Shown here: piece after piece, positions 1 to 64,000 of the stretch
Numbering within the stretch: the stretch's first letter is position 1
How the letters are laid out: each line of letters starts with the position of its first letter
NCBI GenBank assembly: GCA_041671645.1
Contig: JBAZBD010000001.1
Location: 799,234-863,233, forward strand
Source of the DNA: Patescibacteria group bacterium
Lineage (GTDB): Bacteria > Patescibacteriota > UBA1384 > XYA2-FULL-43-10 > 1-14-0-10-43-13
Length of the DNA stretch: 64,000 nucleotides
Direction: 5' to 3'
Position numbers and translations under genes: made by a program
The notes under the pieces: model-generated
What the model was told of the DNA's origin: nothing
The model's database searches: none
What the model saw: the letters and a program-made list of their open reading frames with translations, nothing else

Positions 1-14
1 GCTGTTTTTTTGAT

Positions 15-42
15 ATAAAAATCCCCGCCGGAGAGGCGAGGA
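15..42 (-). terminator. Rho-independent terminator, copy A of an identical 28-nt repeat
   Basis: The minus strand reads CCTCGCC-TCTCC-GGCGGGG (hairpin 23..41, one G-U pair) followed by ATTTTTAT. The same 28 nt recur at 1789..1816. Confidence 0.7.
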
Positions 43-55
43 GAGGCAGGTAGTA

Positions 56-1720
56 TCAAACGCGTCTGGCGTTAAAACGCCATTGAATCATCAAGTGAAT
101 TCGCCTATAGAGTTTGATTGGCCGCTTGAGCGCCATTCTTAAATCATAGGGCAATTGTGAAAAAATGAGAATTTGCTTGCCACGATCACCAGCAGCGATA
201 ACAATTCTCTCAGCCCAGGCAGAGCCTAGACTTGGTGCATCGTCATGCCAACGAATTGACCCGGCTACCGAAAGGAGGAAAAAGTTTAGATCTAGCGATT
301 CTTTGCGGATACTTTCGAGCGCTTTCTTGGTCCTTTCAAAATCAAATTGAGTGATCGATCGCAAGATTATCCGCCATTTTTCCCTTGGCCAAGCATGCAA
401 TAGTTTGTGTAATTCTGAATCATTTTCGCAACGCAACAACGCTCCCGAAAAATCGAGTCGAAGTTCTCTTCTGATTCGACTGAGTGACTGAATCGCCTCC
501 TGACGGCCAAAAACTGTTTTTAATAGATTTCTGATCTTGTAGGTAGGCGGATTTTCGTTCAGAAAATCATTTGAAAAGAGCGGGTTCCTGGCCATACTGC
601 TGATCGCCAGGATTTCCATCGAGGAAAATCCCAGTTTGCGGAAATGCTCCTCAAGTATCTCCAGCACAGCTGGAAATATTTCAATATTGTGTTCTATCCA
701 AAGAATCCGCAGGATTTCTTTTCTGCGAGCTTCATCGCTAAACCAATAGCCCCAGCTTGTTGTAGCTTGGCCCCACCTCAGAAGAGCAAGATGGTTGAAA
801 TCTGAACGAGCGAAAGCGCTGACAACTTCATGCCGCCACAAGGGACGACGATGAAAATTCAGGGCGGACTCAAAAACCCATCCCAAAAACCGAGGTGTAA
901 CCTCAAACTCTTTGGCGTACCGAAGAATTTGAGTGATCTCGGCAATTGTCCCATAACGAGAACGAATTGGCTGAAGAGTAATCTCGGCAAATTCTGGTAC
1001 GGATAATCCGATAGACCGTACCAGGTCAATCGCCAATGATATCTCGGCCTCGTTCTCGGCAGAAGTATTTCGATAATAGTAGCCCGACCTAACAATATGC
1101 TTTAGAAAGGAGACAACTGTTTGGCCGCTAAAGCCTTCTGCATAAAATTGGTCGAAGAGAGATTTTGTTTTCTCATATCCCAAAGCCAGGGTTATGTAGC
1201 AGTATTCTCCCCTGCGATCGTTCCACGCCCTCTCAACATCCCAGTATTTTTGCAAAACCGGTGGTTCGGCAATATCGCTCGGCCTTGGCGCCAAAGCGAT
1301 CCCCCTTTCCATTTCATCTTCACGTTTTTGCTCTATAGCAATTATCAGCTTAGACAGAGGGACATGATGCCGAATGCAACTATGTGAGTAACGAAAATCT
1401 ATGGCTCGATGGACTAATTGACTTCGGCCGGTCGCAAGATACTCTGCGATATCGTCTCCATACCAAGTCAACCAAATATGTTCGTTGACGAGCTTGAGAA
1501 ACTCAACAAATATCGATTTACCATATTTGTTCTTGACTGTACTTAAGCTTTTTCTGGCCTCGTTGATGCCAGATTGCGATGGATGATAGTGGGAAACGAC
1601 ATACTCCACTACTTTATCAAAAATGTCATGCCATTCTGGAAGAAGGGCGGCGACGCCTTCAAACAGATTTTGGAATGCTTTTGTCCGAAGACAATCGTCT
1701 TTCCTGGGCATTGTGCTCAC
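56..1720 (-). CDS. Hypothetical protein, 554 aa, Trp/Arg-rich and probably all-helical, with no family recognised
   Basis: Long ORF with an AGGAGG RBS upstream of the ATG (GAAGGAGGTGAGCACAATG). It has its own promoter and terminator. I see no catalytic or TM motif. Confidence 0.75.
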   Translation of the reverse strand: MSTMPRKDDCLRTKAFQNLFEGVAALLPEWHDIFDKVVEYVVSHYHPSQSGINEARKSLSTVKNKYGKSIFVEFLKLVNEHIWLTWYGDDIAEYLATGRSQLVHRAIDFRYSHSCIRHHVPLSKLIIAIEQKREDEMERGIALAPRPSDIAEPPVLQKYWDVERAWNDRRGEYCYITLALGYEKTKSLFDQFYAEGFSGQTVVSFLKHIVRSGYYYRNTSAENEAEISLAIDLVRSIGLSVPEFAEITLQPIRSRYGTIAEITQILRYAKEFEVTPRFLGWVFESALNFHRRPLWRHEVVSAFARSDFNHLALLRWGQATTSWGYWFSDEARRKEILRILWIEHNIEIFPAVLEILEEHFRKLGFSSMEILAISSMARNPLFSNDFLNENPPTYKIRNLLKTVFGRQEAIQSLSRIRRELRLDFSGALLRCENDSELHKLLHAWPREKWRIILRSITQFDFERTKKALESIRKESLDLNFFLLSVAGSIRWHDDAPSLGSAWAERIVIAAGDRGKQILIFSQLPYDLRMALKRPIKLYRRIHLMIQWRFNARRV

Positions 1721-1758
1721 CTCCTTCTAGATTTCAAAGTCATAATGGTGCTTATTAC

Positions 1759-1787
1759 TTCATACCTTGTATCACGCTCAAAGTCAA
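1759..1787 (-). promoter_or_regulatory. Sigma70-like promoter for the 554-aa ORF
   Basis: The minus strand reads TTGACT (1787..1782), 17 nt, TATGAA (1764..1759), located between terminator copy B and the RBS. Confidence 0.45.
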
Positions 1788-1788
1788 A

Positions 1789-1816
1789 ATAAAAATCCCC
1801 GCCGGAGAGGCGAGGA
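1789..1816 (-). terminator. Rho-independent terminator, copy B of the 28-nt repeat
   Basis: ATAAAAATCCCCGCCGGAGAGGCGAGGA is identical to 15..42. It lies 7 nt past the stop of the lipoprotein gene. Same hairpin plus T-run on the minus strand. Confidence 0.75.
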
Positions 1817-1822
1817 TTAGAA

Positions 1823-3607
1823 TTAGCGCTTGTGCAATCCGGAAAATTTAATAGCCGGATATGCGCCACGAGTTCTAGTTTTTGGGGCAGAAAATCCGAC
1901 ACCTGGAATTGTTAGAACAAGATGTCGATCTACCTTGAGATTATTTCCATGATCATCCTGGTAACAGGCGTTTATAATGAAAGTTCGGGCCTGCAGATTT
2001 GGGCTCAAATCAGAGATCATCAAACTTCCGTCACAGGAGGCCAGCAGGGAAATACCTAACTCTTCAGTATCGCCTGGAGCGATAGCGAAATCCATTTCTA
2101 CTGGAGCTGAAGGAAACACCTCATCCGCAGCTATGCTGGGGTCGTACCAGCTGAGGTAGAGCCAATCGCCCGAACCATCATATTGGTCGAAGGTAATGCT
2201 TTTAACCAGGAGTTCGGAATTACCTCTATTGTTCAAAGCAATCGTCCAATTCCACTCGGTATCTGTGGGAGAGGCTTCTATCCTGGAGCTGGGAGTGATG
2301 GTCAATCCAAGCTGGCCGGTAGCGATCGGCCTAGCGTAATTAAGTAACTCCTTAACGCCACCATCGGTGTCTATCAACCCGTCATGGTCATGGATAGTCG
2401 TGATTTTAGTGATAGTTCCAAGAGTCATCTGGCGCAGATCGGTATGATCGGCTAAAGCACTTGCGTTCCCGACTATTAAGTCACTCCATGCTGCACCGGC
2501 TACCAATATGTAATTTACGTTTCCAAGCTGGACATTGGGCAAACCGGAATTTAGTTGAGTGAGAAAACTGCTATTAGCTGCGATCTGAGCGGTTGAGTAA
2601 GTATCGAATGCCGGCAAATATAGACCAGCACGAGCATTTTCCGGTTTATTGAGATAATCGTCCCTAAGATATGACATGATATTCTCAACTCTTCCCAATA
2701 TTGAGCCTTCGTTCGCCCCACAAATCGAGACGAAGGAACGAACATTTTTGGTAGCCTTGCAATATTCCAGAGCATAACGAGAGACCAGCGCTCCCATCGA
2801 ATGAGCCCAAATGTCCATTCGCCGATTTTTGATAGCTAGTACCTTGATACTGTACCCCAGATACCCGCCAGAACTCTCGATGTAGTCGCACCAGCTGTAT
2901 TCGTAGGCATAAATGTTGGAATACCTCTTGCTCGCAATGACTGCCTCGATAAGTCGATCAAAGACGTGCCTGGTGGCATTCCAACCATGAACAAGTATCA
3001 GATCATGGCCATTGGTCATATCGGGATTGGTATAAACCTGGACAAGATCCATTTTCCTTTCTGGCTTGGCCCAGCCCAACTTGCCTATCACGCCTGTGAC
3101 CTTTTTACCAAAGGTCGAGAAGGCTACTCGGTCAATGACGACTTTGGCACCCCATTTGAGGTACTCTGCCGAAGTCGCAGGCAATTTGCTGATCATAGCC
3201 CATTTACCATCTGACAGTTTGGTAAAAAATCCGTAGATGGCAGTGACGGCAGATGTCCTGCCGCCGTAGAGAAGCACTTCCGATGGAAGGTCGATAACTA
3301 TATCATCGTTGACCTCGGCAGAAACTGTAATAGTAACTTCTGGCTCTGACCCCACAGATTTGAAATTAGAAATCGCCGGAGTGCTAGTAGGAGTAGCACA
3401 GTCAATACGCACAGACGTATCTGACAAGAAAGTACCAGCGGGAACAGTGACAGTAATGCCACCGATTGATTTAGAACTGTCGATTTCGGAGTCGGCAGTG
3501 ACCTGAATTTGGCCGGAAGTGCCCGGCTTTGTCAGGTTAGTGCTATTGTTGGTGCCGCAACCGGCGACCAGAGTGACAAGTAACAATACGAAAAAGCAAC
3601 GTAACAA
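1823..3607 (-). CDS. Secreted lipoprotein with a central alpha/beta-hydrolase (lipase/esterase-like) domain
   Basis: TTG start 8 nt after GGAGG. Signal peptide with lipobox LVAGC. Motifs LILVHGW and the nucleophile elbow AHSMGA (GxSxG) are flanked by beta-rich, Ig-like N- and C-terminal regions. Confidence 0.7.
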   Translation of the reverse strand: MLRCFFVLLLVTLVAGCGTNNSTNLTKPGTSGQIQVTADSEIDSSKSIGGITVTVPAGTFLSDTSVRIDCATPTSTPAISNFKSVGSEPEVTITVSAEVNDDIVIDLPSEVLLYGGRTSAVTAIYGFFTKLSDGKWAMISKLPATSAEYLKWGAKVVIDRVAFSTFGKKVTGVIGKLGWAKPERKMDLVQVYTNPDMTNGHDLILVHGWNATRHVFDRLIEAVIASKRYSNIYAYEYSWCDYIESSGGYLGYSIKVLAIKNRRMDIWAHSMGALVSRYALEYCKATKNVRSFVSICGANEGSILGRVENIMSYLRDDYLNKPENARAGLYLPAFDTYSTAQIAANSSFLTQLNSGLPNVQLGNVNYILVAGAAWSDLIVGNASALADHTDLRQMTLGTITKITTIHDHDGLIDTDGGVKELLNYARPIATGQLGLTITPSSRIEASPTDTEWNWTIALNNRGNSELLVKSITFDQYDGSGDWLYLSWYDPSIAADEVFPSAPVEMDFAIAPGDTEELGISLLASCDGSLMISDLSPNLQARTFIINACYQDDHGNNLKVDRHLVLTIPGVGFSAPKTRTRGAYPAIKFSGLHKR

Positions 3608-3686
3608 TTAGTACACCTCCAAAAAGAGATTTTCGTTGTCAAAGGACAACAATTAGTCTTATCTTAGAACAATAACTGGCTGATAG

Positions 3687-3714
3687 CAAACACCTCACAT
3701 ATGTGAGGTGTTTG
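3687..3714. terminator. Palindromic hairpin, probable bidirectional terminator (family member 1)
   Basis: CAAACACCTCACATATGTGAGGTGTTTG is a perfect inverted repeat with A/T-tract flanks, immediately downstream of the stop at 3721. Confidence 0.6.
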
Positions 3715-3720
3715 GTTGCT

Positions 3721-4188
3721 TTAGAACGATGTTTTGATGAATTGACCGATAACGAATCCAATCACGATCACCACCATACCGATCAGGAGATGCTCAGAAA
3801 TCGTTTCCCATTTTTTATCTTTTGGCGCAATGATGTAGTTCAATAGACCAAGCAGTAATGTGCCCCAAGCAATACAGATGATGAGGGCAACCGTGGAGGA
3901 GAAAAAGGCCAGAGGGATTAGGAATGAGAGAGCGATCACTAACTTTGAGAAATAAGTGCTTAGGGTGGCTGTCCAAATTTCCTTCTTGGTGTGAGTTTCC
4001 TCAGATTCTTCAGAAATATGAATCCCCAAAGCGTCCGAAAAAGCATCGGCGAATGCAATAGTCAAAACGCCGCCGATTACGACCGCCCTAGTGGCATCGC
4101 TTGCAGTCAAGCCCACTATCAATCCGAGCGTTGTAATAATGCCAGAAGTAGCACCGAAGCTGAAACCGATTTTTGATGAGTGATCCAT
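3721..4188 (-). CDS. Small integral membrane protein, possibly VIT1/CCC1-like (iron/manganese transporter family)
   Basis: 155 aa with about 4 TM segments. The pattern GATSGIITTLGLIVG...AFADAFSDALGIHISEESE resembles the VIT-family N-terminal pattern. GGGAGG RBS. Confidence 0.45.
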   Translation of the reverse strand: MDHSSKIGFSFGATSGIITTLGLIVGLTASDATRAVVIGGVLTIAFADAFSDALGIHISEESEETHTKKEIWTATLSTYFSKLVIALSFLIPLAFFSSTVALIICIAWGTLLLGLLNYIIAPKDKKWETISEHLLIGMVVIVIGFVIGQFIKTSF

Positions 4189-4303
4189 GTGCCTCCCAAT
4201 AATTATGAGCTAACGTTTCCTATGATGTAATTGACTACGACAATCGCCCCGTAAAAAGGGGCGACAATTTGAGTATCCAAAATATAAAGTGCGAATAATT
4301 GTG

Positions 4304-4380
4304 ATGGTCGGGGATGCGAGACTCGAACTCACGACCTCTCGGTCCCAAACCGAGCGCTCTACCAACTGAGCCAATCCCCG
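4304..4380 (-). tRNA. tRNA-Pro (anticodon TGG), CCA encoded
   Basis: The reverse complement reads CGGGGAT...CTCGG-TTTGGGA-CCGAG...GGTTCGAGTC...ATCCCCG-A-CCA. The acceptor stem is perfect and the cloverleaf is canonical. Confidence 0.9.
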
Positions 4381-4389
4381 AACTAAATT

Positions 4390-4418
4390 ATCTTACATTA
4401 AATCAAGAATTTTTTCAA
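4390..4418 (-). promoter_or_regulatory. Promoter for tRNA-Pro
   Basis: The minus strand reads TTGAAA (4418..4413), 17 nt, TAAGAT (4395..4390), about 9 nt upstream of the mature 5' end. Confidence 0.5.
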
Positions 4419-4446
4419 TCTTTTCGCGATATTTCTTTGGTATGAA

Positions 4447-6402
4447 CTATTCATACCTCAAAGCTTCCATCGGCGAAAGCTTGCTCGCTCGTCTAGCCGG
4501 ATACACACCAGCCAATAATGAGACTAATGTTGTGACCACAATCATTTCTAAGGCAAAGAGCATTGGGGTAGCGAATATATTGAGACTGCCATCAATTGAG
4601 CTAACCTGCATTAAATAATTGATCAGAGCATTGATCGATTCCCCAAAAATCCAAGCGCCAACAACGCCAGCGATAGAACCAGTCAGACCGAAAAGTAAAA
4701 CTTCATACTCAAAAATCTTTTTGATGTCTCGGTTCGTGGCACCGATCGCCTTCATCGTACCGACCTCGTGTGTCCTCTCAAGCAACGAAATGGTCATGAT
4801 ATTGATAATTCCAATCAAGGCAACCATCAGAGCCACACCGCCGATAATACCTAAGATTATTTCTGTGATAAAAAAGATCTTGTCGACTTTCTTGATTAGA
4901 TCAACGACAGAGGTGGTCTGATAGCCAAGGTCGTCGATAGCATCCCTGGCGGCCTCCACATGCTTCCGATCGCTCACTTTCGCCTTGAGAGAGCTATATA
5001 TCGTGGTCTCATTGATCTTGGCCAATTCGTCGATAGGTAGGAATATCGCCGCGACAAGTTCATCATTGGAAACCCCGACGATTTTCTTTTTTGAGGTAGT
5101 TTCGTGAATGCTGGTCAAATCATTTGTATCCTTCGGCACGACCAAAAACGTAAGGTCCACCGTCTTGTTCAAAGCTGATGTCGGCTCCTTGATATCAAAA
5201 TTTTTGAGTGCTGCTTTGGATATCACTATCTCGTCATTTTCATCAAAACCTTCGCCTGCCACGGCGTACACTCCTTCAAAGGAGAGGGCTGACGCCTCGA
5301 GACCATAGGCGATGACCTGCTGAGCGCTGCTATCAATGGCGATTCTGGCAGTCGAAGTGATCGAAGGACTGACTAGGGTCACGTTTTGCACGTTTTTGAG
5401 CTCGAGGAGGGCGGTCTGATCCAGATGTTTAGTCGAATTTTTGTCGACATTTACATTTATCGTAACGAGAGAATCAAGAGAGGCAAGCTGATTTGAGGTA
5501 ATATTTTGCAAACCCATCCCCAAAGAAACGAGGGTGACGATAGACCCAACCCCCAAAGCTACGCCCAAGGCCGTCAGAAGTGTCCGCATCTTTTTGCTTA
5601 TGAAATGAAGTCGGGAAATCCGCAATATTTCCAGAAAACGAAGAGAGCCCCTCTTCTTTGGCACAAAATATTTCAAGCCATCATCTTCTAGATTATCGGG
5701 TGCAAGCACGCTTCGGGTCGCTTCGCTTTTGACAATCTTGCCATCCTTCATATGCAAAATTTTGTCACCGTAGTGAAGAAAATCCGGATTGTGAGTAACT
5801 AAAACGACCGTCCTGCCCCACTTCGTGCTGATGGTTTTGATCATTCTCATGATTTCAAGCCCCGTCGGCTCGTCCAAATTGCCGGTTGGCTCGTCCACTA
5901 GCAAAATCCAAGGATTGGCGACCAGTGCTCTAGCGATGGCGATCCTTTGTTGCTGTCCCCCAGAGAGTTCCACGGGCTTGTGATTCGCGCGGTCGCTCAA
6001 TTCCACCACAGAGAGCAATTCGCTCGCCCGTACATAAGCTTTTTTGCGGTCAACTCCAGAGAGAATCAGAGGCATTGCGATATTATCAATGGCAGAAAGA
6101 GTAGGAATTAAATTAAATTGCTGGAAAACCATCCCGATTTTGGTCCGACGATATTCCGCGAGTTCTGCCTCGGAAAGTGTGTAGATGTTTTGGTCATGCA
6201 CCCAAACTTGGCCGGCGGTCGGCTTGTCCAGTCCTCCCATCAAGCTAAGCAGGGTCGTCTTGCCGCAACCAGACGGACCGTAAATGACAACAAACTCTCC
6301 CGGCATGATATCAGTCTCAACACCCTTCAAGGCTTCAATATATTGATCTCCTACAAAAAAAGTCTTCTCGAGACCGGAAATTTTGATCACTGGTTTAGTC
6401 AT
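4447..6402 (-). CDS. Fused ABC transporter: N-terminal ATPase plus C-terminal FtsX/MacB-type permease
   Basis: Walker A GPSGCGKTT, signature LSGGQQQRIAIARAL, Walker B LLVDEPTGNLD. These are followed by a TM, a large extracytoplasmic domain and 3 C-terminal TMs (FtsX fold). I chose the start at MTKPVIKISGLEKTF (ATG 6402); the longer track ORF (6486) overlaps the upstream gene. Confidence 0.85.
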   Translation of the reverse strand: MTKPVIKISGLEKTFFVGDQYIEALKGVETDIMPGEFVVIYGPSGCGKTTLLSLMGGLDKPTAGQVWVHDQNIYTLSEAELAEYRRTKIGMVFQQFNLIPTLSAIDNIAMPLILSGVDRKKAYVRASELLSVVELSDRANHKPVELSGGQQQRIAIARALVANPWILLVDEPTGNLDEPTGLEIMRMIKTISTKWGRTVVLVTHNPDFLHYGDKILHMKDGKIVKSEATRSVLAPDNLEDDGLKYFVPKKRGSLRFLEILRISRLHFISKKMRTLLTALGVALGVGSIVTLVSLGMGLQNITSNQLASLDSLVTINVNVDKNSTKHLDQTALLELKNVQNVTLVSPSITSTARIAIDSSAQQVIAYGLEASALSFEGVYAVAGEGFDENDEIVISKAALKNFDIKEPTSALNKTVDLTFLVVPKDTNDLTSIHETTSKKKIVGVSNDELVAAIFLPIDELAKINETTIYSSLKAKVSDRKHVEAARDAIDDLGYQTTSVVDLIKKVDKIFFITEIILGIIGGVALMVALIGIINIMTISLLERTHEVGTMKAIGATNRDIKKIFEYEVLLFGLTGSIAGVVGAWIFGESINALINYLMQVSSIDGSLNIFATPMLFALEMIVVTTLVSLLAGVYPARRASKLSPMEALRYE

Positions 6403-6664
6403 CGTTTCTCTTCCTGGCCAAAATTTGTTTGAGTTGATCCTCGATGAGCAATAAATCATGCATTGACTCGAACACTGAGAAAGCAAGAGCGAAAACGGCG
6501 ATGGCCGATATCAGCAAACCAGCTATGACCAATATTTTCTTGAGCAGCGAGGCGTCAGGGAAATTAACCAACAGCGATATGACGAATATCAATATCAAGG
6601 CGGCGATAATAATGCCTATAATCAAGACGAGGTAAGAGCCAAATTTTATTAGAAATCTTTTCAT
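6395..6664 (-). CDS. Small two-TM membrane protein (89 aa)
   Basis: Two hydrophobic helices and a charged C-terminal tail. It overlaps the ABC gene start by 8 nt and starts 2 nt after the upstream stop, so it is translationally coupled. Confidence 0.6.
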   Translation of the reverse strand: MKRFLIKFGSYLVLIIGIIIAALILIFVISLLVNFPDASLLKKILVIAGLLISAIAVFALAFSVFESMHDLLLIEDQLKQILARKRNDD

Positions 6665-6666
6665 AA

Positions 6667-7386
6667 TTAGCTATTAAACCATTTCGCAAAGCCCTCAAAG
6701 GCACGCGACAACGCATCGATAATCACTTGGAAAATCGAAAGATCTTTGGCTGGATTTTTGGTCACAAACATCTGATCATCTGACTCGGCAGAATCAGTCG
6801 CGCCCTTGTTCACCGCCTTGATCTTCAGATGATATGTAGTAGCTGGTTTGAGTTTGTCCAGAATAATGGTATGACTCTGGTTTAGGCTCTCCTCTACCGC
6901 GGTCTCTGAGCCATATGATAGAGTTTCGCCATAAAACACCTGGCCGGTCGAGAGTATTTCTGTCTTGAAGGTCACAATCGCTTGAGATTCCGTCTTGCTA
7001 GTCGCGCCAGCTTCGATTTTGATTGCGGTGACTAAAGGCCTCCCAATCACGTCAATCGCCGAGGCGGAAGTAAACGAAATATTTGTGTTTGACACACGAT
7101 AAATATACGCGGCCAATGCAGTCACGTTTGAATCCATGTAGAAATTCAAATCGGTTTGGCCAAGCGTTGAATATGTTTTGCCTCCGTCCCCGCTCCTCTC
7201 GACGGTGACTGTGCCCTTGCCTTTCGGCCACGACAGAGCAAAGCCCGCCGTGTCCTTGGTCGAAATATTCGAAACTGTCAATCTGTCTTCAGCCGAAACT
7301 AATCCGATCTGGAAGAGGCTTATCAGTGCAGCAAGACCCAGGGCGACTAACCATTTTTTCTTGTTTAGAAACATATCTTTTTCCAT
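6667..7386 (-). CDS. Secreted protein with FN3-like and purple-acid-phosphatase-N-like beta-sandwich domains (239 aa)
   Basis: Signal peptide ending VSAEDR. The pattern AIVTFKT...VFYGETLSYG...HTIILDKLKPATTYHLKIKA parallels the last ectodomain module of the giant protein. It starts 3 nt after the giant ORF's stop. Confidence 0.65.
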   Translation of the reverse strand: MEKDMFLNKKKWLVALGLAALISLFQIGLVSAEDRLTVSNISTKDTAGFALSWPKGKGTVTVERSGDGGKTYSTLGQTDLNFYMDSNVTALAAYIYRVSNTNISFTSASAIDVIGRPLVTAIKIEAGATSKTESQAIVTFKTEILSTGQVFYGETLSYGSETAVEESLNQSHTIILDKLKPATTYHLKIKAVNKGATDSAESDDQMFVTKNPAKDLSIFQVIIDALSRAFEGFAKWFNS

Positions 7387-7389
7387 TTG

Positions 7390-8320
7390 TTATTTATCGC
7401 GATCGATCTCTATCTTCCTTGAAACAGTTTGGAGCTTCTCCTGGGCATCCATATGCGTAGCGTCAGAAGGTTTGTATCCAGCTTTGGCAACCAGGAGTTT
7501 GTATTTGCCCTTTGGCAGGACGGTTGAGAATTTGCCCTTTTCGTTTGTGACTGCTGTTCGAATTAATCTTTTGCCTTCGCCGTCCATGATTCTGACTAAT
7601 GCCAATGAAACTCCCGAGTGATTGACGCTATCTAGGACATTGCCCCAAGGTGAGACTTTGACGAAAGACTTGATGTTGACGTACCAAAGCAGTGGGAAGA
7701 GCAGAGCTGAGACCAGGGTGACCGTGTCACGGTGACTGTGAGCCAAGCTATTCAGGATAGAGACGGTGCCAAAAATCAGGAAGCCGAGGGAAACGTAGAC
7801 CAATACTTTTTCGACAACCCCGATTTTCTCGATAAATGAAAATCTCTTGGCGATGCTCTTGTCGTTCATCGAAAGCAAAATATTTGGTACGATCAGTCCT
7901 TCTTGCTCGCTCTTAACCTCGATGATCTGACCCTTTTTGTAGAAACCTGGGGCTTCAGAAACTTCATATAGATCTTTGGTCACCTCAATCTCATATTTGC
8001 CTGGATCAGCGACAAAGCTGAAGTTGCCTTCGATATCAGAATATGTATTGGCTACCGGCCTCTTTGAGAACGAGCCAGGGAAAGTTTGAGTTAATTTGAA
8101 GAGCGTCAGTTTGGCTTGAGCGATTGGGATATAAGTGCCAACCTCAAGTACTCGGCCCCACTTGCGACGGCTTTTCTTGGTGCCGAGAGAGGCAAGGGCG
8201 AAGATCAAAGAGCGAATGTATTCAGGAAGTGAGAATAGAGTGGCGGCATTGGCCAGTGGAGCGGCGGCGGCAGAGATAATCGCTATGCCAGCGACAGCAG
8301 CGGTGCTGGCTGGAGTAGTT
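7390..8320 (-). other. C-terminal anchor region of the giant protein, where TM helices alternate with two CarboxypepD_reg-like beta-sandwiches
   Basis: An Ala-rich hydrophobic stretch (AAVAGIAIISAAAAPLANAATLF...LIFALASLG) and KKSRRKW are followed by a sandwich (SDIEGNFSFVADPGKYEIEV). Next come two TMs (VLVYVSLGFLIFGTVSIL, LVSALLFPLLWYV) and a second sandwich (VRIMDGEGKRL...NEKGKFSTVLPKGKYKLLVAKAGY). Confidence 0.55.
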
Positions 8321-11300
8321 GTCGATGTTGGTATGCCAAAGACTACGGGTTGGCCTGAATTGTTGACGCCCACGATTTGCATCTGACCAATAATATCGCG
8401 AACTTTCATGGCTGTGCCAGAGAGATTGGAGATAACAGTATCTAGGACCGATTGCTCCTTGAAAATATCCTTGGTGGCGAAAGTAAAGTCTGTCGATTCG
8501 GCAGTTTGGCCATATTTATCTTTGGAAATGACAGCGAAATGGTAAGTTTTGTTGAAGTCCAAATCGGACAAAACAACTGTATGGAAAGAGTTGAGCCCAG
8601 TATCAACCTCGGTCGTGTAAGGGTATGGAGCAGAAGCGCCATATTTGACTTGAGTGGTGGCTGGAACGGTAGTTTTCCAAGTGATGGTGGCTTGAGCCTT
8701 CTCTGACATCAACTCGCTAGGAGTTGCCTTCACGTCTGATATCTCCAAAGTGCCCTCGCCTGGCTCATCTGGCGGCAGGATAACACAGCCAGAACAATCT
8801 ACAACCGTAGTTGTCTGGAACTCAGCTGCCATACTAGCTGTCTGGTTCTTGGCTAGATCAAAAGAGAATACGGAGTAGTTGAATTGGGTATTTGGCGTGA
8901 CTGTGTCGACATAAGAAGCGTAGCCAGAAGCGTCGACCTGGACGCCAGAGGTTGATTCAGAAATTATATTGTTGCCGTTTTTGACGATAGTGTAGCCGAG
9001 CAACCCAGAGCCAGTGTCAGTACTGGCCTTCCAGCGAAGCATCACTCGGTAGTCAGAGTTGACCCGATCAGAGATGTCGAAAGCTTCTACCTTTTCTAAT
9101 GATGATGGGAGGACCGTATCTAAGATGAAGGTAAGTTCCTCTGACCAAGCGAACTGATTGCCTAGATTATCGTTTGCGGCCACTCTGACGTAGTAAGTGC
9201 CGTCGGCCAGAGCACTGGCACCATCCAAGGTCAGAGAATTTGAAGGAGAAGTCAGCGTAGAGAGAGACAGAGCGTCATTTGCGTTGGCGCAGCCAGAAGT
9301 CTTGCAGATCTTGATACTGTAATTTAAAATTCCTGAATTTGTATCTGTTGCGGCTGGCCAAGTCAAAGTGACGGCTGGCTGATTGTAATATTCAATGTTG
9401 TCGATAGTGTTGGTCTTACCAGATACCGTTGGCTTGCCAGGAGCTGTTGGCTTGTCGCTGTCTGGCTTGCCAGAAGCTTGATTGGAGGCGGCTGAATAGT
9501 TGTCGACGCTATCGATAGCTTCAACTTTGTAATAGTATGTGACACCGCTTGTGACGTTGCTATCAATGTAAGTGGCAGTCGAAGATAGAGTCGTATAAGC
9601 GATCTTGTTCGTACCGATATTTGGTGTGAAATCGGCCTCGGTGGAACGGAAGATAGCGACATTGGCGAAGTCTGTGTCGGTCGGATTGACCCAAGAGAGC
9701 GAAACAGAAGCGCTAGCAGAGAGAGCGGTCAGATTCGTCGGTGCGGATGGCGCTGTGATATCTAGGATAATTGATGCCGAAGCAGTCGGCGACTCATCAC
9801 CATCGATATCTTTGACTTTCAGGTAAACCGTCTTCATCCCGTCAACAGTAGGAGCGGCCAAAGTCCATGACTTGCTGGTTGAGAATGTTTCATACTCGCT
9901 GCCAGAGAAATCAGGAGAATTTGAGACCTTCATTTGTGTGCCAGTGCTAGAAGAAAGCGTAAGTGTTTGATCTATTTGATTTGTCCTAGCCGAAGAGAAT
10001 GAGATCGTGCCAGTCGGCGGGAACCATTTGTTGGTATTGCCGAGATTGATCGAATTTGAAGGATCGATGACCGCACTGCTTAGATTCTTGGAGTTTTCGA
10101 CAGAAAGATAGGAAGTAGAGGTCGAGCCCTTTGGATCAATCTTCCATTGATCTGTACCTGTGCCGCCAGATCTACTGAGCGTGATATTTCCAGCAGAAGT
10201 TCCGTTCAAGCTTAATGCACCGTTGACCGTCTGAGTCGTATCAGAAGCGAAACTAATTGTTCGAGCCGCAGACGCTGTGGCAGATAGATTATTGAAAGTG
10301 TTAGATCCAGCGACCGTCTGACCTCCGATGCCATTCAAGGTAATCGTTGATGTGCCAGGATCTACCGTCATGCCAGTGAAATCAATATTCCCGCCGATTG
10401 ATACTGATGACGACTCAAGGTTCAATACGTTGGTGTCGTCAGTCGAACCAGTGTATCTAAAGATTCCATTTGTGAATTCATGAGTACCAGAGCCAAGATT
10501 TGCTGTTCCAACGCCATATACGGGATAGGCAAGATAAAGATTTCTTGCAGTTAGATTGTTGTCAACAGCATTTAACGTTGTCCTCTTGCCAGTAGTTATA
10601 GAATAGGCGTAGATGTCACGAGTCGTCGTCACATCAGATGACAGAGTGATCGCGACATCGTTTGTCACACCGGAATAAGCGACTGACCCTTGGCCGAAGT
10701 TTTGGCCAGCGACCGTGACGTCAGATGATGGTCGATAAACAAGGAAAGTCGAAGCAGTAAAATTTGCGCCTGTGTTGACGACGGCATCGCCGTCTGACTT
10801 GTACATCCTGAACGCATATCTGTTGTCACCGTTCAATGTACCACCCGCGTAAGTGTAGAGAACATTTGAGGTAGTGACCGATGAAATCGCGTTGGTAGTA
10901 TTGCCGTTGTGCGCCAACTTCAGATTATAGAAATCATAGGGAGCCGCAGCATAACCTTTTGATTGCAACGTTCCAGTCCCGGTCAAGTCAACAGTTGAAG
11001 TGCCAGGGGTGACAGTGATATTGCTCGTATCCCAATTCCCGCCAACATTGATCGTTCCTGATCCAAGATCAAGCTTATTGCCGATATTTGAAGCATTGCC
11101 ATGCGAAAGACTGCCGGCAATATTTGTTGTGCCGGATCCTAACTTCAAATAGCCAGGGATTGTAGCGTACTCGTTGGTAGAGGTCGAGCCAATAGTCAAA
11201 TTTTTGCACGTTAGATTGTGCGTACTCATATCGACGTAGCCGGCTGGAGTGGTCGTTCTATCTTTTGCGACTATGACATTGCTGTTGCCAAAGTTGAAAT

Positions 11301-14300
11301 TGCCAGTTGCCGTAAGAATCCCTGTCGGATCTTGTTGGAATGAAAAGGTTGTAGCAAAATTACTTGGCAATGTTATCGCCTTCTGTGTCATATCAGCAAT
11401 TTGTGGATATATTGCAAGGACTCCCAGTCTTGAATCAGCAGTCAAGTTGTTCACTGTCACGCTGTCGTTGCTCCTAGAGTACACGATGACAGCTTTGCCA
11501 ATACCCATTAGCGTCCCAGGGCCTACTGTGAACGCGCCAGCAGAGCCAGAACCCAAGCCCACAGAGACACCGGCGGTCATAGTAGAAGTAATCCCGGAGC
11601 CCGCCGCAACCAGGCTACCAAAAGTATTATGCATATCAGGGTTGGCAATATTCCCGCTAGACGACTGGGTCCATACGCCGGTAGAGGCGAGAACGCCGAC
11701 TTTGTTTGCAATAATTATGTCACCAGCAATATTAACCGACTTTCCACCGTCAACTAATGTTCCGGCGTTTGCAGTCAATGATTGGGCCGACACATTATCT
11801 TGGAAAGTCCACCCTGCAGTAAGCGTATGATTCGCAAGCAAAGAGATATTATTATTTAGCAAAGTCACATTCGGGTCGATAACCGCATCAACACCGTTGA
11901 AGATAAGATTTCCAAGTACTTGACCATTTGTCGTAATCGTCTTGCCGGTCGTTGTCGGATTGAAGTTGATAGTGCTAGTACCTTCGTTGAACACTGCGGT
12001 TGGATCGGCGGTCATGGTTAAGGAGCCAGCGATATTTAAGGTTTGAGCATTTGCGGTGAATGTGCCGGCGTTAAGAGTAAAGTCGCCATCATCGTTCAAA
12101 GTAGTATTTGCCGAAATTGTCCCGCTGTAGCCGGTGTTGACTGATAGTGATTTGATGTGACTCGTAAAGCTAGCATCAAGCGTCGAATCTTTGGTTGATG
12201 TAGCGTCGAAAATAACATCGCAAGTTGCGCTTGGGATAATATTTGCCGTCCAGTTATCAGCACTTGACCAATTGTCATCCGCTGCTTGGCCGTCCCAGAC
12301 GCAAGTGTTGTTGGCGGCGAACGACACAGAGATTGAATGAGTTGCAGTTACATTTGTAAATGTATATGACGATGGTAAAGTGCCACTGATTGCGCTGCCA
12401 TCGACGACAACATTTGAGATATAATAGCCGTCGCTAGGCGTGATCGTGTACTCCGGGCTAGTCCCATAATTGGCTAAATTATCTCCGAGAGGAGAGATAG
12501 CCCCGTTACTGCCAGCACTTGAGCTAATAGTGTATGTCTTCAAGGTGAATGTGGCGGTGATGGTCTTGTCAGCAGTAATATTTGTTAGTGCCGCACTACC
12601 TGTGCCAGCGGCATCGCCGCTCCAACCAGTAAAGTCAGAAGATACAGCAGGCGTAGCAGCAACTGTCAAATTAGCGCCGTAAGTCACTACTTGTGTCGAT
12701 TGATCGAGATCACCGGTACCATTGCCAGCCTTGCTGATGGTGACTGTGTAACTTCTGATTGTAAATGTGGCCGTAATTGTCTTGTTAGCTGTGATGTTGG
12801 TGAAAGATGCGTCCCCTGTGCCAGTTGCGTCGCCAGACCAACCAGCGAAGGTAGAAGAAGCCGCTGGTGTGGCCACAACCGTTAGATTGGCGCCATAATT
12901 TACTGTTTGGGTTGCCTGATCCAGATCACCCATGCCAGTACCAGTTGTGTTGATAGTAATAGTATAAGTCTTGATTGTAAATGTGGCCGTAATTGTCTTG
13001 TTAGCTGTGATGTTAGTGAAAGATGCGTCCCCTGTGCCAGTTGCGTCGCCAGACCAACCAGTAAAGGTTGAAGAGATGTCAGCTGTCGCGACAACAGTCA
13101 AATTTGCGCCATAATTGACATCTTGGGTTACTTGGTCCAGATCACCCGTGCCAGTACCGGCTTCGTTGATGGTGATAGTGTAGGTTTTGATTGTGAAGAC
13201 CGCAGTAATGGATCTGTCTGCTGAAACATCAGTCAGATAGCAGATGTTGGTAGCGACTGTATCGCAACCAGTCCAGGAAACAAAGTCCGAGGAGGCTGCA
13301 GCGGTCGCAGTGGTAGTAACGTCTGCGCCAGCGTCAACAATCTGGGTCACCTGGTCGAGACTGCCCGAACCGCTACCGTCAGAGCTGATTGTCACAGAGA
13401 AGTTGTCTAGCGTTGTAGTATTGTTGGTCGCGCCGAAATCAGTTGCAACATTGTCGCCATTTCTAGCTTTGATCTTATAAATATAATTGGTATTTTTGGT
13501 GAGACCAGTATTCGCAAAACCTGAATCTCCGCCCCAGTCAGCGTAGAGCTGCCAGTCCTCTGAGACCTGGGTCGTACCATCAGCGTTTTTGACATAATTC
13601 CAAGTGCTTCCAGCATCAGCTGAAACGGCAATCGCGTATCGTGTATTTGCATTTGGATTGCCATTCTTGTCAACGGTGATTCTAATGCGAGATGACGACA
13701 ATGTTGTGACCGTAGGCTGGCCAGGAACCGCAGCCAAAGTATAGACGGTATCAGAGTTTGAATCTTGGCTACCGCCGCCGTTGTAGACATTTACGTGACG
13801 AGTGTAACCAGTGTTGGCCGAGAGAGGAGTCTCGTTGTAAGAAGTCGAGCCGGCATCGAGATTTCCAGAAAGGCTAGTGTGGGCAGAGTCCTCAACTTTG
13901 TAACCAGTTTCTTCACTGGTAATATCGCTCCAAGTCCAATTGATCTGCGTTGTCGAAGCGGCTGAGCCAGCAAAATCATCAGGAGATTCGACGCCACAAT
14001 TAGAAGTCTCAAAGCTTGATGGCGCGGCGTATGGGCCGGTACCGTTTGCAGTTGAAGTAGCAGAAGCTTTCCAATAATAGGTAGTGGTGTTTGAGAGTCC
14101 AGTAATCTGCTTGCTGGTCGTCGCTGTTGTCAATGTGCCAATGTTGGTTGCCGCCGTATCAGTACCATAAGAAACCGTATAGCTGTCTGCGCCAGTAGCG
14201 GCTGTCCAGGTCGTGGTAGCTTTGGTAGTACAAATATTCGTTATGTTCAATGCTGTTGGAGCGGCTGGAGGAGTGACATCAGCAACTGAGGTCGAGGTGT

Positions 14301-17300
14301 AAATAGTTTCAACATTATCGCCATTCTTGGCCTTCACCTTCATCCAATATTGAGTATTGGCAGCAAGATCAACGTTGTCTTTGTCTTTCTTGAATAGATA
14401 AGTCGTTTCAGTCTGCCAGGCCATCGCATTTGGATCGTAGAAATTGCCAGCACCGGCGCCATCATTGGTCGAGTATTGAATATAATAGTTTGTCCCTGCT
14501 GGATTGGCGCTCGCATTAATAGTAGTATCCAGATGCCAAAGGTCTGCGTCAGAATAGTCCCCTGCGACAGTGGTGAAAGTCGGGACATTGGCCAGAGTAT
14601 ATTTGGGCGCCGCATATGCCGGAGCAGAATCACCGCCGGAATTGGTCGCTACTACCTTGGCACAATATTGAGTATTAACTGATTTACTGGCGATAGCCTG
14701 GCTGACTGCATCAGCCGACGTCGTAGTATCTGGTGTACCAGAATATGAAGCGGCAGAACAATCTGCGTTGCCGTCAGCAGTATAGACCTTGTAGCCAGTC
14801 TCGATCGAAGAATTGTCCGTCCAAGTCACATTAAACGTAGTCGACGAAGTCGGAGTAATAGTGACTCCCGTTGCGCTGGCCGGTGCGTCAAGAGCAAAAC
14901 TAGCAGTCACTGCGATATCACCTGCTACGTTTGAGTCAGTTCGAGCCGCGGTCATGACATCATCAGACCAGGAGACGAAGTGGTAATTGGCGGCAGGAGT
15001 AGCGGTAACTTGGGAGCCATTCGCACCGTAATTGACTGTTTGAGGCGTGGAACCAACGACTGAGCCATTGGCGCCAGCAGAGTAAGTAAGAGTGTGAGTA
15101 TCGATGGCAAAACTAGCAGTCACTGATTTATCGGTGATCACATTGGTTTCCGTTCTCGCTGCAGTTAGAACACCATCAGACCATGAAGTGAAGTGGTAAT
15201 TAGCAGCAGGGGTAGCGGTAACTTCTGACCCGTTCGCGCCATAGTCAACTGTTTGAGGAGTTATGCCAACTATAGAGCCGCCCGAACCGGCCGAGTAAGT
15301 CAAGACGAATGCGCTAGGGCCGCCATCAGTAATTGTCCAAGTGTGAGCACTAACTAGATGAGCTCGGCCGTCAGCCGCCGCTCCAAGAGTATACTTTTTA
15401 GTTGCAGCACCAAGAGTCACGTTGCTCTTCACTGCCTGTGCCGACCAGCCAATCAAAATATTACTATAATTAGCGTTAGAAAGTGCCGAGCTACTAAACA
15501 TATTTGTCATATCCGTCACATTAACCACATTCCAGCTGGCCAAGTTTTGGTTGAAGGCTGCCGCGGAGTAGAACATTTGATTCATATTAGTCACAGCGCC
15601 AGTATTCCAATTGCTGATGTTTTGGTTGAAGGCACTGTTGTTCCAGAACATTTCACGCATAGTGGTCACAGAGCCGGTATTCCAACTGCTGATGTTTTGG
15701 TTGAACGCCCAAGCAGACTCAAACATATAGGCCATATTAATCACGTTAGTTGTATTCCAACTACCGATGTTTTGATTAAATACAAAGGCGTTGTAGAACA
15801 TGGCGTACATACTGGTCACGGCACCAGTATTCCAGCTACTAATGTCTTGATTGAAAAGAGAGGAAGACTCGAACATGCAGTACATATCTGTTACGGCTGA
15901 CATATCCCAGCTATTCATCGAGGGTACAGTGTCAATACCGCTATCTCTAAAGGAATTTTTCATTGTTGTCGTACCAGTCGTATTCAAGACATCGGTGGCG
16001 GTGATTTTAAGATTCTTCGTGCCGGAAAAATAACCGTCGGAGTTACCCAGTCGGAGTGGACCGAATTGACTGATTTGAGAAAGCTTTAACTTGTCACCAG
16101 CGTTGTTAAATCTGAATCCAGTAATTGTCCCACCAATTTTGAGATCATAAATACCGCCGCTGGCGTAGGTGTGAGTGGTTTCAGCTTGGTTCCAGGTAGT
16201 GATGGTACTAGTGGAGCTGTCACCCCAGTCAACGATAAAGTTGTAGGTGCCAGTGGATTCTAGGGGCAGATGAATTTGGGTTGCCGTACTGGAACCGCTT
16301 GAAGTCTTGCTGGTATCCCACCTGGAGAGGAATTGGAGGGCAAAGTTGGCCGTGACGGTGATATCAACGGTGACATTGGTGTCGGTGCGGGCGGCAGTAG
16401 TATTGGCATCTGACCAGTCTACGAAATAATAGCCAGCTGCTGGGGTAGCGGTAACTTGTGAACCGTTGGCACCGTAGTCAACAGTCTGTGGCGATGTACC
16501 AACAACTGAACCATTCGATCCAGCGTTGTAGGTCAAGGTGTAGGTGTTGATAGCAAATGTAGCCGTAACTGAAATATTATCAGCAACATTGAGATCAGTT
16601 CGAGCCGCGGTCATGACATCATCAGACCAAGATACGAAATGGTAGTTAGCAGCAGGAGTAGCGGTAACTTCTGAGCCGCTTGAGCCATGGTCAACAGTCT
16701 GGGGGGTGGTACCGACAATCGAGCCATTGGCGCCAGCAGAGTAAGTAAGAGTGTGGGTGTCGATGGCAAAACTAGCAGTCACTGCGATATCACCTGCTAC
16801 GTTTGAGTCAGTACGAGCAGCAGTCATGACGTCATCAGACCAAGATACGAAATGGTAGTTCGCAGCAGGAGTAGCGGTAACTTCTGAGCCGCTAGCGCCG
16901 TGATCAATGGTCTGAGGGGTGGTACCGACAATCGAGCCATTGGCGCCAGCAGAGTAAGCCAAAGTATGAGTGTCGATTGCGAAACTAGCCGTTGTCGTAA
17001 TGTTGGCCGTGACGTTGGTATCCGTTCGGACTGGATTAGTAGAGTCATTGTCTGACCATTTGACAAAATGGTAATTGGCGGCAGGAGTGGCAACAACTTC
17101 TGAGCCGCTTGACCCATGGTCAACAGTCTGAGGAGAGCTGCCGATAACTGATCCGTTGGCGCCAGAGTTATAGGTAAGGGTGTAGACGGCCAAGGTTGAT
17201 TGGTCGGCAGTAGCAGAATAAGCAGTCGCAACACTATCGCCATTTGTAGCGGCCACGGAGAAAGTATATAGGGTGTTGGCGGTCAGACCGGTCACGGTCT

Positions 17301-20300
17301 TGCTCGAACCCCAGGTCGCATAAGCTTGCCAGACAGCTGAATCGCCGAGTGTGCTGTTGGCTTGAACATATTTCGTCGTAGCGCCGTAGACTACTTTGAT
17401 GGCATAAGTCGTATTGGATGGATTGGAGTTTTGGGCAATCAGGACTGGAATAGTAGTCGAAGTGACTGTACCAAAAGTTGGAGTGCCAGGTACATTAGCC
17501 AAAGTATACTTGGCAGCAGTAGAGCTAAATGCTGTTTCGGTATTGTCACCATTTCTAGCTTTGACTTTGTAGGTGTATTGAACATTTGGACTCAAGGAAA
17601 CATTGTCAAATCCAGAAGCACCACCCCAGGCGGCATAGTTTTGCCAGTCTTCAGAAGCTTGATTGGTGCCGTCTGCATGTTTGACATAATTCCAAGTACT
17701 TCCGCCATCAGCTGAGACAGCGATAGCATAAGTAGTAGAAGAGTTGTCAGTAAGTTTGATATTGATGACGCTAGCAGATGAAGCAGCTAGGGTTGGAGCG
17801 TCAGGGGCGGCGGCAAGGGTGTATTTGGGCGCAGCATATGCTGGAGCAGAATCGCCAATTGCATTGGTGGCGATCACCTTGGCACAATATTGAGTATTGA
17901 TTGATTTACTCGTAATAGCTTGGCTAATAGCGCCAGCGGCAGTCGTATAATCAGGAGTGCCAGAGTAACTGGCGGCCGAACAATCAGCATTGCCAGCGGC
18001 AGTATAGACCTTGAAGCCGGTCTCGTTGCTGGAAGCGTCAGTCCAAGTCACTGTAAATCCAGTGGTAGTCAGCGTCCCAATGGCAACTGTGTTTGGCTCC
18101 GTTGGGGCAACGTCGACTGTGGTCTGAGCAGTTCCGCTAGATAGAGCGGTCTCAACATTGTCTCCGTTCTTGGCTTTAACTTTATAGGTATATTCTGTGT
18201 TGGCGGTGAGGCCAGTATTGGTAACTCCAGAAGCGCCACCCCAGGTAGTATAATCTTGCCAGACAGCAGAAGTATCTGAAGAACCGTCCGCCTGGACATA
18301 TTTGCTCAGAGTATCATTGTAAACGGCATAATTGGTGCCGGCTGGGTTGGAATTCTGGTTAATTTTGACGGTTAGAGAGCTCGAGGAAGTGGCGTCTACT
18401 GTCGGAGCAGAAGGTACATTAGCCAAAGTATACTTGGCAGCAGTAGAGCTAAATGCTGTTTCGGTATTGTCACCATTTCTAGCTTTGACTTTGTAGGTGT
18501 ATTGAACATTTGGACTCAAGGAAACATTGTCAAATCCAGAAGCACCACCCCAGGCGGCATAGTTTTGCCAGTCTTCAGAAGCTTGATTGGTGCCGTCTGC
18601 ATGTTTGACATAATTCCAAGTACTTCCGCCATCAGCTGAGACAGCGATAGCATAAGTAGTAGAAGAGTTGTCAGTAAGTTTGATATTGATGACGCTAGCA
18701 GATGAAGCAGCTAGGGTTGGAGCGTCAGGGGCGGCGGCAAGGGTGTATTTGGAAATCGAGTCGGTAGCTGCTGTGGTCTCTCCGTCTCCGTTTCTAGCCT
18801 GAGCGGTGTAGGAATACTGAGTATTTGGCGAAAGGCCAGTATTGGTAAGGGTATTGTTGTTGGTATTCCAAGAAGCAAAACCCGTGCCAGTTCCGGCAGA
18901 TTTAGTAATGTAGAGGCCAGATGAGCCAACGGACAAGTTGGTAAATGTGCCGGTAGCAGAGACTTGGATCGAATCAGTAGCTATCGTCCCGAAGGTGATA
19001 CCGGAAGCGGCCTCGATAGAGGAGTAGGCAGAAGCAGTAGAGGAAGCCTGGCCCAAAACTCCGTTGTAAGCACGGACGTAATTTGTATATTGAGTATTGG
19101 CTGAGAGTGAACCTTGATCATACGCCGAAGCGGATGGGCTCCCAACGTCTGAATCATCGGAGCTCTTTAGAAGTCTGTAGCTAGAGGCACCTGCGACATC
19201 AGCCCAATCCCAAGATATTTGAGAAGCGGTGTTGGCGGTGTGAGTCAAGCTTGCAGGCTGTGCCGGAGCGGAAGTAGCAGTGCCAGCAGAAGAGGCAGAA
19301 GTTTCGGTGGTGTCACCGTTTCGAGCCAGCGCTTTGACGGAATACAACGTGTTTGAGGTAAGATTTTTCAGGTAATTGACTGTGCCAGTTTCCCAATTTA
19401 CCTTGGTCTTCCAAACCTTTGATGCGCCGCAAGTGCCATCGCCCTGTAGCCATGAGTCTGGAGTTGCGTTGCAGGAAAGAGCAAACTCAGTCCCGGCTGG
19501 ATTTGAGTTGACATTGATTACCGCGGCCATATTATTTCCGCTGGCTGCGCTCCAATCGTAAGCAGTGACAGTGGGGGCATCTGGCGTATTAGCCAAAGTA
19601 TATTTCGGTGCAGCAAAGGCTGGATCAGAATCCCCGTCTGCATTGGTAGCGATCACTTTGGCGCAATATTGAGTATTGATAGTTTTGCCCGTAATGGCCT
19701 GGCTGGTAGCATCTGCGGCAGTGGTATAGTCTGGGGTGCCAGAATACGAAGCGGCGGAACAATCAGCGTTACCAGCGGCAGTGAAGACTTTGAATCCGGT
19801 CTCGTCGCTGGAATTATCAGTCCAAGTAACGGTAAATAAAGTAGAGTCAATCGAAGTGATCGCCACAGTGCTAGCCGCATTTGGCGGAGCCGAAGCGAAC
19901 CAGTTTACATTATTACCGGCGCTCGTAACGTTTGAACCTGAGTTATCGGTATAGATCGCAGTCGCGTTTGCATTTATCGAATCTTTCACTGAAGCATAAG
20001 AGATTGCTCTTGTGCTCTGAGGATCTATAGACCATGTAGAGCCATCAGAGGAAGAATTTAGAGAGATAACTCGACCAGAAGCTCCAGAAACCGTCAGCGC
20101 ACCTGCGATTGTTTGAGTTTTACTTGCCTCAAATTTCAAGGTTTTTGTTGTTGTCGCCCCAGGCTGTATTGTCACAGCGCTAAAAGTGGTATCGCCTGAA
20201 ATATCCTGGATGGAGCTATCTCCTCCATTGAAGACGACCGTGCCAGAATTGTGGGTGAAAGTACCAGCAGTGTGAGTGAAATCATTCGCAACGCTCATAG

Positions 20301-23300
20301 TGGTTGACGGAGCAGCGAAGGTACCGTCAGTTTGGATAAAACTACCCACAGTAACTGCATTTGCGCCAGAAGTGAAAGTGCCAGAGGAAACCGTTAGATT
20401 GTTCGAGGCGACAAGAGCGTCAGAAAGCGTAATTGATCCTGTCCCGCCCTGGCTCAAAACAATTTTTTTGTATGCATAGCCAGTAAAGTCACCAAGAGAA
20501 TACGGCGCTAGTCCTGTGTTTATCGTTGCAGCAACAACATTGGTTGATCCATTTATTTTGGAAACTGAATTTGCGCTGGAATTAGTAACCCAGACAAAAC
20601 CGCTTGCATCCACCGCAACACCGCAAGGAGCGCTTCCAACTGTGACTGTCGCAGCTACAGCATTTGTGGCTGTATTTATCTTGGTTACAGTATTTGTACC
20701 TAAATTTGAGACCCAAACAAAGCCGTTGGCATCAGCCGCAACGCCAAATGCATTCGTCCCCGCAGAAACAGTCGCTACAACTGTGTTTGTTGTTGGATTG
20801 ATTTTCGAAACATCACTTGTGCCATAATTCGGAACCCAGACAAAACCATTCAGATCAACTGCGACACCAGCAGGCTGTGTACCGACCGTAATAGTTGCCA
20901 CAACTGTGTCAGTCGTAGCATTGATTTTTGAAACTGTATTGCTATTAAAGTTTGCAACCCAGACAAAACCACTTGAATCGGCGGCGATTCCATAAGCACG
21001 CGCACCGACGTTCACTGTTGCTGCAATTGCATTTGTTGTCGGATTTATCTTGTACGCTACATTGTTCGTACCGCTAGCTACCCAAACAAACCCATTAGAA
21101 TCTATGGCCACGCCATAGGGATCAGAACCAATCGTAATCGAAGCATCTACGCTATTAGTGGAAGCATTAATTTTTGTTAAAGTACCGTTTGATCTGTTGG
21201 TTTGCCAAATAAACCCAGAATTATCAACAGCCACGCCAAATTCGGCCGCTCCGATTGTATGTGTAGTCACTGCGTTTGAAGATGTATCAATTTTTGTCGT
21301 CGTGGTTGCGCCAGAATTTGCAATCCACGCATAAGGAGTTGAAATCGTACCGGCCTGACCAGCCACAGTAATATTGTAAAAATCGTTGCTATTGCTAGCG
21401 ACTGTAGCAGCTGCTGTACCGTTGAAGTTTACCGTTGAAGTCCCTTTGGTGAATGTGCCACCAGTATTATTCCAGCTTCCACCAATATTTATTGTGTAAT
21501 TTCCCGCACTTAGAGTTCCCTCAGCAAGATTCAACGCTCCATCATCATTCAAATCCGCGCCGAGAGTAACCGTATCCGTGTAGCCAGTATTGATAGAGAG
21601 AGATTTGATGTGAGCAGTGAAACCGCTATCGAGAGTTGACGCCTTGGTCGAGGTGGAGTCAAAGACGACATCGCAAGCAGCATCAGGTACAGTATCAAGA
21701 GTCCAGTTCTCAGCTGTACTCCAATTGTTCCCTGTACCGCCGCCATCCCAAACACAACCAGGCAAAACGTCCCAATTGGTCACATTCACACCCTTGGTCC
21801 AGTTGGTCGGGCTTATTGGATTGGCCGCGTTATTCTTCGAATTTGAGACTGAAACATAGTCGACAGTCCACTGATTATCCATGCTCGTGCTTGGAGTGAT
21901 TTCCCATTGTGCACCAGTACCGTTGCGTTGAAGTGTTAACAAATTATCAGCGATACCGGTAGCGGTCCACTGGCCAGTCACAGTCTGATTCGTGCCTGGA
22001 TTGAAGCTGATCGTCCGAGCAGTCGAAGTCGTCATTGTAAAATTGTAAAATTCAGTCGAGCCGCCAACGACTTGGGCCAAGCTCGCAGAATTGAGCTCTA
22101 CGGTACCGTAGTTGTTGCTGAAAGTACCTCCGTCCCGAATAAAATCACCACTAACTTTCATGGTGCCGTTTGGAGCTGAAAAAGTACCAGTGTCCTGAGC
22201 AAAGTGTTTTGTCTCTACGTTGTAGCCATAAGCATTGAATGTATTCGCGAGCGTAATATTCAGCGAATGCTCGACAAGTAAAGTGTCCTGAGTCACGACT
22301 GTACCGTTAGCAGAGTTTGCAGATAATTGGTAGAACTGGTTGCTGCCGCATTTAACATAGTATGTGTTGGCAGAGTTGATATTGTTGATCCATACCGCGC
22401 CGTCGTTATTCACAAACGTACCACCGCCAGACATGTCGAAGAGGAAGTCAGTGGCAACATCATTGGCGTCAAGTGTTAGGACCTGGGCAGGCGCGTTAAA
22501 TGTACCGCCATAGAGATAAAAATTGTAACTTTTAATTGTAACGGTGGCTGTGTTGCTGTTGAAGGTGCCCGAGATAATAGTAGTAGAATAACCGTTCAAG
22601 ACCAAGGTTGAAGAATTGGAATTAAAAGTGCCGCCGTTTAAGTATAGTCCGCCTACTGTCACAGTGCCTGTACCAGCATTGAAAACAGCACCAGACTCAA
22701 CATAGAAGCTGCCCATGTCGCTAGAAGTAAATGTGGCAGTGGCATTGATTGTACCGTAAATATATGCGCCAGAAGAACCAACACTTGCACCTGGGGTATA
22801 AACTTTTGAAGCCGGGATATGAAGAGAATAACTAGTCGAGAGTACATTGGAACCATCGACACTGAACAAGATTTTTCCATTCGCGTCAGAACAATTATCA
22901 GCAGTCGCAAGAATAGTATTGGTCATCGGGCCAGAGTCTTCATAGGTGAGAGAAACCAGGTAAGAGTAAAGCGACAAGCCCGTGATGTCGCTAGAGCCGG
23001 CCGCAACAGTCACAATATTACCAGCTGAATAATTGCCATCTTCGAAGAAAATTGTAATAACTGTTCCGGCGGTAACACCGCCGGCGACGAAATCAAAAGC
23101 GCCATTCCCATCGGTTGCCATTGTCTGTTTTGCACCACCATTAACCGAGGCAGAAACATTTTGCCCAGAGCCAACATTCCCCTGCCCAATTCCCTGATAT
23201 GCAGTACCCGAGATATGACTGCCGAGCCAGTTGGTATTATTACTACCAGATGCAGTTGAGTTGGTCGGTGCGATTGGTCGAGAATTTAGATTGTTTGAAT

Positions 23301-26300
23301 CAGAATAAGTAACACGATCGACTGTCCAAGGCGACATCCCACTGGTGTTCGCATTTATCTTCCATTGGCCCGAGCCTGCAGTGCCGTTGAGCTTCATGAC
23401 AATGTTATTCCCAGCCGCGCCCTGTATTGTGAGCGCTCCAGAAATAGTCTGGGTTGAGTCTGCTGCAAAAGATAATGTCTTGCCAGCAGTGGCACAAGTA
23501 AAGCTAGAAGGAGCGTTGTCGCCAGAGATCACCGATTCTTGAGCAGTATCAAATGTCACGACATAAGGCGAGAAAGTGCCGCCAGCCGTCGTAGTCAGAT
23601 TGCGTCCGATTGTAATATCGCTACCTGAGAAATAAGCGCCTGAGCTGATAGCCGCATCGCGCCCAACAACAACTGCATAAGACGGCGATAAATAGCCGTT
23701 CGTCACAGAAAAGTCATTCGATACCGTAAAGCCAGCACTATAACCTACTGTCCCATCACCAGTGTTTGCGTAAATATAATTATAGATAGGCGGAACGTTT
23801 GTAAACGTATATGGATTGTAACTGCTATTAGCAGGAATTGAGCCAATTTTGAAAGTACCATTGGCGTTATTGAAAGTACCGCCAGAGATATTCCAAGTAT
23901 AATCACTATAATATCCGTTTGAGTCAGTTGTAATAGTCAATGTGCCCGAAGTAGATGTAAATGTACCACCGCTCATCGCAAATGATGCGTTTAGCATAGT
24001 AATCGTAGCAGTGTCACCATTAAATGTAGCACCGGTGCTAACCGTAATTTGATAATTTGATAAGGTCAAATTTGAAGTGTTAGCATTGAAAGTACCGCCA
24101 GAGAAAGTAGGAGTAGCCAAGATGTGAGTACCGCTACCAGCATTGAACTCGCCGCCAGCCTGATAAAATGAGCTGGAAAGAGTGAGGTTATTGGCTTCCA
24201 TCTCAACAATGCCATCGTTATACATACCATAGGCGTTTACATTGCCGCCAGGAGTAAACATCGTATACTGAGTGACATAAAGATCATACATAGTACTGAG
24301 AGTCGAACCAGAGACCGAGAAATCAGAGAAACAGCCGCAGTCATCAGCAATCGCTAAATCTGCGTTTGTAATAGCCCCTGCGGTATAGTCACTGTAAAGA
24401 GTGGTCTTGTATCGATACATATTGAGACCAGTTTTGTCTATGGCGGATTCAGGCAAATAGACGATACTGCCGGAATTGTAGCTCGGATCATTATCAATAA
24501 AGATGGTGACTGGTTTGCCAGCAACAAGCTCGACCCCGCTAAAGGAAAAAGTACCACCGGAGCCAGTGACGCCCGACATCTTTCCGCCACCGTTTGAGGT
24601 AATGGAAATCGGGATATCAGCGCCCAAAACGCTGCCGCCGATACCATCGTAAATTGTGCCGGAAATCGTATTGCCGCCAGAATATGTAACTGTTAATTTT
24701 GGATCGAGTGCCGTACCATCATTTTCTGCAAAGTAGCCATAGAAGTAGACACTATCATAATCGGCATTTATGGTTGGCTGACTATCTGCAGCATCAGCAG
24801 TGATTCTAAGACCAAGCTTCGTAACACCAGATGTACTAATAGCTGCTAGACCGCTTGCATTCATCGCGAAATCGTTGTATCCCATATCGTTGTAACTGGC
24901 GTACGGAATCGCAGATGCAAATGCAGTTGTTCCGAAAGTGTCGTAATCCGATGCTTGAAGCGAAGTGTTGCTAGAAGGGTTCGAGGAATACAGACCCAAA
25001 CTCGAATTCCAACCCGAAGGGTCACCCATCTTGTATGCGCCATATACGGAAAAATTGGCAGCTGAGATAGTCGCGGTGTTTGGGATGCTAGAAGTATCAA
25101 AGAGAAACGCACTTCTTGAGACGTAAGCCCAAGCAGCGTTGTTGCCAGCGGCGATTGCGGCCATATCACCGCTTGTTCCGTCATCAGCAGCGCTATATCC
25201 GCCAGACCTTATGGAAGCCCAGTCCCAATTGCTCCTACTGCTGTAAGTGTACCCATCAACAGACGTGACTTCAGTATGAGTATTTGGATAATAAATAACA
25301 TCAGTATCAATCTTCATGTCAGACTTTGGCGCTGTCTCTTGCCAGACAAAGCTTGAATCCAAGCTGCCTTCGATCTTTTTGGCTTCGACTGCGACAACCT
25401 TGTCTTGGCCAGTCTCATCTTTGACGACTTCACCAGTTGAGGCATTTACATCAAAAGCTTCTGGCTTGTCTCTGAATTTGAGATCGTCTTTGACGACGAC
25501 AGTCTTGTTTTCTTTGGTCTCTGGGTCGGTGACGACAACACTTCCTTCTTTCCCGCCATCAGTCTTGGTCACATTCCACTGGAAATTCTTCGGCGCGTCT
25601 TCGCCCTTGATTGTCTTCCAGAGACGTACACCATACTCAGAGATGTCAAATTCAAATTTGAGGTTACCGTCATCGGTTGTGACCTGGCTATCCTCAGCCA
25701 AAATCTGTGGTGCAATCCATTTGGAAAGCGCGTTTCTGGTATCTTCGGCCATCTTCTGGTCAGGAGTGTTGATATCGGCCCAAGCCACTTTGCTGTCAGT
25801 TCCCTTTGATTTTGATAAAACTGGATTGCCATCGACGTCTTTCAGGGTCACCGTATATTTGTCGCCAGTTTGTCGAGACTCGATTTCATAGCCAATCTTG
25901 TCTTTGAAAACTTTGACAGTAGAGGGCATCTGGTCAAAAAGCACATATTCGGGCGTATCGATGGAATGATTTGGGTTGATATCCTTCCAGCTTGAGTCAG
26001 CCTTGGCATAATCTTCTTTGTAGTGGACAAGGCCGGTATAGGACTCTAGAGTCTTGGTGCCGTTCTTGTTGTCGATTGTCTTGGTAGTCTCTGTGCGATC
26101 AGCGACAATCTCATTTGGATTGGCCAAAATCTGGTCAGTGCCGTTGTTTGAAATAGTAGTATTCTTCTGGCCCTCTTCTTTGGCGATGACAAATGAATAT
26201 TCCTGGCTCCATGGCGACCAAGCGCCAACAGAGTCCTGATAGCGAACGCGAGAGTAGTAGGTTCCTTCGGTGAGTAGAGTTGTTAGCTTGATATTTGTCA

Positions 26301-27273
26301 GTTCGTCTTTGGGCTCTGTCTTTGTCTGATCGAAGATCGGAGAAGCATAATCGCCAGATTTGGTCGAAATCTGCCACTCTGAAGCGTTTTGCGTGTCATT
26401 GTCGATATCAAGATAAGAGCTAGCGCTTAGGGTCTGAGTATTTCTAAACAAGCTTTTGTCAGCAGTGAACGAGAGACCGGTTGGTGTATTTGGAAGTCTA
26501 GAGTAGAGCAAGGTCAAAGAGTGCAAAACAGGCGAAAGACTAGCGTCGCCAGTCGAAAGGGTCAAGCGTATGTAGAGAGTCTCGGAATCGGCCATCTCAA
26601 GGACATCGCTCGAAAACAAAATGTTGTCAGTAGAAAATTCCTTTTTGACAGCACCGCCGTTGAGTACTTCGCTGGCCTCGATCGAAAGCCAATCGACAAA
26701 CTCACCCTTGGCCGGGGTGTAGGCCAAAATCGCGTTGCCAGATTCCTGGTACTGATTTTGTGTAATATCTGAGTCTAACTTCGCACTTTGGGAAAGAGAG
26801 AGAGAATTGGGGTTATCGGCTGTCGAAAGTCCAGAAATAGTCCAACTCTGCCAAGCTTCCTGTGTGCCCCAAGCCACTTGTGAAGAGGCGAAAGTGCGAA
26901 TGACGCTGGTAGCAAAAACGGAGGTGAAGATAAGGGCCACGATGCCAGACATGTAGCCGGAGAGTGAAACCCAGTGAATTGCAGAAGCAAACGGGCTCAT
27001 GTGCCACTTGTAGTACCATCTGAATTTCATCCGAAGATTGTTGTGGAGGGTGGCGAAGACTGGAAAAGTAACCTTGGTCGAACGCTGGATCAAAATGATT
27101 TCACGTTCAAGCTGAGCTTCCTTCTTTTGGAGCTCTTTTTGCTTCTCCGCGACAATCACCTCTTCTTTGGTGAGACCTTCAATCGCTGCCTTGTCCTGAG
27201 GCAACAAAGTGTACTTCTCCAAAGGTGCTTTTTTGGAAAAATGACTGCGGAAAAATTTGCGTAGGCCCTTCAA
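7390..27273 (-). CDS. Giant membrane-anchored surface protein (6,627 aa), putative adhesin or attachment fibre
   Basis: Uninterrupted 19,884-nt ORF with AGGAGG 4 nt upstream of a TTG start. N-terminal K/E-rich segment plus a TM (IHWVSLSGYMSGIVALIFTSVFA). Modules recognised by pattern: FN3 arrays, 7 YVTN repeats, a DUF285/BspA LRR block, InlB-B-repeat-like modules, two G/T/N-rich beta-helix-like blocks, and C-terminal TMs with CarboxypepD_reg-like sandwiches. Confidence 0.9.
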   Translation of the reverse strand: MKGLRKFFRSHFSKKAPLEKYTLLPQDKAAIEGLTKEEVIVAEKQKELQKKEAQLEREIILIQRSTKVTFPVFATLHNNLRMKFRWYYKWHMSPFASAIHWVSLSGYMSGIVALIFTSVFATSVIRTFASSQVAWGTQEAWQSWTISGLSTADNPNSLSLSQSAKLDSDITQNQYQESGNAILAYTPAKGEFVDWLSIEASEVLNGGAVKKEFSTDNILFSSDVLEMADSETLYIRLTLSTGDASLSPVLHSLTLLYSRLPNTPTGLSFTADKSLFRNTQTLSASSYLDIDNDTQNASEWQISTKSGDYASPIFDQTKTEPKDELTNIKLTTLLTEGTYYSRVRYQDSVGAWSPWSQEYSFVIAKEEGQKNTTISNNGTDQILANPNEIVADRTETTKTIDNKNGTKTLESYTGLVHYKEDYAKADSSWKDINPNHSIDTPEYVLFDQMPSTVKVFKDKIGYEIESRQTGDKYTVTLKDVDGNPVLSKSKGTDSKVAWADINTPDQKMAEDTRNALSKWIAPQILAEDSQVTTDDGNLKFEFDISEYGVRLWKTIKGEDAPKNFQWNVTKTDGGKEGSVVVTDPETKENKTVVVKDDLKFRDKPEAFDVNASTGEVVKDETGQDKVVAVEAKKIEGSLDSSFVWQETAPKSDMKIDTDVIYYPNTHTEVTSVDGYTYSSRSNWDWASIRSGGYSAADDGTSGDMAAIAAGNNAAWAYVSRSAFLFDTSSIPNTATISAANFSVYGAYKMGDPSGWNSSLGLYSSNPSSNTSLQASDYDTFGTTAFASAIPYASYNDMGYNDFAMNASGLAAISTSGVTKLGLRITADAADSQPTINADYDSVYFYGYFAENDGTALDPKLTVTYSGGNTISGTIYDGIGGSVLGADIPISITSNGGGKMSGVTGSGGTFSFSGVELVAGKPVTIFIDNDPSYNSGSIVYLPESAIDKTGLNMYRYKTTLYSDYTAGAITNADLAIADDCGCFSDFSVSGSTLSTMYDLYVTQYTMFTPGGNVNAYGMYNDGIVEMEANNLTLSSSFYQAGGEFNAGSGTHILATPTFSGGTFNANTSNLTLSNYQITVSTGATFNGDTATITMLNASFAMSGGTFTSTSGTLTITTDSNGYYSDYTWNISGGTFNNANGTFKIGSIPANSSYNPYTFTNVPPIYNYIYANTGDGTVGYSAGFTVSNDFSVTNGYLSPSYAVVVGRDAAISSGAYFSGSDITIGRNLTTTAGGTFSPYVVTFDTAQESVISGDNAPSSFTCATAGKTLSFAADSTQTISGALTIQGAAGNNIVMKLNGTAGSGQWKINANTSGMSPWTVDRVTYSDSNNLNSRPIAPTNSTASGSNNTNWLGSHISGTAYQGIGQGNVGSGQNVSASVNGGAKQTMATDGNGAFDFVAGGVTAGTVITIFFEDGNYSAGNIVTVAAGSSDITGLSLYSYLVSLTYEDSGPMTNTILATADNCSDANGKILFSVDGSNVLSTSYSLHIPASKVYTPGASVGSSGAYIYGTINATATFTSSDMGSFYVESGAVFNAGTGTVTVGGLYLNGGTFNSNSSTLVLNGYSTTIISGTFNSNTATVTIKSYNFYLYGGTFNAPAQVLTLDANDVATDFLFDMSGGGTFVNNDGAVWINNINSANTYYVKCGSNQFYQLSANSANGTVVTQDTLLVEHSLNITLANTFNAYGYNVETKHFAQDTGTFSAPNGTMKVSGDFIRDGGTFSNNYGTVELNSASLAQVVGGSTEFYNFTMTTSTARTISFNPGTNQTVTGQWTATGIADNLLTLQRNGTGAQWEITPSTSMDNQWTVDYVSVSNSKNNAANPISPTNWTKGVNVTNWDVLPGCVWDGGGTGNNWSTAENWTLDTVPDAACDVVFDSTSTKASTLDSGFTAHIKSLSINTGYTDTVTLGADLNDDGALNLAEGTLSAGNYTINIGGSWNNTGGTFTKGTSTVNFNGTAAATVASNSNDFYNITVAGQAGTISTPYAWIANSGATTTTKIDTSSNAVTTHTIGAAEFGVAVDNSGFIWQTNRSNGTLTKINASTNSVDASITIGSDPYGVAIDSNGFVWVASGTNNVAYKINPTTNAIAATVNVGARAYGIAADSSGFVWVANFNSNTVSKINATTDTVVATITVGTQPAGVAVDLNGFVWVPNYGTSDVSKINPTTNTVVATVSAGTNAFGVAADANGFVWVSNLGTNTVTKINTATNAVAATVTVGSAPCGVAVDASGFVWVTNSSANSVSKINGSTNVVAATINTGLAPYSLGDFTGYAYKKIVLSQGGTGSITLSDALVASNNLTVSSGTFTSGANAVTVGSFIQTDGTFAAPSTTMSVANDFTHTAGTFTHNSGTVVFNGGDSSIQDISGDTTFSAVTIQPGATTTKTLKFEASKTQTIAGALTVSGASGRVISLNSSSDGSTWSIDPQSTRAISYASVKDSINANATAIYTDNSGSNVTSAGNNVNWFASAPPNAASTVAITSIDSTLFTVTWTDNSSDETGFKVFTAAGNADCSAASYSGTPDYTTAADATSQAITGKTINTQYCAKVIATNADGDSDPAFAAPKYTLANTPDAPTVTAYDWSAASGNNMAAVINVNSNPAGTEFALSCNATPDSWLQGDGTCGASKVWKTKVNWETGTVNYLKNLTSNTLYSVKALARNGDTTETSASSAGTATSAPAQPASLTHTANTASQISWDWADVAGASSYRLLKSSDDSDVGSPSASAYDQGSLSANTQYTNYVRAYNGVLGQASSTASAYSSIEAASGITFGTIATDSIQVSATGTFTNLSVGSSGLYITKSAGTGTGFASWNTNNNTLTNTGLSPNTQYSYTAQARNGDGETTAATDSISKYTLAAAPDAPTLAASSASVINIKLTDNSSTTYAIAVSADGGSTWNYVKHADGTNQASEDWQNYAAWGGASGFDNVSLSPNVQYTYKVKARNGDNTETAFSSTAAKYTLANVPSAPTVDATSSSSLTVKINQNSNPAGTNYAVYNDTLSKYVQADGSSDTSAVWQDYTTWGGASGVTNTGLTANTEYTYKVKAKNGDNVETALSSGTAQTTVDVAPTEPNTVAIGTLTTTGFTVTWTDASSNETGFKVYTAAGNADCSAASYSGTPDYTTAAGAISQAITSKSINTQYCAKVIATNAIGDSAPAYAAPKYTLAAAPDAPTLAASSASVINIKLTDNSSTTYAIAVSADGGSTWNYVKHADGTNQASEDWQNYAAWGGASGFDNVSLSPNVQYTYKVKARNGDNTETAFSSTAAKYTLANVPGTPTFGTVTSTTIPVLIAQNSNPSNTTYAIKVVYGATTKYVQANSTLGDSAVWQAYATWGSSKTVTGLTANTLYTFSVAATNGDSVATAYSATADQSTLAVYTLTYNSGANGSVIGSSPQTVDHGSSGSEVVATPAANYHFVKWSDNDSTNPVRTDTNVTANITTTASFAIDTHTLAYSAGANGSIVGTTPQTIDHGASGSEVTATPAANYHFVSWSDDVMTAARTDSNVAGDIAVTASFAIDTHTLTYSAGANGSIVGTTPQTVDHGSSGSEVTATPAANYHFVSWSDDVMTAARTDLNVADNISVTATFAINTYTLTYNAGSNGSVVGTSPQTVDYGANGSQVTATPAAGYYFVDWSDANTTAARTDTNVTVDITVTANFALQFLSRWDTSKTSSGSSTATQIHLPLESTGTYNFIVDWGDSSTSTITTWNQAETTHTYASGGIYDLKIGGTITGFRFNNAGDKLKLSQISQFGPLRLGNSDGYFSGTKNLKITATDVLNTTGTTTMKNSFRDSGIDTVPSMNSWDMSAVTDMYCMFESSSLFNQDISSWNTGAVTSMYAMFYNAFVFNQNIGSWNTTNVINMAYMFESAWAFNQNISSWNTGSVTTMREMFWNNSAFNQNISNWNTGAVTNMNQMFYSAAAFNQNLASWNVVNVTDMTNMFSSSALSNANYSNILIGWSAQAVKSNVTLGAATKKYTLGAAADGRAHLVSAHTWTITDGGPSAFVLTYSAGSGGSIVGITPQTVDYGANGSEVTATPAANYHFTSWSDGVLTAARTETNVITDKSVTASFAIDTHTLTYSAGANGSVVGSTPQTVNYGANGSQVTATPAANYHFVSWSDDVMTAARTDSNVAGDIAVTASFALDAPASATGVTITPTSSTTFNVTWTDNSSIETGYKVYTADGNADCSAASYSGTPDTTTSADAVSQAIASKSVNTQYCAKVVATNSGGDSAPAYAAPKYTLANVPTFTTVAGDYSDADLWHLDTTINASANPAGTNYYIQYSTNDGAGAGNFYDPNAMAWQTETTYLFKKDKDNVDLAANTQYWMKVKAKNGDNVETIYTSTSVADVTPPAAPTALNITNICTTKATTTWTAATGADSYTVSYGTDTAATNIGTLTTATTSKQITGLSNTTTYYWKASATSTANGTGPYAAPSSFETSNCGVESPDDFAGSAASTTQINWTWSDITSEETGYKVEDSAHTSLSGNLDAGSTSYNETPLSANTGYTRHVNVYNGGGSQDSNSDTVYTLAAVPGQPTVTTLSSSRIRITVDKNGNPNANTRYAIAVSADAGSTWNYVKNADGTTQVSEDWQLYADWGGDSGFANTGLTKNTNYIYKIKARNGDNVATDFGATNNTTTLDNFSVTISSDGSGSGSLDQVTQIVDAGADVTTTATAAASSDFVSWTGCDTVATNICYLTDVSADRSITAVFTIKTYTITINEAGTGTGDLDQVTQDVNYGANLTVVATADISSTFTGWSGDATGTGDASFTNITANKTITATFTIKTYTITINTTGTGMGDLDQATQTVNYGANLTVVATPAASSTFAGWSGDATGTGDASFTNITANKTITATFTIRSYTVTISKAGNGTGDLDQSTQVVTYGANLTVAATPAVSSDFTGWSGDAAGTGSAALTNITADKTITATFTLKTYTISSSAGSNGAISPLGDNLANYGTSPEYTITPSDGYYISNVVVDGSAISGTLPSSYTFTNVTATHSISVSFAANNTCVWDGQAADDNWSSADNWTANIIPSATCDVIFDATSTKDSTLDASFTSHIKSLSVNTGYSGTISANTTLNDDGDFTLNAGTFTANAQTLNIAGSLTMTADPTAVFNEGTSTINFNPTTTGKTITTNGQVLGNLIFNGVDAVIDPNVTLLNNNISLLANHTLTAGWTFQDNVSAQSLTANAGTLVDGGKSVNIAGDIIIANKVGVLASTGVWTQSSSGNIANPDMHNTFGSLVAAGSGITSTMTAGVSVGLGSGSAGAFTVGPGTLMGIGKAVIVYSRSNDSVTVNNLTADSRLGVLAIYPQIADMTQKAITLPSNFATTFSFQQDPTGILTATGNFNFGNSNVIVAKDRTTTPAGYVDMSTHNLTCKNLTIGSTSTNEYATIPGYLKLGSGTTNIAGSLSHGNASNIGNKLDLGSGTINVGGNWDTSNITVTPGTSTVDLTGTGTLQSKGYAAAPYDFYNLKLAHNGNTTNAISSVTTSNVLYTYAGGTLNGDNRYAFRMYKSDGDAVVNTGANFTASTFLVYRPSSDVTVAGQNFGQGSVAYSGVTNDVAITLSSDVTTTRDIYAYSITTGKRTTLNAVDNNLTARNLYLAYPVYGVGTANLGSGTHEFTNGIFRYTGSTDDTNVLNLESSSVSIGGNIDFTGMTVDPGTSTITLNGIGGQTVAGSNTFNNLSATASAARTISFASDTTQTVNGALSLNGTSAGNITLSRSGGTGTDQWKIDPKGSTSTSYLSVENSKNLSSAVIDPSNSINLGNTNKWFPPTGTISFSSARTNQIDQTLTLSSSTGTQMKVSNSPDFSGSEYETFSTSKSWTLAAPTVDGMKTVYLKVKDIDGDESPTASASIILDITAPSAPTNLTALSASASVSLSWVNPTDTDFANVAIFRSTEADFTPNIGTNKIAYTTLSSTATYIDSNVTSGVTYYYKVEAIDSVDNYSAASNQASGKPDSDKPTAPGKPTVSGKTNTIDNIEYYNQPAVTLTWPAATDTNSGILNYSIKICKTSGCANANDALSLSTLTSPSNSLTLDGASALADGTYYVRVAANDNLGNQFAWSEELTFILDTVLPSSLEKVEAFDISDRVNSDYRVMLRWKASTDTGSGLLGYTIVKNGNNIISESTSGVQVDASGYASYVDTVTPNTQFNYSVFSFDLAKNQTASMAAEFQTTTVVDCSGCVILPPDEPGEGTLEISDVKATPSELMSEKAQATITWKTTVPATTQVKYGASAPYPYTTEVDTGLNSFHTVVLSDLDFNKTYHFAVISKDKYGQTAESTDFTFATKDIFKEQSVLDTVISNLSGTAMKVRDIIGQMQIVGVNNSGQPVVFGIPTSTTTPASTAAVAGIAIISAAAAPLANAATLFSLPEYIRSLIFALASLGTKKSRRKWGRVLEVGTYIPIAQAKLTLFKLTQTFPGSFSKRPVANTYSDIEGNFSFVADPGKYEIEVTKDLYEVSEAPGFYKKGQIIEVKSEQEGLIVPNILLSMNDKSIAKRFSFIEKIGVVEKVLVYVSLGFLIFGTVSILNSLAHSHRDTVTLVSALLFPLLWYVNIKSFVKVSPWGNVLDSVNHSGVSLALVRIMDGEGKRLIRTAVTNEKGKFSTVLPKGKYKLLVAKAGYKPSDATHMDAQEKLQTVSRKIEIDRDK
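12320..13420 (-). repeat. In-frame tandem array of about 72-aa (216-bp) InlB-B-repeat-like modules
   Basis: Four 72-aa units (TIKTYTITIN...GWSGDATGTGDASFTNITANKTITATF) plus one longer variant. The units starting at 12757 and 12973 share about 90 nt with one mismatch at a 216-bp offset. Confidence 0.8.
15440..15925 (-). repeat. DUF285/BspA-type leucine-rich repeat block within the giant protein
   Basis: Six consecutive repeats of about 26 aa of the form FNQNISSWNTGxVTxMxxMFxxAxx. Confidence 0.75.
17488..17828 (-). repeat. Perfect 341-bp direct repeat, copy 1 (FN3 module)
   Basis: Base-for-base identical to 18412..18752 by manual comparison. The 924-bp offset equals 308 codons. Confidence 0.9.
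18412..18752 (-). repeat. Perfect 341-bp direct repeat, copy 2 (FN3 module)
   Basis: Identical to 17488..17828. Both encode KYTLAAAPDAPTLAASSASVINIKLTDNSSTTYAIAVSADGGSTWNYVKHADGTNQASEDWQNYAAWGGASGFDNVSLSPNVQYTYKVKARNGDNTETAFSSTAAKYTLANVP. Confidence 0.9.
20485..21336 (-). repeat. Seven YVTN-type beta-propeller repeats within the giant protein
   Basis: A repeat of about 42 aa, xVxKINxxTNxVxATIxVGxxPxGVAVDxxGFVWVxN, occurs seven times. Confidence 0.75.
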
Positions 27274-27312
27274 CTTCCCTCCTGCGACAACCAGTCTTAT
27301 TATTATGAGTAT

Positions 27313-27341
27313 ATTTTAACAAGAGAAGTGAACTCGTTCAA
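27313..27341 (-). promoter_or_regulatory. Promoter of the giant gene
   Basis: The minus strand reads TTGAAC (27341..27336), 17 nt, TAAAAT (27318..27313), about 35 nt upstream of the AGGAGG/TTG start. Confidence 0.5.
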
Positions 27342-27429
27342 GGGCAAAAGAGGGTCTTGGCTGTTGATAAGATACAGAAAAATAGAACAAATTTATTTGC
27401 CTCATATTTGTCTTTGCTAGACTAGATAA

Positions 27430-28158
27430 TTAGTAAATTTTCTTTTGCAAATTTTGACGGATTTTCCACGAATCAACTATCATTTTGAGCCCATCTTTCA
27501 ATGGGTTGACAGTCGAATGTGGATCATCGTGCCAGGTGATCCCCTCCTCCTTTATTTTGTATCCTAATTTTTTGGCAATAGCTAAAACTTCAATATCGAA
27601 AGAGAAGTCAAATATGGTCAGCTTCTCGAAAATCGCTCCGGCCGCCTCTTTCGAAAATAATTTGAAACCGCACTGTGTGTCTTTGATCCCAGGCGTCACA
27701 AGGGCTTGGATCATCCAGTTCAAAGCTCGGCTGCCCGCTCTTCGAGTGAATGACTGTGGGATGGCTAATTTGCCACCTTTGCAGTATCTGGAGCCGATGA
27801 CGACATCGTATTTATCGATATGGGCAAGAAGTTTGTCGACCTGTTCGATTGGGGTAGAATTATCAGCATCGGCGAATAACACATACTGGCCCTTTGCCAA
27901 TTTGATTCCGTCCTGCACTGCACCACCCTTCCCGCGGTTCTGTTCGCCTTCGTAGATCACCAGATTCGGAATTCTGTCCACAAAATGTTCGGCGGAGCCA
28001 ACCGTGTCATCAGGGGATGCATCAATTGCAACTATCGTTTCGACGATGAAGTCTTTGGTTTTAACATATTTTTCTATCGCTTCCAGAATAACGTGGATCC
28101 GTTTTTCTTCACGATATGCCGGAATCACAATTGATAAATAGATTTTCTCGTCCATCAA
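27430..28158 (-). CDS. GT2 glycosyltransferase, polyprenyl/dolichyl-phosphate hexose synthase-like (Dpm1/Ppm1-like)
   Basis: LSIVIPAYREEKRI..., IVAIDASPDDT, NRGKGGAV and FADADNSTP (DxD) fit the soluble GT-A fold. 242 aa. Confidence 0.8.
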   Translation of the reverse strand: MMDEKIYLSIVIPAYREEKRIHVILEAIEKYVKTKDFIVETIVAIDASPDDTVGSAEHFVDRIPNLVIYEGEQNRGKGGAVQDGIKLAKGQYVLFADADNSTPIEQVDKLLAHIDKYDVVIGSRYCKGGKLAIPQSFTRRAGSRALNWMIQALVTPGIKDTQCGFKLFSKEAAGAIFEKLTIFDFSFDIEVLAIAKKLGYKIKEEGITWHDDPHSTVNPLKDGLKMIVDSWKIRQNLQKKIY

Positions 28159-29993
28159 AGTCCTATTTTGTGATTAATATTTGGTCTGGGATAATCAAGA
28201 TATTTGATCGGATACGGAGATTTGGGCGGATGTTGCTTCAAGTCTTCCGGAGTAATGTTGTAGACCAGGATAGAGCCACCAATAATCGCCTTTGGCTTAA
28301 TATCGTCAAGCCAGTTGTACGACCATTTGCCCTCTTCTGGACCACGTAATTTTGACAATTGATAGAAAGTCGCAGAGACAGCCAACCAGCCCGTAGTGGG
28401 TCCGTAGCTAGAATGCCAGTCTGTACGACTTGGCAAGTAATAGGTGGGGACTGAACCGAAATAATCCACCTTAATATTCGTGATATTATTGTCGCCTACG
28501 TATTTCTTGAGTCGGAGAAAGTCCTGGCCCCAATCAAGTGAAGAGTCAACTAGCCTGGTGTAGCGCTTGTCTTTGGGGGTGAGTTCATTGAAATACGCGA
28601 TGAAATTAGGGAAATTTGAGATTGTTGAAACAGCTAAATATGCCAGAAGAATAACTAGGGCGATCTGCATCCGACCCAGTTTCCGCCAATTCCAGCTGGG
28701 ATTCACAATTGGATAAATTGCATAACCGATCATCAATAATACGAAGGGAATCGTTGGCATGAGATGACGAATACCAATGTTCAGCGAACCCTGCAATGTG
28801 ATAGCCCAGTAAATAACCCATGGCACGATTAGGAGCGAGAGCATCCATTTGATTTCTTTTTGCTTTGGCCAATTACGAATTATCGAATAAACAGAAAAGA
28901 AAAACATAGCTATGATTGGTAAGGGAGTTTTGAGCAACCAAGCGACCGGGAAATACCAGGGGATTGATTTGTCAGAAAGATGACCCCAAATAAAGGTTGC
29001 ATTGCCACCGCCAACACGGCCGATAACTAGGAATATTCCCAGGATATAGTGGCCAAGTGCTCGCAAGTACGGATTATTTTCAAATAAGTGGAGAAAGTTT
29101 CTAAGGGGCAAAGTCCTCGCATCGGACGTCATATTTGTGTCTATCAATTGATGCTCGATAGCAGGCGGAGTCTTCCAAACCAAAGGTAGGTAAACCAACC
29201 AGACGACCACCAATGAGATCAGACTGACATATACTAGAGGCATGAAATTTGCAACAAAATTATGCCGGAAGCCTTTCTCCTTTCTATCCAAAACGGCCCG
29301 AACTACCACGAGAATGAAGAAAATCGGGAACAGCAAAACCCCAGAAAACTTTAGGAGTTCAGCTATCCCGAGCGCAACTCCGGCAAGCAAAATGCTCGAC
29401 AAAGTTTTCTTAGTGACCGCCTTGTCAAAGGCATACGTCGCCAAGACAAAACCAAATGCCGCCGCTACGTCGGTAGTGACTAGCCGGCCGTGAGCGATGA
29501 CGTCAGGGTAAAGCGCATATAGGAAAAGGATGACTACGCCGACTTTCCAGCCGAAGAGCTCAATCGCCCACTTGAAGAGCAACAGGCCCAGCCCAATCAT
29601 GAGCAGCATCATCGGAAGTCTGGCAAGAGAGAATACTTCGGCAGGATCGTTGCCTTGACGATAAATCATGCTCCAGCCCGATTCCCATTGGTTTATGTCT
29701 TTGAAGCTTGAATCGTCCTCTGGACCCTTGATCTTACTATTCATGACGAGAGGAACACCGGCCAGAACTTTCGCCAGAGGCGGATGCTCTGGATTCAATC
29801 GATAATCTTGATCTTTTAAGTAGGTATAGCCAGCGGGAATATGTGCGATTTCATCGACAATAGCAGAATCACCCGGCGTGTTTCCGATCCCTCGGGAGGA
29901 AAATAGGGCGAGCAAGAACATAAACAGGAGAATCCCCGCAGGCACGAAATATTTATATTGTATTTTACTGCAGATCCTCTTTAGCAATTTCAT
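28155..29993 (-). CDS. GT39/PMT-family (ArnT-like) polyprenyl-phosphate-sugar-dependent glycosyltransferase
   Basis: 612 aa with more than 10 TMs. The first loop carries the DE motif (IVDEIAHIPAGY) and NPEHPPLAKVL, typical of PMT/GT39. It overlaps the downstream GT2 start by 4 nt. Confidence 0.75.
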   Translation of the reverse strand: MKLLKRICSKIQYKYFVPAGILLFMFLLALFSSRGIGNTPGDSAIVDEIAHIPAGYTYLKDQDYRLNPEHPPLAKVLAGVPLVMNSKIKGPEDDSSFKDINQWESGWSMIYRQGNDPAEVFSLARLPMMLLMIGLGLLLFKWAIELFGWKVGVVILFLYALYPDVIAHGRLVTTDVAAAFGFVLATYAFDKAVTKKTLSSILLAGVALGIAELLKFSGVLLFPIFFILVVVRAVLDRKEKGFRHNFVANFMPLVYVSLISLVVVWLVYLPLVWKTPPAIEHQLIDTNMTSDARTLPLRNFLHLFENNPYLRALGHYILGIFLVIGRVGGGNATFIWGHLSDKSIPWYFPVAWLLKTPLPIIAMFFFSVYSIIRNWPKQKEIKWMLSLLIVPWVIYWAITLQGSLNIGIRHLMPTIPFVLLMIGYAIYPIVNPSWNWRKLGRMQIALVILLAYLAVSTISNFPNFIAYFNELTPKDKRYTRLVDSSLDWGQDFLRLKKYVGDNNITNIKVDYFGSVPTYYLPSRTDWHSSYGPTTGWLAVSATFYQLSKLRGPEEGKWSYNWLDDIKPKAIIGGSILVYNITPEDLKQHPPKSPYPIKYLDYPRPNINHKIGL

Positions 29994-31500
29994 TTTGTCC
30001 CTCCAAAATATTTGACCTCTTTGTTGATTTCGTAGTCACTCTGAAAACTTCAAGATATTTACCAAACATCAGCCGAGTCTGTGATTCCATAGCTGGGATG
30101 GAAGAAAAGAAAATGTTGGAAATCGGCATTACAAATGGGGTCAGGCACCAGTCGAGTAGAATTCGACCAAATGGTTTCCTGCCTTGTCTCTTCGGCATCA
30201 GAAGGGTAGAAATCACAAGTGTGACAATCATACCGAGCCATGCGATAGTCAGCATTTTGATATACACTCCGCGAAAGCTATATGCCAAAATGTCTCCCTG
30301 AAAGGCAGAGCCGAAAAAAACCGGAATCCAGGCTGAAGTGATCAGGACCAACGATGTCGTCGACCAGGAGATATGTGATTCCCATAATATCAAAGCGTTC
30401 GCCCACCTGTCAAAAAACGGTATTTTGTGGTTTCCTATCGTATTTTCCATCACAAAAGGGATGTCTGACACACCCCAAGCCCAACGTTTTTTCTGCAAAT
30501 ACTGCTCACGCATAGTATTCCTGAAAGTGTCAGCCAAGACTGCGTCCTGATAGATTGGAGTATACATCGGTACCACTTCGTGACAGCCGTCAAACCGATA
30601 ATAAGTTCGCCAAAACTGATGGCCGTCTTCCACAATCGTCTTGGTCGACCAGAAATCTGTTTGGACTAGTGCGGCTAGACTCTGTGCATGGGCAGAGAAA
30701 TTACGAAGCCGAGAAGGTCTTGTCGTAACAATTAATTGCCAAAAAGACGAACCCATCGCCATCAACCGATTCATCATCGGCACGTCCCAAATATTGTTGA
30801 AAAACATAGGCAACGGCTGAAAACTTTTGTGGATGGGATCGGGATCAGTGACATATTTATAAGTCAGATCGAGGAGATAATTTTTGTCCATGATATGGTC
30901 CGAATCCATCGTTGTCACGACCACATTTTCGTAAGGAATTTTCTCTTTGTCGATTTGTTCGAGTACCTTTCTGGCCGCGTAGGTGATGTTCCCACCTTTA
31001 CCGATCACTTCACCGGGAATATCCTTGGGATGCATTACGGTCATGAAAAGATGAAACTTCTTGCCGTGCTTTTCGGTTAATATTTTGGAATACTCCCCTG
31101 CCCGTTCTTTGTCGCGCTCCTCCGTCCCCAAGACATAAATAACATGATCCTGCGGGTAATTCGAAGTGAGAACGGAACGAATAGATGATTCTAGAATTTC
31201 AATATCTTCCTTGTATGTCGGAACAATCACAAGATGATATATCTCCTTCCATTTGCCGTCCGTCTGGTCTAATTTTGCTTGCCAATCAGTTTTCATGTCA
31301 CGTCGATAATTTCGATAACCCAGGATTAACCGATAAGACATCACAAATGTTCTTATCAACCAGTAAGTTAGATAAAAAATCATGTAAATAGCAAATACTT
31401 TTGGCGAGACTAGGACAACGACGAAAGGCAAAAGCAATATTGACCAAGAAATCAAACCGGGGAGTACTTCAAACAATCTTTTGTATTTCCAGGTGTTCAT
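29965..31500 (-). CDS. Membrane GT2 of the processive beta-glycan synthase type (cellulose/chitin-synthase-like)
   Basis: N-terminal TMs, VIVPTYKED, TMDSDH (DxD-like) and QKKRWAWG (QxxRW), followed by C-terminal TMs. 511 aa. Confidence 0.75.
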   Translation of the reverse strand: MNTWKYKRLFEVLPGLISWSILLLPFVVVLVSPKVFAIYMIFYLTYWLIRTFVMSYRLILGYRNYRRDMKTDWQAKLDQTDGKWKEIYHLVIVPTYKEDIEILESSIRSVLTSNYPQDHVIYVLGTEERDKERAGEYSKILTEKHGKKFHLFMTVMHPKDIPGEVIGKGGNITYAARKVLEQIDKEKIPYENVVVTTMDSDHIMDKNYLLDLTYKYVTDPDPIHKSFQPLPMFFNNIWDVPMMNRLMAMGSSFWQLIVTTRPSRLRNFSAHAQSLAALVQTDFWSTKTIVEDGHQFWRTYYRFDGCHEVVPMYTPIYQDAVLADTFRNTMREQYLQKKRWAWGVSDIPFVMENTIGNHKIPFFDRWANALILWESHISWSTTSLVLITSAWIPVFFGSAFQGDILAYSFRGVYIKMLTIAWLGMIVTLVISTLLMPKRQGRKPFGRILLDWCLTPFVMPISNIFFSSIPAMESQTRLMFGKYLEVFRVTTKSTKRSNILEGQNEIAKEDLQ

Positions 31501-31829
31501 TGGTGAGATAGATAATAAATTTCCAAAATCATTACAAGTGCTACTGCCAAGATATTGCCGATGAAGAGGAGATAGCCAATTTCGCGTTCTCTTTTGAAGG
31601 AAGAAAAGGCCAAAACAGTGTTGAGAATCAGAATGATGAAAAGCAGTTTGATTGGGTAAACACCGATTCTGATATAGACAAAAATGTCTGGAGAGCTAAG
31701 CAAGAAATGCCAGATAAGATAATCTACAAACGACCAGATTAGGGAAATAGAAAACAAATACCGATTCACGATATCGTCAACCAGAAATTCCTTCAGGAAC
31801 GGACCAAGGGTGGTTATATATTTTTTCAT
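31497..31829 (-). CDS. Small polytopic membrane protein (110 aa), first gene of the glycosylation operon
   Basis: I chose the start at MKKYITTLGPF (ATG 31829) because the longer track ORF (31853) would overlap tRNA-Thr. It overlaps the next gene by 4 nt (ATGA). Confidence 0.55.
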   Translation of the reverse strand: MKKYITTLGPFLKEFLVDDIVNRYLFSISLIWSFVDYLIWHFLLSSPDIFVYIRIGVYPIKLLFIILILNTVLAFSSFKREREIGYLLFIGNILAVALVMILEIYYLSHQ

Positions 31830-31842
31830 ATTTTTTGTATTT

Positions 31843-31918
31843 TGGAGCCGCATTCGAGATTCGAACTCGAGACCTCCACTTTACGAAAGTGTTGCTCTAC
31901 CAGCTGAGCTAAAGCGGC
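31843..31918 (-). tRNA. tRNA-Thr (anticodon CGT), CCA encoded
   Basis: The reverse complement reads GCCGCTTTAGCTCAGCTGGTAGAGCA-ACACT-TTCGTAA-AGTGG...TCGAGTTCGAATCTCGA-ATGCGGC-T-CCA, with one U-U mismatch in the acceptor stem. Confidence 0.85.
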
Positions 31919-31919
31919 A

Positions 31920-31993
31920 TGGAGCGGGTAGTGGGAATCGAACCCGCGACTCATCCTTGGGAAGGATACATTTTACCACTAAACTATACCCGC
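31920..31993 (-). tRNA. tRNA-Gly (anticodon CCC), CCA encoded
   Basis: The reverse complement reads GCGGGTATAGTTTAGTGGTAAAA...TATCC-TTCCCAA-GGATG...GGGTTCGATTCCC...TACCCGC-T-CCA, with a perfect acceptor stem. It lies 1 nt from tRNA-Thr. Confidence 0.9.
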
Positions 31994-32092
31994 ATTAATA
32001 ACGACGATATTATCTACTACTAGAAAATTTATCACTTTGGGGTTGAAAAAACAATCGCTTGCCAATATTTTGTGTAAATAGAAATTCCAAGC

Positions 32093-32121
32093 TTGAAGAT
32101 CACTCAGAAAAATTGTATAGT
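32093..32121 (+). promoter_or_regulatory. Promoter for trpS
   Basis: TTGAAG (32093..32098), 17 nt, TATAGT (32116..32121), 24 nt upstream of the ATG. Confidence 0.5.
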
Positions 32122-32145
32122 TATTGCAAATCAAGAAAGGATTTC

Positions 32146-33153
32146 ATGGAACAGAAAAAAGTTATATTGACAGGAGACAGACCGACAGGCAAACTTCACC
32201 TCGGTCATTTTGTCGGTTCACTCCAAAATCGAGTCAAATTGCAACATGAGTATGAACAATTCATACTGATAGCCGACCTCCAGGCCCTGACAGACAACTC
32301 TGAAAATCCGGAAAAAATTAGGTCAAATGTCCTCGAAGTAGCCCTAGACTACCTAGCGGTTGGAATAGACCCGGAGATTTCCACAATATGTATTCAGTCC
32401 GAACTGCCCGCACTTTCTGATTTGACAATGTACTACTTAAATCTCGTCTCGCTTGCCCGACTTCAACGCAATCCTACAGTTAAAGATGAAATGAATCAAA
32501 AAGGCTTTGGAGCTGAAGTCCCTGCCGGATTTTTGACATATCCGATCAGCCAAGCCGCCGATATATCTGCATTTAAGGCAACTTTGGTACCAGTCGGCGC
32601 TGACCAGCTCCCGATGATTGAGCAAACCAACGAGATCGTTCGCAAATTTAATCGTGTTTACAATTCCAACGCATTAGTTGAATGTGAAGCACTAGTATCC
32701 GAAACTGGTCGACTTCCTGGTATCGACGGTAGCAACAAGATGTCCAAGTCCCTTGGCAACTGCATATATCTCTCAGATTCAGCTGAGGAGATCAAACAAA
32801 AAGTCATGAATATGTACACCGACCCGGATCACATCCATGTCGAAGATCCAGGAAAAGTTGAGGGGAATACTGTATTCGCCTATCTCGACATTTTTGATGA
32901 AAACAAAGACGAGATCGCGAAATTAAAAGAAGAGTACAAAAAGGGCGGCCTTGGCGACGTAACACTTAAGAATCGTTTGAATGATATTTTGCAGGAATTG
33001 CTCAATCCAATCAGAGCAAAGCGCGAAGAATTGGCCAAAGACCCAGATGCAATTATGAAAATTTTGGAAAAAGGCTCAGAGAAAGCTCGGGCAATTACTG
33101 GCAAAACGTTAGAGGAAATTAAATCTGCGATGAAGCTGGATTATTTCGCATAA
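32146..33153 (+). CDS. trpS: Tryptophan--tRNA ligase
   Basis: Class I signature (TGKLHLGH) and KMSKS. I chose the start at [15 protein letters not shown] with an AAAGGA RBS; the N-terminal extension in the track is unlikely. Confidence 0.9.
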
Positions 33154-33158
33154 GATTC

Positions 33159-33184
33159 AAACGCCTCATATGTCTGAGGTGTTT
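33159..33184 (+). terminator. Hairpin terminator after trpS (variant of the palindromic family)
   Basis: AAACGCCTCA-TATGTC-TGAGGTGTTT, 6 nt after the stop. Confidence 0.6.
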
Positions 33185-33199
33185 CCGATATCCACTTCA

Positions 33200-33228
33200 T
33201 TGATTTTTGAGTCCAAATTTGTTATAAT
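33200..33228 (+). promoter_or_regulatory. Strong promoter ahead of the tRNA-Asp 5' fragment and the GIY-YIG ORF
   Basis: TTGATT (33200..33205), 17 nt including the TGn extension, TATAAT (33223..33228). Confidence 0.6.
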
Positions 33229-33240
33229 CCATTCTATTGC

Positions 33241-33256
33241 GGGGGCGTAGTTTCAG
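33241..33256 (+). repeat. Duplicated 5' end of tRNA-Asp (fragment)
   Basis: GGGGGCGTAGTT(T)CAG matches tRNA-Asp positions 1-15 at 33564..33578: 12 identical nt (13 with the preceding C), a 1-nt insertion, then CAG. Confidence 0.7.
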
Positions 33257-33282
33257 CCAAAGGCTGATCAGCCTCTGGCTGA
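33253..33282 (+). other. Twin tandem hairpins with identical stems in the 5' leader of the GIY-YIG ORF
   Basis: TCAGCC-AAA-GGCTGA is immediately followed by TCAGCC-TCT-GGCTGA. Confidence 0.6.
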
Positions 33283-33294
33283 CAGTTGGAAAAT

Positions 33295-33573
33295 ATGCAT
33301 TTTGTTTATTTCTTAAAAAGTATTACCAACGGAAAGTATTACGTCGGTCAGACAGATCGCGAACCTTCTGTACGTTTACAAGAGCATAATTCTGGCCATA
33401 ATTCATGGACAAAAAAGAATGGCCCCTTCGAACTGATTTACCACGAAAGTTATGCATGCAAAGAAGATGCTAGGAGGAGAGAAAACTTTTATAAATCTGG
33501 TATTGGCAAAAGGGTTATGAAAGCGATAATCGAGATATTTGTTAATAAGGAAAAACCAACTACGGGGGCGTAG
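33295..33573 (+). CDS. Small GIY-YIG (URI-domain) nuclease family protein, 92 aa
   Basis: Begins MHFVYFLKSITNGKYYVGQT, followed by R..EHNSG, PFELIY.E and RRREN. Its stop codon (TAG 33571..33573) lies inside the first 10 nt of tRNA-Asp. Confidence 0.8.
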   Translation: MHFVYFLKSITNGKYYVGQTDREPSVRLQEHNSGHNSWTKKNGPFELIYHESYACKEDARRRENFYKSGIGKRVMKAIIEIFVNKEKPTTGA

Positions 33574-33640
33574 TTCAGTTGGTTAGAACGCCACACTGTC
33601 ACTGTGGAGGTCGCCGGTTCGAGCCCGGTCGCTCCCGCCA
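33564..33640 (+). tRNA. tRNA-Asp (anticodon GTC), CCA encoded
   Basis: GGGGGCG-TA-GTTCAGTTGGTTAGAAC-G-CCACA-CTGTCAC-TGTGG-AGGTC-GCCGGTTCGAGCCCGGT-CGCTCCC-G-CCA. Confidence 0.9.
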
Positions 33641-33712
33641 TATGTTGGTTTTTCCTTAAGAATAATGTCTCTCTAGCAGGTCTGGGGCAGAGGCCCGCCC
33701 ATCCTCGACTGG

Positions 33713-33724
33713 GCTCCCGCCATA
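33713..33724 (+). repeat. Duplicated 3' end of tRNA-Asp (12 nt)
   Basis: GCTCCCGCCATA is identical to 33631..33642 (tRNA 3' end plus 2 flanking nt), 82 bp downstream. Confidence 0.7.
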
Positions 33725-33731
33725 AAAAAGG

Positions 33732-33754
33732 ATAGCTCTTCGAGCTATTTTTTT
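33732..33754 (+). terminator. Rho-independent terminator of the tRNA-Asp unit
   Basis: ATAGCTC-TTC-GAGCTAT followed by TTTTTTT. Confidence 0.65.
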
Positions 33755-33825
33755 GTTGCAGAGCCGTCAAGACTCGCACGAGATTAGCGTATTTGATATA
33801 ATCAAAAAAATAAATTGGAGTTAGA

Positions 33826-34815
33826 ATGTCTGAGCATAATCTTGGCGCGAGTAAAAGCGATACAAAATTTTCAGCATCGGATGAACAAGTTAATCCAATA
33901 CAACCTGGCGGTCCTTTGCCAGACCATATGCTATGGGAAACCAGTGTAGATCAGAATGATCCATCAATAGAATTGGGTATTACAACACCTGATGGCGATT
34001 ATTTTCCATTCGATCATGGCGAATCGCTAATTATGATCATGATGGCAGATGGCCAGAGACAACCATTTGTTAGACTGAAAAGTGGCCAGGAAGTCAGGTT
34101 TGAATCTTGGAGATTATCAAGAAGACAAGAATTTGCTGAAGTATTAGACAATGTCGACGAAGATTATAAGGCAGCATATCTCGCGGCACTGGAAGACTTC
34201 CCCCATCTTGACCAGATGCAAGTCGAATTGGCAACTTCCCAGCAATATCCAAATCTGAAGTATACTGGCGGCTTTTGGCGAAAACCTCAAAGCGACGCAG
34301 ATGCTCCAAAAATTGTTGTTATTATGGGGCAAAATGGGCTATATGAACAGCTACTAATCGATCGAGAGCTCTCGGCCAGAAAAAGTGCTGAGATAATCGG
34401 TATCGATTTCGAGGTGATGAAAGAACACCCAAATATTTTAAAACTTTTTATTTTCCTCCATGAAATCGGCCATGTTGAGGATTATATAACAAACTTTCGC
34501 AAGAAAAGTGAATTAGACGGTTCTGATCCAGTGCAGGCAAAACGAGAAAAACGCAATCGAGAAATGGTCACTTTGCCTATTCCTGGAGTAAGTCCAGATT
34601 TGGCGAGACGAATGTACGACAGCGGAGAGCTCCAAACATACTACGCAAAATATCAACAAAATTACCAAAGGATTAGAGGGTTAATGTCGGTTGAAGAATT
34701 GCTAGATGCCAACGAGATTGCTTACCATGAGCTCCCGTCAGAGAGATATGCTGATCAACGGGCAGGAGAGATATTAAGAAAACATTGGAACGTATTAATC
34801 AATCACACCAAATAG
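33826..34815 (+). CDS. Hypothetical protein with an HExxH motif (possible zinc metallopeptidase-like), 329 aa
   Basis: GGAG RBS. LFIFLHEIGHVEDY, with a later YHELPSERYADQRAGEIL segment. No signal peptide or TM. Confidence 0.6.
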   Translation: MSEHNLGASKSDTKFSASDEQVNPIQPGGPLPDHMLWETSVDQNDPSIELGITTPDGDYFPFDHGESLIMIMMADGQRQPFVRLKSGQEVRFESWRLSRRQEFAEVLDNVDEDYKAAYLAALEDFPHLDQMQVELATSQQYPNLKYTGGFWRKPQSDADAPKIVVIMGQNGLYEQLLIDRELSARKSAEIIGIDFEVMKEHPNILKLFIFLHEIGHVEDYITNFRKKSELDGSDPVQAKREKRNREMVTLPIPGVSPDLARRMYDSGELQTYYAKYQQNYQRIRGLMSVEELLDANEIAYHELPSERYADQRAGEILRKHWNVLINHTK

Positions 34816-34886
34816 TGATGTATTAATTCGAGATAAAAATGTATTCAGACCGATAGTTCTAACTTCCGCCACTATGCCCCGCCGTT

Positions 34887-34926
34887 AAGAATCACCAATC
34901 TTTGTAAAAATTGGTGATTCTTTATT
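34887..34926 (+). terminator. Rho-independent terminator
   Basis: Perfect 13-bp stem AAGAATCACCAAT / ATTGGTGATTCTT followed by TATTT. Confidence 0.7.
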
Positions 34927-34994
34927 TGCTAATACTCTTGCATTTAGGTCAAGATCGTTGTACTGTGGAGCTGATAATTAATAGAAAGGGTGTT

Positions 34995-35750
34995 ATGTCC
35001 TATTGGCTCATTCCGATCGCGATCTTGGTCTTTTCTGCCCTCAGAGTCGTTCAGCAATATGAAAAAGGTGTCGTTTTCCGCCTTGGTAAGGTCATCGGCG
35101 AGCGAGGCCCAGGTTGGCGAATTATGATTCCGATCATAGACATTATGCGCAAAGTTTCCTTGCAGATAATCACCATGCCGATTCCTTCACAGAAAATTAT
35201 CACGAAAGACAATGTTTCGATCGATGTAGCCGCTGTCGCCTACTTTCAGATCGTTGACGCGACCAAATCCTTGGTTGCAATTCAGAATGTTGTCTCAGCC
35301 GTGAATCAAATTTCCCAGACCACGATTAGAAATTTTGTTGGACAATTCACACTTGATGAAGTATTGTCCGAGACCGATAAGATAAATAAGAAGGTCAAGA
35401 ATATCATCGACACTCACACTGAGGCCTGGGGCGTTTCAGTCAAAACTGTAGAGATCAAAGATATTCAACTCCCAGACACAATGCAACGAGCGATGGCCAA
35501 ACAGGCCGAAGCTGAGAGAGAAAAGCGGGCCAAAATCATCGCAGCTGAAGGTGAATTTCAATCAGCAGATCAGCTTGGCAAGGCCGCCGATGTCATAGCT
35601 AAGCATCCAATTGCTCTGCAACTTCGCAATCTCCAGGTCTTGTCCGAAATAGCAGTGGAGAAGAATTCGACAATTGTCTTCCCATCCCAACTATTCTCAA
35701 GCGTTGATAACTTGAAAAAATTCGTGGGCGACGAGATAAGTTCTAAATAG
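34995..35750 (+). CDS. SPFH/band-7 (stomatin/prohibitin-like) membrane protein
   Basis: N-terminal TM followed by [15 protein letters not shown]... and [21 protein letters not shown] chose the start at MSYWLIP (ATG 34995) because the track start lies inside the upstream terminator. Confidence 0.85.
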
Positions 35751-35773
35751 TTCATACAATTTCATACATAGAA

Positions 35774-35804
35774 AATTGCCCCGCCACACTGGGGCAATTT
35801 TTTT
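35774..35804 (+). terminator. Rho-independent terminator
   Basis: AATTGCCCC-GCCACACT-GGGGCAATT followed by TTTTT. Confidence 0.75.
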
Positions 35805-35870
35805 GTCTTGAAATTTATAGTAAGAAATTGGTAAGATGAGTGAGCATTATTATTTATTGGAAGGCATTGA

Positions 35871-37157
<1,287 letters not shown>

Positions 37158-37171
37158 TCGAATCTAATATT

Positions 37172-38689
37172 ATGAAACAGAGCGACAGAAAAGTTGCGCT
37201 GATTATTTTGGATGGCTGGGGATATAGTCCAGACACAGAGCACAATCCGATCAGTATCGCCGAGACTCCATGTTTTGATCGTTTGTGGGGAAAATGTCCT
37301 CATGCTTTTCTGGAAGCTAGCGGCGAGGCAGTCGGTCTGCCCGCTGGGCAAATGGGTAATAGCGAGGTTGGCCATACCGTAATTGGAGCTGGCAAAATAG
37401 TCTACACTGATCTGGCAAAAATTTCTAAGGCCGCAAGAGAAAAAGAACTTTCAACAAATTCAGCTTTGATTGCACTCTTTGACCACGTGAAAGAATACGA
37501 CTCGGTACTCCATGTTGCAGGACTGATTGGTCCTGGCGGAGTCCACAGCCATTCGGAGCACCTCTACGCTTTCCTCCGAGCCGCCGACAGAGCCGGGATT
37601 AAGAAGATAGCCATCCACGCCTTCATGGACGGCCGCGATACTCCTCCCCAAAGCGGACGACAATACTTGAAGGAACTAGAAGAAGTAGTCGACGAGATTG
37701 GAATTGGTTTTATTGCCACAGCTTCAGGAAGGTTTTACGCTATGGACCGAGACAACAACTGGGATCGGCTCCAAATGGTGGAGAATATGATATTTGATGG
37801 CAAGAGCGGTCGGCGCGAAAGTCGAAAACCGTCAGAAGTAATTGCTGAGCTATACGAACATGGTATTATAGACGAACATATTGAACCAACAATGTTCTTG
37901 GATGATTCTGGGATAAGTTACCAAATCGGCAAGAATGATGGCGTATTTTTGTTTAATTTCAGAAAAGATCGGGCCAAGATGATGACGAGCAAAATCATCG
38001 AAAGAGGCAGGGGCAATAACAACTTTTTGGTTACTATGACAGAATATGATAAAAGCTTCCCCTGTCTACATGCGTTTACCGAAGAAATCATCGAAACTAC
38101 CGTTGCCAAGGAGATCTCGAGAGCAGGGATGAGACAGGCTCATATCGCAGAAACCGAGAAATTCGCCCATTGCACATATTACTTGAATGGCGGGAAGAAG
38201 GAGCCATATCCCGGAGAAGAACATATCCTTGTCGAGAGTCGAAAGGACATCAAGACTCACGACCAGGCCCCAGAAATGAAAGCAGAGGAAATAACGGAAA
38301 AAGCTATCGAGCAGATAGAGATTGACACAAATTTCATCTTCATAAACTACGCAAACCCAGATATGATCGGTCACACCGGCAATAGAAGTGCGGCCGTTAA
38401 GGCCATCGAATCCCTCGATTGCCAATTGGGAAGGCTCGTTCAAAGAGCCGAAAAATCAGGTTACAATATTCTAATTACCGCTGACCATGGAAATGCTGAG
38501 GTTATCTTCGACGCCGTCACGAAGCAACCTCATACGGCTCATACCACAAACAAAGTCCCCATCATCTATTCGGGTGGAGAGGGGCACACACTTTCGGACG
38601 GGAATCTAAGTGATATCGCGCCCACAGTGCTATCCTTGCTGAAGATACCAATCCCCGAAAGCATGACTGGCAAAATATTGCTTAAATAA
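37172..38689 (+). CDS. gpmI: 2,3-bisphosphoglycerate-independent phosphoglycerate mutase
   Basis: LIILDGWG, GNSEVGH, HAFMDGRDTPP and TADHGNAE motifs. 505 aa. It starts 14 nt after eno. Confidence 0.9.
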   Translation: MKQSDRKVALIILDGWGYSPDTEHNPISIAETPCFDRLWGKCPHAFLEASGEAVGLPAGQMGNSEVGHTVIGAGKIVYTDLAKISKAAREKELSTNSALIALFDHVKEYDSVLHVAGLIGPGGVHSHSEHLYAFLRAADRAGIKKIAIHAFMDGRDTPPQSGRQYLKELEEVVDEIGIGFIATASGRFYAMDRDNNWDRLQMVENMIFDGKSGRRESRKPSEVIAELYEHGIIDEHIEPTMFLDDSGISYQIGKNDGVFLFNFRKDRAKMMTSKIIERGRGNNNFLVTMTEYDKSFPCLHAFTEEIIETTVAKEISRAGMRQAHIAETEKFAHCTYYLNGGKKEPYPGEEHILVESRKDIKTHDQAPEMKAEEITEKAIEQIEIDTNFIFINYANPDMIGHTGNRSAAVKAIESLDCQLGRLVQRAEKSGYNILITADHGNAEVIFDAVTKQPHTAHTTNKVPIIYSGGEGHTLSDGNLSDIAPTVLSLLKIPIPESMTGKILLK

Positions 38690-38691
38690 CG

Positions 38692-38719
38692 AAAAATCGA
38701 CCCTGAATGGTCGATTTTT
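38692..38719. terminator. Bidirectional terminator between the convergent gpmI and PPIase genes
   Basis: AAAAATCGACC-CTGAAT-GGTCGATTTTT, with an A-tract and a T-tract on either side. Confidence 0.7.
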
Positions 38720-38739
38720 CTAGTGTAGGATATTTGTGT

Positions 38740-39783
38740 CTATTTTATATCATACATTTTCAAAATAAAACTTTTGTCCTTGAGCTCAGAAATCCAATCA
38801 GCAAATTTTTTCTGTAAAATCCCACCCCTGCTTTCTACTTTGATAATGTGCCAGCCGTAGATAGTCTTGACCGGTTCAGACACTTCTCCAACTTTTGTGC
38901 CGAAGGCGACGTCGGAGAATTCCTGAACCATCTCACCGTCTGCAAATGGCTCAAGTTTGCCCCCGTTTGGAGCGCTACTTGAGTCTTCTGAGTATTTCTT
39001 GGCCGCTTCTGCGAAATCAAGTCCGCCGCTAATTTCTGCTTTTATGGAATCTGCCTTGACTTTGGCTTTTGCGATATCGTCAGCAGAGGCGTTTTCAGCC
39101 ACTCTGATCAAGATATGGTCAACCGTAACCTTTGCGATAACTTTCTCATTTAGTTTGTCTCTCATAATCTGGATTCTGACTAATTGCCTAAACCTTTTCA
39201 GATTTATTCCGTACATTTCGTTCAGTATTTTTTCAACTTTGTCCTGGCCACCATTTTGCTGAACAATACCGTCGATAACTTGGTCTTCGTCCTGCTTGGT
39301 AACTTTGACTTTGTATTTGACAGCCTGGATCTGGATAATTTTATTTTCGATTAATTGGTCTACAATTTGCTGATCAATTTCCTTGAAATCTACTGAGGTC
39401 TCCATCTGAGTTGCCTCATAGAAATGATGGATATAATCAGACTCCGCCGTGTACGAGTCGTAAGTGATGAACTGATAATTCACGACCGCAATTGGATAAG
39501 GAATAAAACTAGTTGCGAATTTTACATTTTTCGACTGCGATTTGAATCCGTAGATCATAACTCCTGTCACAACAACGTAAGCGACAAATATGACAATAAA
39601 TATCCCGACAATCACCGATGTTTTCTTGTAGAGCGGGCTGGCCATAAACTCCTTGCATTTGATCGCTCGGATTTTCGTCCAGCATGCAGAACAAAAACTA
39701 GAAACTGGTTTTGGTATTTTAATCTTATCAACCCAAATAAATAACTTTTTCAATCTCTTAAATACGTCCTTATCAATCTTCAT
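38740..39783 (-). CDS. Membrane-anchored parvulin-type peptidyl-prolyl isomerase (PrsA/SurA-like)
   Basis: The C-terminal PpiC domain reads FAEAAKKYSEDSSSAPNGGKLEPF...GWHIIKVE. One N-terminal TM. The start is uncertain; MASPLYKK (M47) is an alternative. Confidence 0.8.
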   Translation of the reverse strand: MKIDKDVFKRLKKLFIWVDKIKIPKPVSSFCSACWTKIRAIKCKEFMASPLYKKTSVIVGIFIVIFVAYVVVTGVMIYGFKSQSKNVKFATSFIPYPIAVVNYQFITYDSYTAESDYIHHFYEATQMETSVDFKEIDQQIVDQLIENKIIQIQAVKYKVKVTKQDEDQVIDGIVQQNGGQDKVEKILNEMYGINLKRFRQLVRIQIMRDKLNEKVIAKVTVDHILIRVAENASADDIAKAKVKADSIKAEISGGLDFAEAAKKYSEDSSSAPNGGKLEPFADGEMVQEFSDVAFGTKVGEVSEPVKTIYGWHIIKVESRGGILQKKFADWISELKDKSFILKMYDIK

Positions 39784-39828
39784 ATAGCTTCCTTTTAATG
39801 TGAGTTTATTATAGTTTCTTTGTCTTCT

Positions 39829-40398
39829 CTACACAAGCCCACCCCAGCTGGAGGTCAAGAAGACTATCGTGATGGCTAGCACAGTAATCGTCGCGTAAGT
39901 AAAAAACTTGTTGTCTGTATGCTTAGCCAGAACAGTATAGCAAAATCCGACGAAAAGATAAGAAACCGCTGCGATTATCAATCCCTGGCTAGTTGGATCG
40001 ACCAAAAAATAACTCAATATCAGGAAAACCTCGAGGATAATCAGAGAAAAAAGTACAAGATAAATCAACCGCTTGTCTCCGAGAATACCGATCTTTTGCT
40101 CGACATATGTGAATAAGTATGAAAATATGATCAGTGTTCCGATCATCGCGAACCAAAGGGGCAGGGACATTTGATATAAGACAGAATATAGGGCATGGCC
40201 AGATGTAAATGAAAGCAAGATTAGCGTAAATATTGGTGAAAGTTCCCGCCATATGACAAAAAGACCAAAAACAGAAATCCCGATCATCGTATACAAAAGA
40301 AAATCGCTAGACACATTTTGGGCATAGGTGAAAACACCCCAGGCCAAAATGGCTGTGAGCATAGATTTTCTAGTAAATTGACTCTTCAGAAAAGCCAT
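39829..40398 (-). CDS. Polytopic membrane protein of unknown function (189 aa)
   Basis: About 6 hydrophobic helices. Its start overlaps the LCP stop by 1 nt (TAATG). Confidence 0.6.
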   Translation of the reverse strand: MAFLKSQFTRKSMLTAILAWGVFTYAQNVSSDFLLYTMIGISVFGLFVIWRELSPIFTLILLSFTSGHALYSVLYQMSLPLWFAMIGTLIIFSYLFTYVEQKIGILGDKRLIYLVLFSLIILEVFLILSYFLVDPTSQGLIIAAVSYLFVGFCYTVLAKHTDNKFFTYATITVLAITIVFLTSSWGGLV

Positions 40399-41822
40399 TA
40401 ATTTTTGGTCGAATTATAATCTTTACCAATATAGATCGCAATTTCGGAGGAAGGATTTGCTGGCGCAGTTTTGCCTGCAGTAACCCCAACCTTGAGGAGA
40501 GAAGAAAGATCGTCGAGCGCTTTCTTCTTGTTTCCATTTGAATAGTCGTAAATAACCGTTTTCTCCATCACTGACTTGGCATTTGAGACTGTCAGCACAT
40601 CAACTTCCCCCGATCGAGCTAACTCTTTGGACAGATTTGTGGCCAGGCCGGGCGTGCCAGAAGCGTTATAAATTTCTATCTTTGCAGTCGTACCCGCCGG
40701 TTCATCAAAAATGTTTTTGATCATGCTATTGATTTTGATGTAATTACCACCCTTCGGCAGAAGGTGATAGGTCCCGTCAGATGAACTCTCCAAATAACCA
40801 TCTTTGCCGGTGTTCAACACCTTGGTGCTCATATTGTTCCTGTCAATTTTTGAAGCTAGCGAAAGAAATTCTTTTAGTTCTGGCAGGGACATATTCGTTT
40901 TCATAGAATCGCCGAGTGTGTTAATTAAATCCAATATCTTCTTGGGGTTAGCCAAGGTACCGCCAGCCGTTGCCTTCTCCTTTACGGCAGTCAAAATTTG
41001 TTGTTGTCTAGCCGCTCGGTCGAAATCGCCTCCGCTAGTCCCATGGCGAGATCTGGCATATTTGAGAGCAGTTTTGCCGTCCAAATGATGCTGCCCGGCT
41101 TTGATATAAAATGGAGCGTATCCCTCCATTTTGTCGTCTGGGAACTCAGGATCGTAGATATCGCTCGCCACTGTGACGTCAATTCCGCCCAATTGATCAA
41201 TTAGCTTTTCGAATCCGCTGAAATCGGTGGATACGTAATAATGAATTGGAATATCAAAAAGTTTTGAAATTACGTCGCTTTCGTAATTGGCGCCAGATGT
41301 AAGCGCCTCACCTCTACACTGGCTAAGCTTCTTTTTGGTGCAATTCTTCGCCAGATAGGAATTATAGCCGATCGAGAGTGCGGAATTTATCTTGGCTTCC
41401 CCACCACTTGGCATTTTGACCCAGAGATCACGAGGAATCGAAATCATAGCGGCTTTGTTGTCAGAAGGTCTAACGCTCAGAATCATAATCGAGTCAGTAA
41501 GCAACCCTCCGTCATGGCCGACTCCGCCTGATCCGAATAGCAGGATGTTGATTCTATTTTCTTTTTGTCCCTTGAGGATATCTTTGCTGCCGTATATGGT
41601 TTTGATCAGGTCTGCTCCGTTGCCAAACCCATTCTCAAAAATTTTTGATCCTGAGGAAATAGCATAAGATATGACCGATATTCCGAGTACAACAATAATT
41701 CCCAATATGATAAAGAAAATTTTCCAGAGCCTTTTCTTCTTTGATTGAGCTACAACTGGTTGGTCTTCGGTCTTTCTGACTTTTCGTCTCAAAAACATTA
41801 AAATATCCGCTATTTGTTTCAC
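40398..41822 (-). CDS. LytR-CpsA-Psr (LCP) family cell-envelope phosphotransferase
   Basis: An N-terminal TM is followed by INILLFGSGG...LTDSIMILSVRP...ISIPRDLWV and a C-terminal LytR_C-like domain. Confidence 0.85.
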   Translation of the reverse strand: MKQIADILMFLRRKVRKTEDQPVVAQSKKKRLWKIFFIILGIIVVLGISVISYAISSGSKIFENGFGNGADLIKTIYGSKDILKGQKENRINILLFGSGGVGHDGGLLTDSIMILSVRPSDNKAAMISIPRDLWVKMPSGGEAKINSALSIGYNSYLAKNCTKKKLSQCRGEALTSGANYESDVISKLFDIPIHYYVSTDFSGFEKLIDQLGGIDVTVASDIYDPEFPDDKMEGYAPFYIKAGQHHLDGKTALKYARSRHGTSGGDFDRAARQQQILTAVKEKATAGGTLANPKKILDLINTLGDSMKTNMSLPELKEFLSLASKIDRNNMSTKVLNTGKDGYLESSSDGTYHLLPKGGNYIKINSMIKNIFDEPAGTTAKIEIYNASGTPGLATNLSKELARSGEVDVLTVSNAKSVMEKTVIYDYSNGNKKKALDDLSSLLKVGVTAGKTAPANPSSEIAIYIGKDYNSTKN

Positions 41823-41854
41823 TAATCAATAGTATCAAAAACGAGGGCGAAGGT

Positions 41855-42217
41855 CTAGCTTTTGGGCTGTGAAATCTTTGGTGCAAAAGCATAGACTGGC
41901 AGAACAGGCTTTTCAAAATTTCTGGTTTGAATGTCAGACATTTGAGCAACAACTGGAATATCCAGACTAAATGCCAAACTATTTGCAACACTAACCCCAA
42001 CTCTTACTCCCGTGTATGGCCCAGGGCCTGGATTAACTACAATTGCTGAGAGATCTGACTTTTTTTTGCCAGCGTCTTTCAAAATACGCTCAATGTTGGA
42101 GAGCAACTCTTCGGTATGATTGTGTACCACTCGCCAATTTAATGAGCCGACTAAACTTTCTCTGTCATAGAGACAAAGTCTGGCTTCCCAATCTGCTGTA
42201 TTTATCTCAAGTATCAT
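41855..42217 (-). CDS. tsaB: Shortened TsaB-like protein (N-terminal ASKHA half only, 120 aa)
   Basis: MILEINTA...AIVVNPGPGPYTGVRVGVSVANSLAFSLDIPV. ATGA overlap with tsaE. It is about half the usual TsaB length. Confidence 0.65.
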   Translation of the reverse strand: MILEINTADWEARLCLYDRESLVGSLNWRVVHNHTEELLSNIERILKDAGKKKSDLSAIVVNPGPGPYTGVRVGVSVANSLAFSLDIPVVAQMSDIQTRNFEKPVLPVYAFAPKISQPKS

Positions 42218-42636
42218 CGGTATTCTACCTCTCTTGAATTTTCGTCGATGTATTTGAACATAATGGTTTTCGTTCGCTCTTTGGGAATTAACTTGGATAT
42301 TTTCTCTGGCCACTCAATTACACAAATGCTTTTGCCGTCCGCAAAATATTCCTCGAGCCCAATTGAAATTGCATCATCCTCGTTTGCAAGCCGGTAACAA
42401 TCTACATGCACCATTTTACGGTCCGTAGCTTCAATCTCATACTTTTTCATAATAGTGAAGGTCGGGCTTGTGACTGGGTTGGTAATACCCAACGCCTCGG
42501 CAAAAAATTTCGTAAACGTGGTTTTCCCAGATCCGAGATCGCCTTCCAGGGCCAAGATTTGGCCATCGCAAACCTCACCAGCTATGTCAGCGGCGAATTC
42601 AGACATCTCACCCAAATTATTCAGAACTTTTTTCAT
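42214..42636 (-). CDS. tsaE: tRNA t6A37 biosynthesis ATPase TsaE
   Basis: LEGDLGSGKTTFTK...VTSPTFTIMKKY...HVDCYRL. 140 aa. Confidence 0.85.
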   Translation of the reverse strand: MKKVLNNLGEMSEFAADIAGEVCDGQILALEGDLGSGKTTFTKFFAEALGITNPVTSPTFTIMKKYEIEATDRKMVHVDCYRLANEDDAISIGLEEYFADGKSICVIEWPEKISKLIPKERTKTIMFKYIDENSREVEYR

Positions 42637-42681
42637 TTGGTATTCAAATAATCAATGCAAAGAGGATTTCGACAAATATGA

Positions 42682-43422
42682 TTATAACTTAATCTCCTTC
42701 CCCTCTTCCAACTCCCCATTTCTTTTTTTTTCTTCGCCCCTGTTCAAATCACCAAATATTTTTTTGGACTCTTCACTTTCGAAAACGGGACTCTTCATTC
42801 TTTCGGACAAGTTCTTCTTTTTTATCAGAGTCTTGGCCTCTCTTTCAAGATGTTCATACTTTTTATGAGTTCCTGGCTTTTGGTCTGGCAGGTTCTCTAT
42901 GTGATGCTCGTGGAGATTTATAATTCTCTTTGCCACTAAATATGGGTTGGGAATCGACAAGAACTGAAAGTTTTCCCTCTCTCCTGCGGTCTGAATCATC
43001 ACGTCACCGAAATGTAACAGAGTCGGAAAAATTCCATTAATTCGTGCATTCACATCCTGGACCTGATGCAAATGTAATTCTGAGATCTGGCGATGGAAGA
43101 ATCCGGCTTGATCAATATCGACAATCCTTCTGTCAGTGACGATATAAACATCTAGATAGTAGGAAATAAAACCATAAAGCTGAAGGCCTATGGTAAACAA
43201 TAGATAGATACTCAAAAGTAGCATAAGCGAAAGTCTGAGCAGGCCGTCTAGCGATTGGCCGTAGGCAATGAAATAGTAAATCGCGAAAATTGCAGGCACG
43301 ATCATAAACAAACCAATCCCGGCAAACGGGACATAGTTGAACCAGTGTTTCCTGATCAGCAGAAAAACTTTTTCTTCTTTTTCTTGGCTAGGGAATAATT
43401 TGTCTTCGTCTGTTTTGGCCAT
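42682..43422 (-). CDS. Membrane protein with a bacterial PH (bPH_2/YdbT-like) domain
   Basis: Two TMs are followed by YIVTDRRIVDIDQAGFFHRQISELHL..VQDV....GIFPTLLHFGDVMIQTAG. Confidence 0.65.
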   Translation of the reverse strand: MAKTDEDKLFPSQEKEEKVFLLIRKHWFNYVPFAGIGLFMIVPAIFAIYYFIAYGQSLDGLLRLSLMLLLSIYLLFTIGLQLYGFISYYLDVYIVTDRRIVDIDQAGFFHRQISELHLHQVQDVNARINGIFPTLLHFGDVMIQTAGERENFQFLSIPNPYLVAKRIINLHEHHIENLPDQKPGTHKKYEHLEREAKTLIKKKNLSERMKSPVFESEESKKIFGDLNRGEEKKRNGELEEGKEIKL

Positions 43423-43423
43423 T

Positions 43424-43624
43424 TTAGGGTAATTCGACTATTGCGAATATTAATGTTGTCACAATGATAGCGACAGAAACGATAGAATAAATCACTATGG
43501 CAAGCTTGGAAAGGTCACCCGAGTAGCCAAAACGCCAGAGATGATAAATCCCCACGCCGCTGTAGATAACGAAGGCGAGGACAACACAAAGATAGATTAC
43601 GATAACAGCATAATTATAATTCAT
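43424..43624 (-). CDS. Small two-TM membrane protein (66 aa)
   Basis: I chose the start at MNYNYAVIV (ATG 43624), which forms an ATGA overlap with the queH stop. Confidence 0.5.
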   Translation of the reverse strand: MNYNYAVIVIYLCVVLAFVIYSGVGIYHLWRFGYSGDLSKLAIVIYSIVSVAIIVTTLIFAIVELP

Positions 43625-44205
43625 TCTAGGCGTCCTTCCGCTTTTGAATCCTTGCATCCGCAAAAAGTTGGAGACTCCAAATCATGATTTTTGGCATAAT
43701 TTCTTCCCTTCCAGTAACCTTTGCGGAAATCTTGATAATAAAACGTCAAACCATAGTCGAGAGCCCTCTCGTTGCAAATCTCGACAATTTCGTCGTGGTC
43801 TTTGTACGGAGAACAAAGTAAGGTGGTAGTAAAATAATTAATCTTCAGCTGTTTGGCCTGTTCAACTGTCTGCTGTATTAGAAGAGAGTTGCAAAAGCGA
43901 CAGCGGCGTCGGCGGTATCGATCAATCTCAGTAATATATTTGATTGAACTCTTGTCCTTGTACGGGGCTATGATATCGAGGAGGTCATCTGGATGATGCT
44001 CTGGCAGAATAAGCTGAATGTCATTCTCCTGGCAATAATTTTCGATATTTTCTCGCCTTTTCTGGTATTCCTCGTGCCCATCGATTTCGGGATTGTAAAA
44101 GAAGGCTACAGGCACAAATCCGGCCTTTTGGAGCTCAGCAAAAACATAGCTGGCGCACGAGGCGCAACAGGTATGAACAAGAATTTTCCGAATTTTGCTG
44201 GTCAT
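43621..44205 (-). CDS. queH: Epoxyqueuosine reductase QueH (DUF208)
   Basis: The Cys pattern HTCCASCASY, CRFC and FCGC, and the length (194 aa), are typical of QueH. Confidence 0.75.
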   Translation of the reverse strand: MTSKIRKILVHTCCASCASYVFAELQKAGFVPVAFFYNPEIDGHEEYQKRRENIENYCQENDIQLILPEHHPDDLLDIIAPYKDKSSIKYITEIDRYRRRRCRFCNSLLIQQTVEQAKQLKINYFTTTLLCSPYKDHDEIVEICNERALDYGLTFYYQDFRKGYWKGRNYAKNHDLESPTFCGCKDSKAEGRLE

Positions 44206-44207
44206 CT

Positions 44208-45257
44208 TTAGAAAAGACTATTCTTCTGGCTATTCTTTATTTTTAAATGGTCGAATGCCAGTGGTGTCACGATTCTACCACGATTTGTCCGATTTATGAA
44301 GCCTAGCTGTAACAAATATGGCTCGATCACATCCTCAATCGTATCCTTGTCCTCCGAAAGTGCGGCCGCAATTGTTTCAAGCCCCACTGGTCCGCCGCCG
44401 AATTTTTCGATAATGCAGTTGAGATATTCTCTATCATTTCGGTCGAGACCGATTTCATCAATATTGAGCTTGGAGATCGCTTCGCGAGCAATCGGCTGGT
44501 CGATCTTGCCATGATGTTTCACCTCCGCGTAGTCCCTGACCCGCTTCAAGATACGGTTGGCAATTCGAGGAGTGCGACGCGATCTCTTGGCAATCTCACC
44601 CTTGCCCTCATTGTCGATAGAAACATTTAGTAAATCAGCTGAGCGATTGATGATTTCAGAAAGTTCAGGATCAGAGTAAAATTCCAGCCGATGAACCAAA
44701 CCAAACCGATCACGCAAAGGAGACGAAAGAGAGCCAAATTTGGTGGTGGCGCCGATAAAGGTAAATGGTTCGAGATTGATTCTCATGCTACGGGCCGACG
44801 GGCCCTTGCCAACAACCAAATCAACGACATAATCTTCCATCGAAGAGTATAATACCTCTTCGAGATTGCGATTCAGTCGATGAATTTCATCAATAAATAG
44901 GACGTCGCCCTTCTGAAGATTGGTTAAAATTGCCACTAAGTCGCCCGCTCGCTGAATAGCGGGGCCAGAAGTAACCTTGATCCCGACACCAAGCTCATTG
45001 GCGATAATGTGGGCCAAGGTTGTCTTGCCAAGTCCTGGAGGGCCGTAGAGTAAAATATGTTCGATTGAATCGCCCCTTCTTCGCGCTGCTTCAATCACGA
45101 TTGCCAGATTGCTCTTGATCTCATCTTGGCCGACATAATCTTTCAGCGCTCTCGGGCGTAGGGAGCTATCGAACCTTTCGTCCTCAGAAGAAGCCTCTTC
45201 GCCGGAGACGAGGGTAGAAATATCAGTTTCTAAATTTTGTTCTAGATCTCTATCCAT
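44208..45257 (-). CDS. ruvB: Holliday junction branch migration helicase RuvB
   Basis: [23 protein letters not shown], and a C-terminal winged helix. Confidence 0.95.
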
Positions 45258-45263
45258 GAGGCC

Positions 45264-45272
45264 ATTATAACA
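45264..45272 (-). promoter_or_regulatory. Extended -10 element (TGTTATAAT) immediately upstream of the ruvB ATG
   Basis: The minus strand reads TGTTATAAT-GGCCTC-ATG. A GAGCT/AGCTC hairpin plus a T-run lies just upstream. No SD sequence is present. Confidence 0.4.
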
Positions 45273-45330
45273 AAAAGAGAGCTCAATACTAGCTCCCTGC
45301 TCCTATTTGATCTCCATCCGTAAATAAAGC

Positions 45331-45897
45331 CTAGCTTTTCGCTAGTTTTTTGAGACACCAGCGAATTTTCTCCTCCGTGGTAATAATTTCGGCTGGAATT
45401 TTGTTGATGAAAGATGCAATCTCGTTTTTCTTGTAGCCGAGAGACTCTAATGCATCGAAAAGGTCGTTGTTTTCTCCGCCAGCGAGGACATTGATATTCT
45501 GATCTCCCGACAACTTCGACTTCAATTCAAGGATTATTTTGGCCGCCACTTTCTTGCCGATTCCTGGAACGGCTGTAAAGAAATTTAAGTCGTCAGAAAT
45601 GATAGCACGAATTATCTTGTCCGACTTGCCTGATGACATAATATTCAATCCAGCCTTCGGTCCAACCCCCGATACAGTGATCAATTTCTCGAACATATTT
45701 AGCTCGTCGAATGACTGGAAGCCGTAAAGATCATCTAGATCTTCGCGAATATGTTGGTGGATGAATAATTCCGTTGACTCGCCGTTGGCCAAGACGGTAG
45801 CTGAGTCGACATTGACGCCATAACCAACCCCGCCAGTTTCTAGAATAATGAAACCGGTCCGGCTGACCACAACTTTTCCTTTCAAATATGAAATCAT
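45331..45897 (-). CDS. ruvA: Holliday junction DNA-binding protein RuvA
   Basis: MISYLKGKV...GVGY.V, with HhH motifs (VSGVGPKAGL, VPGIGKKVAAKI). Confidence 0.9.
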   Translation of the reverse strand: MISYLKGKVVVSRTGFIILETGGVGYGVNVDSATVLANGESTELFIHQHIREDLDDLYGFQSFDELNMFEKLITVSGVGPKAGLNIMSSGKSDKIIRAIISDDLNFFTAVPGIGKKVAAKIILELKSKLSGDQNINVLAGGENNDLFDALESLGYKKNEIASFINKIPAEIITTEEKIRWCLKKLAKS

Positions 45898-47018
45898 TTT
45901 CGCAACAGCTCGATAAACAACCGTTCATAGCTATCAACCATTTTCTCGATATCAAATTTTTCTCGGGCATGATTATGAGAAGCGACGGCCATTCCTTCGT
46001 ACTCAGCGTCGCCAAGAGAATCAATTTTGCGAATCGCTTGCTCGAGACCGCCAACACCAGTCTTGGCTATCACCCTTCCTCGATCAACTTTCCCCTCTGC
46101 CGGATCAATTAAATATCCGGTTTTCCCGTCGATGATGAGTTCGGGCGCTGAGCCGTTCGCATATACAATCGCTGGCTTTCCAGCCGCCATACTTTCCGCC
46201 ATCACTAGACCGAACGCTTCTTCCACTTGCATCGGATTTACCAACGCGATACTTCCAGCCAACAATTCGCTCTTCTCCGCATCATTCACTTCGCCCACAT
46301 AAAAAATCTGCTGATTATCAATTTGCGGCTTTATTCTTTCCTCAAAATATAATTTGTCCTCGAGACGAGGATAGCCCCCTGCGATTTTCAATTGAACGCC
46401 TGCCTTCTTGGCTGCTTCAATCGCAAGATGGACACCTTTCTCCTCGGTGATACGGCCCAGAAAAACGAAATAATTACCTTTTTCAGTTGTGAACTTTATT
46501 TTTGAGAGGTCTATCCCATTGTAAACGAAATTGTGGTATTCAATGGAGTCGAATATTTCTTGTTGGTGTTTGCTAACCGTAACCAAAGAGACATTCTTCA
46601 TTTTGCTTATTTCAGTATATATCCTAGCACGGTAAGGTGGGGAACCAACAGGAGCATGGATGGTTGAGACGATTGGTTTATTTATCAGACTTGCGTGCAT
46701 GAGAAAACGCCACCCTATGTTGTCGTGGATAACATCAAAATCTTCTTGAAGCCGGACTATCTCATCTAACGCCTTATTCTTGTAATGCTCATTCAGGGCC
46801 TCAAACCCAGAGGAGCACAGTTCGGCGTCTTCTCGAATACTCTTTTCGATAACGGGTACAAGTTTGGCGCTGGTTTCTGAATTAGAAGATGCGAAAAGTG
46901 TGACGTTATGACCGCGCTTGACTAGGCCCTCGGCCAACCAAAAAGCTATTCTATTGACCCCGCCACTCTTCGAAGGAGGAACCGGATCCAATAATTCGGC
47001 CAATATCGCAATTTTCAT
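45894..47018 (-). CDS. GT4-family (GT-B, group 1) glycosyltransferase
   Basis: MKIAILAE...GG and an E-x7-E region (EEAFGLVMAESMAAGKPAI). It overlaps the ruvA start by 4 nt. Confidence 0.8.
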   Translation of the reverse strand: MKIAILAELLDPVPPSKSGGVNRIAFWLAEGLVKRGHNVTLFASSNSETSAKLVPVIEKSIREDAELCSSGFEALNEHYKNKALDEIVRLQEDFDVIHDNIGWRFLMHASLINKPIVSTIHAPVGSPPYRARIYTEISKMKNVSLVTVSKHQQEIFDSIEYHNFVYNGIDLSKIKFTTEKGNYFVFLGRITEEKGVHLAIEAAKKAGVQLKIAGGYPRLEDKLYFEERIKPQIDNQQIFYVGEVNDAEKSELLAGSIALVNPMQVEEAFGLVMAESMAAGKPAIVYANGSAPELIIDGKTGYLIDPAEGKVDRGRVIAKTGVGGLEQAIRKIDSLGDAEYEGMAVASHNHAREKFDIEKMVDSYERLFIELLRK

Positions 47019-47020
47019 TT

Positions 47021-48196
47021 TTAATTCGCAATTAATGATTTGTAGAGTTTCTCAATTTTCTTCGAAATTTCTGGCCATTGGAATTTTTCGACTGCCCGCT
47101 TGTGGCCAGCTTCGCCCAATTTTAATCTCAATTTTTCATCCGAGAGCAGACGAATAGCATATTTGGCGAAGCCGTGGATGCTATTGTAACCACTAACTAG
47201 ATACCCGTGTTCACCGTGTTGGAGCACGTATGGTACTCCCCCACATTTAGTGGCTACTACTGGGACCTTAGAATACATCGCCTCGGCCAATACGATACCG
47301 AAGGCTTCATAGATGGTTGGTGAGATCAACACTTGTGACATCCTATAGAAAGCAACTTTTTCTCGGACATTGGAAATATAGCCACAAGCAGTCACCCTCT
47401 TCTCAAGTCCGTATGAGCTTATCATCTCTTTCAGTTCAGGCGAGGTGTCTGTGTAGGCCCCAATAATTAACAGATGCGCGTCAGGGATCTTTTTGGCGAT
47501 CAGATCAAAAGCTTTGATCGATCTGTCCAAGCCCTTCCGAAGATCAGTCATCGATCCGAAAACCAGGACATATTTCTTGTTTTCAGGGATTTTGAATTTC
47601 TTCCTTACGTCTCTTCTCGGTTCCGATTCACTCACGATATTAATATCGATGCCATTTGGGATTATTCGGAGTCGATCGATATTGATCTCTGGATATTTCC
47701 GCTTCAGCAACGCCTTCTCGTAGTCGGAGACACAGATGGTAGCAGAGGAATTTCTGATGACTGGAACGGTCAGCATCCGCTCAAAATATTTTCGAATATT
47801 TTTGACTTTCTCGGTATCAAAAACGTTCCAAGGATGATAATGAGGCGTGAAAACATATGGCTTCTTCTTGCATTTGGCCGCAATGGCGCCGACCTGGGAG
47901 GATTGGCAAAGTGTGCCATGAACATGGAGCACATCAAAGTCATGCTCTAACAAATAGGATAATAGAGTTGGAAAAACGACTTGATTGGCCGGCTCATCGA
48001 GTGGATAGGCTGGCAACACTACAATTTTGACCCCTTCAAGCTTGAGCGACTTCTTGAAGCTGGCCAATTCTCCGATATCACTAGTAATGATCGTGACGCT
48101 GTGGCCCAACTTGACCAAGTTTTTTGAAATATTAAAGACGTGACGCTCCTGGCCACCACCGTAATAAAATCTTTGACAAATTTGAATAATTTTCAT
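47021..48196 (-). CDS. GT4-family (GT-B, group 1) glycosyltransferase
   Basis: MKIIQICQRFYYGGGQERHV... and YEAFGIVLAEAMYSKVPVV. It ends 2 nt upstream of the next gene. Confidence 0.8.
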   Translation of the reverse strand: MKIIQICQRFYYGGGQERHVFNISKNLVKLGHSVTIITSDIGELASFKKSLKLEGVKIVVLPAYPLDEPANQVVFPTLLSYLLEHDFDVLHVHGTLCQSSQVGAIAAKCKKKPYVFTPHYHPWNVFDTEKVKNIRKYFERMLTVPVIRNSSATICVSDYEKALLKRKYPEINIDRLRIIPNGIDINIVSESEPRRDVRKKFKIPENKKYVLVFGSMTDLRKGLDRSIKAFDLIAKKIPDAHLLIIGAYTDTSPELKEMISSYGLEKRVTACGYISNVREKVAFYRMSQVLISPTIYEAFGIVLAEAMYSKVPVVATKCGGVPYVLQHGEHGYLVSGYNSIHGFAKYAIRLLSDEKLRLKLGEAGHKRAVEKFQWPEISKKIEKLYKSLIAN

Positions 48197-48213
48197 GTTT
48201 GCTTCCCTGACTC

Positions 48214-49290
48214 CTATTTATTCTCAGTTGATGTAGTATTATTTCTAATCTTGTTAATTTCTCTCGCTCTTCTTAATACTTCTGCGGCGTAGGCGACGCT
48301 GTGCGGACCCTTACGACCCTTTTTCTCGACATAAAACAACGCATGTTCTCCTTGATTTGTCGGCACGTATTTAAAGCTACCCGCTCCAGTTACATCTTCT
48401 TTATTGACAATATCGTCTATGGCCTCATCAAGTTCTGGCTTTGACCCACCAACTTTTACTTTAGCAACTTTATCGATACTATTTTCGAACATCGGAATAT
48501 CATTTCCACTATCACCCGCTACGATCCCAGAGTCAATATCTAATTCTTCAACTAAGTAATTGATCGCGTCCGCTTTATCAAGTGCCAATAGATCCACATA
48601 GTAGAGGCTTTTGCCCCCGTCTAATTTCTGGATTTGACAAACTGAGACCCTGAATTTTGGAAATAATTCCGTGAATCTATCACGGACACTCTGCATCTTC
48701 TGAATATTACCTTCGAACTGAAGGCTAACTTTGAACTCTTGGTTCTCTAGATATGGTGCTCCGTCCAGGAACGCTTGTTCTTCGGCTGGCCACTGGAATT
48801 GTAATTTTAATTCTTGGTCGGAAGCTGACTCACCATCAATTTCTTCTTTGGCAGTCTCTACCACTTCCTTGCGGTTGAATCCTGTTGCCAACACGCGTTC
48901 TCGATATTTTGAATCCGGGACATAAAACAATTTATCTCCCTCTCGCTTTAATACCCAGATCTGTGAACCCACCGAACTACAAATCGCTTGGAAATAGGGC
49001 AGTTCTCCTTTGGCGATTCTTTCCCCCACTACCTGAATTTGATTTCCTGTATCAGCAATAATTGGGTAGTTCTCTCTCTTGGCCCCGTCAAACAGTATTT
49101 TGGTTGTTTCTGGTTCGCTCGGGAGAAAAGCTGTGTCATCAATATCGGTAAAAACCGCCACGGATTCTCCGTTGCTTTTCCTCTGGGCGTCTAGCATCGC
49201 GACCAATTCAGAATCAGTATAAGCTGACGGCGCTTCCTCGGCTGGGCTTTCTAGATCGATGCCATAGTTTACTTCGCCACGGTCTATCAT
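48214..49290 (-). CDS. HAD-IIB superfamily sugar-phosphate phosphatase-like protein
   Basis: Motif I FTDIDDTAF (DxDxT) and motif IV GDSGNDIPMF, with a long cap region. Confidence 0.7.
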   Translation of the reverse strand: MIDRGEVNYGIDLESPAEEAPSAYTDSELVAMLDAQRKSNGESVAVFTDIDDTAFLPSEPETTKILFDGAKRENYPIIADTGNQIQVVGERIAKGELPYFQAICSSVGSQIWVLKREGDKLFYVPDSKYRERVLATGFNRKEVVETAKEEIDGESASDQELKLQFQWPAEEQAFLDGAPYLENQEFKVSLQFEGNIQKMQSVRDRFTELFPKFRVSVCQIQKLDGGKSLYYVDLLALDKADAINYLVEELDIDSGIVAGDSGNDIPMFENSIDKVAKVKVGGSKPELDEAIDDIVNKEDVTGAGSFKYVPTNQGEHALFYVEKKGRKGPHSVAYAAEVLRRAREINKIRNNTTSTENK

Positions 49291-50279
49291 TTATCTTTCC
49301 CTTTTAAGTAGTGTGAGGCCTCTTCTGGCGGCATAGTATTGATGATGATTTCGCTACCCAATTCAAATCCTCCGTAGCGTGAAACCCTGGGCGCAATTTC
49401 CATGTGCCAGTGATATGAAGCTGAGTCATCAAATATGGTCGGTAGTGTATGAATATAGAAGTTTAGAGGTGGATTGTCAAGAGTTTTGTCGATCATTTGG
49501 AGCACCTTGTGGGCCGCTTCGGAGAATTCTTTCATGCTAACTTTCGAAGTCATCTCAAATTGGCTCTCATGACTCTTCGGCATTATCCAAGTTTCAAATG
49601 GAAATCGGGAGGCATAAAAGTTGAAGGCAATAAATCGGTCATTTTCATAAACAATTCTCATCTTCTCTTTCTTCTCGTGCCGAATCATGTCGCAATAGAC
49701 ACAGGTACCATTGATACCAAAATATGTATCAGAGCCGTTCAACTCTCGGCCGACCATGTTAGAGACAACTCCTGAGGCAAAAATCTGGGCATGAGGGTGA
49801 TCTATCGAAGCACCTGCCTCAGCTCCATGATTGTAAATTGGCACAATCGAAGAAATCTTCTCGTGATCCTTCATCCAGATATAACGGTCGCGGATAACTT
49901 CGAACAATTCGTCCAGTATAGCCTGCGGCATCTTGAACAGGGTCATCTCGTGCTCTTTGACGATGACGACTTCATGGTCGCCTACCGAAGCCCGAGCGCG
50001 ATAAAATCCTTCCTCGGGATAGAAGCTTCGAACGCTCTTGTGCGATTCGTCCTCAAGGAAAGCCGGAAAACGATTCTCTACAACATAGACGTGAGGAGTC
50101 TGGCATTTTCGTACTTTTTCGTTTTGTTTGTAGCCCTCGGAATCGACGCAAAAAGGACAATTCGTCTTGTCGGCTACCTTAACACTTTTGGGGATAATAA
50201 AATCACGAGGCCGTTTGGCACGCTCCGGCGCTACAACAACCCAGTCACCGGTGATAATATTTTGACGTAATTCAGGCAT
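49287..50279 (-). CDS. galT: GalT-family (HIT superfamily) hexose-1-phosphate nucleotidyltransferase
   Basis: ITGDWVVVAPERAKRP, CPFC and HPHAQIF. GGAGGGA RBS. It overlaps the HAD gene by 4 nt. Confidence 0.75.
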   Translation of the reverse strand: MPELRQNIITGDWVVVAPERAKRPRDFIIPKSVKVADKTNCPFCVDSEGYKQNEKVRKCQTPHVYVVENRFPAFLEDESHKSVRSFYPEEGFYRARASVGDHEVVIVKEHEMTLFKMPQAILDELFEVIRDRYIWMKDHEKISSIVPIYNHGAEAGASIDHPHAQIFASGVVSNMVGRELNGSDTYFGINGTCVYCDMIRHEKKEKMRIVYENDRFIAFNFYASRFPFETWIMPKSHESQFEMTSKVSMKEFSEAAHKVLQMIDKTLDNPPLNFYIHTLPTIFDDSASYHWHMEIAPRVSRYGGFELGSEIIINTMPPEEASHYLKGKDK

Positions 50280-50377
50280 GATTCCCTCCGGTCAAATGTT
50301 CAATGATCAAGTGTCAATTTTCAACTAATTTTGAAATTAAAAAAATGAAATGATCATTGATAACTGATACTTGATAA

Positions 50378-50899
50378 TTAATCGGCCTTTAGCCGATTGT
50401 TGGTTTGTGCGTGTGTAATCGCAACTGCCAGGGCGTCTGCCGCATCATCTGGCTTGGGGCAATCTTTCAGATCGCAGACGACCCGCACCATCTCCTGCAT
50501 CTGCTTCTTGTCCGCCCTGCCATACCCAGTCAGGGCTTGCTTGACCTGGAGAGGCGTATACTCGAAAACTGGCAGACCATATTTCAATCCGGTCACGACT
50601 GCCACGCCTCGCGCCTCTGCCACCGATATGACCGTAGTCGCGTTCTTGAAAAAGAACAGCTCCTCCACAGCCATTTCGTCTGGTCGGTTCTTTTCAATTA
50701 TATCACAAAGAGAGGTGTAAATATGAAGTAACCGCTTCATTTTGTCGGTCTTGGGCGGGGTAATAACACAGCCATATTTGAGCGGTTTGATCTTGTCGCC
50801 GCTCTTCTCGATCAGCCCCCAGCCAAGAATTCCGGTGCCAGGATCAATTCCTAGAATCCTGACGGATTTAGTTTTCAGTTTACAGTTTACAGTTTCCAT
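50378..50899 (-). CDS. ruvC: Crossover junction endodeoxyribonuclease RuvC
   Basis: VRILGIDPGTGILGWGLIE, AVEELFF and DAADALAVAITHA. Confidence 0.9.
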   Translation of the reverse strand: METVNCKLKTKSVRILGIDPGTGILGWGLIEKSGDKIKPLKYGCVITPPKTDKMKRLLHIYTSLCDIIEKNRPDEMAVEELFFFKNATTVISVAEARGVAVVTGLKYGLPVFEYTPLQVKQALTGYGRADKKQMQEMVRVVCDLKDCPKPDDAADALAVAITHAQTNNRLKAD

Positions 50900-50965
50900 T
50901 TATTTTTTGTAATTAAAAATTATTAATTGATAACTAATTGAAAACTGCTAACTGACAATTGCTAA

Positions 50966-51697
50966 CTATAAGTTCGCGTTGCTATATACATTGTTCACAT
51001 CATCGAGGTCGTCTAAATGATCGATAATTCTTTCGATCATTTCTTTCTTGTCATCAGCCAAATCAATATAATTGGAAGCAATTTGTACTGCCTCGGCTGA
51101 ATCAACCTTGATGCCAGCAGACTCTAAATTAACTTTGACTGAATGGATATCAGTGAAGGCGCAGGTGACAACGATCAGATTCTCTTCTTTGTCAAAATCT
51201 TCTGCCCCAGAGTCGAGAATTGCCATTTCAATATCATCGGGACTGATTGAATTTTTACTGAGATCAATAATCATCTGGCCTGTTTTCTTGAACAAATATG
51301 AGACCGAGCCGGCCGAAGCGAGAGAACCGCCATTTTTGTTCAAAACCGTTTTGATTTCCCCAAGCGCTCTGTTTTTGTTGTCAGTCAAGCATTCGATAAG
51401 GATGGCAACCCCTGCTGGACCGTATGCCTCGTACGTAATTTCTTCGAGTGCTGCGCCACCGTCAAGACCGCCAAGACCACGCTTGATCGCTCGATCAATA
51501 TTGTCCTTCGGCATCGAAACAGACTTGGCATTATCAACGGCAACTTTAAGCCCTGGGTTCATCGTCACATCGCCAGATTTGCCATCACGAGCCGCAATAG
51601 TGACCAACTTCGCCGCTTTAGTGAAAACTTTGGCCCGCTTGGCGTCGATCACGCCCTTCTTATGTTTGGTCGTCGCCCATTTACTATGTCCTGACAT
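50966..51697 (-). CDS. yebC: YebC/PmpR family DNA-binding regulator
   Basis: MSGHSKWATTKHKKG... I chose the start at ATG 51697 rather than the track's 51745. Confidence 0.9.
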   Translation of the reverse strand: MSGHSKWATTKHKKGVIDAKRAKVFTKAAKLVTIAARDGKSGDVTMNPGLKVAVDNAKSVSMPKDNIDRAIKRGLGGLDGGAALEEITYEAYGPAGVAILIECLTDNKNRALGEIKTVLNKNGGSLASAGSVSYLFKKTGQMIIDLSKNSISPDDIEMAILDSGAEDFDKEENLIVVTCAFTDIHSVKVNLESAGIKVDSAEAVQIASNYIDLADDKKEMIERIIDHLDDLDDVNNVYSNANL

Positions 51698-51803
51698 AAT
51701 TTCCTTGTCATCCCGAACTTGTTTCGGGATCTTAATTACAAACAATAGCGCCCATCTCTGGACACTATTGTTATAACAAACTTCAAACTATAAATCTATC
51801 TAG

Positions 51804-53609
51804 CTAATTGGTGAATTGGAAAGTAGAAGTGATTTTATCCTGAGTTGCCGATAGTTCGCCCGGACTGAAATGAATCCAATATACCTTGGAATTATGTTCT
51901 GCAGCTATTTGATAATATGCATCGCCGATTCCACCAGTTAAATATTTGTAGGCCTTTTCTCCATCTAATGTTGTGACGGCTATCTCTGAATTCGTAACAT
52001 CATTTCGGATAAAGCTATCTAAAGTCTTATCGTCGTTGTTAAATTTTGTAAATTCGGCAAGAGAGCTAACTGTCTGAACAATGATATTTGGTGAATAGGC
52101 TTCATTTTGCGTACCACTATTTTTTATAGCTTCATTCTTAGGAGAATTAAACGTGGCAGAGTCTGCTAAGACTCCTTTGGTCCAGTCAGCGGGGTATTTT
52201 ACAGAGTAGCCAAAAGCTGTGTCTGTATATGTCTTCCAAGTCAGAGTTTCGTCGTAAGTCAACGAATCGGCAATCAAACGAGCTGTCTCGATCTTTGCAT
52301 TTAGGTCAGAATAATCACCATTTTTAATCTTCTCCGCGATCTGTCTCGAGGATCCAACTCCGTCACATACATCTTCCTTGAGGGCAAGGCGCGCCGCCGC
52401 CGAGTCAGCAGTCATAGCCGCAGAAGATGAAGTGATACTTATTTCAATATTTGGAAATTCACTGTTAAGCGCAGTAACAACCTTCAGAGAACTACTCGGA
52501 GAACACTCACTGTTGAAATAATCGTAGACCAGCAGACTCTTATTGCTTAACTTTTTGACCATCAATACCTCCGGTATGGCTTGCGCACCGAACATGTTCG
52601 TTTGCAAATCTGCAACCGACCAAGAAGTATCTACCTTGACCTGGCTATAGGATGTATTAATTACAGGCAGTCCTTGAATATAAGCCTTTGCTTGGGCGCT
52701 TATGTCAAAAGATTTATCAGGGTCAAAATGAACAATTCCATTTTTGCCGTCAGAACTAGATATAAATTTGCCACCATATCCATCTTTTAGATTGTCGATC
52801 AGGTTAAGCTTCATGCTGGACCAATCTTGCGGATATTTAAGAGTGAATCCGACTTCTGTATTTGTATATGTCTTCCAGCCGAGGGTAGGATCAATCGCAA
52901 ATGTATTCAAAATATTCTTTTCCGTGGTGGTCAGATCGCTATCTACTTTTTTGTTCAATGAACTAATTTTATAAATATGACCGCTGCTTTCTAAAACAAT
53001 TACATATCCGCTGACATCTCCCGCTTGTGTCGCCGAATATGCGGTCTGACCAGCAAAAGTAATTTGTTTACTGTCGGAGAAACCAGATGTTTTCACATAA
53101 TCAGCAAGAGTCGCGGGCTTCGCTCCACCCAGACCGCCATAAGTGTCGCTAATACTAGCGTAGTAAGTCACCCCCATATTCGGGAAGACGGCTGCTCTTG
53201 AGGTAGGGTTTGCGACAGCATAATCATCGTTTGTTTTTTTGGTTTCTGGACTAGTTAGAGCGATAGAATTGGCGCCGAATACCGTTGCGGCATCAGCAAG
53301 CGTCCAATCAGTTGGGTATTTGATTGAATAACTAAACGCGGTGCTAGTGTATGTCTTCCAATCTGCAGTCGCGTCTACTGCTGTTGTCGTTGTGGTCGTG
53401 TCAGTCGTGGTAACCGTTGAAGCTGTGTCATCGCTTGATTTGGAGTTGATATAGCGATAGTAATAGGCGCCGGCAGCGACTACGAGAAGGAGGACGACGA
53501 GAGCCAATAATAGAATTACTTTGCTTCGTACTTTGGTCGATAGCACAAAACTTTTGTGCGATTCTGTCTTCTCCGTTTTTTGATCCATATTAATCTCTCC
53601 CTCTTTCAT
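51804..53609 (-). CDS. Membrane-anchored secreted protein with three copies of a WKTYT...KYPxDW module (601 aa)
   Basis: An N-terminal TM and a Thr-rich linker are followed by three occurrences of WKTYT[SND]T[AE][FV][SG][YF][ST][ILV]KYP[TQA]DW. Confidence 0.7.
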   Translation of the reverse strand: MKEGEINMDQKTEKTESHKSFVLSTKVRSKVILLLALVVLLLVVAAGAYYYRYINSKSSDDTASTVTTTDTTTTTTAVDATADWKTYTSTAFSYSIKYPTDWTLADAATVFGANSIALTSPETKKTNDDYAVANPTSRAAVFPNMGVTYYASISDTYGGLGGAKPATLADYVKTSGFSDSKQITFAGQTAYSATQAGDVSGYVIVLESSGHIYKISSLNKKVDSDLTTTEKNILNTFAIDPTLGWKTYTNTEVGFTLKYPQDWSSMKLNLIDNLKDGYGGKFISSSDGKNGIVHFDPDKSFDISAQAKAYIQGLPVINTSYSQVKVDTSWSVADLQTNMFGAQAIPEVLMVKKLSNKSLLVYDYFNSECSPSSSLKVVTALNSEFPNIEISITSSSAAMTADSAAARLALKEDVCDGVGSSRQIAEKIKNGDYSDLNAKIETARLIADSLTYDETLTWKTYTDTAFGYSVKYPADWTKGVLADSATFNSPKNEAIKNSGTQNEAYSPNIIVQTVSSLAEFTKFNNDDKTLDSFIRNDVTNSEIAVTTLDGEKAYKYLTGGIGDAYYQIAAEHNSKVYWIHFSPGELSATQDKITSTFQFTN

Positions 53610-53698
53610 CTTGTTCCTCTCAGTCAGTTAGTGAACACATTGATTTTAAAATTGTATCTAGCTTTTATTGTACAACAAAAATAGTTTGGACAATAGTT

Positions 53699-54559
53699 TT
53701 ATAAGCTGTTTCCAAGTTTTGATCGCGATAATTTACCCGCCTTGTCGATTTCGAAGCAGATGTCCCCGTCCTGATCGGTGCGGGAGATTTGGATATTGTG
53801 CTGATTCAGCCCATCGAGCGTTTCCTGGTTGGGATGACCGAATTGATTGTTTAGCCCATCTGAAATGACAGCAAACTCTGGATTTGCTTTATCATAGACA
53901 GAGCTTAAATAAGCATTTTTGGAGCCGTGATGGGCGACTTTGACGACTGACTCCTTGGACAAATTCGGAAGCAGATCAGACTGTCTATCCGCTTCGATGT
54001 CACCAGTAAGGAGGAAACAATTTTCTTGGGCGCAAAAATCCAAGACGAGCGAAGAGTTGTTGAGATTGTCAATTTTCTGCTTCACATATTCTCCTCCCGG
54101 ATAGAGAAAGCGAATCTGGCCAGGTGGGACTTCAATTGTTGAATCAATTTGTGGCACCGACAGGGACAGATTTTTGTCCTTCAAACTGTTCAAAAACTTT
54201 AGATATTGATCTGACTCAGCCACCACTCCAGTGCCGTAAACCTGACCAACGGTGTAGCGAGCTAAGACTTCATTGATCCCGACAATGTGATCGGCGTGTG
54301 GATGAGGAAGTATGATGAGATCGATTTTTCTGTCTTCCAGAGCCATCATTTTCGGTAATTTTTCCAAGACTTTGGCATCTGGCCCGCCGTCAATTAGTAT
54401 TTGGAAATCGCCCTTGGATATCATGGCCGCGTCTCCTTGGCCAACGTCGAAATAACAAACTTTGGTCAAGTCTGTGGCTGGAGAATTGAAAATCAGAAAG
54501 ATAAAGGAAATCGGCAGGAGCAAAGATACCATGATTATTTTTTTGGCGTGTTTTCTCAT
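53699..54559 (-). CDS. Stand-alone metallo-beta-lactamase domain protein (ComEC C-terminal domain homologue) with its own TM
   Basis: YFDVGQGDA, HPHADHIVG and VAHHGSKN. The ATG at 54559 is 2 nt after the ComEC TGA stop. Confidence 0.8.
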   Translation of the reverse strand: MRKHAKKIIMVSLLLPISFIFLIFNSPATDLTKVCYFDVGQGDAAMISKGDFQILIDGGPDAKVLEKLPKMMALEDRKIDLIILPHPHADHIVGINEVLARYTVGQVYGTGVVAESDQYLKFLNSLKDKNLSLSVPQIDSTIEVPPGQIRFLYPGGEYVKQKIDNLNNSSLVLDFCAQENCFLLTGDIEADRQSDLLPNLSKESVVKVAHHGSKNAYLSSVYDKANPEFAVISDGLNNQFGHPNQETLDGLNQHNIQISRTDQDGDICFEIDKAGKLSRSKLGNSL

Positions 54560-54561
54560 GA

Positions 54562-56001
54562 TCAAAAAGTTAGCGAAGCTAGCGGAACACGAGCTAAATA
54601 ATGAATTGCCAAGATAACGTATTCGAGCATCGGCCAGAGCAGGAGGGCAATGGCTTGAGCGAAAGGCGCCCAGATGAAGCCCAAAATTATGGCGACAAAA
54701 GTGAATAGCATGATCCAGGCCACGCTCCAGACGACCAAGAGATTGGCAATCGGCGAGATCAATGAAATTGTTCGGAAATTGTAGAAAATGATCGGAATTA
54801 CGGCGAGCTGAGCCGCCAGAGTCTCACAGGTCATCTTGGCGAAGTCAGGTGTTTCGGAACGCTTCGAGATTTTTTGATACAAATCAGAGAGCAATGGAGC
54901 GAGATATATGATACCGATGAAAGCGGCGAATGAAAGTTGGAAGCCGAGATCATAGAATAATAGATACGGATTTTGCAGCAACATAACAAGCGCAGTCAGA
55001 GTCAAAATATTGAGCTGATCAGCCCTCCGGCCGTAAGTCGTGCCGAAAAGAATCAGCATCGAGAAGATTCCGGCTCGGACAACCGAAGCGGAGCATCCGG
55101 TCGCCAAGATGAAAATGATGACGAAGATTAGTCCGGCCCAAAACGATCTCTTCTTGCCCAGAAACCCAGCAAGGACCCAGGCTAGAGCGATCGTAATGAT
55201 AGTGACGTTAAATCCCGAAAGAGCCACGATGTGAGTCAGCCCCGTTTTCTGGAGATCATCCTTCAGCCCCTGGCTCATATTGGATTGGCTGCCAAGCAAG
55301 ATTCCACTAGCGAGCGAGGCGTGTGGCTCAGGCAGGGATCGGCTGATCAGACTGGCTGATTTCTCTATTGCCAAGAAGAGCGCACCCTTAACCGTCACCC
55401 AGATAGAGCTATCCTGCCCAACGATCGTAATCTGCTCGCTCTCTAAGATGCCATAAATCCCCTTCCCTTTGAGATATCCTGGATAATCAAAATCTTCAAT
55501 TTTCTCTGGTTTGACTATTTTCCCATTAATCTCTAATTTGTCGCCATATCGATAAATCGGAAAAACTGGAGCCTTCAGAAGCAAACGAGTTTTCTTGCCT
55601 GCCTCGGCGGCAGACGGGCCATTTATATCCGCCAGTACTGTCAATTTTTGATTGGTCGCCGTCACCGCCGGTCGCTCCGCCACGACGACATTAAAGCTCG
55701 CGCTTTGGTCAAAAATGAGGCTGGGCGTGCTTTTGTAGGAAAAATATGATAAATAGAAAAGTCCAAGGGAGAAAAATAAAAAGGCAAAGGAGATCAGGAC
55801 CAGCCCCCGTAATTTAAGAAGAAAATTGATGAAAGCGGTCAGAATGAGAGCGCAAAATAGAAAAATAAACAGACGGAAATCTGCTAAATAATTGAGAGTC
55901 AGGAAATTCGCAAAAGTTAGGCCAACCAAAAATGAGATCGCAAGAACTGTGAAAAGACGAAAGGGATAAAATAAATTCTCCCACCAATCTTTGAAAAGCA
56001 T
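54562..56001 (-). CDS. comEC: ComEC/Rec2 DNA-uptake channel (DUF4131 plus competence domain, lacking the MBL domain)
   Basis: Polytopic protein with an OB-like insert. Carries TGLTHIVALSGFNV and SASVVRAG motifs. Confidence 0.8.
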   Translation of the reverse strand: MLFKDWWENLFYPFRLFTVLAISFLVGLTFANFLTLNYLADFRLFIFLFCALILTAFINFLLKLRGLVLISFAFLFFSLGLFYLSYFSYKSTPSLIFDQSASFNVVVAERPAVTATNQKLTVLADINGPSAAEAGKKTRLLLKAPVFPIYRYGDKLEINGKIVKPEKIEDFDYPGYLKGKGIYGILESEQITIVGQDSSIWVTVKGALFLAIEKSASLISRSLPEPHASLASGILLGSQSNMSQGLKDDLQKTGLTHIVALSGFNVTIITIALAWVLAGFLGKKRSFWAGLIFVIIFILATGCSASVVRAGIFSMLILFGTTYGRRADQLNILTLTALVMLLQNPYLLFYDLGFQLSFAAFIGIIYLAPLLSDLYQKISKRSETPDFAKMTCETLAAQLAVIPIIFYNFRTISLISPIANLLVVWSVAWIMLFTFVAIILGFIWAPFAQAIALLLWPMLEYVILAIHYLARVPLASLTF

Positions 56002-56061
56002 ATTGATTTAGGATTTGAGAATACTATATCATAAACGAAGGGATTAATAAGGAATACCAAT

Positions 56062-56538
56062 ATGAAAAGCAAAAAAGTACAACCAGATACAACAATAGAA
56101 TCAGAGCAAAAGATTGCCGAGCTGACCCTTGGCTGGCAGAGAACTCAAGCTGATTTTCAGAATTTCCGACGCCAGGTCGAGTTAGATCGGCAGAAACTGC
56201 TCAAGACGGCTAGCGCCCAGGTGCTGGAAGATATTTTGCCGGTGTTGGACAACTTCCAGCTTGCGGCCAAGCACGCTCCGGCAGAATTGGAAAATAATAA
56301 TTGGGTTATCGGCATCAAACAGATCGAGAAACAGCTCGAAGGCATCCTGGCCAACGAGGGCTTGGTAAAAATAGAAACAATCGGCCAACAATTTAACCCA
56401 GAATTTCATGAAGCAATCGAGCATCTCTCCTCCGACAAACCAGAAAATGAAATTGTGGAAGAAGTTTCGTCTGGCTACACTTACGAGACCATCGTCCTCC
56501 GACCAGCAAAGGTAAAGGTCTCTTCAGGAAAACAATAA
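56062..56538 (+). CDS. grpE: Nucleotide exchange factor GrpE
   Basis: QADFQNFRRQ, FNPEFHEA, and VLRPAKVKV at the C-terminus. Confidence 0.9.
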   Translation: MKSKKVQPDTTIESEQKIAELTLGWQRTQADFQNFRRQVELDRQKLLKTASAQVLEDILPVLDNFQLAAKHAPAELENNNWVIGIKQIEKQLEGILANEGLVKIETIGQQFNPEFHEAIEHLSSDKPENEIVEEVSSGYTYETIVLRPAKVKVSSGKQ

Positions 56539-56559
56539 GCCCTAATTTACAGAAGAACC

Positions 56560-56587
56560 AAAAAAGTCGGCCTAGCCGTCTTTTTTG
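56560..56587 (+). terminator. Weak intrinsic terminator after grpE
   Basis: AAAAAAGTCGGC-CTA-GCCGTCTTTTTT, a short stem with one mismatch. Confidence 0.4.
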
Positions 56588-56664
56588 ATAGGGGGTCTTG
56601 ATCCGTCCTTCGTTAAAACTACGGAGGATCAACCCCTCCGTAGCTCCTGCGGAGCAAAGGGGGG

Positions 56665-56695
56665 TTGACAAAATGTAAAGTCTACTTTACATTTT
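56665..56695 (+). promoter_or_regulatory. dnaK promoter overlapped by a 26-bp perfect palindrome (candidate operator)
   Basis: TTGACA (56665..56670), 17 nt, TACATT (56688..56693). The palindrome AAAATGTAAAGT-CT-ACTTTACATTTT spans 56670..56695. Confidence 0.55.
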
Positions 56696-56727
56696 AGATA
56701 GTATTATTTTATTAACAAGGAGTTCAT

Positions 56728-58632
56728 ATGTCCAAAATCATCGGTATCGACTTAGGTACCACCAACTCAGCTGTCGCTATTATGGAAGGTGGCGAAGCCA
56801 AGATTATCACTTCCTCAGAAGGCGGACGAACCGTCCCCTCAATCGTGACTGAGACCAAAAAGGGCGACCGATTAGTCGGTCAATTGGCCAAGAGACAAGC
56901 TGTCACAAATGCAGAAAACACTGTTTTCTCGATCAAACGTTTCATCGGTCGTAAGTTCGACGATGCTGACGCACAGGCAGATATCAAGAAAATGCCTTAT
57001 GGCGCCAAGAAGGCCTCTGATGGATCGATCCGAGTCAGCATGATCGGTCAAGAGTACAGCCCACAAGAAATCTCTGCCTTCATCTTGCAGAAATTAAAGA
57101 CCGATGCTGAGACCTATCTCGGCGAGAAAGTAACAGAAGCCGTCATTACTGTGCCTGCCTATTTTAATGATGCTCAGCGCCAAGCGACCAAAGATGCTGG
57201 CAAAATTGCAGGTCTCGAAGTCAAAAGAATTATCAACGAGCCGACCGCGGCCGCTCTTGCTTACGGACTAGACAAACAGAAGAATGAAAAAATCGCTGTT
57301 TACGACCTCGGTGGCGGAACATTTGATATTACCATTTTGGAGCTGGGCGATGGCGTTTTCGAAGTCAAAGCAACCAACGGTGACACTCATCTCGGCGGCG
57401 ACGACTTTGATCAGCGAATCATGGACTACATTATCGATGAGTTCAAGAAGGATCAGGGCGTCGATCTACACGCCGACAAAGCAGCAGTCCAAAGAGTCAA
57501 GGAAGCAGCCGAAAAAGCCAAAATTGAGCTCTCGACCGCTCTTGAGACTGAAATCAACCTACCTTTCATCACCGCTGATGCCTCCGGTCCAAAACATTTG
57601 ACCCTGACAATCAAACGCGCTGATCTCGAAAAAATGGTTGGCGAGTTGATCGAAAAGACGATGAAGCCATGCCAGAAGGTCTTGGACGACGCTAAGATGA
57701 AAAAAGAGGATATCAATGAAGTGATCCTGGTCGGTGGCATGACACGTATGCCAGCCGTTCGTGAGGCAGTCAAGAAATTCTGGGGCAAAGAGCCAAACCA
57801 TTCCGTCAATCCTGACGAGGCCGTCGCTATCGGTGCCGCTATTCAGGGCGGAGTCTTGGCTGGAGATGTCAAAGATTTGCTCCTGCTAGACGTGACTCCA
57901 CTCTCTCTTGGAATCGAAACTTTGGGCGGTGTCTCGACCAAATTGATCGAGCGCAATACTACTATCCCAACCAGCAAATCACAGATTTTCTCTACCGCAG
58001 CTGACAATCAAACTTCTGTAGAAATTCATGTCTTGCAGGGCGAGCGCGAAATGGCCGCCGACAACAAGACGCTTGGCCGATTCATGCTTGATGGCATTCC
58101 ACCTGCCCCACGCGGCATTCCACAGGTCGAAGTTTCCTTCGACATTGACGCCAACGGCATTGTGAATGTCAAAGCTACCGACAAAGCAACCAACAAAGAG
58201 CAGAGAATCACTATTACTGCTTCGAGCGGACTATCTGAATCTGAAATTGAAAGAATGAGAAAAGAAGCCGAAGAGCATGCTGACGAAGACAAGAAGAAAA
58301 AAGAGGCTGTCGAAGTCAAAAATATGGCTGACACATTGATCTATACTGCTGAAAAGACACTAAAAGACGCAGGAGACAAAGTTGATTCTAACTTGAAATC
58401 TGATGTCGAGCAGAAAATCCAAGCCTTGAAGGACGTCAAAGACAAAGATAATCTCGAAGAGATCAAGACCCAGACAGAATCTCTCAGCACTGCTCTGCAG
58501 GAAATTGGCAAGAAGATGTACGAACAGGCTGCCAAAGAGCAACCAAAAGCCGACGGTGCGAAGGAAGAGGAAAAGGCCGAAGAACCCAAAAATAATCCGC
58601 CAGCTGGCGGAGATGAGCCAAAAGCTGAATAA
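56728..58632 (+). CDS. dnaK: Chaperone DnaK (Hsp70)
   Basis: [11 protein letters not shown] and DLGGGTFD. Full length of 634 aa. AAGGAG RBS. Confidence 0.97.
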
Positions 58633-58748
58633 TTTGCTTCCATATTTGCCCTCTATTGCTTAGAGGGCAAGATGGAGTTAAAATTATAGAGATCTGGTTT
58701 TGTCCGATTTCAACTTAACATGGAGGGTCCCCTCAGGGGGAAAGTTTT

Positions 58749-59408
58749 GTGAATTTGTTTCGTAATCCTATCTTTATACTTTTCTTCGTCGTCGCCCTAA
58801 TCGTGTCGATCGTCTGGAGTTATATTTCGAACAAGAAAACTAATACTCCGGTCACGACCGAGACGACTGAGACGACAACAACAGACACACCCAAGGTGAC
58901 CAATCTGACAAACCTTGACCCTGTCGACTTCGACTCGACCTTGAAGGGATATCTCGATATCGCAGCCACTAAGTCAGCGGAGATCAACAAGGATTACAAG
59001 TTGGCCGATATCGAAGTAGAGATAGGCCAATCCCTCCAACCAGCCGACGCCACTATTCGATATGCGTACAATCTCGGGGCCACAGACACAAGCAATTGGA
59101 TAATTTCATTTGCCCAGGACACCGGCAGTTATGTTCGTTCGCTTATCCCAAGTGAGGATTATCTCGGCCACCCCAAGCAGATTGACACGACACTCTGGAA
59201 ATTTAATTACGTCACCGCTCTGCAATTGGCTGAGAAGAATGGCGGCCTCGAATACCGTGAGAAAAATTCTGACTTTTCCAGCGTCAAAATGAGTTTGAAA
59301 CATACTGGCGAAAAAGCCTGGCTCCTCTGGAGTGTGGAGTACAAAGGTACGACCAGCGGCCTAACTGTCCTAATCGACGCAAACTCAGGTGACAAAGTCA
59401 CTCAATAA
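58749..59408 (+). CDS. Membrane-anchored hypothetical protein (219 aa)
   Basis: GTG start. An N-terminal TM and a Thr-rich linker are followed by a globular domain. No family recognised. Confidence 0.55.
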   Translation: MNLFRNPIFILFFVVALIVSIVWSYISNKKTNTPVTTETTETTTTDTPKVTNLTNLDPVDFDSTLKGYLDIAATKSAEINKDYKLADIEVEIGQSLQPADATIRYAYNLGATDTSNWIISFAQDTGSYVRSLIPSEDYLGHPKQIDTTLWKFNYVTALQLAEKNGGLEYREKNSDFSSVKMSLKHTGEKAWLLWSVEYKGTTSGLTVLIDANSGDKVTQ

Positions 59409-59493
59409 AGCAGTAATATATAAGCTTATAAGTCCGATAAGCGCTCTGCTACTTGCTTACCAACTTAGGATTTATAGCTAATTGCTTATTTTT

Positions 59494-60144
59494 ATGTCAA
59501 CAGATTATTACAAAACTTTGGGTGTCTCAAAATCGGCCTCGGCCGAGGAAATCAAAAAAGCTTATCGAAAGCTTGCTTTGGAGCACCATCCTGATCGAGG
59601 CGGCGGCAACAATTCCGACGCCAAGTTCAAGGAGGTCAACGAGGCCTATCAGGTCCTCTCTGACCCCGAGAAACGCAAGACATACGATCAGTTTGGCGAT
59701 GCCGCCTTCAAAAACGGTGGAGCTGGGGCTGGAGGCTTTGGCGGATATCGACAGGGCGGATTCCAGGGCGACTTTTCTGATTTTGACTTCTCTGGATTCG
59801 GATTTGGTGGAGGAATTGGAGATATTTTTGAAGACTTTTTCGGCGCCCAGATGTCTCAGGTCCAAGCCGAATTACAAATTTCCCCTGCTCAGGCCGTACT
59901 TGGGGATAAAGTTTCCGTCCAGATCAATGGCGAGAATCTGGAGTTCTCTCTTCCCGCAGGCACAAACGATGGCACTTCATTCCGTTTTCAGGGCAAGGGT
60001 CGTGCAACACGAAATGGCCGCAAAGGAGATCTCATCCTAACAATCAAAATTGTAATGCCAAAACACCTGACAAAGGAACAGCAAGAACTCTGGCAACGTC
60101 TCCGCGACGAAGAATCCAAGAAAAAAGGTTGGTGGGGCGCTTAG
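59494..60144 (+). CDS. J-domain co-chaperone lacking the Cys-rich zinc-finger region (216 aa)
   Basis: DYYKTLGV...HPDR, a G/F-rich linker, and one short C-terminal beta domain. No CxxCxGxG repeats. I chose the start at ATG 59494. Confidence 0.8.
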
Positions 60145-60288
60145 CGCCCCCTTAACCACGCTAAGCGTGGTGGCGGTAGGCCAAAAAAGGATTACCCCGC
60201 AGGGGACCCTTTGGGTCAAATTTTCCTAATTACAGATATTAATTTGATATTCGTAATTTGAACGATCCGTAATCCGTTATGTTGTTTC

Positions 60289-60317
60289 TTGACTTGAAAC
60301 AAGAAAAAACCGATAAT
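60289..60317 (+). promoter_or_regulatory. Promoter for the 60355 gene
   Basis: TTGACT (60289..60294), 17 nt, GATAAT (60312..60317). Confidence 0.5.
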
Positions 60318-60354
60318 AGAAGAAACAAAAAGGTAAGTTAGAGGGGTAAAAAGA

Positions 60355-60864
60355 GTGCAGCTTCCTAGTGTGGATGTTTTTATCGGGTTGTTATTCTTAG
60401 TCGGCATCGCCTACGGCTTTATTTTGCAACGAGAAAAAACGATCACGACACTGATTTCTGTCTACATCGGGCTGGTCGTTGCATCGAGCTTCTCCGGAAC
60501 AGTATTTGACTTCTTCAATGGCAACAAGGTGATTGCCAATCAGATTTGGATCAGAGGCAACGCTTCAAATCCGACAATAGCGATCGTAATATTCTTGATC
60601 ACTACTTTCCTCGTCTCGGGAGCAATCAACTCAAAATCAAAAAAAGGTGACGGCAGTATTTCTCTCCTCGAGACGATTGTCTACAGCGCTCTGATGATGG
60701 CCCTAATCCTCTCCTCCATCTTGGGATTCCTCCCCGAAGCGACCAGAACCCACTATATCGAAACTTCTATGTCCGCAAAATATCTTTGGAATATGCGGAC
60801 ATTATTTGTAGTTTTACCCCCGATCATGTTGGTCTTCCTGAATTGGAAAAGAAAAGAGAAATAG
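60355..60864 (+). CDS. Polytopic membrane protein, possibly CvpA-like
   Basis: GTG start after GAGGGG. Four TMs. The N-terminal pattern VDVFIGLLFLVGIAYGFILQ resembles CvpA, but the family call is weak. Confidence 0.5.
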   Translation: MQLPSVDVFIGLLFLVGIAYGFILQREKTITTLISVYIGLVVASSFSGTVFDFFNGNKVIANQIWIRGNASNPTIAIVIFLITTFLVSGAINSKSKKGDGSISLLETIVYSALMMALILSSILGFLPEATRTHYIETSMSAKYLWNMRTLFVVLPPIMLVFLNWKRKEK

Positions 60865-60987
60865 CAGAAAATTATTACTTATTAGTTCTTAATTTTTATT
60901 CAATTATTAATTAATAATTATAAATTGATTAGAAATTAAGCCGAAGGCTCCCCTTCGGGGGAAATCAATTATTAGAAATTGAGGAAT

Positions 60988-61350
60988 ATGCTTTTACTTC
61001 GTTGGATCTTAAATACTTTGGTTCTTTTGCTAGTTAGCTACCTTGTGCCTGGTGTAAAATTTTCAGGGTTTTGGGCCGCTTTGATCACTGCACTAGTCTT
61101 AGGTTTACTGAACGCTCTAGTAAGACCGCTGATCATCTTACTCACCTTGCCTGTCAATTTCCTGACCCTTGGTTTCTTCACTTTGGTCATCAACGCTCTC
61201 ATGTTCTGGCTCGCCAGCACCATCGTCAAAGGATTTGATATCGCAGGATTCTGGCCCGCTTTCATCGGCGCTTTGGTCTATTCGATCATCATCATGATCA
61301 TAAATATGATGACACTCAAACAACCGCCTAAGCAAACGATCAAAAAATAG
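60988..61350 (+). CDS. Holin-4_2/DUF360 (YvlD-like) family membrane protein
   Basis: WILNTLVLLLVSYLVPGV.F.GFW.ALI.ALVLGLLNALVRPLI..LTLPV..LTLG.F is typical of the family. The ATG at 60988 follows a GAGGAA RBS. Confidence 0.7.
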   Translation: MLLLRWILNTLVLLLVSYLVPGVKFSGFWAALITALVLGLLNALVRPLIILLTLPVNFLTLGFFTLVINALMFWLASTIVKGFDIAGFWPAFIGALVYSIIIMIINMMTLKQPPKQTIKK

Positions 61351-61393
61351 TTCTGATCTATTTTCACCTGATATCAAAACATTGCTTTCAGAG

Positions 61394-61422
61394 TTGATTT
61401 TTTGTTGGAAATTATGTATTAT
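61394..61422 (+). promoter_or_regulatory. Promoter for tRNA-Lys
   Basis: TTGATT (61394..61399), 17 nt, TATTAT (61417..61422), 12 nt upstream of the tRNA. Confidence 0.55.
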
Positions 61423-61434
61423 AACAGCTAATGT

Positions 61435-61509
61435 GGGCTGTTAGCTCAATGGTAGAGCAGTGGCCTTTTAAGCCATTGGTTCTGGGTTCGAGTCCCAGGC
61501 GGCCCACCA
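61435..61509 (+). tRNA. tRNA-Lys (anticodon TTT), CCA encoded
   Basis: GGGCTGT-TA-GCTCAATGGTAGAGC-A-GTGGC-CTTTTAA-GCCAT...CTGGGTTCGAGTCCCAG-GCGGCCC-A-CCA. Confidence 0.9.
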
Positions 61510-61514
61510 AAAAA

Positions 61515-61542
61515 AGTTTCTGATTCGTCAGAGACTTTTTTT
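61515..61542 (+). terminator. Rho-independent terminator after tRNA-Lys
   Basis: AGTTTCTGA-TTCG-TCAGAGACT followed by TTTTTT. Confidence 0.75.
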
Positions 61543-61543
61543 A

Positions 61544-61572
61544 TTGACCAAATCAATCAATAATGATATAGT
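61544..61572 (+). promoter_or_regulatory. Promoter for the GreA-C-domain gene
   Basis: TTGACC (61544..61549), 17 nt, TATAGT (61567..61572), giving a leader of about 70 nt with small hairpins and a GGAGGG RBS. Confidence 0.55.
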
Positions 61573-61649
61573 TCTATACATCTTAAAGCTTTCAAAGAAA
61601 GCCTTGGGAAGCACGCTGGAATGCGTGACACTACTCCGGAGGGTCTCAA

Positions 61650-62240
61650 ATGACCACATTATCAGTAGCACAAGTTGCAGAAACAGGTGCCCTTGAAGCT
61701 GGCGTAATTTATAATTATGCGACCAGCGCCGCTATCAAAGCGGCTCGACTACGACTTGCTAACATGCGCGATCAGTTGGCAGGAATTATCGCTGAAACAG
61801 ATTTGTCCGATACCGCACATGGTGATGTTGACGCAGGTGTCGTGAATGATGCGATACAGTGCGGCGCCCTTTTGACAGCGATCGACAATCTTGACTTTGA
61901 GATTAGCAATCCGAATCTCATAATAGTCGACTGGATGGACCACGGGCCAGAACCCAAGGTTGTCCCCGGGACGGAAATCACCGCCCTTTTGGATGGAGAA
62001 GAAAAGTCCTGGATATTCCTGGATTCGCTGGACTTGACGTACGGAGAGCATTCGCCAGAGATTACCAGCCGATTAATTACAATTAGTAGCACCATCGGCG
62101 AAGCGATCTTCGGCAGTTCAGCCGAAGATGAGATTACCATTCTGAAGCCCATCAGAGGGCAAAGGAACAGAAAGGTGAAAATCCTTTCAATCGAACCGTG
62201 GCCACCCCGAGCCACAAAAAAACGCAGTAACAAAGATTAA
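61650..62240 (+). CDS. Protein with a GreA/GreB C-terminal (FKBP-like) domain and a non-canonical N-terminus (Rnk-like), 196 aa
   Basis: The C-terminal VVPGTEITALLDGEEKSWIFLD...ITISSTIGEAIFGSSAEDEITI...KVKILSIE follows the GreA C-domain pattern. The N-terminal half is not a recognisable Gre coiled coil. Confidence 0.55.
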   Translation: MTTLSVAQVAETGALEAGVIYNYATSAAIKAARLRLANMRDQLAGIIAETDLSDTAHGDVDAGVVNDAIQCGALLTAIDNLDFEISNPNLIIVDWMDHGPEPKVVPGTEITALLDGEEKSWIFLDSLDLTYGEHSPEITSRLITISSTIGEAIFGSSAEDEITILKPIRGQRNRKVKILSIEPWPPRATKKRSNKD

Positions 62241-62270
62241 CTGCTTCCCCAAATAGTTCGTATTTAGCCC

Positions 62271-62304
62271 GGCACCGTCCCCAAGACGGTGCCTCGCTTT
62301 TTTT
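62271..62304 (+). terminator. Rho-independent terminator
   Basis: GGCACCGTC-CCCAA-GACGGTGCC followed by TCGCTTTTTTT. Confidence 0.8.
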
Positions 62305-62385
62305 GTATAGCTCAATTCGCTTCGGAGGACACTTCGACACGACTGACCGATCTGTCGACTCGTCTACAAGGAGCTAATCATTTCT

Positions 62386-62415
62386 TTAAACGCCTCACAT
62401 ATGTGAGGCGTTTAA
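62386..62415. terminator. 30-bp perfect palindrome (family member 3), probable terminator of the cohesin-like gene
   Basis: TTAAACGCCTCACATATGTGAGGCGTTTAA, 36 nt beyond the stop at 62451. It shares the core CCTCACATATGTGAGG with 3687..3714. Confidence 0.55.
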
Positions 62416-62450
62416 CACAGTGCCCGTATCGGATAGAGAACGAAATAATG

Positions 62451-63812
62451 TTAGTTGAAATGGTTAATATCGTTGTTATTGTCCACGACAGGATTCTCTG
62501 TTTCTGGAGTCGGAGTCGAAATTGGAGGTGCAGTTGAGGTAAAGGTGGAAATTGGGGTAGCTGTGATTGTAGCAGGGGTGGATCCTTGAGCGCGGCCTGT
62601 CATTTTCAGATCTATTTTTCTGTTTCGATAGAGAAAGAATCCCAGCAATAGCAATCCGAGTAAAAGAGCGACGCTGCTCCAAAACCAAGGGTTCTGAAGT
62701 AATCCGGAAGACCAATCATTCTGAATCACGATTGGAGTTGCATAGGCTTTCTCTGGATCGACCTGAAAGGTAAGTTCGTCTGCCGCTTTGGTCGTCTCTG
62801 TCGCTGTAGTAGAGAGTGCATATGCTTTATGGACGCCCGCTTCTATGCCGTCGCTGACTGTGATACTCCATTTGCCCTCTGCATCGGTTGTGACAGATTT
62901 TGTGATCAGTGTGCTAAAGACATAGACTGTCACAAGAGAGTTCGGCTTGGATATACCCTTAAAGGTTAGATTGGTTAGAGATTTTTTGTCTTGAATGTTG
63001 GCGACAACTGCTTGGTCAGAATTTAATAATATTGTGGTTTCTGAACTAGCGCTAATCTTTTTGATTTCTTTTTGAAATTTCTTCTCGCTATCTGGCATTG
63101 TCGGCGCGACTAGTACGGGCGCCTCTGCTGTAGCTGGAACTGGCGTCTCTGTCATGACGGCTGGTGTCTCTGCTGTCGCGGCGGGTGTCGTAGCAGCAGG
63201 GGTAGCAGTTGTGGCAGAGCTTGGAGTGGTGGTCTTTTTGGTTGTGCTTGGAGTTGTGGGTGTAGTATCGGCTGGGTTGGTAGCTGGGACATCTGGTGTT
63301 GTCGGAGTATCTGGTATCGGGTCTGGGATGACTGGTGCTGCCGCTATGGTGTAGCTACCTCCTGAGACAGAAGACAAAATATTGGCTGGTTCATCGCCTG
63401 AGCTGACGACTTGGCCACCCGACAAGGAAATTGTGGCTGTGCCGGCATTCGTGCCTTTGACTACCAAAGTGTAAACGGTAATGGTACCAACACCATCACC
63501 AGTCGAACCACAGCTGAAACTTAGCGATGGGGTGCTTGGGTCGGTAGTACACATAGAAACGGAGCCTTTGGTCAGGCTCACCACGGTCAAGTTGCTGACT
63601 GATACGCTTGCCTTGTAAACCGACATATTTTGGCCGCCGCCATCTGCAACGATACCAACTGAAAATTCCTCGCCGACAGTATGGCTACCTGTTGCTGAGC
63701 TCACCGAAATTGTGGCTGTGTTTGCTGCCCGTATAGGGGTAATTGCTCCAAAGATAGCAACTATCGCTGAGATAGTGACAATAGCACTAGTTTTTTGTAT
63801 TACGTTGAACAT
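62451..63812 (-). CDS. Secreted, C-terminally membrane-anchored protein with an N-terminal cohesin-like domain
   Basis: A signal peptide is followed by ISVSSATGSHTVGEEFSVGIVADGGGQNMSVYKASVSV...TATISLSGGQVV...ILSSVSGGSYTI (cohesin-like pattern). Next come a P/T-rich linker, an Ig-like domain, a TM (SSVALLLGLLLLGFFLY) and a T/P-rich tail. The ATG at 63812 follows GGGAG. Confidence 0.65.
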   Translation of the reverse strand: MFNVIQKTSAIVTISAIVAIFGAITPIRAANTATISVSSATGSHTVGEEFSVGIVADGGGQNMSVYKASVSVSNLTVVSLTKGSVSMCTTDPSTPSLSFSCGSTGDGVGTITVYTLVVKGTNAGTATISLSGGQVVSSGDEPANILSSVSGGSYTIAAAPVIPDPIPDTPTTPDVPATNPADTTPTTPSTTKKTTTPSSATTATPAATTPAATAETPAVMTETPVPATAEAPVLVAPTMPDSEKKFQKEIKKISASSETTILLNSDQAVVANIQDKKSLTNLTFKGISKPNSLVTVYVFSTLITKSVTTDAEGKWSITVSDGIEAGVHKAYALSTTATETTKAADELTFQVDPEKAYATPIVIQNDWSSGLLQNPWFWSSVALLLGLLLLGFFLYRNRKIDLKMTGRAQGSTPATITATPISTFTSTAPPISTPTPETENPVVDNNNDINHFN

Positions 63813-63826
63813 ATCCACTCCCTAAA

Positions 63827-64000
63827 TTATTTATTCCAGTTTGTAAGTAAGGTCGCAAAGTCTAGTTCATCCACAACCCTATCTCTATTGTAGTCAGCCA
63901 TTACATTCTTTGGTGCACCCCAGTTTCCAAGCATACTAGCAAAGTCAAGCTCATCGATGGCGCCATCATTATTTATATCGCCACTTTTGTGGATGATGAG
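63827..64000 (-). CDS. 3' end of a CDS (truncated by the window edge) ending in a dockerin-like tandem EF-hand repeat
   Basis: Manual translation gives ...LIIHKSGDINNDGAIDELDFASMLGNWGAPKNVMADYNRDRVVDELDFATLLTNWNK*, i.e. two Dx[ND]xDGxIDxxD-type segments. This ORF is not in the supplied track because it has no start inside the window. Confidence 0.6.
   Translation of the reverse strand, partial: LIIHKSGDINNDGAIDELDFASMLGNWGAPKNVMADYNRDRVVDELDFATLLTNWNK

Follow-up and report, generated by a model that had tools for sequence, protein, structure and literature searches.

Two identical terminator-like hairpins on either side of a gene of a rare protein family in a Patescibacteria genome: a possible case of local terminator copying

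Results and discussion

Organization of the locus

The left end of the window (the whole 64-kb stretch of DNA analyzed here) carries a gene for a 551-amino-acid (aa) protein that is enclosed by two copies of a 28-nt sequence and preceded by a lipoprotein gene, with the functional elements of the locus all located on the minus strand (Table 1). To the right, the neighbors are the lipoprotein gene itself, VIT1, a MacB-type ABC transporter, an fn3 protein and a giant open reading frame (ORF). On the opposite side, a separate bidirectional hairpin is followed by a convergent tRNA gene that starts about 35 nt beyond the left end of the window, as seen in an independent assembly (L001) that continues for 54 nt past window position 1, up to the tRNA 3' end ...GGTACCA; in relatives, this side holds tRNA-Leu, HNH, DHH and MBL genes. 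An Rfam scan of positions 1-4500 produced tRNA-Pro as the sole match. No recombinase or integrase was detected within the 1.75-kb unit or in the 27 kb to the right of it, and the region had no match in the phage, plasmid and IMG/VR (viral) collections.

Table 1. Features of the locus at the left end of the window (plus-strand coordinates)
Feature	Positions	Strand	Description
Right half of second, A/T-flanked hairpin	1..14	.	AAAAAAACAGCCTTACGGCTGAATTTATTTTTTT; separates the unit from the convergent tRNA gene past the left end
28-mer copy 1, putative terminator of the 551-aa gene	15..42	-	stem 42..22, 8 pairs, then TTTTTAT
CDS, 551-aa protein	56..1711	-	basic (pI 9.3), Arg-rich, all-alpha, cytoplasmic (predicted)
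Shine-Dalgarno sequence AGGAGG	1720..1725	-	8 nt upstream of ATG 1711; kept in L002 and L018
Leader motif	1728..1740	-	ACTTTGAAATCTA, within the 24-nt block GACTTTGAAATCTAGAAGGAGGTG; candidate cis-regulatory element
Promoter-like site	1759..1787	-	TTGACT (1787..1782), 17 nt, TATGAA (1764..1759); sequence reading and conservation
28-mer copy 2, putative terminator of the lipoprotein gene	1789..1816	-	stem 1818..1794, 10 pairs, 5-nt loop, then TTTTTATTTT
Lipoprotein gene, 594 aa	1823..3607	-	ORF and Pfam; lipobox LVAGC; weak alpha/beta-hydrolase, DUF7379 and Lipase_2 matches

A rare family of basic, all-helical proteins

The original prediction described the gene between the repeats as an orphan with no recognizable family. 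With respect to curated libraries this holds, given that searches of Pfam (also at E ≤ 10), NCBIfam, PHROGs, PADLOC and PDB sequences yielded nothing meaningful, but the gene is not an orphan: HMMER identified 13 homologous cluster representatives (50% identity clusters) of about 540-575 aa. Judging by these sequences, the 551-aa protein belongs to a rare, uncharacterized family that so far comes from Patescibacteria/CPR samples; a word-index search with the family profile retrieved two close sequences only. A second ORF of 557 aa in one of the homologous loci (L019) was considered as a paralog and rejected.

The isoelectric points of the family members are mostly within 8.3-9.8, and the C-terminal helix is basic. 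In the 551-aa protein, arginine accounts for 9.4% of the residues (3.6 ± 1.6% in the 37 other genes of the window), lysine for 4.9% (7.3%) and tryptophan for 2.9% (1.2%). The predicted difference in composition from the neighbors is thus seen in the protein but not in the DNA, where the GC content (0.452 vs 0.449) and GC3 (0.443 vs 0.486 ± 0.046 in window genes) are ordinary. The AlphaFold model is all-alpha, with 31 helices (pLDDT 86.2, pTM 0.73), and the sequence contains weak internal repeats; possibly, this is a helical protein built of repeated modules of about 100 residues each. The remote homology and structure searches proposed along with the original prediction gave a confident all-helical model but no convincing structural match to it. 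Searches of BFVD returned nothing besides long-helix tape-measure noise. The named natural proteins that recur in the weak structural hit lists, which also hold many designed repeat proteins, are mTERF1/MTERF4, the DnaD domain and TALE/BurrH; none of the 14 family members matched the mTERF profile PF02536, even at E ≤ 10.

Promoter, leader and start codon

The -35 box of the promoter-like site directly abuts the T-run of the upstream terminator. In the homologous loci L002 and L018, TTTTGACTTT is invariant and TAT is retained at -10; a consensus promoter scan left the site uncalled because its -10 hexamer, TATGAA, does not end in the canonical T. The leader is the more conserved element, with the 24-nt block identical at 24 of 24 positions in L018, the protein of which is only 31% identical, and at 22 of 24 in L002; a related motif is found at -43 in L019. 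The leader has no Rfam match and displays no covariation that would indicate an RNA structure, and a leader fold sequestering the ribosome-binding site (RBS) was dropped, being weak (-6 kcal/mol) and likewise devoid of covariation.

The 554-aa ORF originally proposed is the maximal one (1720..56), starting from a GTG that sits within the RBS. Translation probably begins at the ATG at 1711, which gives 551 aa and matches the NCBI annotation and all close homologs. With this correction, the notion of a self-contained expression unit is borne out: the gene, with its promoter-like site, leader, RBS and ORF, appears to be an autonomous monocistronic unit, with the promoter and leader inherited together with the gene. 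As for function, we tentatively consider nucleic-acid binding by the protein possible; its regulatory site would be the strongly conserved leader/promoter motif, in which GACTTTG recurs at a distance of about 40-44 nt.

Two identical hairpins with the features of intrinsic terminators

The 28-mer, ATAAAAATCCCCGCCGGAGAGGCGAGGA, occurs at both positions without a single mismatch, exactly as originally described, and no exact repeat of the 64 kb exceeds it in length once the repeat-rich giant ORF is set aside. There is no third copy in the window at up to 3 mismatches (sequence shuffles give 0), nor are there further half-sites or relaxed members of the hairpin class. Read on the minus strand, each copy is a GC-rich hairpin followed by a T-run, with a predicted minimum free energy of -16 to -18 kcal/mol (-18.2 kcal/mol for the upstream hairpin with its T-run, 1818..1794); the stems comprise 8-10 pairs, 6 of these GC, and enclose a 5-nt loop that leads to TTTTTAT. 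The repeat starts 6 nt past the stop codon of the lipoprotein gene and 13 nt past that of the 551-aa gene, both genes being co-oriented. By form and position, both copies are predicted intrinsic (Rho-independent) terminators. The sequences just outside the 28 nt are unrelated between the copies, such that the boundaries are sharp, and they match the boundaries of the predicted terminator.

Another recurrent terminator-like palindrome, AAACRCCTCACATATGTGAGGYGTTT, is present in the window in three copies with 85-92% identity. When the 20-nt core of the 28-mer hairpin was compared to collections of genome and metagenome contigs from other genomes, GC-rich chance matches were obtained along with one terminator of Ca. 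Lloydbacteria, a 24-nt identical hairpin behind a 125-aa gene; as that gene is unrelated, this hairpin was judged convergent.

Origins of the two copies

The two copies appear to differ in age. Orthologs of the lipoprotein gene were found in L016 (54% identity) and L017 (42% identity), with the ABC-transporter/tRNA-Pro synteny kept in both. The hairpins behind both orthologs agree with the upstream copy in their 3' arm and tail (GGCGGGGA with a T-run, and GGCGGGGA(A)TTTT); in L017, this part, GGCGGGGATTTTTATTT, is identical to that in the source genome, with 17 nt in common, 3 of these outside the repeat boundary, and in L016 the ortholog is then followed by GGCGGGGAATTTTAAT. Because these orthologous hairpins lie behind orthologous genes, the upstream copy can be assigned to the lipoprotein gene as its native, ancestral terminator and as the likely source of the repeat, in agreement with the original prediction, which had tied the repeat to the terminator of this gene.

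The downstream copy has a counterpart at a homolog of the 551-aa gene with 76% identity (L002/L023/L025). There, the hairpin CCGCACC-AATT-GGTGCGG, which lacks a T-run, is offset by 14 nt from the stop codon, as is the CC..GG core of the 28-mer copy. The two hairpins differ in two pairs, with pairing kept in each (U.G to G-C and G-C to A-U), as found by hand alignment and single folds; an automatic alignment of five hairpins was left out because their loop lengths differ and it was mis-registered. Only about 16 of the 22 positions are alike, a similarity that we estimate to arise by chance in 2-3% of cases if any GC-rich hairpin is present there. The class CCNCNCC-N3-7-GGNGNGG, defined after the sequences had been seen, is represented in the window by the two 28-mer copies only, in L016 solely behind the lipoprotein ortholog, and in L002/L023/L025 solely behind the family gene, again offset by 14 nt; shuffled sequences contain 0.19 members per 64 kb. 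Given the diverged hairpin of this class that the 76% homolog carries at an equal offset, the 28/28 identity points to lineage-specific copying or homogenization, and the downstream 28-mer looks like a derived copy that has overwritten an older terminator rather than an insertion scar. A 9-mer, CTCCGCACC, shared by the L019 terminator and the hairpin of the relative was dropped from consideration, with about one such match expected by chance across the locus pairs.

On balance, we lean toward the explanation that the terminator of the lipoprotein gene was copied locally onto the 551-aa gene and that the repeats are not mobile-element ends. Under this scenario, the 551-aa gene would have possessed an older hairpin of a similar type at its 3' end which, in this lineage, was overwritten by, or homogenized to, the lipoprotein terminator 1.77 kb away, so that the gene gained a complete stem plus a T-run. 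The route, which we infer along with the direction, might have been short-tract gene conversion, template switching between the two neighboring hairpins, or copying tied to the rearrangement that set the lipoprotein block directly upstream of the promoter of the gene. Against copying, recombination between such diverged hairpins of about 20 nt is mechanistically inefficient. In addition, the ancestral gene order is not polarizable, with three different neighbors downstream of the lipoprotein gene in three genomes, and L016 and L024, which are from the same sample, need not represent one genome.

Alternative explanations

The original prediction favored insertion, whereby a circular or linear DNA consisting of the promoter, gene and terminator-like hairpin crossed over in the lipoprotein terminator and duplicated 28 nt around a 1.75-kb single-gene cassette. 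Such an event would fit the enclosure of exactly one complete expression unit by direct repeats, the conservation of the promoter and leader with the gene across the family, and the synteny on the upstream side. Family members are found in unrelated contexts in every genome seen, and the adjacency of the lipoprotein and 551-aa genes, absent from L016, L017 and L023, appears to be lineage-specific: in L016 and L017, other genes and no family gene lie downstream of the lipoprotein ortholog, and the 5' neighbor of the 76% homolog is a divergently transcribed gene with mirror-image -35 boxes, with no lipoprotein gene there. The homology changes exactly at the junction of the terminator T-run and the -35 box. 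On the 3' side, however, the comparison of relatives runs against insertion between the repeats. Synteny is unbroken at the 3' repeat: the layout of the 76% relative matches, with the bidirectional hairpin and a convergent tRNA-Leu(UAA), and the shared tRNA neighbor implies that the gene has not moved as an isolated cassette. Moreover, a related hairpin already stands at the corresponding offset in this relative, the 28-mer and the predicted functional terminator share their boundaries, the DNA composition is not deviant, no recombinase is encoded in the 27 kb on the right, and the loci of other family members show unrelated terminators and are free of direct repeats of at least 11 nt on their flanks. 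We therefore consider an insertion scar unlikely. A more elaborate variant appears very improbable to us, namely, a mobile CPR single-gene module that inserts behind resident genes at terminator hairpins and encodes a new helical-repeat DNA-binding protein recognizing the GACTTTG motif or the hairpin; if true, the family would be one of 'terminator-hopping' genes, selfish or regulatory.

Alternatively, the 28-mer could belong to a low-copy, genome-wide family of terminator-like hairpins, two of which flank the gene by chance. The three-copy palindrome indicates that this genome re-uses terminator sequences, and the Ca. Lloydbacteria hairpin behind an unrelated gene could be read in the same way. 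Nevertheless, the 64 kb hold no third copy, half-site or relaxed class member, the other hairpins of the window are unrelated in sequence to the 28-mer, and in the relatives the class is confined to the two orthologous positions. By our calculation, the lack of copies in the other 62 kb, or 7% of the 868-kb genome, argues against more than about 40 randomly spread copies, and with a handful of copies, two located 1.8 kb apart would be unlikely, all of which renders this possibility rather improbable. The geometry of one gene between identical folded repeats, together with the patchy distribution of the gene family, would also suit a hairpin-directed cassette, in which the 28-mer is an attC-like site or the target of an HUH or tyrosine recombinase acting in trans, for single-gene capture or exchange in CPR genomes. 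This seems scarcely plausible given that the 28-mer lacks GTTRRRY/RYYYAAC core sites, the gene has its own promoter, the visible sequence contains no array and no integrase, the terminators of other family members are unrelated, the upstream copy is kept as the lipoprotein terminator in genomes without the cassette, and the 20-mer core has no match in IMG/VR. Finally, the source being a metagenome-assembled genome (MAG), a chimeric join or a collapse at a short repeat could have generated the arrangement. The probability of such an artifact is close to negligible because the separate Logan assembly of run SRR18595301 (L001), made with k=31, that is, longer than the 28-nt repeat, spans both copies in the order lipoprotein gene, 28-mer, gene, 28-mer, tRNA, with 0 mismatches to the window over 3713 nt.

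Comparison with known systems

The two hairpins resemble intrinsic terminators in their GC-rich stems of 8-10 pairs, 5-nt loop and T-run, in their location 6-14 nt after co-oriented stop codons, and in the conservation of the 3' arm and tail behind orthologous genes. What sets them apart is that two neighboring genes share a predicted terminator that is identical base for base over 28 nt; to our knowledge, the transcription signals of CPR bacteria are poorly studied. Among dispersed intergenic hairpin repeats, REP/BIME elements and the inverted pairs of Neisseria DUS or Haemophilus USS also serve as terminators. The 28-mer is similarly short, repeated and able to form a hairpin, and it stands at the 3' ends of genes, but it is present in two copies, both at one locus of the 64-kb window.

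Like integron cassettes with their attC sites, the unit consists of one ORF bounded by folded, imperfectly palindromic repeats. Unlike those cassettes, it shows no RYYYAAC/GTTRRRY in the 28-mer or its flanks, no integrase and no array; furthermore, it carries its own promoter, and its upstream repeat appears to be the conserved terminator of a resident gene. The unit also differs from transposons and insertion sequences in that its inner ends (TTTGACTTTGAGCG... and ...GATACTACCTGCCTC) form no inverted repeats and no transposase signature is seen in its sole ORF; target-site duplications are usually far shorter than 28 bp. In tRNA-targeted islands, the comparison fails on the repeat, which is not a tRNA sequence here, on the tRNA gene, which lies behind a separate hairpin, and on the integrase, of which there is none in the unit.

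Taken by itself, the repeat matters little, although, if the copying scenario holds, it provides a clean, datable example of an intrinsic terminator copied onto the next gene. It also serves as a caution that identical hairpins flanking a gene need not signal a mobile element. The gene appears to be of somewhat greater value, representing a rare family of basic proteins, all-helical and about 550 aa long, with a confidently predicted architecture and no convincing match among solved structures. With mTERF, TALE/BurrH and DnaD-like domains, to which the structural matches are weak, the protein shares the all-alpha fold, the basic character and the hints of repeated modules. Because the promoter and leader are unusually conserved relative to the protein, the family is a reasonable target for structural and DNA/RNA-binding work on CPR-specific gene regulation.

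The 28-nt repeat pair

The 551-aa gene, on the minus strand of the window, is flanked by two copies of a 28-nt sequence, ATAAAAATCCCCGCCGGAGAGGCGAGGA, one 3′ of the gene itself (copy 1) and the other 3′ of the upstream lipoprotein gene (copy 2); the two are exact, as the original prediction held. With the repeats inside a giant repetitive ORF set aside, this is the longest exact repeat of the window. The sequences directly outside the two copies are unrelated, no third copy was detected in the 64-kb window at up to 3 mismatches, and 100 shuffles produced 0 matches. A Logan assembly of run SRR18595301 matches the window across 3713 nt spanning both copies, and because its k-mer length (k=31) exceeds that of the repeat and it passes through both copies, the two-copy arrangement is real. 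Both 28-mers have the sequence features of intrinsic terminators and are putatively assigned as such. Just before copy 1, TGCCTCTCC-TCGCCTCTCC forms a 9–10-nt quasi-tandem repeat of the hairpin 5′ arm and loop, which slippage or the copying step may have left behind. The giant ORF, a single frame of 6627 aa with tandem modules of 213–216 nt and 75 nt and a 341-nt exact internal duplication (17488, 18412), is probably a giant surface protein, of a kind common in CPR genomes.

The expression unit proposed for the gene (promoter, AGGAGG, 554-aa ORF, terminator) is present as a whole, with the start codon to be corrected: the GTG that gives 554 aa sits within the RBS, and the ATG at 1711, 8 nt past the RBS, gives 551 aa, in agreement with the NCBI annotation ('MAG: hypothetical protein WC227_04255 [Patescibacteria group bacterium]', encoded on a contig of 867,751 bp) and with the N-termini of homologues. 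The promoter escaped a consensus scan because the last position of its −10 hexamer is not the canonical T.

Coordinates of the features discussed (window unless a fetched locus, L, is named)
Feature	Position	Strand	Remark
Lipoprotein gene, 594 aa	3607..1823	-	weak alpha/beta-hydrolase matches
28-mer, copy 2	1789-1816		
Copy-2 hairpin, 10 pairs + TTTTTATTTT	1818..1794	-	6 nt past lipoprotein gene
Promoter-like TTGACT-17-TATGAA	1787..1759	-	directly abuts copy-2 hairpin/T-run
AGGAGG RBS	1725..1720	-	preceded by leader, followed by ORF
28-mer, copy 1	15-42		
Copy-1 hairpin, 8-pair stem + TTTTTAT	stem 42..22	-	13 nt past 551-aa stop codon
A/T-flanked hairpin, then 3′ end of convergent tRNA gene	tRNA just beyond window position 1		tRNA seen only in L001, an independent assembly of the region
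Quasi-tandem repeat	43-56	-	
Promoter/leader motif	1728-1740 (-) and 1700-1790; L018 60-137; L002 50-124; L019 7958-7970; L020 ~7300-7340		
tRNA-Pro(UGG)	4305-4380; L016 3351-3426; L017 1440-1515		
Intergenic region upstream of family gene	L023 454-580; L002 1-124; L025 60-192		
HNH endonuclease gene	L002 1998-2438; L023 2454-2924 (-)		
AAACRCCTCACATATGTGAGGYGTTT	3688-3713; 33159-33184; 62388-62413		
CCTCGCCTCTCCGGCGGGGATTTT, Ca. Lloydbacteria	L004 6982-7005; L009 2994-3017; L010 5272-5295		
6627-aa ORF	7390-27273	-	

The two hairpins in related genomes

Orthologues of the lipoprotein were identified on contigs L016 (54% identity) and L017 (42%), both of which retain the upstream MacB-type ABC transporter (80% and 67% identity, respectively) and tRNA-Pro. 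The gene is followed by the hairpin TCCCCACC-ATCC-GGCGGGGAATTTTAAT in L016 and TCTCTGCC-ATAACT-GGCGGGGATTTTTATTT in L017; the 3′ arm and tail of copy 2 are kept in both, and L017 and copy 2 have in common three extra T's outside the repeat, a stretch in which copy 1 is different. Given this conservation and the extra T's, copy 2 is, on the sequence evidence, the native terminator of the lipoprotein gene. The tRNA-Pro(UGG) located between the transporter and lipoprotein genes lies on the same strand as these genes in the window and on the opposite strand in L016 and L017, and the genes of this interval vary (VIT1 in the window, two small ORFs in L016), a pattern that suggests local rearrangement on a small scale.

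At 76% identity, the closest homologues of the 551-aa protein come from five loci (L002, L003, L023, L024 and L025; hereafter, the 76% relatives), where the hairpin CCGCACC-AATT-GGTGCGG occupies the same 14-nt offset past the stop codon. No T-run accompanies this hairpin; further on lie another two hairpins and a convergent tRNA-Leu(UAA), which is adjoined in L002 and L023, a short way downstream of the family gene, by a small, free-standing HNH endonuclease gene. Compared with the 28-mer, two pairs differ, with the pairing kept in both (U.G to G-C, G-C to A-U). Hairpins of the relaxed class CCNCNCC-N3-7-GGNGNGG are represented in the window by the two copies only, in L016 only 3′ of the lipoprotein orthologue, and in L002, L023 and L025 only 3′ of the family gene (the homologue of the 551-aa gene), at 0.19 per 64 kb in shuffles. 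Because this class was set post hoc, with the sequences already seen, and the rough chance of such a similar stem is 2–3%, we regard the positional correspondence of copy 1 with the hairpin of the 76% relatives as probable only. If it holds, the 551-aa gene would have had a 3′ hairpin before the two lineages split; the orthologous hairpins have since diverged in arm, loop and tail, and the 28/28 identity would therefore result from copying specific to the source lineage. The conservation of GGCGGGGATTTTTAT 3′ of the lipoprotein orthologues points to copying from the lipoprotein terminator to the 551-aa gene.

Origin of the repeat pair

The reading that we consider most likely, with somewhat better than even confidence, is that, in the source lineage alone, the lipoprotein terminator was copied onto a 3′ hairpin that an autonomous gene already possessed, at a junction prone to rearrangement. 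The 551-aa gene would have carried its own 3′ hairpin before the lineage split, and the lipoprotein terminator sequence would have been copied onto it in the source lineage. The original prediction favored an orphan cassette inserted or duplicated by recombination at the lipoprotein gene's terminator, and the comparison of the locus in relatives bears this out in part. The lipoprotein orthologue is followed by an AI-2E-family transporter in L016 and by MarR and an ABC exporter in L017, with no family member found on either contig; the family gene of the 76% relatives lies elsewhere, and in L023 and L024 its neighbour across a 127-nt spacer is transcribed divergently and lacks a window homologue (the −35 boxes of this divergent pair are mirror images forming an inverted repeat, AAAGTCAAAA-N21-TTTTGACTTT). 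L024 shares its sample of origin, ERZ27247358, with L016, and the two could represent one genome with the lipoprotein and family genes apart. The adjacency of the two genes is, judging from these contigs, lineage-specific, either gained in the source or lost in the relative, and synteny breaks at the T-run/−35 junction. The 3′ side of the 551-aa gene (hairpin and convergent tRNA) is common to the source and the 76% relative, which speaks against the two repeats having delimited an isolated cassette; we consider an insertion scar unlikely.

Terminator re-use does occur in the source genome, as indicated by AAACRCCTCACATATGTGAGGYGTTT, another recurring element that resembles a terminator. This perfect palindrome is present in three copies of 85–92% identity, all at gene 3′ ends (one between convergent genes), and is absent from the 25 fetched loci. 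That the 28-mer, too, is a member of a genome-wide hairpin family is nevertheless less probable still: no further copy, half-site or hairpin-class member was found in the 64-kb window, where the remaining terminator-like hairpins are unrelated in sequence; the window being 7% of the genome, this lack rules out, by our own calculation, only families of more than ~40 copies. In one Ca. Lloydbacteria genome, the terminator behind a 125-aa gene of no relation matches the hairpin at 24 consecutive nt (CCTCGCCTCTCCGGCGGGGATTTT); with ~12 free positions per terminator and ~10^8 terminators in the searched collection (own estimates), we judge this match to be convergent or due to chance.

The repeats do not fit attC-bearing integron cassettes: the 28-mers have no core sites, the visible sequence shows no array and no integrase, the 551-aa gene has its own promoter, and the upstream repeat, copy 2, is conserved in genomes without the gene. 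Nor do they fit the ends of an IS or transposon, as the unit has no inverted ends and no transposase, or a tRNA-targeted island, as the 28-mer is not tRNA-derived and the unit holds no integrase.

The 551-aa protein family

A word-index search with the 551-aa protein retrieved only itself and the 76% homologue. Contrary to the original claim, the gene is no orphan: an exhaustive HMMER search yielded 13 cluster representatives (about 440–575 aa, 23–31% identity, end-to-end alignment), one of them from Ca. Berkelbacteria, encoded in mutually unrelated genomic contexts. The accompanying claims fared better. The protein has no match in curated libraries or among PDB sequences, in keeping with the absence of a recognisable family, and cannot be shown to belong to the mTERF, TALE or DnaD families; the AlphaFold model (14-sequence alignment; pLDDT 86.2, pTM 0.73) is all-helical, with 31 helices and 0 strands; and the composition indeed differs from that of the neighbours, the Arg content being the highest in the window (z = +3.6) at an ordinary DNA composition of the gene. 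Segment profile comparison hints at internal modules of ~100 residues (46–144, ~160–270 and ~403–540; 44–51% probability), and most family members are basic (pI 8.3–9.8), with a strongly basic C-terminal helix. The family is rare, uncharacterised and known so far from CPR samples; our best guess, a tentative one, is a nucleic-acid-binding helical-repeat scaffold.

Conservation of the promoter/leader far exceeds that of the protein. The window and L018, a more distant locus with a 31% identical protein, agree at every position of TTTTGACTTT and GACTTTGAAATCTAGAAGGAGGTG, the latter at 24/24 nt; the related ACCTTGCAATCTA is located 43 nt upstream of the L019 start codon (protein 27% identical), against a background of ~4 matches per 128 kb at ≤2 mismatches. 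In four lineages, a related motif, ACYTTGMAATCTA, precedes the start codon by 28–43 nt. GACTTTG is present twice in the promoter/leader, at a spacing of 40–44 nt. Searches of the leader for RNA structure and Rfam matches gave no support for the former and none of the latter. The conservation pattern fits a candidate cis-regulatory site inherited with the gene, which may be an operator or a translational control site.

Follow-up and report, generated by a model that had tools for sequence, protein, structure and literature searches.

A conserved cassette of Berkelbacteria-like Patescibacteria joining genes for giant adhesin-like proteins, an FN3-helix tag and a MacB-type ABC protein

Related systems

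MacB-type transporters have no transmembrane substrate channel, and MacB, LolCDE, FtsEX, BceAB and HrtBA act by mechanotransmission on extracytoplasmic or outer-leaflet clients. In FtsEX, the FtsX-fold permease grips a helical element of a protein outside the cell and passes ATP-driven movement on to it, transporting nothing. Type VII ABC systems of both monoderm and diderm bacteria commonly extract outer-leaflet clients, such as lipoproteins in the case of LolCDE and haem in that of HrtBA; BceAB acts on bacitracin-UPP, and BceS-type two-TM intramembrane partners sit beside BceB. In type 1 secretion systems (LapA-LapBCE, SiiE, HlyA-HlyBD-TolC), a repetitive adhesin gene stands by an ABC gene and the product bears an uncleaved C-terminal element. 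The LPXTG/sortase, PEP-CTERM/exosortase and T9SS CTD systems share another logic, in which a short C-terminal module on unrelated large proteins is served by one machine.

Surface proteins of more than 5,000 aa occur in Patescibacterium danicum (PMC11809585), and Omnitrophota also carry giant genes (bioRxiv 10.1101/2023.11.21.568195). In these reports the giant genes either go with type II/IV secretion-like loci or have no partner, and neither a MacB/FtsX partner nor a C-terminal FN3-helix tag is mentioned in them. Described here is a cassette in which a giant protein resembling those of P. danicum and Omnitrophota (thousands of residues, adhesin-type modules of FN3 or beta-helix kind, TM anchors and a fast-evolving middle) is encoded beside a MacB-type ABC protein. 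No link of such a protein, or of its tag, to a MacB-type machine was found in the literature searched. The cassette belongs to a Berkelbacteria-like lineage of Patescibacteria and is described from a MAG; the host bacterium is tiny and probably symbiotic.

The gene unit and its giant protein

The cassette was analysed within a stretch of 64,000 nt of patescibacterial DNA (the window), and all of the features given below lie on its minus strand. Read 5' to 3', the unit consists of a giant ORF (7390..27273; 19,884 nt, 6,627 aa), followed by the genes for a secreted 239-aa FN3 protein (6667..7386), an 89-aa two-TM protein (6395..6664) and a 651-aa MacB-type ABC protein (4447..6402). The giant and FN3 genes are separated by 3 nt (CAA) and the FN3 and small genes by 2 nt (TT), and the small gene overlaps the MacB gene by 8 nt (ATGACTAA). 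An earlier note on this DNA had claimed the same gaps and overlap, which proved exact when coordinates and lengths were recomputed; its account of a single-frame giant ORF held equally, with 6,627 aa, no internal stop and 31% of the window occupied. The TTG start that it had placed after AGGAGG was found as AGGAGG-GAAG-TTG, and is backed by alignment to the N-termini of homologous large proteins. Co-translation as one unit was an over-statement, as the spacing indicates an operon in which translational coupling would be possible. The note had also credited the giant gene with its own promoter: the motif TTGAAC-17-TAAAAT is present with its 17-nt spacer and an extended -10 TG (27313..27341, in the one intergenic gap that precedes the giant gene), but it matches the consensus at only 9/12 positions and sites of this type are no more numerous than in shuffled controls, so that it is, from position alone, a plausible candidate promoter. 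A 679-aa TTG ORF was rejected as the MacB gene, whose real start is the ATG at 6402. The start of the FN3 gene differs by source, with the Logan call (P0125) beginning at Met5 (235 aa) and NCBI (MFA6963896.1) and JGI both giving 239 aa.

Mis-assembly of repeats, or a chimeric join, could produce an artificially long ORF; the gene is repetitive, it contains a pair of 300-nt repeats that are 98% identical, and its homologue in L009 falls into two ORFs (5,255 and 1,588 aa). This pair, in frame and 924 nt apart, is however the only near-identical one, DNA identity between the remaining repeats inside the ORF not exceeding 91%. Moreover, the 19,884 nt run without a stop codon on a contig of 867,751 bp, and both termini of the protein are homologous to large proteins of 7,072, 4,313, 4,367, 2,959 and 2,552 aa from independent assemblies. 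Since only one near-identical repeat occurs and comparable large ORFs were found in independent assemblies, the risk of mis-assembly is low and an artefact is scarcely credible; any doubt would concern no more than how many copies of the 924-nt three-FN3 unit there are.

At its N-terminus the giant protein carries a conserved module (aa 1-129; 26887..27273) made up of a cytoplasmic LLPxDKxAI motif, a K/E-rich coiled segment and the motif IQxST...HNxLRM+xxWYY+WH...HW, followed by a TM at aa 106-129. The module has no Pfam or PDB match, and is common to the large proteins of three related loci (L005 (P0178), L094 and L095). In the ectodomain that follows (aa ~130-6320), domain searches found the adhesin-type modules that the earlier note had read in the letters: 11 copies of Flg_new_2 (InlB B-repeat) in three blocks, a DUF285/PARCEL block, and YVTN beta-propeller repeats (TIGR02276, 2e-25), of which 7 are visible by sequence, in agreement with the proposed seven blades. 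The claim of more than 15 FN3 modules was about right, with 14 in two blocks detected by a self-built HMM and several more at the C-terminus, giving at least 16. The ectodomain also includes beta-rich blocks without a Pfam match, and none was obtained for the putative beta-helix blocks marked by CVWDG...NW, which occurs twice (aa 1840 and aa 4991). The C-terminal membrane anchor (aa 6320-6627; 7393..8316) is ordered as a TM, a CarboxypepD_reg-like domain, two TMs and a second CarboxypepD_reg-like domain, and is ~50% identical to that of the L003 and L009 giants. Its three TMs were placed at aa 6322-6348, 6490-6511 and 6520-6538 by a TM scan, and the two CarboxypepD_reg stretches interleaved with them match Pfam at 4.6e-14. 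Together with the TM at aa 106-129, these segments bear out the claim of attachment at both ends, in a predicted topology that is drawn from a simple hydropathy scan and in which the CarboxypepD_reg-like domains could be inside or outside the cell. The protein fits the description of patescibacterial giant adhesin-like proteins (>4,000 aa, TM-anchored, adhesion modules) and is most likely an adhesin-like surface protein, for which domain content and lineage suggest a role in adhesion or episymbiont attachment. Neither it nor the FN3 protein contains an LPXTG motif (LPxT[GAN]), a lipobox or RTX repeats, and GGxGxD has a single match in the 6,627 aa of the giant.

The MacB-type protein, its small partner and the C-terminal tag

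The ABC protein matches ABC_tran (PF00005; 1.2e-32), MacB_PCD (PF12704; 1e-17) and FtsX (PF02687; 5e-20) in Pfam, laid out as an N-terminal NBD, TM1, MacB_PCD and TM2-4 (FtsX). Walker A, signature, Walker B and H-loop are all present, the motifs GPSGCGKTT, LSGGQQQR, LLVDEPTGNLD and VTHN being intact, and the same motifs are kept across 76 homologues. The alignment of the protein with the solved structures 5nik, 5gko and 5lil runs from end to end, its residues 4-649 matching positions 3-646 in E. coli MacB (5nik; 3e-74). Both marks of the MacB/type VII ABC superfamily were found in the protein and, judged by its sequence, it belongs there. The fusion of ATPase and permease, presented in the earlier note as a special feature, is the canonical MacB layout.

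Several described systems were compared with the cassette and set aside. The full-length architecture is identical to that of the MacAB-TolC systems of E. coli, A. baumannii and A. actinomycetemcomitans, in which the ATPase motifs are likewise intact. The cassette differs in having no MacA/HlyD or TolC partner, a presumably monoderm host, a clade-specific two-TM partner and a linkage to giant tagged surface proteins; a pump orthologue was ruled out by the missing MFP/OMF and by a score of 297 bits against the 966 of the equivalog cut-off NF007826. FtsEX was ruled out by the fused protein, by a score below the FtsE cut-off TIGR02673 (202.9 vs 264.85 bits) and by a window holding no EnvC/PcsB-type gene. 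LolD is among the best NBD matches, and LolCDE is also a type VII ABC system acting on an outer-leaflet anchor, but LolCDE was ruled out by a score below the LolD cut-off TIGR02211 (218.8 vs 307.75 bits) and by giant and FN3 proteins without lipobox; in contrast to LolCDE, the clients here have no acyl anchor, no LolA-like acceptor accompanies them, and the transporter is probably a homodimeric fusion. A type 1 secretion system was excluded on the FtsX/MacB permease, the lack of an MFP or OMF and the single GGxGxD, and a sortase- or SLH-anchored protein on the lack of LPxT[GAN] and of SLH/sortase Pfam matches in the window. Domain searches also confirmed the earlier observation that HlyD, TolC/OEP, LPXTG/sortase, SLH and pilus genes are absent among the window ORFs. 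In relatives, the classical partners (MFP/OMF, sortase, SLH) are absent beside the cassette, and the Pfam lists of 13 related loci contain no MFP or OMF gene.

Orthologues of the MacB-type gene were found at 13 distinct loci (42-100% identity), and in 13/13 the small two-TM gene lies directly upstream. The 89-aa protein has two TMs with a short [FY]P[ED]A..KK loop between them; a conserved FE follows, and the tail is helical and acidic. No match to the protein was obtained in Pfam, NCBIfam or PDB. A small protein with the [FY]P[ED]A loop, directly upstream of the fused MacB gene and overlapping its start (by 8 nt in the window), characterises the cassette. A family HMM recovers the protein at 13/13 loci of the MacB clade and at none of ~79 distant FtsX/MacB loci; it is specific to this clade. 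An adjacent large protein, with 2,500 aa or more if its gene is complete, is encoded in 10/13 loci (the window, L003/L004, L005, L007, L009, L011, where the large gene runs off the contig, L093, L094 and L095, with L008 carrying a 1,782-aa protein further upstream). Despite this conserved linkage, the outer flanks vary and include tRNA-Pro, L10/L12, LepA, RecG, a DnaB-type ATPase, AbiEii and RecJ. Of the distant MacB/FtsX loci, ~48 have sufficient DNA upstream; a large upstream ORF occurs in 2 of these and the small protein in none, and a fused MacB of 33% identity (L096) has neither. Synteny in relatives had been set beforehand as the check on the hypothesis, and every relative found with a giant gene has it linked to the small-TM and MacB genes; the sample comprises 13 + 2 loci of one lineage, reached via MacB, so that genes of tagged proteins away from MacB are not counted. 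The four-gene unit of the earlier note is thus real and conserved, although the giant and FN3 genes are frequent rather than obligatory: L091 retains the FN3, small and MacB genes and lacks the giant gene, L001 has the small and MacB genes only, and the invariant core, as far as these sequences go, is the small-TM gene with MacB.

The giant and the 239-aa protein share a module, here called the tag, which consists of an FN3 domain of Pur_ac_phosph_N-like type and, after it, an amphipathic helix. It is split in the window. The first part, FN3-A (Pur_ac_phosph_N, E = 2.8e-5) with helix 1 (KEQSVLDTVISNLSGTAMKVRDII), lies on the giant at aa 6172-6298 (8380..8760), immediately before the membrane anchor; it is kept in L003 and L009 and in the C-terminal regions of the L005, L007, L093, L094 and L095 large proteins. 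The second part is on the 239-aa protein, which has a signal-peptide-like N-terminus, two FN3 domains (FN3-B and FN3-C) and, at its C-terminal end, helix 2 (DLSIFQVIIDALSRAFEGFAKWFNS; 6670..6744). In its AF2 model (pLDDT = 76.6) this helix spans residues 218-238, and Foldseek matched the model to tandem FN3 structures. In five relatives (L005, L007, L093, L094 and L095) the large protein itself ends in FN3-A, helix 1, FN3-B, FN3-C and helix 2, which corresponds, at 28-45% identity, to aa 6172-6298 of the window giant together with the free-standing 239-aa protein; the 239-aa protein by itself is 39-45% identical to the final ~210 aa of the large protein in L005, L007 and L093. The secreted FN3 gene of the earlier note is therefore real, yet it is no separate invention, being homologous to this C-terminal module.

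Helix 2 carries the motif ALxxAFxGFxxW and has a hydrophobic moment of 0.59, where no 22-mer from the ectodomain of the giant exceeds 0.44; it also has a positive mean hydrophobicity and interfacial aromatics (F, F, W, F). Among ~155 sequences examined (the best 150 library representatives plus earlier matches), the helix motif forms the extreme C-terminus in 17 large and 13 standalone proteins. FN3 domains of the Pur_ac_phosph_N-like type abound in large proteins (15,745 library matches), and so the FN3 part alone is not specific; specificity resides in the terminal helix and its position. Beside MacB, the tag is present in L003, L005, L007, L009, L011, L091, L093, L094 and L095, and in L008 a secreted peptide of 83 aa with a tag-like terminal helix is encoded directly before the small-TM and MacB genes. 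At L012 and L013, separate ATPase and permease genes (permease 32-33% identical) directly follow genes for large proteins of 2,896 aa and of >1,923 aa (this gene runs off the edge of the locus), both of which end in FN3 plus an amphipathic helix. These two loci provide, at the level of sequence, an independent second case of the tag beside ABC genes, and tag subtype co-varies with transporter subtype. The FN3-helix combination appears to be a previously undescribed tag shared by large and standalone proteins.

Possible mode of action

A link between tag and MacB is suggested by the conserved linkage amid varying flanks, the specificity control at distant loci, the fusion and fission of the tag, the second case at L012 and L013 and the L008 peptide. 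The reading preferred here, which is given an even chance of being correct, is that of an adhesin-like giant, exported by Sec and fixed to the membrane at both its ends, with a MacB dimer and the small protein docking or handling its membrane-proximal tag through mechanotransmission. The giant would be exported by Sec, with its N-terminal cytoplasmic domain and TM serving as signal-anchor, and ~6,200 aa of adhesin-like ectodomain would lie outside the cell. Its C-terminal end would return to the membrane, held here by its own TM/CarboxypepD_reg anchor, so that the conserved FN3 and helix come to stand next to the membrane. There the MacB-type dimer and the clade-specific two-TM accessory would form a membrane machine binding the tag on the outer membrane face, possibly through the MacB periplasmic domain or an outer-leaflet groove. 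Cytoplasmic ATP hydrolysis would be coupled to the tag by mechanotransmission, much as in FtsEX with the helical hairpin of EnvC/PcsB, and the machine would in this way hold the fibre at its membrane-proximal end, or position or remodel that end. FtsEX with EnvC, PcsB, CwlO or RipC is the functional model proposed for the predicted interaction, with the differences that NBD and permease are fused here and that a short amphipathic helix after FN3 takes the place of a long coiled coil with hydrolase or activator. MacB would not be the channel by which the giant crosses the membrane. Given an N-terminal TM or a signal-peptide-like N-terminus, neither the giant nor the FN3 protein would need an ABC exporter, and Sec-type signals together with the lack of a transmembrane channel in such transporters make action on the outer membrane face more likely. 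The suggestion in the earlier note of a fibre assembled or extruded by MacB fits poorly with the Sec-type signal-anchor of the giant and the cleavable-type signal peptide of the FN3 protein.

The same genomic evidence would also suit a LolCDE-like release, in which the helix sits in the outer leaflet after Sec export and is extracted by MacB with ATP, the freed tagged end or 239-aa protein then extending, passing to the wall or S-layer, or being shed. The high hydrophobic moment, positive mean hydrophobicity and F, F, W, F of helix 2 fit a surface-seeking helix, and the 239-aa protein and the 83-aa L008 peptide would be soluble apart from it. This is nevertheless unlikely: in the window, L003 and L009 giants a permanent C-terminal TM anchor follows right after helix 1, which fits a tagged end that stays at the membrane better than one that is released, the clients have no lipobox or lipid anchor, and no LolA-analogue acceptor was found. 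Equally doubtful is an arrangement in which MacB and the small protein share only the operon, without interaction, and form a general system for efflux, for resistance to antimicrobial peptides or for envelope lipids. Pumps of the MacB family occur widely and act on a broad range of substrates, the source annotations of this one are of macrolide or lipoprotein-export type, and small and MacB genes stand at L001/L002 with no giant or FN3 gene nearby, and at L091 without the giant. Such independence accords less well with an adjacency that is kept in 10/13 loci with rearranged flanks and recurs with a split ABC system in L012 and L013, with the co-variation of tag and transporter subtypes, with the tight packing and 8-nt overlap, or with the occurrence of such neighbours in 0/46 distant MacB/FtsX loci.

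An adhesin-like giant gene adjoining an ABC gene, together with a signal-like element conserved at the extreme C-terminus, formally recalls LapA/LapB and HlyA/HlyB, and the helix might then be an uncleaved signal read in the cytoplasm, with the ABC protein exporting the giant and the FN3 protein. Such export has very little to recommend it and is largely refuted by the transporter fold, which is FtsX/MacB and not the ABC_membrane exporter fold, and by the N-terminal Sec-type signals or anchors of the clients; MFP/OMF genes and RTX repeats are absent, and the tag of the giant is internal here, with TM segments after it.

If tag and MacB do interact, the FN3-helix may tentatively be regarded as a C-terminal tag of a new class, serving to sort or anchor large surface proteins of Patescibacteria, with the MacB-type mechanotransducer and its two-TM subunit as dedicated receptor and motor. 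The tag would share the logic of the sortase, exosortase and T9SS modules, and the T9SS CTD is a beta-sandwich as well. An ABC mechanotransducer would however take the place of those machines, no sortase-type enzyme or cleavage motif being seen here, and NCBIfam sorting-domain models gave no match to the tag. Such a protein-handling system would be distinct from sortase, exosortase, T1SS, T9SS and Lol, and would use cytoplasmic ATP to hold, tension or reposition a giant host-contact fibre on a cell without an outer membrane. The cassette hints in this way at a new means for such cells to hold or handle giant surface proteins. Docking would be unnecessary for anchoring in the window genome, because the giant has its own C-terminal TM anchor.

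No kinase domain is present in the small protein, for which no sequence similarity was detected (Pfam, NCBIfam, PDB); its two TMs, ~10-residue loop and cytoplasmic helix recall the membrane part of BceS-type partners by resemblance only. In L091 the giant gene is missing, and in L001 the FN3 gene as well; the MacB-type protein and its small partner may therefore act without a giant, or on clients encoded elsewhere.

Gene layout and products of the cassette

Four tightly packed genes run along the minus strand from 27,273 down to 4,447. The giant ORF (7390..27273; 6,627 codons, with zero internal stops) begins at a TTG located 4 nt after an AGGAGG. It is followed 3 nt later by a 239-codon FN3 gene (6667..7386) and, after 2 nt more, by an 89-codon small gene (6395..6664), which is overlapped by 8 nt (ATGACTAA) by the MacB gene (4447..6402; 651 codons, with its real start at the ATG at 6402). 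The uninterrupted ORF and the spacing described in an earlier note on this DNA have been confirmed from the sequence. The co-translation drawn from them exceeds the data, an operon with possible translational coupling being the sensible reading. The only sizeable intergenic gap of the cassette is found upstream of the giant gene. The promoter proposed there does exist as a TTGAAC-17-TAAAAT site (9/12 match), but such sites do not outnumber those in shuffled sequence, so that the match does not rise above chance. The FN3 and small genes contain no promoter-like site on this strand, and a tRNA-Pro gene (4305-4380) just downstream of the MacB gene has a promoter-like site of its own.

According to a hydropathy scan, the giant protein has one N-terminal TM segment (aa 106-129), preceded by a K/E/R-rich region, and three C-terminal ones (aa 6322-6348, 6490-6511 and 6520-6538), in agreement with the proposal that it is anchored at both ends. 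Two CarboxypepD_reg domains (Pfam 4.6e-14, above the cut-off) are interleaved with the C-terminal segments, an assignment resting on Pfam because the single-sequence AF2 model of the last 463 aa was unusable (pLDDT 35). In the ectodomain, a YVTN/NHL-type propeller (TIGR02276, 2e-25), of which seven repeats can be seen in the sequence, is accompanied by a DUF285/PARCEL block and by three blocks with eleven InlB B-repeat (Flg_new_2) modules in all. Fourteen FN3 modules in two blocks were detected with a self-built HMM, with more FN3/Ig-like modules near the C-terminus. Two further blocks open with CVWDG...NW (aa 1840 and 4991) and have heads that are 47% identical; they match no Pfam family and their beta-helix fold is putative. 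A search of the protein for an LPXTG motif, a lipobox and RTX repeats found none of these. That the ectodomain serves adhesion or host contact is suggested by its domain types and the lineage only.

The 239-aa protein has a signal-peptide-like N-terminus (...LVSA/ED), followed in the AF2 model (pLDDT 76.6) by two beta-sandwich domains, with residues 218-238 forming a C-terminal helix; this model matches tandem FN3 structures in Foldseek. The 89-aa protein consists of two TMs separated by a loop of ~10 residues, and then an acidic helical tail, and it matches nothing in Pfam, NCBIfam or, by sequence search, significantly in the PDB; NCBIfam has no model for the 239-aa protein either. The 651-aa protein displays the canonical MacB architecture (ABC_tran, MacB_PCD, FtsX), with intact ATPase motifs and an end-to-end alignment with solved MacB structures. 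The fusion that had been singled out as special is, given this match, the normal NBD-permease layout of MacB. Nonetheless, the protein is not an orthologue of E. coli MacB, since it scores 297 bits against a cut-off of 966 bits, and membership tests have also placed it outside MacAB-TolC, FtsEX, LolCDE and T1SS. It belongs to the MacB/type VII superfamily and has the same sequence as MFA6963894.1, encoded on a contig of 867,751 bp in a Patescibacteria MAG; its relatives are labelled Candidatus Berkelbacteria.

Conservation of the cassette in related loci

A homology search with the C-terminal 478 aa of the giant protein gave only 4 weak FN3 matches and did not return the query itself. Very large proteins were seemingly unreachable in that index, and the giant's relatives were therefore found through neighbouring genes. 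An alignment of the C-terminal anchor searched against genome contigs recovered a single locus, on the same contig as L004, its patterns being too narrow. Loci of MacB homologues in other assemblies (L numbers) were surveyed in order of descending identity, which yields a small sample from one lineage, all of it reached via MacB. Upstream of MacB, in order, lie genes for proteins of 7,072, 231 and 97 aa in L003/L004 (MacB 59% identical), of 4,313, 242 and 93 aa in L005/L006 (58%), of 5,255, 1,588 (a split giant), 231 and 100 aa in L009 (57%), and for a partial giant with proteins of 238 and 113 aa in L011 (57%). The large protein is directly followed by the small one in L007 (at least 2,502 and 91 aa; 54%), L093 (4,367 and 91 aa; 53%) and L095 (2,552 and 96 aa; 44%), while L094 (2,959 and 93 aa; 42%) has a 120-aa gene inserted between them. 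Several surface-protein genes, an 83-aa secreted peptide and a 101-aa protein precede MacB in L008 (43%). The giant gene is absent from L091/L092 (59%), where proteins of 239 and 112 aa are encoded, and only the small gene is found in L001/L002 (59%). The four-gene unit proposed earlier is thus real, homologous giant genes having been found beside the small-TM and MacB genes when their linkage was tested, and the invariant core of the cassette is the small-TM gene with MacB.

An HMM of the small protein matched all 13 distinct loci of this MacB clade and, among the matches listed, none of ~79 more distant metagenomic FtsX/MacB loci. The latter served as a negative control and were obtained by a permease-alignment profile search of metagenome contigs, which, among the matches listed, returned mostly distant FtsX/MacB loci and only three informative ones (L011, L012 and L013). 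A large upstream ORF was present in only 2 of the ~48 distant loci with enough upstream DNA, again among the matches listed, and L096, which carries a fused MacB of 33% identity, encodes neither the large nor the small protein. Neighbours outside the cassette differ nearly everywhere, the exception being L003 and L009, which have downstream genes in common. A syntenic block of ComEC, a metallo-beta-lactamase-fold protein, GrpE, DnaK, an unknown, DnaJ, an unknown and holin_4_2 occurs in the window (54562-61350) and in L007 (14288-21965). This block is ~50 kb from the cassette in the former and ~2 kb in the latter, and the cassette has therefore moved relative to housekeeping blocks, yet stayed intact.

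Individual loci display further features. The giant gene of L009 (1-8933) is called as two ORFs with a 4-nt overlap, which may mean that the gene is truly split or frameshifted, or that its sequence contains an error. The gene inserted in L094 (9171-9533) belongs to the 23S_rRNA_IVP (four-helix-bundle) family, as does a second gene near the cassette in L091 (19483-19842); such genes may be mobile or associated with diversity-generating elements. Upstream of the most divergent cassette, the surface-gene set of L008 (4368-9701) is a different one, comprising several secreted proteins whose C-terminal ends are alike, a 314-aa protein anchored by a C-terminal TM, and the 83-aa secreted peptide. 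This set presumably resembles the WxL/DUF916 cell-surface clusters of Gram-positive bacteria.

The FN3-helix tag and its possible docking

The large proteins of five relatives (L005, L007, L093, L094 and L095) share one arrangement at their C-termini: FN3-A, a Pur_ac_phosph_N-like FN3 domain; an amphipathic helix 1; FN3-B; FN3-C; and, at the extreme C-terminus, an amphipathic helix 2 with the motif ALxxAFxGFxxW. In the window, helix 2 has a hydrophobic moment of 0.59, compared to a maximum of 0.44 among all 22-residue stretches of the giant ectodomain. The first half of this module corresponds to aa 6172-6298 of the window giant, and the second half is homologous to the separate 239-aa protein (28-45% identity over about 200 residues), which is thus a detached copy of a large-protein module. 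Such fission or fusion of a tag is classic evidence that the giant and the 239-aa protein work together. In the giants of the window, L003 and L009, helix 1 is followed by their own TM/CarboxypepD_reg anchor, about 50% identical among the three and with no significant match in a PDB sequence search of its profile. Conservation also extends to aa ~1-130 of the giant, found in the large proteins of L005, L094 and L095 with LLPxDKxAI, a coiled K/E segment, IQxST...HNxLRM+xxWYY+WH...HW and the TM in this order; nothing known matches this module in Pfam or, significantly, in a PDB sequence search. In these large proteins, then, the ends are conserved and the middle is shuffled freely, as would be expected of ends used for biogenesis or anchoring and a middle used for binding.

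The FN3 type of the tag is very common, with 15,745 proteins at E < 1e-3 in an exhaustive profile search. Among the best 150 library representatives and the earlier homologue matches, the complete helix-terminated module is exactly C-terminal in 17 large proteins (464-4,313 aa) and constitutes the whole protein in 13 standalone cases of ~235-265 aa. Two helix subtypes have been distinguished, which track the type of transporter. The AFxGFxxW helix goes with a fused MacB and the small protein. At L012 and L013, the two distant loci with a large upstream ORF, the large protein ends in FN3 and a helix of the other type (...NLEDTFSWL... and ...NFTSSFSFI...), directly followed by a separate ATPase and MacB-type permease, the small protein being absent. 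The 83-aa secreted peptide of L008, whose gene precedes the small-TM and MacB genes, ends in ...KLSLWQRIIQVIVGLFR, a tag-like amphipathic helix. No match to the tag alignment was obtained in viral contigs. The ATPase of the split transporter in L013 (5756-7060) carries a K/E-rich C-terminal extension of ~200 aa, absent from the fused MacB proteins, which might stand in for the acidic cytoplasmic tail of the small two-TM protein.

Proteins of the MacB superfamily (MacB, LolCDE, FtsEX, BceAB, HrtBA) carry no substrate through the membrane; ATP-driven movements are passed on to extracytoplasmic domains and an outer-leaflet groove, and FtsEX holds or moves a helical hairpin of EnvC/PcsB. In the model that we infer for the cassette, the giant protein would be inserted by Sec, its N-terminal signal-anchor staying in the membrane. 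With the C-terminal end likewise at the membrane, the ectodomain would be a very long loop, or a fibre tethered twice. In this arrangement the FN3-helix tag would be placed next to the membrane, at the level of the MacB periplasmic domain, where the complex of MacB and the small protein may bind the helix or helices and hold or move that end, as modelled on FtsEX-EnvC/PcsB.

Other explanations have been weighed against this docking. A LolCDE-like release of the tagged end is a serious, if less probable, rival: in both architectures compared, the helix-terminated large protein and the giant with its own TM anchor, that end is kept at the membrane, and docking is preferred for this reason. An efflux role of MacB unrelated to the giant protein is favoured by the two loci that keep the small-TM and MacB genes without a giant gene, and we consider it an equally serious rival. 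Export by a T1SS-like route was rejected as unlikely; the absence of HlyD and TolC genes in the earlier note, like that of sortase, SLH and pilus genes, holds within the window, which is its scope. Mis-assembly of the giant ORF was also judged unlikely and set aside. A 300-nt direct repeat inside the ORF (17477-17776 and 18401-18700, 924 nt apart), 98% identical and in frame, encodes more than 100 identical residues twice (aa ~2855-2960 and ~3163-3268); it arose by recent duplication of a three-FN3 unit, and only at this 924-nt unit could a short-read assembly have set the number of copies wrongly.

Significance and surrounding genes

Patescibacteria account for a large share of bacterial diversity, and the majority are assumed to live attached to other cells; to our knowledge, little is known of how their very large surface proteins are displayed and controlled. 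The known jobs of the type VII ABC superfamily are efflux, lipoprotein extraction, cell-wall hydrolase control and antibiotic sensing. We file the locus under type VII ABC mechanotransducers, with clients of a new class and an accessory subunit that is also new; the chance that it is a tag-dependent surface-protein handling system in its own right is fair, though less than even. Very large adhesin-like proteins have been described in Patescibacteria (PMC11809585) and in other uncultivated phyla (bioRxiv 10.1101/2023.11.21.568195), and neither report speaks of a conserved C-terminal tag or of MacB/FtsX as a partner. Searches of the open-access full-text literature yielded no precedent for a link between MacB/FtsX and giant or surface proteins in Patescibacteria, an absence there not being proof. 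If the link between tag and MacB is true, the tag HMM, the small-protein HMM and the MacB clade would constitute a searchable signature for the relevant surface-protein repertoire, the type VII ABC superfamily would gain a new client class, and a testable hypothesis would be at hand of how an ultra-small monoderm cell could couple ATP to an extracellular structure. Should the link reflect no more than operon economy, the locus still provides a well-documented case of a giant adhesin-like gene whose termini are conserved and whose middle is shuffled rapidly.

The remaining genes of the window are housekeeping ones (RuvABC, DnaK/DnaJ/GrpE, ComEC, enolase, iPGM, glycosyltransferases and LytR). 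The minus-strand stretch at 27430-31500, immediately upstream of the giant gene, encodes a GT2 (242 aa), a 612-aa protein resembling protein mannosyltransferases of the PMT_2/GT-C type and a 511-aa GT2-like protein, which could O-glycosylate the giant protein, whose composition is 25% Ser plus Thr. These three were rejected as conserved members of the cassette, AbiEii in L094 and RecJ in L095 being located upstream of the large gene; a PMT_2 gene also immediately precedes the distant fused MacB of L096. Beyond the tRNA-Pro gene, two large minus-strand ORFs (56-1720 and 1823-3607), one of 554 aa without a family match and one of 594 aa with weak alpha/beta-hydrolase or lipase-like matches, may encode further envelope or secreted proteins. 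A 601-aa protein with two PsbP-like regions (51804-53609) and a 455-aa protein with a bacterial Ig-like (Big_13) domain (62451-63818), both on the minus strand, are candidate extracytoplasmic proteins.

What the first reader, a model, noticed from the sequence alone, without database searches (positions are those of the whole stretch)
33200..33754. tRNA-Asp locus with duplicated tRNA 5' and 3' ends flanking a GIY-YIG ORF, a possible insertion footprint in a tRNA gene
The locus reads in this order:
- A strong promoter (TTGATT-17-TGnTATAAT).
- A 16-nt copy of the tRNA-Asp 5' end (33241..33256).
- Twin hairpins with identical stems (TCAGCC-AAA-GGCTGA then TCAGCC-TCT-GGCTGA).
- A 92-aa GIY-YIG ORF whose TAG stop lies inside the tRNA.
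- The intact tRNA-Asp (33564..33640).
- 72 nt of unassigned sequence.
- A 12-nt copy of the tRNA 3' end plus flank (GCTCCCGCCATA, 33713..33724).
- A terminator.

Chance recurrence of 12-13-mers within a few hundred bp is negligible. The pattern fits one or two site-specific insertions into an ancestral promoter-tRNA-terminator unit, each regenerating the tRNA end, as integrative elements do. It implicates the small GIY-YIG nuclease as a mobile, tRNA-targeting passenger. The upstream fragment is also complementary to both 3' copies (acceptor-stem pairing), so long-range RNA pairing is possible.
Basis: partly seen in the sequence, partly recalled or inferred. Interest (0 to 1): 0.55.

Follow-up and report, generated by a model that had tools for sequence, protein, structure and literature searches.

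The report
GIY-YIG nuclease cassette nested in tRNA-Asp
A small nuclease gene, a conserved twin hairpin and a spare copy of tRNA-Asp have been inserted into the original tRNA-Asp gene of a Patescibacteria genome, and the same design recurs at many tRNA and rRNA genes in other bacteria, which points to a mobile element that I could not find described in the papers I searched.

Summary
The upstream tRNA copy is 12+7 nt (tRNA positions 1-12 and 13-19), split by a 30-nt twin hairpin. A 22-nt inverted repeat also brackets the intact tRNA.

The insertion reading is supported. A sister genome (L053; TrpRS 89% identical, same gene order) has the same promoter, an identical tRNA-Asp and the homologous terminator, with nothing inserted. 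L054/L055 keep the tRNA, spacer and 3' remnant but have no ORF.

The locus is one of a family. Of 45 distinct homologous ORFs, 27 abut a same-strand tRNA of 10 isotypes, and 3 more have tRNA pieces at contig ends. Most have truncated copies of that tRNA interrupted by small hairpins. Three sit in 16S rRNA.

- The hairpins covary: 108/108 cells paired, 7/12 pairs compensatory.
- The ORF is under purifying selection (dN/dS 0.12).
- Its nearest structures are UPF0213 and the structure-specific Slx1/HIGLE nucleases.

Best reading: a selfish cassette that invades structured-RNA genes by break-and-recombination, always leaves one intact tRNA, and uses the host tRNA promoter. No integrase or intron ribozyme is involved. 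The cleavage target and the role of the hairpins are unproven. I found no paper describing the tRNA-nested form.

The parts
33200..33228 (+). Native tRNA-Asp promoter (TTGATT, 17-nt spacer, TG-extended TATAAT), now driving the whole unit
   Evidence: 10/12 matches, TG present. The same promoter precedes the uninterrupted tRNA-Asp in L053 and L054.
33240..33252 (+). 5' remnant, first part: base -1 plus tRNA-Asp positions 1-12
   Evidence: Exact 13-nt direct repeat of 33563-75 (repeat D3).
33253..33282 (+). Twin-hairpin module: TCAGCC-AAA-GGCTGA and TCAGCC-TCT-GGCTGA
   Evidence: repeat I2. Homologous modules occur in 9 related loci beside Asp, Val, Pro and other tRNA copies: 108/108 cells paired, 7/12 pairs with compensatory changes, 0/500 shuffles as high.
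33283..33289 (+). 5' remnant, second part: CAGTTGG = tRNA-Asp positions 13-19 (ends in the D-loop)
   Evidence: Read directly; BLAST match. L001 has CAGTTAG at the same place.
33295..33573 (+). Stand-alone GIY-YIG nuclease gene, 92 aa. No Shine-Dalgarno sequence. The stop codon TAG is tRNA positions 8-10.
   Evidence: PF01541, 57.8 bits. dN/dS 0.12 against L001. Y5, Y16, R27, H31 and E63 conserved in 42 homologues. Model pLDDT 86; nearest folds are UPF0213, HIGLE and Slx1.
33539..33560 (+). Left arm of the inverted repeat that brackets the intact tRNA (inside the ORF 3' end)
   Evidence: repeat I1. Duplex -27 kcal/mol, z = -7.5 here; -31 kcal/mol, z = -9.2 in L001.
33564..33640 (+). Intact tRNA-Asp(GTC), the functional copy. 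Identical to the tRNA of the empty locus L053.
   Evidence: 78/78 identical to L053:4561-4638.
33644..33665 (+). Right arm of the inverted repeat. It begins GTTGGTT, which equals tRNA positions 15-21.
   Evidence: The core GTTGGTTTTTCCTT is identical in L001.
33666..33712 (+). Spacer, probably the decayed middle of the original tRNA. No family match.
   Evidence: Rfam finds nothing. Its fold is no better than shuffles. It is partly alignable to the spacer of L054. In L001 this position still holds tRNA positions 20-29 and 37-68.
33713..33724 (+). 3' remnant: tRNA-Asp positions 68-77 (GCTCCCGCCA) plus the flanking TA
   Evidence: Exact 12-nt direct repeat of 33631-42 (repeat D5).
33726..33754 (+). 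Native terminator (ATAGCTC-TTC-GAGCTAT followed by T7)
   Evidence: (repeat I3). A homologous hairpin plus T-run follows the tRNA directly in L053, and follows the 3' remnant in L054.

Best explanation
The locus is an occupied site of a selfish mobile cassette that lives in genes for structured RNAs. The ancestral unit was promoter, tRNA-Asp, terminator. About 460 nt now lie inside it: a 30-nt twin hairpin after tRNA position 12 and, after position 19 (D-loop), a GIY-YIG nuclease gene, a complete tRNA-Asp and a spacer. The original gene survives only as a 5' remnant (positions 1-19) and a decayed 3' remnant (last 10 nt intact).

Proposed workings; every step below is inferred:
1. The minimal Slx1/HIGLE-like nuclease makes a break at or near stem-loop-forming DNA. 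Candidates are the loop regions of tRNA and rRNA genes and the element's own palindromes.
2. Repair by homologous recombination uses the duplicated tRNA segments as homology and copies the cassette in.
3. Only arrangements that keep one intact tRNA survive.
4. The ORF has no promoter or ribosome-binding site of its own. It is transcribed from the host tRNA promoter and released when the tRNA is processed.
5. The ORF can be lost again by recombination between the repeats, which leaves footprints.

Shown here: the insertion itself, the recurrence of the design, hairpin covariation, and purifying selection on the ORF.
For: - **Empty site.** L053 (TrpRS 89% identical; same order 511-aa gene, tRNA-Thr/Gly, trpS, tRNA-Asp, Band_7, enolase) has a similar TTGATT-17-TATAAT promoter (82% identity over the 56 nt that also cover tRNA positions 1-12), an identical tRNA-Asp and the homologous terminator. 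It has no ORF, hairpins or remnants.
- **ORF-less footprint.** L054/L055 (TrpRS 82%) have promoter, intact tRNA, a spacer partly alignable to the window's, the 3' remnant GGTCGATCCCACCA and the terminator.
- **Same layout in an independent assembly.** L001 (protein 75% identical) has a 5' remnant ending at position 19 and a 3' remnant starting at position 20.
- **Recurrence.** Of 45 distinct homologous ORFs, 22 are followed and 5 preceded by a same-strand tRNA (Asp, Val, Pro, Ile, Ser, Gly, Tyr, Cys, Glu, Lys). Three more have a tRNA 5' piece plus hairpins at a contig end. 22 of the 27 have flanking copies of that tRNA at E<0.1.
- **Internal control.** The window's other four tRNAs have no flanking copies.
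- **Hairpins are a selected, inherited module.** In the window's subgroup (nine ORFs 46-76% identical to one another, hairpins in the D-arm or D-loop) all 108 cells pair and 7/12 pairs have compensatory changes. In a second subgroup (Ser and Tyr tRNAs, hairpins in the T-loop) 97.9% of cells pair and 8/16 pairs are compensatory. The same hairpin sequences occur next to different tRNAs.
- **The ORF is functional.** dN/dS is 0.12 at dS 1.39, and the catalytic Tyr, Tyr, Arg, His and Glu are conserved.
- **Nuclease type.** The nearest folds are UPF0213 BH0048, the HIGLE Holliday-junction resolvase and Slx1; I-TevI ranks lower.
- **Turnover.** Tandem arrays occur in L025, L029, L049 and L012; L026 has a frameshifted ORF. 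In L023 and L026 the remnant and the intact tRNA differ in the acceptor stem.
- **Same family in 16S rRNA.** In L032, L040 and L042 the ORF lies inside the 16S rRNA gene in a non-intron insertion bounded by inverted repeats. I place it at helix 40 by eye. GIY-YIG ORFs in such rRNA insertions are already reported (PMC11270868).
Against: - No activity, cleavage site or transfer event has been observed.
- The intact inner tRNA is identical to the empty allele. A nuclease that recognised the tRNA gene by sequence would therefore also cut the occupied locus.
- The protein has no DNA-binding domain and resembles Slx1 more than the I-TevI-type homing enzymes.
- The closest relative by TrpRS (L053) is empty, while the more distant L054 carries the footprint. 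That requires either precise loss or lateral transfer.
- The window's own hairpins lie in the D-stem strand (positions 12|13), not in a loop.
- In L042 the same architecture (partial 16S 5' copy plus palindrome, then the intact 16S) has no ORF, and its target is too long to be carried by a cassette. The choice of the 'original' copy is therefore ambiguous, and a partial-duplication mechanism is equally possible.
- All homologues in different tRNAs are under 70% identical, so no recent jump between tRNAs was caught.
Confidence: 0.55

Rival explanations
1. The palindromes are the nuclease's substrate, and the system moves by cutting and rejoining. The twin hairpins form a cruciform that the Slx1/HIGLE-like nuclease cuts on either side. 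That releases or opens a cassette bounded by hairpin modules, which then joins a similarly cut site through long cohesive ends. This would be a mobile system with no transposase and no integrase.
For: - In L017, L038 and L049 the block [ORF, intact tRNA, spacer] is flanked on both sides by the same unit: a few tRNA bases, the hairpin module, a few tRNA bases. It looks like a target duplication that contains the hairpins.
- The loops of the two hairpins tend to be complementary (ARA versus TYT; ATCC versus GGAT), so both DNA strands present the same structure.
- The nearest folds are structure-specific nucleases.
- An identical 20-nt palindrome occurs in three distant loci, including a copy of the 16S leader.
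Against: - In the window and in L001 the hairpins are on one side only, and the right junction is a clean 19|20 split.
- A tRNA gene that already carries hairpins would be a dead gene, so it is hard to see it as a standing target.
- The window holds no other copy of the hairpin module.
- No circular or excised form has been seen.
Confidence: 0.15
2. The remnants and hairpins are kept mainly for RNA-level reasons. The tRNA pieces, the hairpins and the stem around the tRNA would be processing and stability signals that let a gene without promoter or ribosome-binding site be expressed from a tRNA transcript. Possible roles are RNase P/Z release, protection of the mRNA ends, and acceptor-like pairing of the 5' and 3' ends. 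On this view mobility is a thing of the past.
For: - The ORF and tRNA are always on the same strand, and no Shine-Dalgarno sequence is visible before any ORF. In L023 and L012 the ATG abuts the tRNA 3' end.
- The 22-nt stem around the tRNA is conserved between the window and L001 although synonymous sites are saturated.
- One G-U pair occurs in a hairpin stem (L025).
- The 5' remnant tracks an acceptor-stem change between the window and L001.
- The minimum-energy fold pairs the 5' and 3' remnants.
Against: - The stem around the tRNA is absent from most family members.
- 3' remnants are often missing or decayed, including in the window.
- The 5' UTR and spacer do not fold much better than shuffles.
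- Loop complementarity between the two hairpins has no obvious use at RNA level.
- This reading does not explain the empty site, the tandem arrays or the spread over 10 isotypes.
Confidence: 0.15
3. Neutral local rearrangement. Partial tandem duplications of tRNA-Asp arose by slippage or unequal crossing-over, and an unrelated small ORF was captured by chance. Neither is mobile.
For: Direct repeats of 12-13 nt are typical slippage substrates. Tandem arrays exist in related loci.
Against: - The same ORF family with the same design recurs at 10 tRNA isotypes and in 16S rRNA in several phyla.
- The hairpin module has no source in the tRNA, and it is conserved with compensatory changes.
- The ORF is under purifying selection.
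Confidence: 0.05
4. Footprint of a tRNA-integrating genomic island or prophage, moved by a tyrosine or serine recombinase.
For: - The 12-nt repeat of the tRNA 3' end plus flank resembles an attachment-site repeat.
- In L054 a further 17-nt tRNA-Asp 3' fragment lies beyond the neighbouring 329-aa gene.
Against: - No recombinase ORF lies between or beside the repeats.
- The 5' end is duplicated as well.
- The insert is 0.46 kb and contains a full tRNA.
- No phage or viral relatives of the ORF were found.
Confidence: 0.03
5. The outer tRNA is a functional gene with an intron or intervening sequence that is spliced out. Group I introns are known in tRNA-Asp of Patescibacteria.
For: Patescibacteria carry group I introns in tRNA-Asp and tRNA-Asn at position 35/36 (PMC13011429).
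Against: - Rfam finds no intron ribozyme at E<=10.
- The insertion is in the D-arm, not the anticodon loop.
- The outer 3' half has decayed in the window.
- An intact second tRNA is present.
Confidence: 0.02

Closest known systems
Mobile endonuclease ORFs of fungal mitochondria that bring a replacement piece of the host gene (Allomyces atp6; Glomus atp6, atp9, cox2, nad3; PMC3630166), and, from my memory only, the double-hairpin elements of Allomyces mtDNA
   Same: An endonuclease ORF (GIY-YIG in atp9) sits inside a host gene together with a duplicate of part of that gene. The functional copy stays in the transcript and the displaced native piece remains as a remnant. In L023 and L026 the remnant and the intact copy differ in sequence, like the 'inserted' and 'native' ends there.
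   Different: Here the target is a bacterial tRNA (or rRNA) gene, and a whole tRNA is duplicated. Remnants lie on both sides. The nuclease is a 92-aa minimal domain, and a covarying hairpin module belongs to the unit. The parallel with double-hairpin elements is recalled, not tested; those elements are only cited in passing in the papers found.
Free-standing GIY-YIG homing endonuclease genes of T4-like phages, especially SegB in the tRNA gene cluster (PMC2330249)
   Same: A GIY-YIG nuclease gene lies among tRNA genes and is inherited preferentially, together with flanking tRNA DNA, after break repair (abstract seen).
   Different: Seg proteins carry a DNA-binding domain and belong to phages. 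This ORF is a bare catalytic domain closer to Slx1/UPF0213, is chromosomal in bacteria (searches found no phage or viral relatives), and is nested in a duplicated tRNA with hairpins.
GIY-YIG ORFs in non-intron insertion sequences of rRNA genes in Patescibacteria (CPR) (PMC11270868)
   Same: The same protein family (46-49% identical ORFs in L032, L040, L042) lies inside the 16S rRNA gene in insertions that are not group I or II introns, bounded by inverted repeats.
   Different: That paper does not mention tRNA genes at all (no occurrence of the word), so it reports no duplicated target copies there. It judged the GIY-YIG ORFs to lie outside spread by homing.
Prokaryotic stand-alone Slx1-like / UPF0213 GIY-YIG proteins (PDB 1ZG2, 1YWL; PMC1564403)
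   Same: It is a single minimal GIY-YIG domain of about 90-100 aa. These are the best sequence and fold matches. No function is given for them in the sources seen here. One member is fused to the tRNA G18 methylase TrmH.
   Different: No link to tRNA or rRNA gene insertion, partial target duplication or hairpin modules was found for that group in my searches.
tRNA-integrating islands and prophages (recombinase-mediated)
   Same: Partial direct repeats of a tRNA gene flank inserted DNA.
   Different: There is no recombinase. The repeats are of both the 5' and the 3' end, a complete tRNA lies inside, and the insert is under 0.5 kb.

Membership tests
GIY-YIG nuclease superfamily (PF01541) | Profile match above the curated threshold | tested here: met
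   57.8 bits against a cut-off of 22.6, E=1.4e-15, residues 1-68.
GIY-YIG nuclease superfamily (PF01541) | Catalytic Tyr, Tyr, Arg, His and Glu present and conserved | tested here: met
   Y5 98%, Y16 98%, R27 100%, H31 100%, E63 93% in 42 homologous ORFs. The equivalence to I-TevI residues is by position and from memory.
GIY-YIG nuclease superfamily (PF01541) | Nuclease activity | not testable with these tools
   Needs biochemistry.
Stand-alone Slx1-like / UPF0213 minimal GIY-YIG | Single domain with no auxiliary DNA-binding domain; closest to the UPF0213/Slx1 structures | tested here: met
   92 aa. PDB sequence hits: 1ZG2 (E 3e-5) and 1YWL. Foldseek ranks: 1ZG2, HIGLE 7WME and Slx1 7CQ2/4XM5/6SEH ahead of I-TevI 1LN0. 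Model pLDDT 86.
Free-standing homing endonuclease gene | Presence/absence polymorphism at the same locus in close relatives | tested here: met
   The window is occupied, L053 is empty, and L054/L055 carry an ORF-less footprint.
Free-standing homing endonuclease gene | Site-specific cleavage of the empty allele | not testable with these tools
   Needs a cleavage assay on the L053-type allele.
Free-standing homing endonuclease gene | The occupied allele is immune because the target site is disrupted | tested here: inconclusive
   The outer copy is split and carries the hairpins, but the inner tRNA is 100% identical to the empty allele.
Free-standing homing endonuclease gene | DNA-binding domain that gives long-site specificity (as in I-TevI and the Seg proteins) | tested here: not met
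   Only the catalytic domain is present.
Recombinase-mediated tRNA-integrating element | Integrase gene next to the tRNA, and a repeat of the 3' end only | tested here: not met
   No such ORF in 31-36 kb of the window. Both the 5' and the 3' end are repeated.
Group I intron in a tRNA gene | Ribozyme core, and insertion in the anticodon loop | tested here: not met
   The Rfam E-value scan finds only the tRNA. The insertion points are at positions 12|13 and 19|20.
Mitochondrial-type mobile ORF with a replacement gene piece | Endonuclease ORF plus a duplicate of the host gene; the native piece is left as a remnant | tested here: met
Mitochondrial-type mobile ORF with a replacement gene piece | The inserted and native copies differ, which is the signature of import | tested here: inconclusive
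   Not met in the window (the copies are identical). Met in L023 (acceptor 3' strand ATCGTCC against TGTGTCC) and in L026.

The most novel reading that the evidence does not exclude
A minimal, structure-specific GIY-YIG nuclease and short palindromes that form twin hairpins together make up a new kind of bacterial mobile system, with no transposase, integrase or ribozyme. It targets the stem-loop-forming DNA of highly transcribed tRNA and rRNA genes, at positions that correspond to loops. It duplicates the target so that one intact copy always survives. This would give a function to part of the large orphan family of stand-alone GIY-YIG proteins (UPF0213 / COG2827-like).
Probability: 0.3. Interest if true: 0.85.

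Novelty: new variant of a known kind. Interest (0 to 1): 0.72.

Why it matters
- It would add bacterial tRNA genes to the targets of nuclease-driven selfish elements. The way the element avoids harming its host is to keep a spare copy of the gene it splits, which differs from both splicing and integrase-type regeneration.
- It offers a concrete role for a widespread family of about 90-aa GIY-YIG proteins whose function is unknown: 3405 clusters at E<=1e-3.
- It explains some tRNA gene fragments and pseudo-tRNAs that confuse annotation.
- It links the known GIY-YIG insertions in the rRNA genes of Patescibacteria to a broader class.
- The conserved, covarying hairpin module is a defined candidate substrate for a minimal nuclease and can be tested directly in vitro.

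Tried and rejected
- **Rfam.** An E-value scan of 33100-33900 found only the tRNA. The weak hits (HPnc0260, PK-repBA and others) are far below their thresholds.
- **tmRNA or tRNA-like outer RNA.** ARAGORN found none. The 3' part does not form a T-arm when read by eye, and the spacer folds no better than shuffles.
- **Exact-protein look-up of the window ORF.** It is not on record.
- **Word-index homologue search.** It gave only 2 proteins, so loci were fetched by pattern scans instead.
- **Phage and viral origin.** No tblastn hit in 50,697 phage records and none in IMG/VR.
- **Stem around the tRNA as a family feature.** It is strong only in the Asp lineage.
- **More distant trpS relatives for polarity.** L056 and L057 are not syntenic, and P0006 had no DNA.
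- **A recent jump between tRNAs among the ORFs closest to the window's.** All pairs are 46-76% identical, so none was found.
- **Literature.** Seven full-text searches found no description of GIY-YIG genes nested in bacterial tRNA genes.
- **Which copy is 'original'.** I could not settle between a nested insertion and flanking partial duplications. The 19|20 junction in L001 favours nesting; the 16S case in L042 favours partial duplication.
Full report
**1. What is in the sequence**

Reading 33200-33754 on the + strand gives, in order:

- a TG-extended sigma-70 promoter, TTGATT-17-TATAAT;
- C plus tRNA-Asp positions 1-12 (33240-52), an exact 13-nt repeat of 33563-75;
- two adjacent hairpins, TCAGCC-AAA-GGCTGA and TCAGCC-TCT-GGCTGA (33253-82);
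- CAGTTGG (33283-89), which is tRNA positions 13-19;
- AAAAT, then a 92-aa ORF (33295-33573) that matches Pfam GIY-YIG at E=1.4e-15 and ends at the TAG formed by tRNA positions 8-10;
- the intact tRNA-Asp(GTC), 33564-33640;
- 72 nt of spacer;
- GCTCCCGCCATA (33713-24), an exact repeat of tRNA positions 68-77 plus two flanking bases;
- a hairpin plus T7 terminator.

Without the 30-nt hairpin pair, the upstream copy matches the tRNA at 20 of 20 positions.

Its duplex energy is -27 kcal/mol, z = -7.5.

No mononucleotide shuffle out of 2000 reached the observed 13-mer or 12-mer. The other four tRNAs of the window have no such copies. Rfam at E<=10 reports nothing but the tRNA.

**2. The insertion is real: an empty site exists**

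The neighbouring TrpRS identifies the source as a Patescibacteria MAG on an 868-kb contig. Three kinds of relative are informative.

- **L053** (TrpRS 89% identical) has the same gene order. Between trpS and the Band_7 gene it carries only TTGATT-17-TATAAT, a tRNA-Asp identical to the window's, and a homologous terminator. This is the uninterrupted ancestral unit.
- **L054/L055** (TrpRS 82%) have promoter, intact tRNA, a spacer partly alignable to the window's, the 3' remnant GGTCGATCCCACCA and the same terminator, but no 5' remnant, hairpins or ORF. That is what recombination between the 5' repeats would leave behind.
- **L001**, a 514-bp contig from another study, encodes a 75%-identical protein and has the full layout. 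Its first hairpin differs by two compensatory pairs. Its 3' remnant still holds tRNA positions 20-29 and 37-68.

In L001 the 5' remnant ends at position 19 and the 3' remnant begins at position 20. This is the strongest evidence that one gene was split once, in the D-loop, by a block containing ORF, whole tRNA and spacer.

**3. It belongs to a widespread architecture**

Pattern scans with the two proteins returned 19 genome loci and 32 metagenome loci. Together with L001 and the window they give 45 distinct ORFs:

| Context | Distinct ORFs |
|---|---|
| Followed by a same-strand tRNA (most start between 35 nt before and 38 nt after the stop codon) | 22 |
| Preceded by a same-strand tRNA | 5 |
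| tRNA 5' piece plus hairpins, or a cut tRNA, at a contig end | 3 |
| Inside a 16S rRNA gene | 3 |
| Other contexts or no tRNA found (several are intergenic and bounded by inverted repeats) | 12 |

- The tRNAs cover 10 isotypes: Asp, Val, Pro, Ile, Ser, Gly, Tyr, Cys, Glu and Lys.
- The genome records are labelled Saccharibacteria, several other Patescibacteria (CPR) groups, Gammaproteobacteria, Bdellovibrionales, Ignavibacteria and others.
- In 22 of the 27 tRNA-adjacent loci, copies of that same tRNA flank the ORF at E<0.1.
- In the best-preserved cases the remnants are complementary: positions 1-42 and 32-88 in L017, 1-69 and 68-80 in L038, and 8-48 and 40-77 in L049.

The remnants are interrupted by small hairpins at positions that are loops in the tRNA:

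- before G18 or after an RRTT motif in the D-arm or D-loop;
- at TTCG|AATC in the T-loop;
- in the anticodon loop.

The intact copy never carries them.

Turnover is visible too. There are tandem arrays in L025, L029, L049 and L012, and a frameshifted ORF in L026. In L023 and L026 the remnant has an acceptor stem different from that of the intact tRNA.

**4. The hairpins are a selected part of the unit**

- In the window's subgroup of nine loci (hairpins in the D-arm or D-loop), all 108 stem cells pair. Seven of 12 pairs show changes on both sides, and no shuffle of 500 reaches this.
- In a second subgroup (Ser and Tyr tRNAs, hairpins in the T-loop), 97.9% of cells pair and 8 of 16 pairs are compensatory.
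- The same hairpin sequences sit beside different tRNAs. TCAGCCAAAGGCTGA occurs beside both Asp and Pro; TCAGCCTCTGGCTGA occurs beside Asp and beside Val-type tRNA copies.
- A 20-nt palindrome, CCTGCCTGCCGGCAGGCAGG, is identical in three distant loci.
- Between the window and L001 synonymous sites are saturated (dS 1.39), yet the hairpin pair is 25/30 identical and all four stem differences are compensatory.
- The two loops tend to be complementary to each other (ARA versus TYT; ATCC versus GGAT), so both DNA strands present the same structure. This hints at a DNA-level role but does not prove one.

**5. The protein**

- dN/dS against L001 is 0.12.
- Tyr5, Tyr16, Arg27, His31 and Glu63 are conserved in 42 homologues.
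- The family has 3405 clusters at E<=1e-3, nearly all 80-130 aa long.
- An AlphaFold model (pLDDT 86) is closest to UPF0213 BH0048, to the plant Holliday-junction resolvase HIGLE and to Slx1. I-TevI and UvrC rank lower.
- It is therefore a bare catalytic domain of the structure-specific branch of the superfamily. It is not an I-TevI-type homing enzyme with a DNA-binding domain.
- Prokaryotic members of this branch are described as minimal stand-alone domains (PMC1564403); no function for them is given in what I read.

**6. How it most likely works**

*Shown:*
- an insertion into a tRNA gene that has an empty allele in a sister genome;
- recurrence of the design at many tRNA genes and in rRNA genes;
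- conserved, covarying hairpins;
- a conserved nuclease gene;
- intermediate and decayed states.

*Inferred:*
- The nuclease makes breaks at stem-loop-forming DNA of structured-RNA genes, or at the element's own palindromes.
- Recombination through the duplicated tRNA segments copies the cassette in.
- Only products that keep one intact tRNA survive.
- The ORF has no promoter of its own, and no Shine-Dalgarno sequence is visible before any ORF. It would ride on the tRNA transcript and be freed by tRNA processing. In L023 and L012 the ATG directly abuts a tRNA 3' end.
- Loss of the ORF by repeat recombination gives L054-type footprints, and finally empty sites.

I put 0.55 on this overall reading and about 0.9 on the narrower statement that this is an insertion into an ancestral tRNA-Asp unit.

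*Unresolved:*
- **Cleavage target.** The inner tRNA equals the empty allele, so simple sequence-specific homing is awkward.
- **Role of the hairpins.** They could be the substrate, could give immunity to cleavage, or could be an RNA signal.
- **Which copy is the original.** In L042 a partial copy of the 16S 5' end carries the same 20-nt palindrome and precedes the intact 16S gene with no ORF in between. This favours a mechanism that duplicates part of the target over one in which the cassette carries a whole gene.

**7. Comparison with what is known**

- The nearest analogues in logic are the mobile endonuclease ORFs of fungal mitochondria. They bring a replacement gene end and leave the native end as a remnant (PMC3630166).
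- Phage T4 SegB is a GIY-YIG homing enzyme in a tRNA cluster (PMC2330249).
- GIY-YIG ORFs in non-intron rRNA insertions of Patescibacteria are known (PMC11270868). My loci L032, L040 and L042 belong to that type.
- Group I introns in Patescibacteria tRNA-Asp sit at position 35/36 and are unrelated to this insertion (PMC13011429).
- Seven full-text searches found no description of the tRNA-nested form with hairpin modules. The library is not complete, so prior description cannot be excluded.

**8. Verdict**

- Novelty: a new variant of a known kind, namely nuclease-driven selfish cassettes that compensate for the gene they disrupt.
- Interest: 0.72.

Noticed in passing
window 33826-34815: A 329-aa ORF directly downstream has no Pfam, NCBIfam or PHROG match. 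It is absent from the closest relative L053. In L054/L055 it is present, but there the segment from tRNA-Asp to this gene is inverted, and a further 17-nt tRNA-Asp 3' fragment plus terminator lies beyond the gene. It may be cargo of an older insertion at this tRNA.
   Followed up: partly
window 34840-34915: A conserved 45-nt stretch (GTATTCAGACCGATAGTTCTAACTTCCGCCACTATGCCCCGCCG) followed by a hairpin terminator lies after the 329-aa gene. It is also present in L054. On the minus strand it reads like the 5' part of a tRNA (GGCGGGGCATAGTGGCGGAAGTTAGAAC).
   Followed up: no
L042:98-149 and 215 onward: A partial copy of the 16S rRNA 5' end (about 34 nt) is followed by the 20-nt palindrome CCTGCCTGCCGGCAGGCAGG, 9 more 16S bases and a fold-back (CTGGCGG-TT-CCGCCAG). 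About 85 nt later the intact 16S gene begins. This is the same architecture as at the tRNAs, but with no ORF.
   Followed up: partly
L032, L040, L042 (ORF at 1501-1758): Homologous GIY-YIG ORFs lie inside the 16S rRNA gene (helix 40 by my reading). They are bounded by a perfect 16-nt inverted repeat, CCCCGCCCTTTTGGCA / TGCCAAAAGGGCGGGG, and have a TATAAT-like box of their own. Similar CCCCGCC...GGCGGGG inverted repeats bound intergenic copies (L007, L020, L031, L036) and a 147-nt ORF-less insert in a tRNA remnant of L012.
   Followed up: partly
L040:2298-2376: An Rfam group II intron D1-D4 match (40 bits, above the gathering score) lies shortly after the 16S segment.
   Followed up: no
window 33571-33573; L001, L002, L022: The ORF reads into the tRNA and stops at the conserved U8-A9-G10 (TAG), in the same phase relative to tRNA position 1, in Asp, Val and Pro hosts. 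The ORF-tRNA junction therefore looks inherited rather than random.
   Followed up: no
L012:1323-1397 and 1760-1967: Pseudo-tRNA-Pro copies in which the anticodon arm is replaced by a GC-rich hairpin of similar length (TGGCGCCGGGGCGCCA or TGGCGCTTCGAGCGCCA). ARAGORN calls one of them a tRNA of unknown identity.
   Followed up: no
L005 versus L029; L025; L049:1830-2040: Tandem arrays of the unit [tRNA remnant with hairpins, ORF] or [spacer, hairpins, tRNA 3' part]. Two samples differ in copy number, and one ORF copy has an internal deletion.
   Followed up: partly
T-loop insertion sites in L005, L010, L017, L038, L043: The hairpins are inserted exactly at TTCG|AATC. The T-loop DNA TTCGAA is a palindrome, and a symmetric cut leaving a 2-nt 3' overhang, which I recall as typical of GIY-YIG enzymes, would fall at that position. 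L039 (TTCAAA) does not fit strictly.
   Followed up: no
protein list: Many database homologues are annotated 20-50 aa longer at the N-terminus than the conserved MH(F/Y)(V/I)YF start. Gene callers probably extended the ORFs through the upstream tRNA remnant and hairpins.
   Followed up: no
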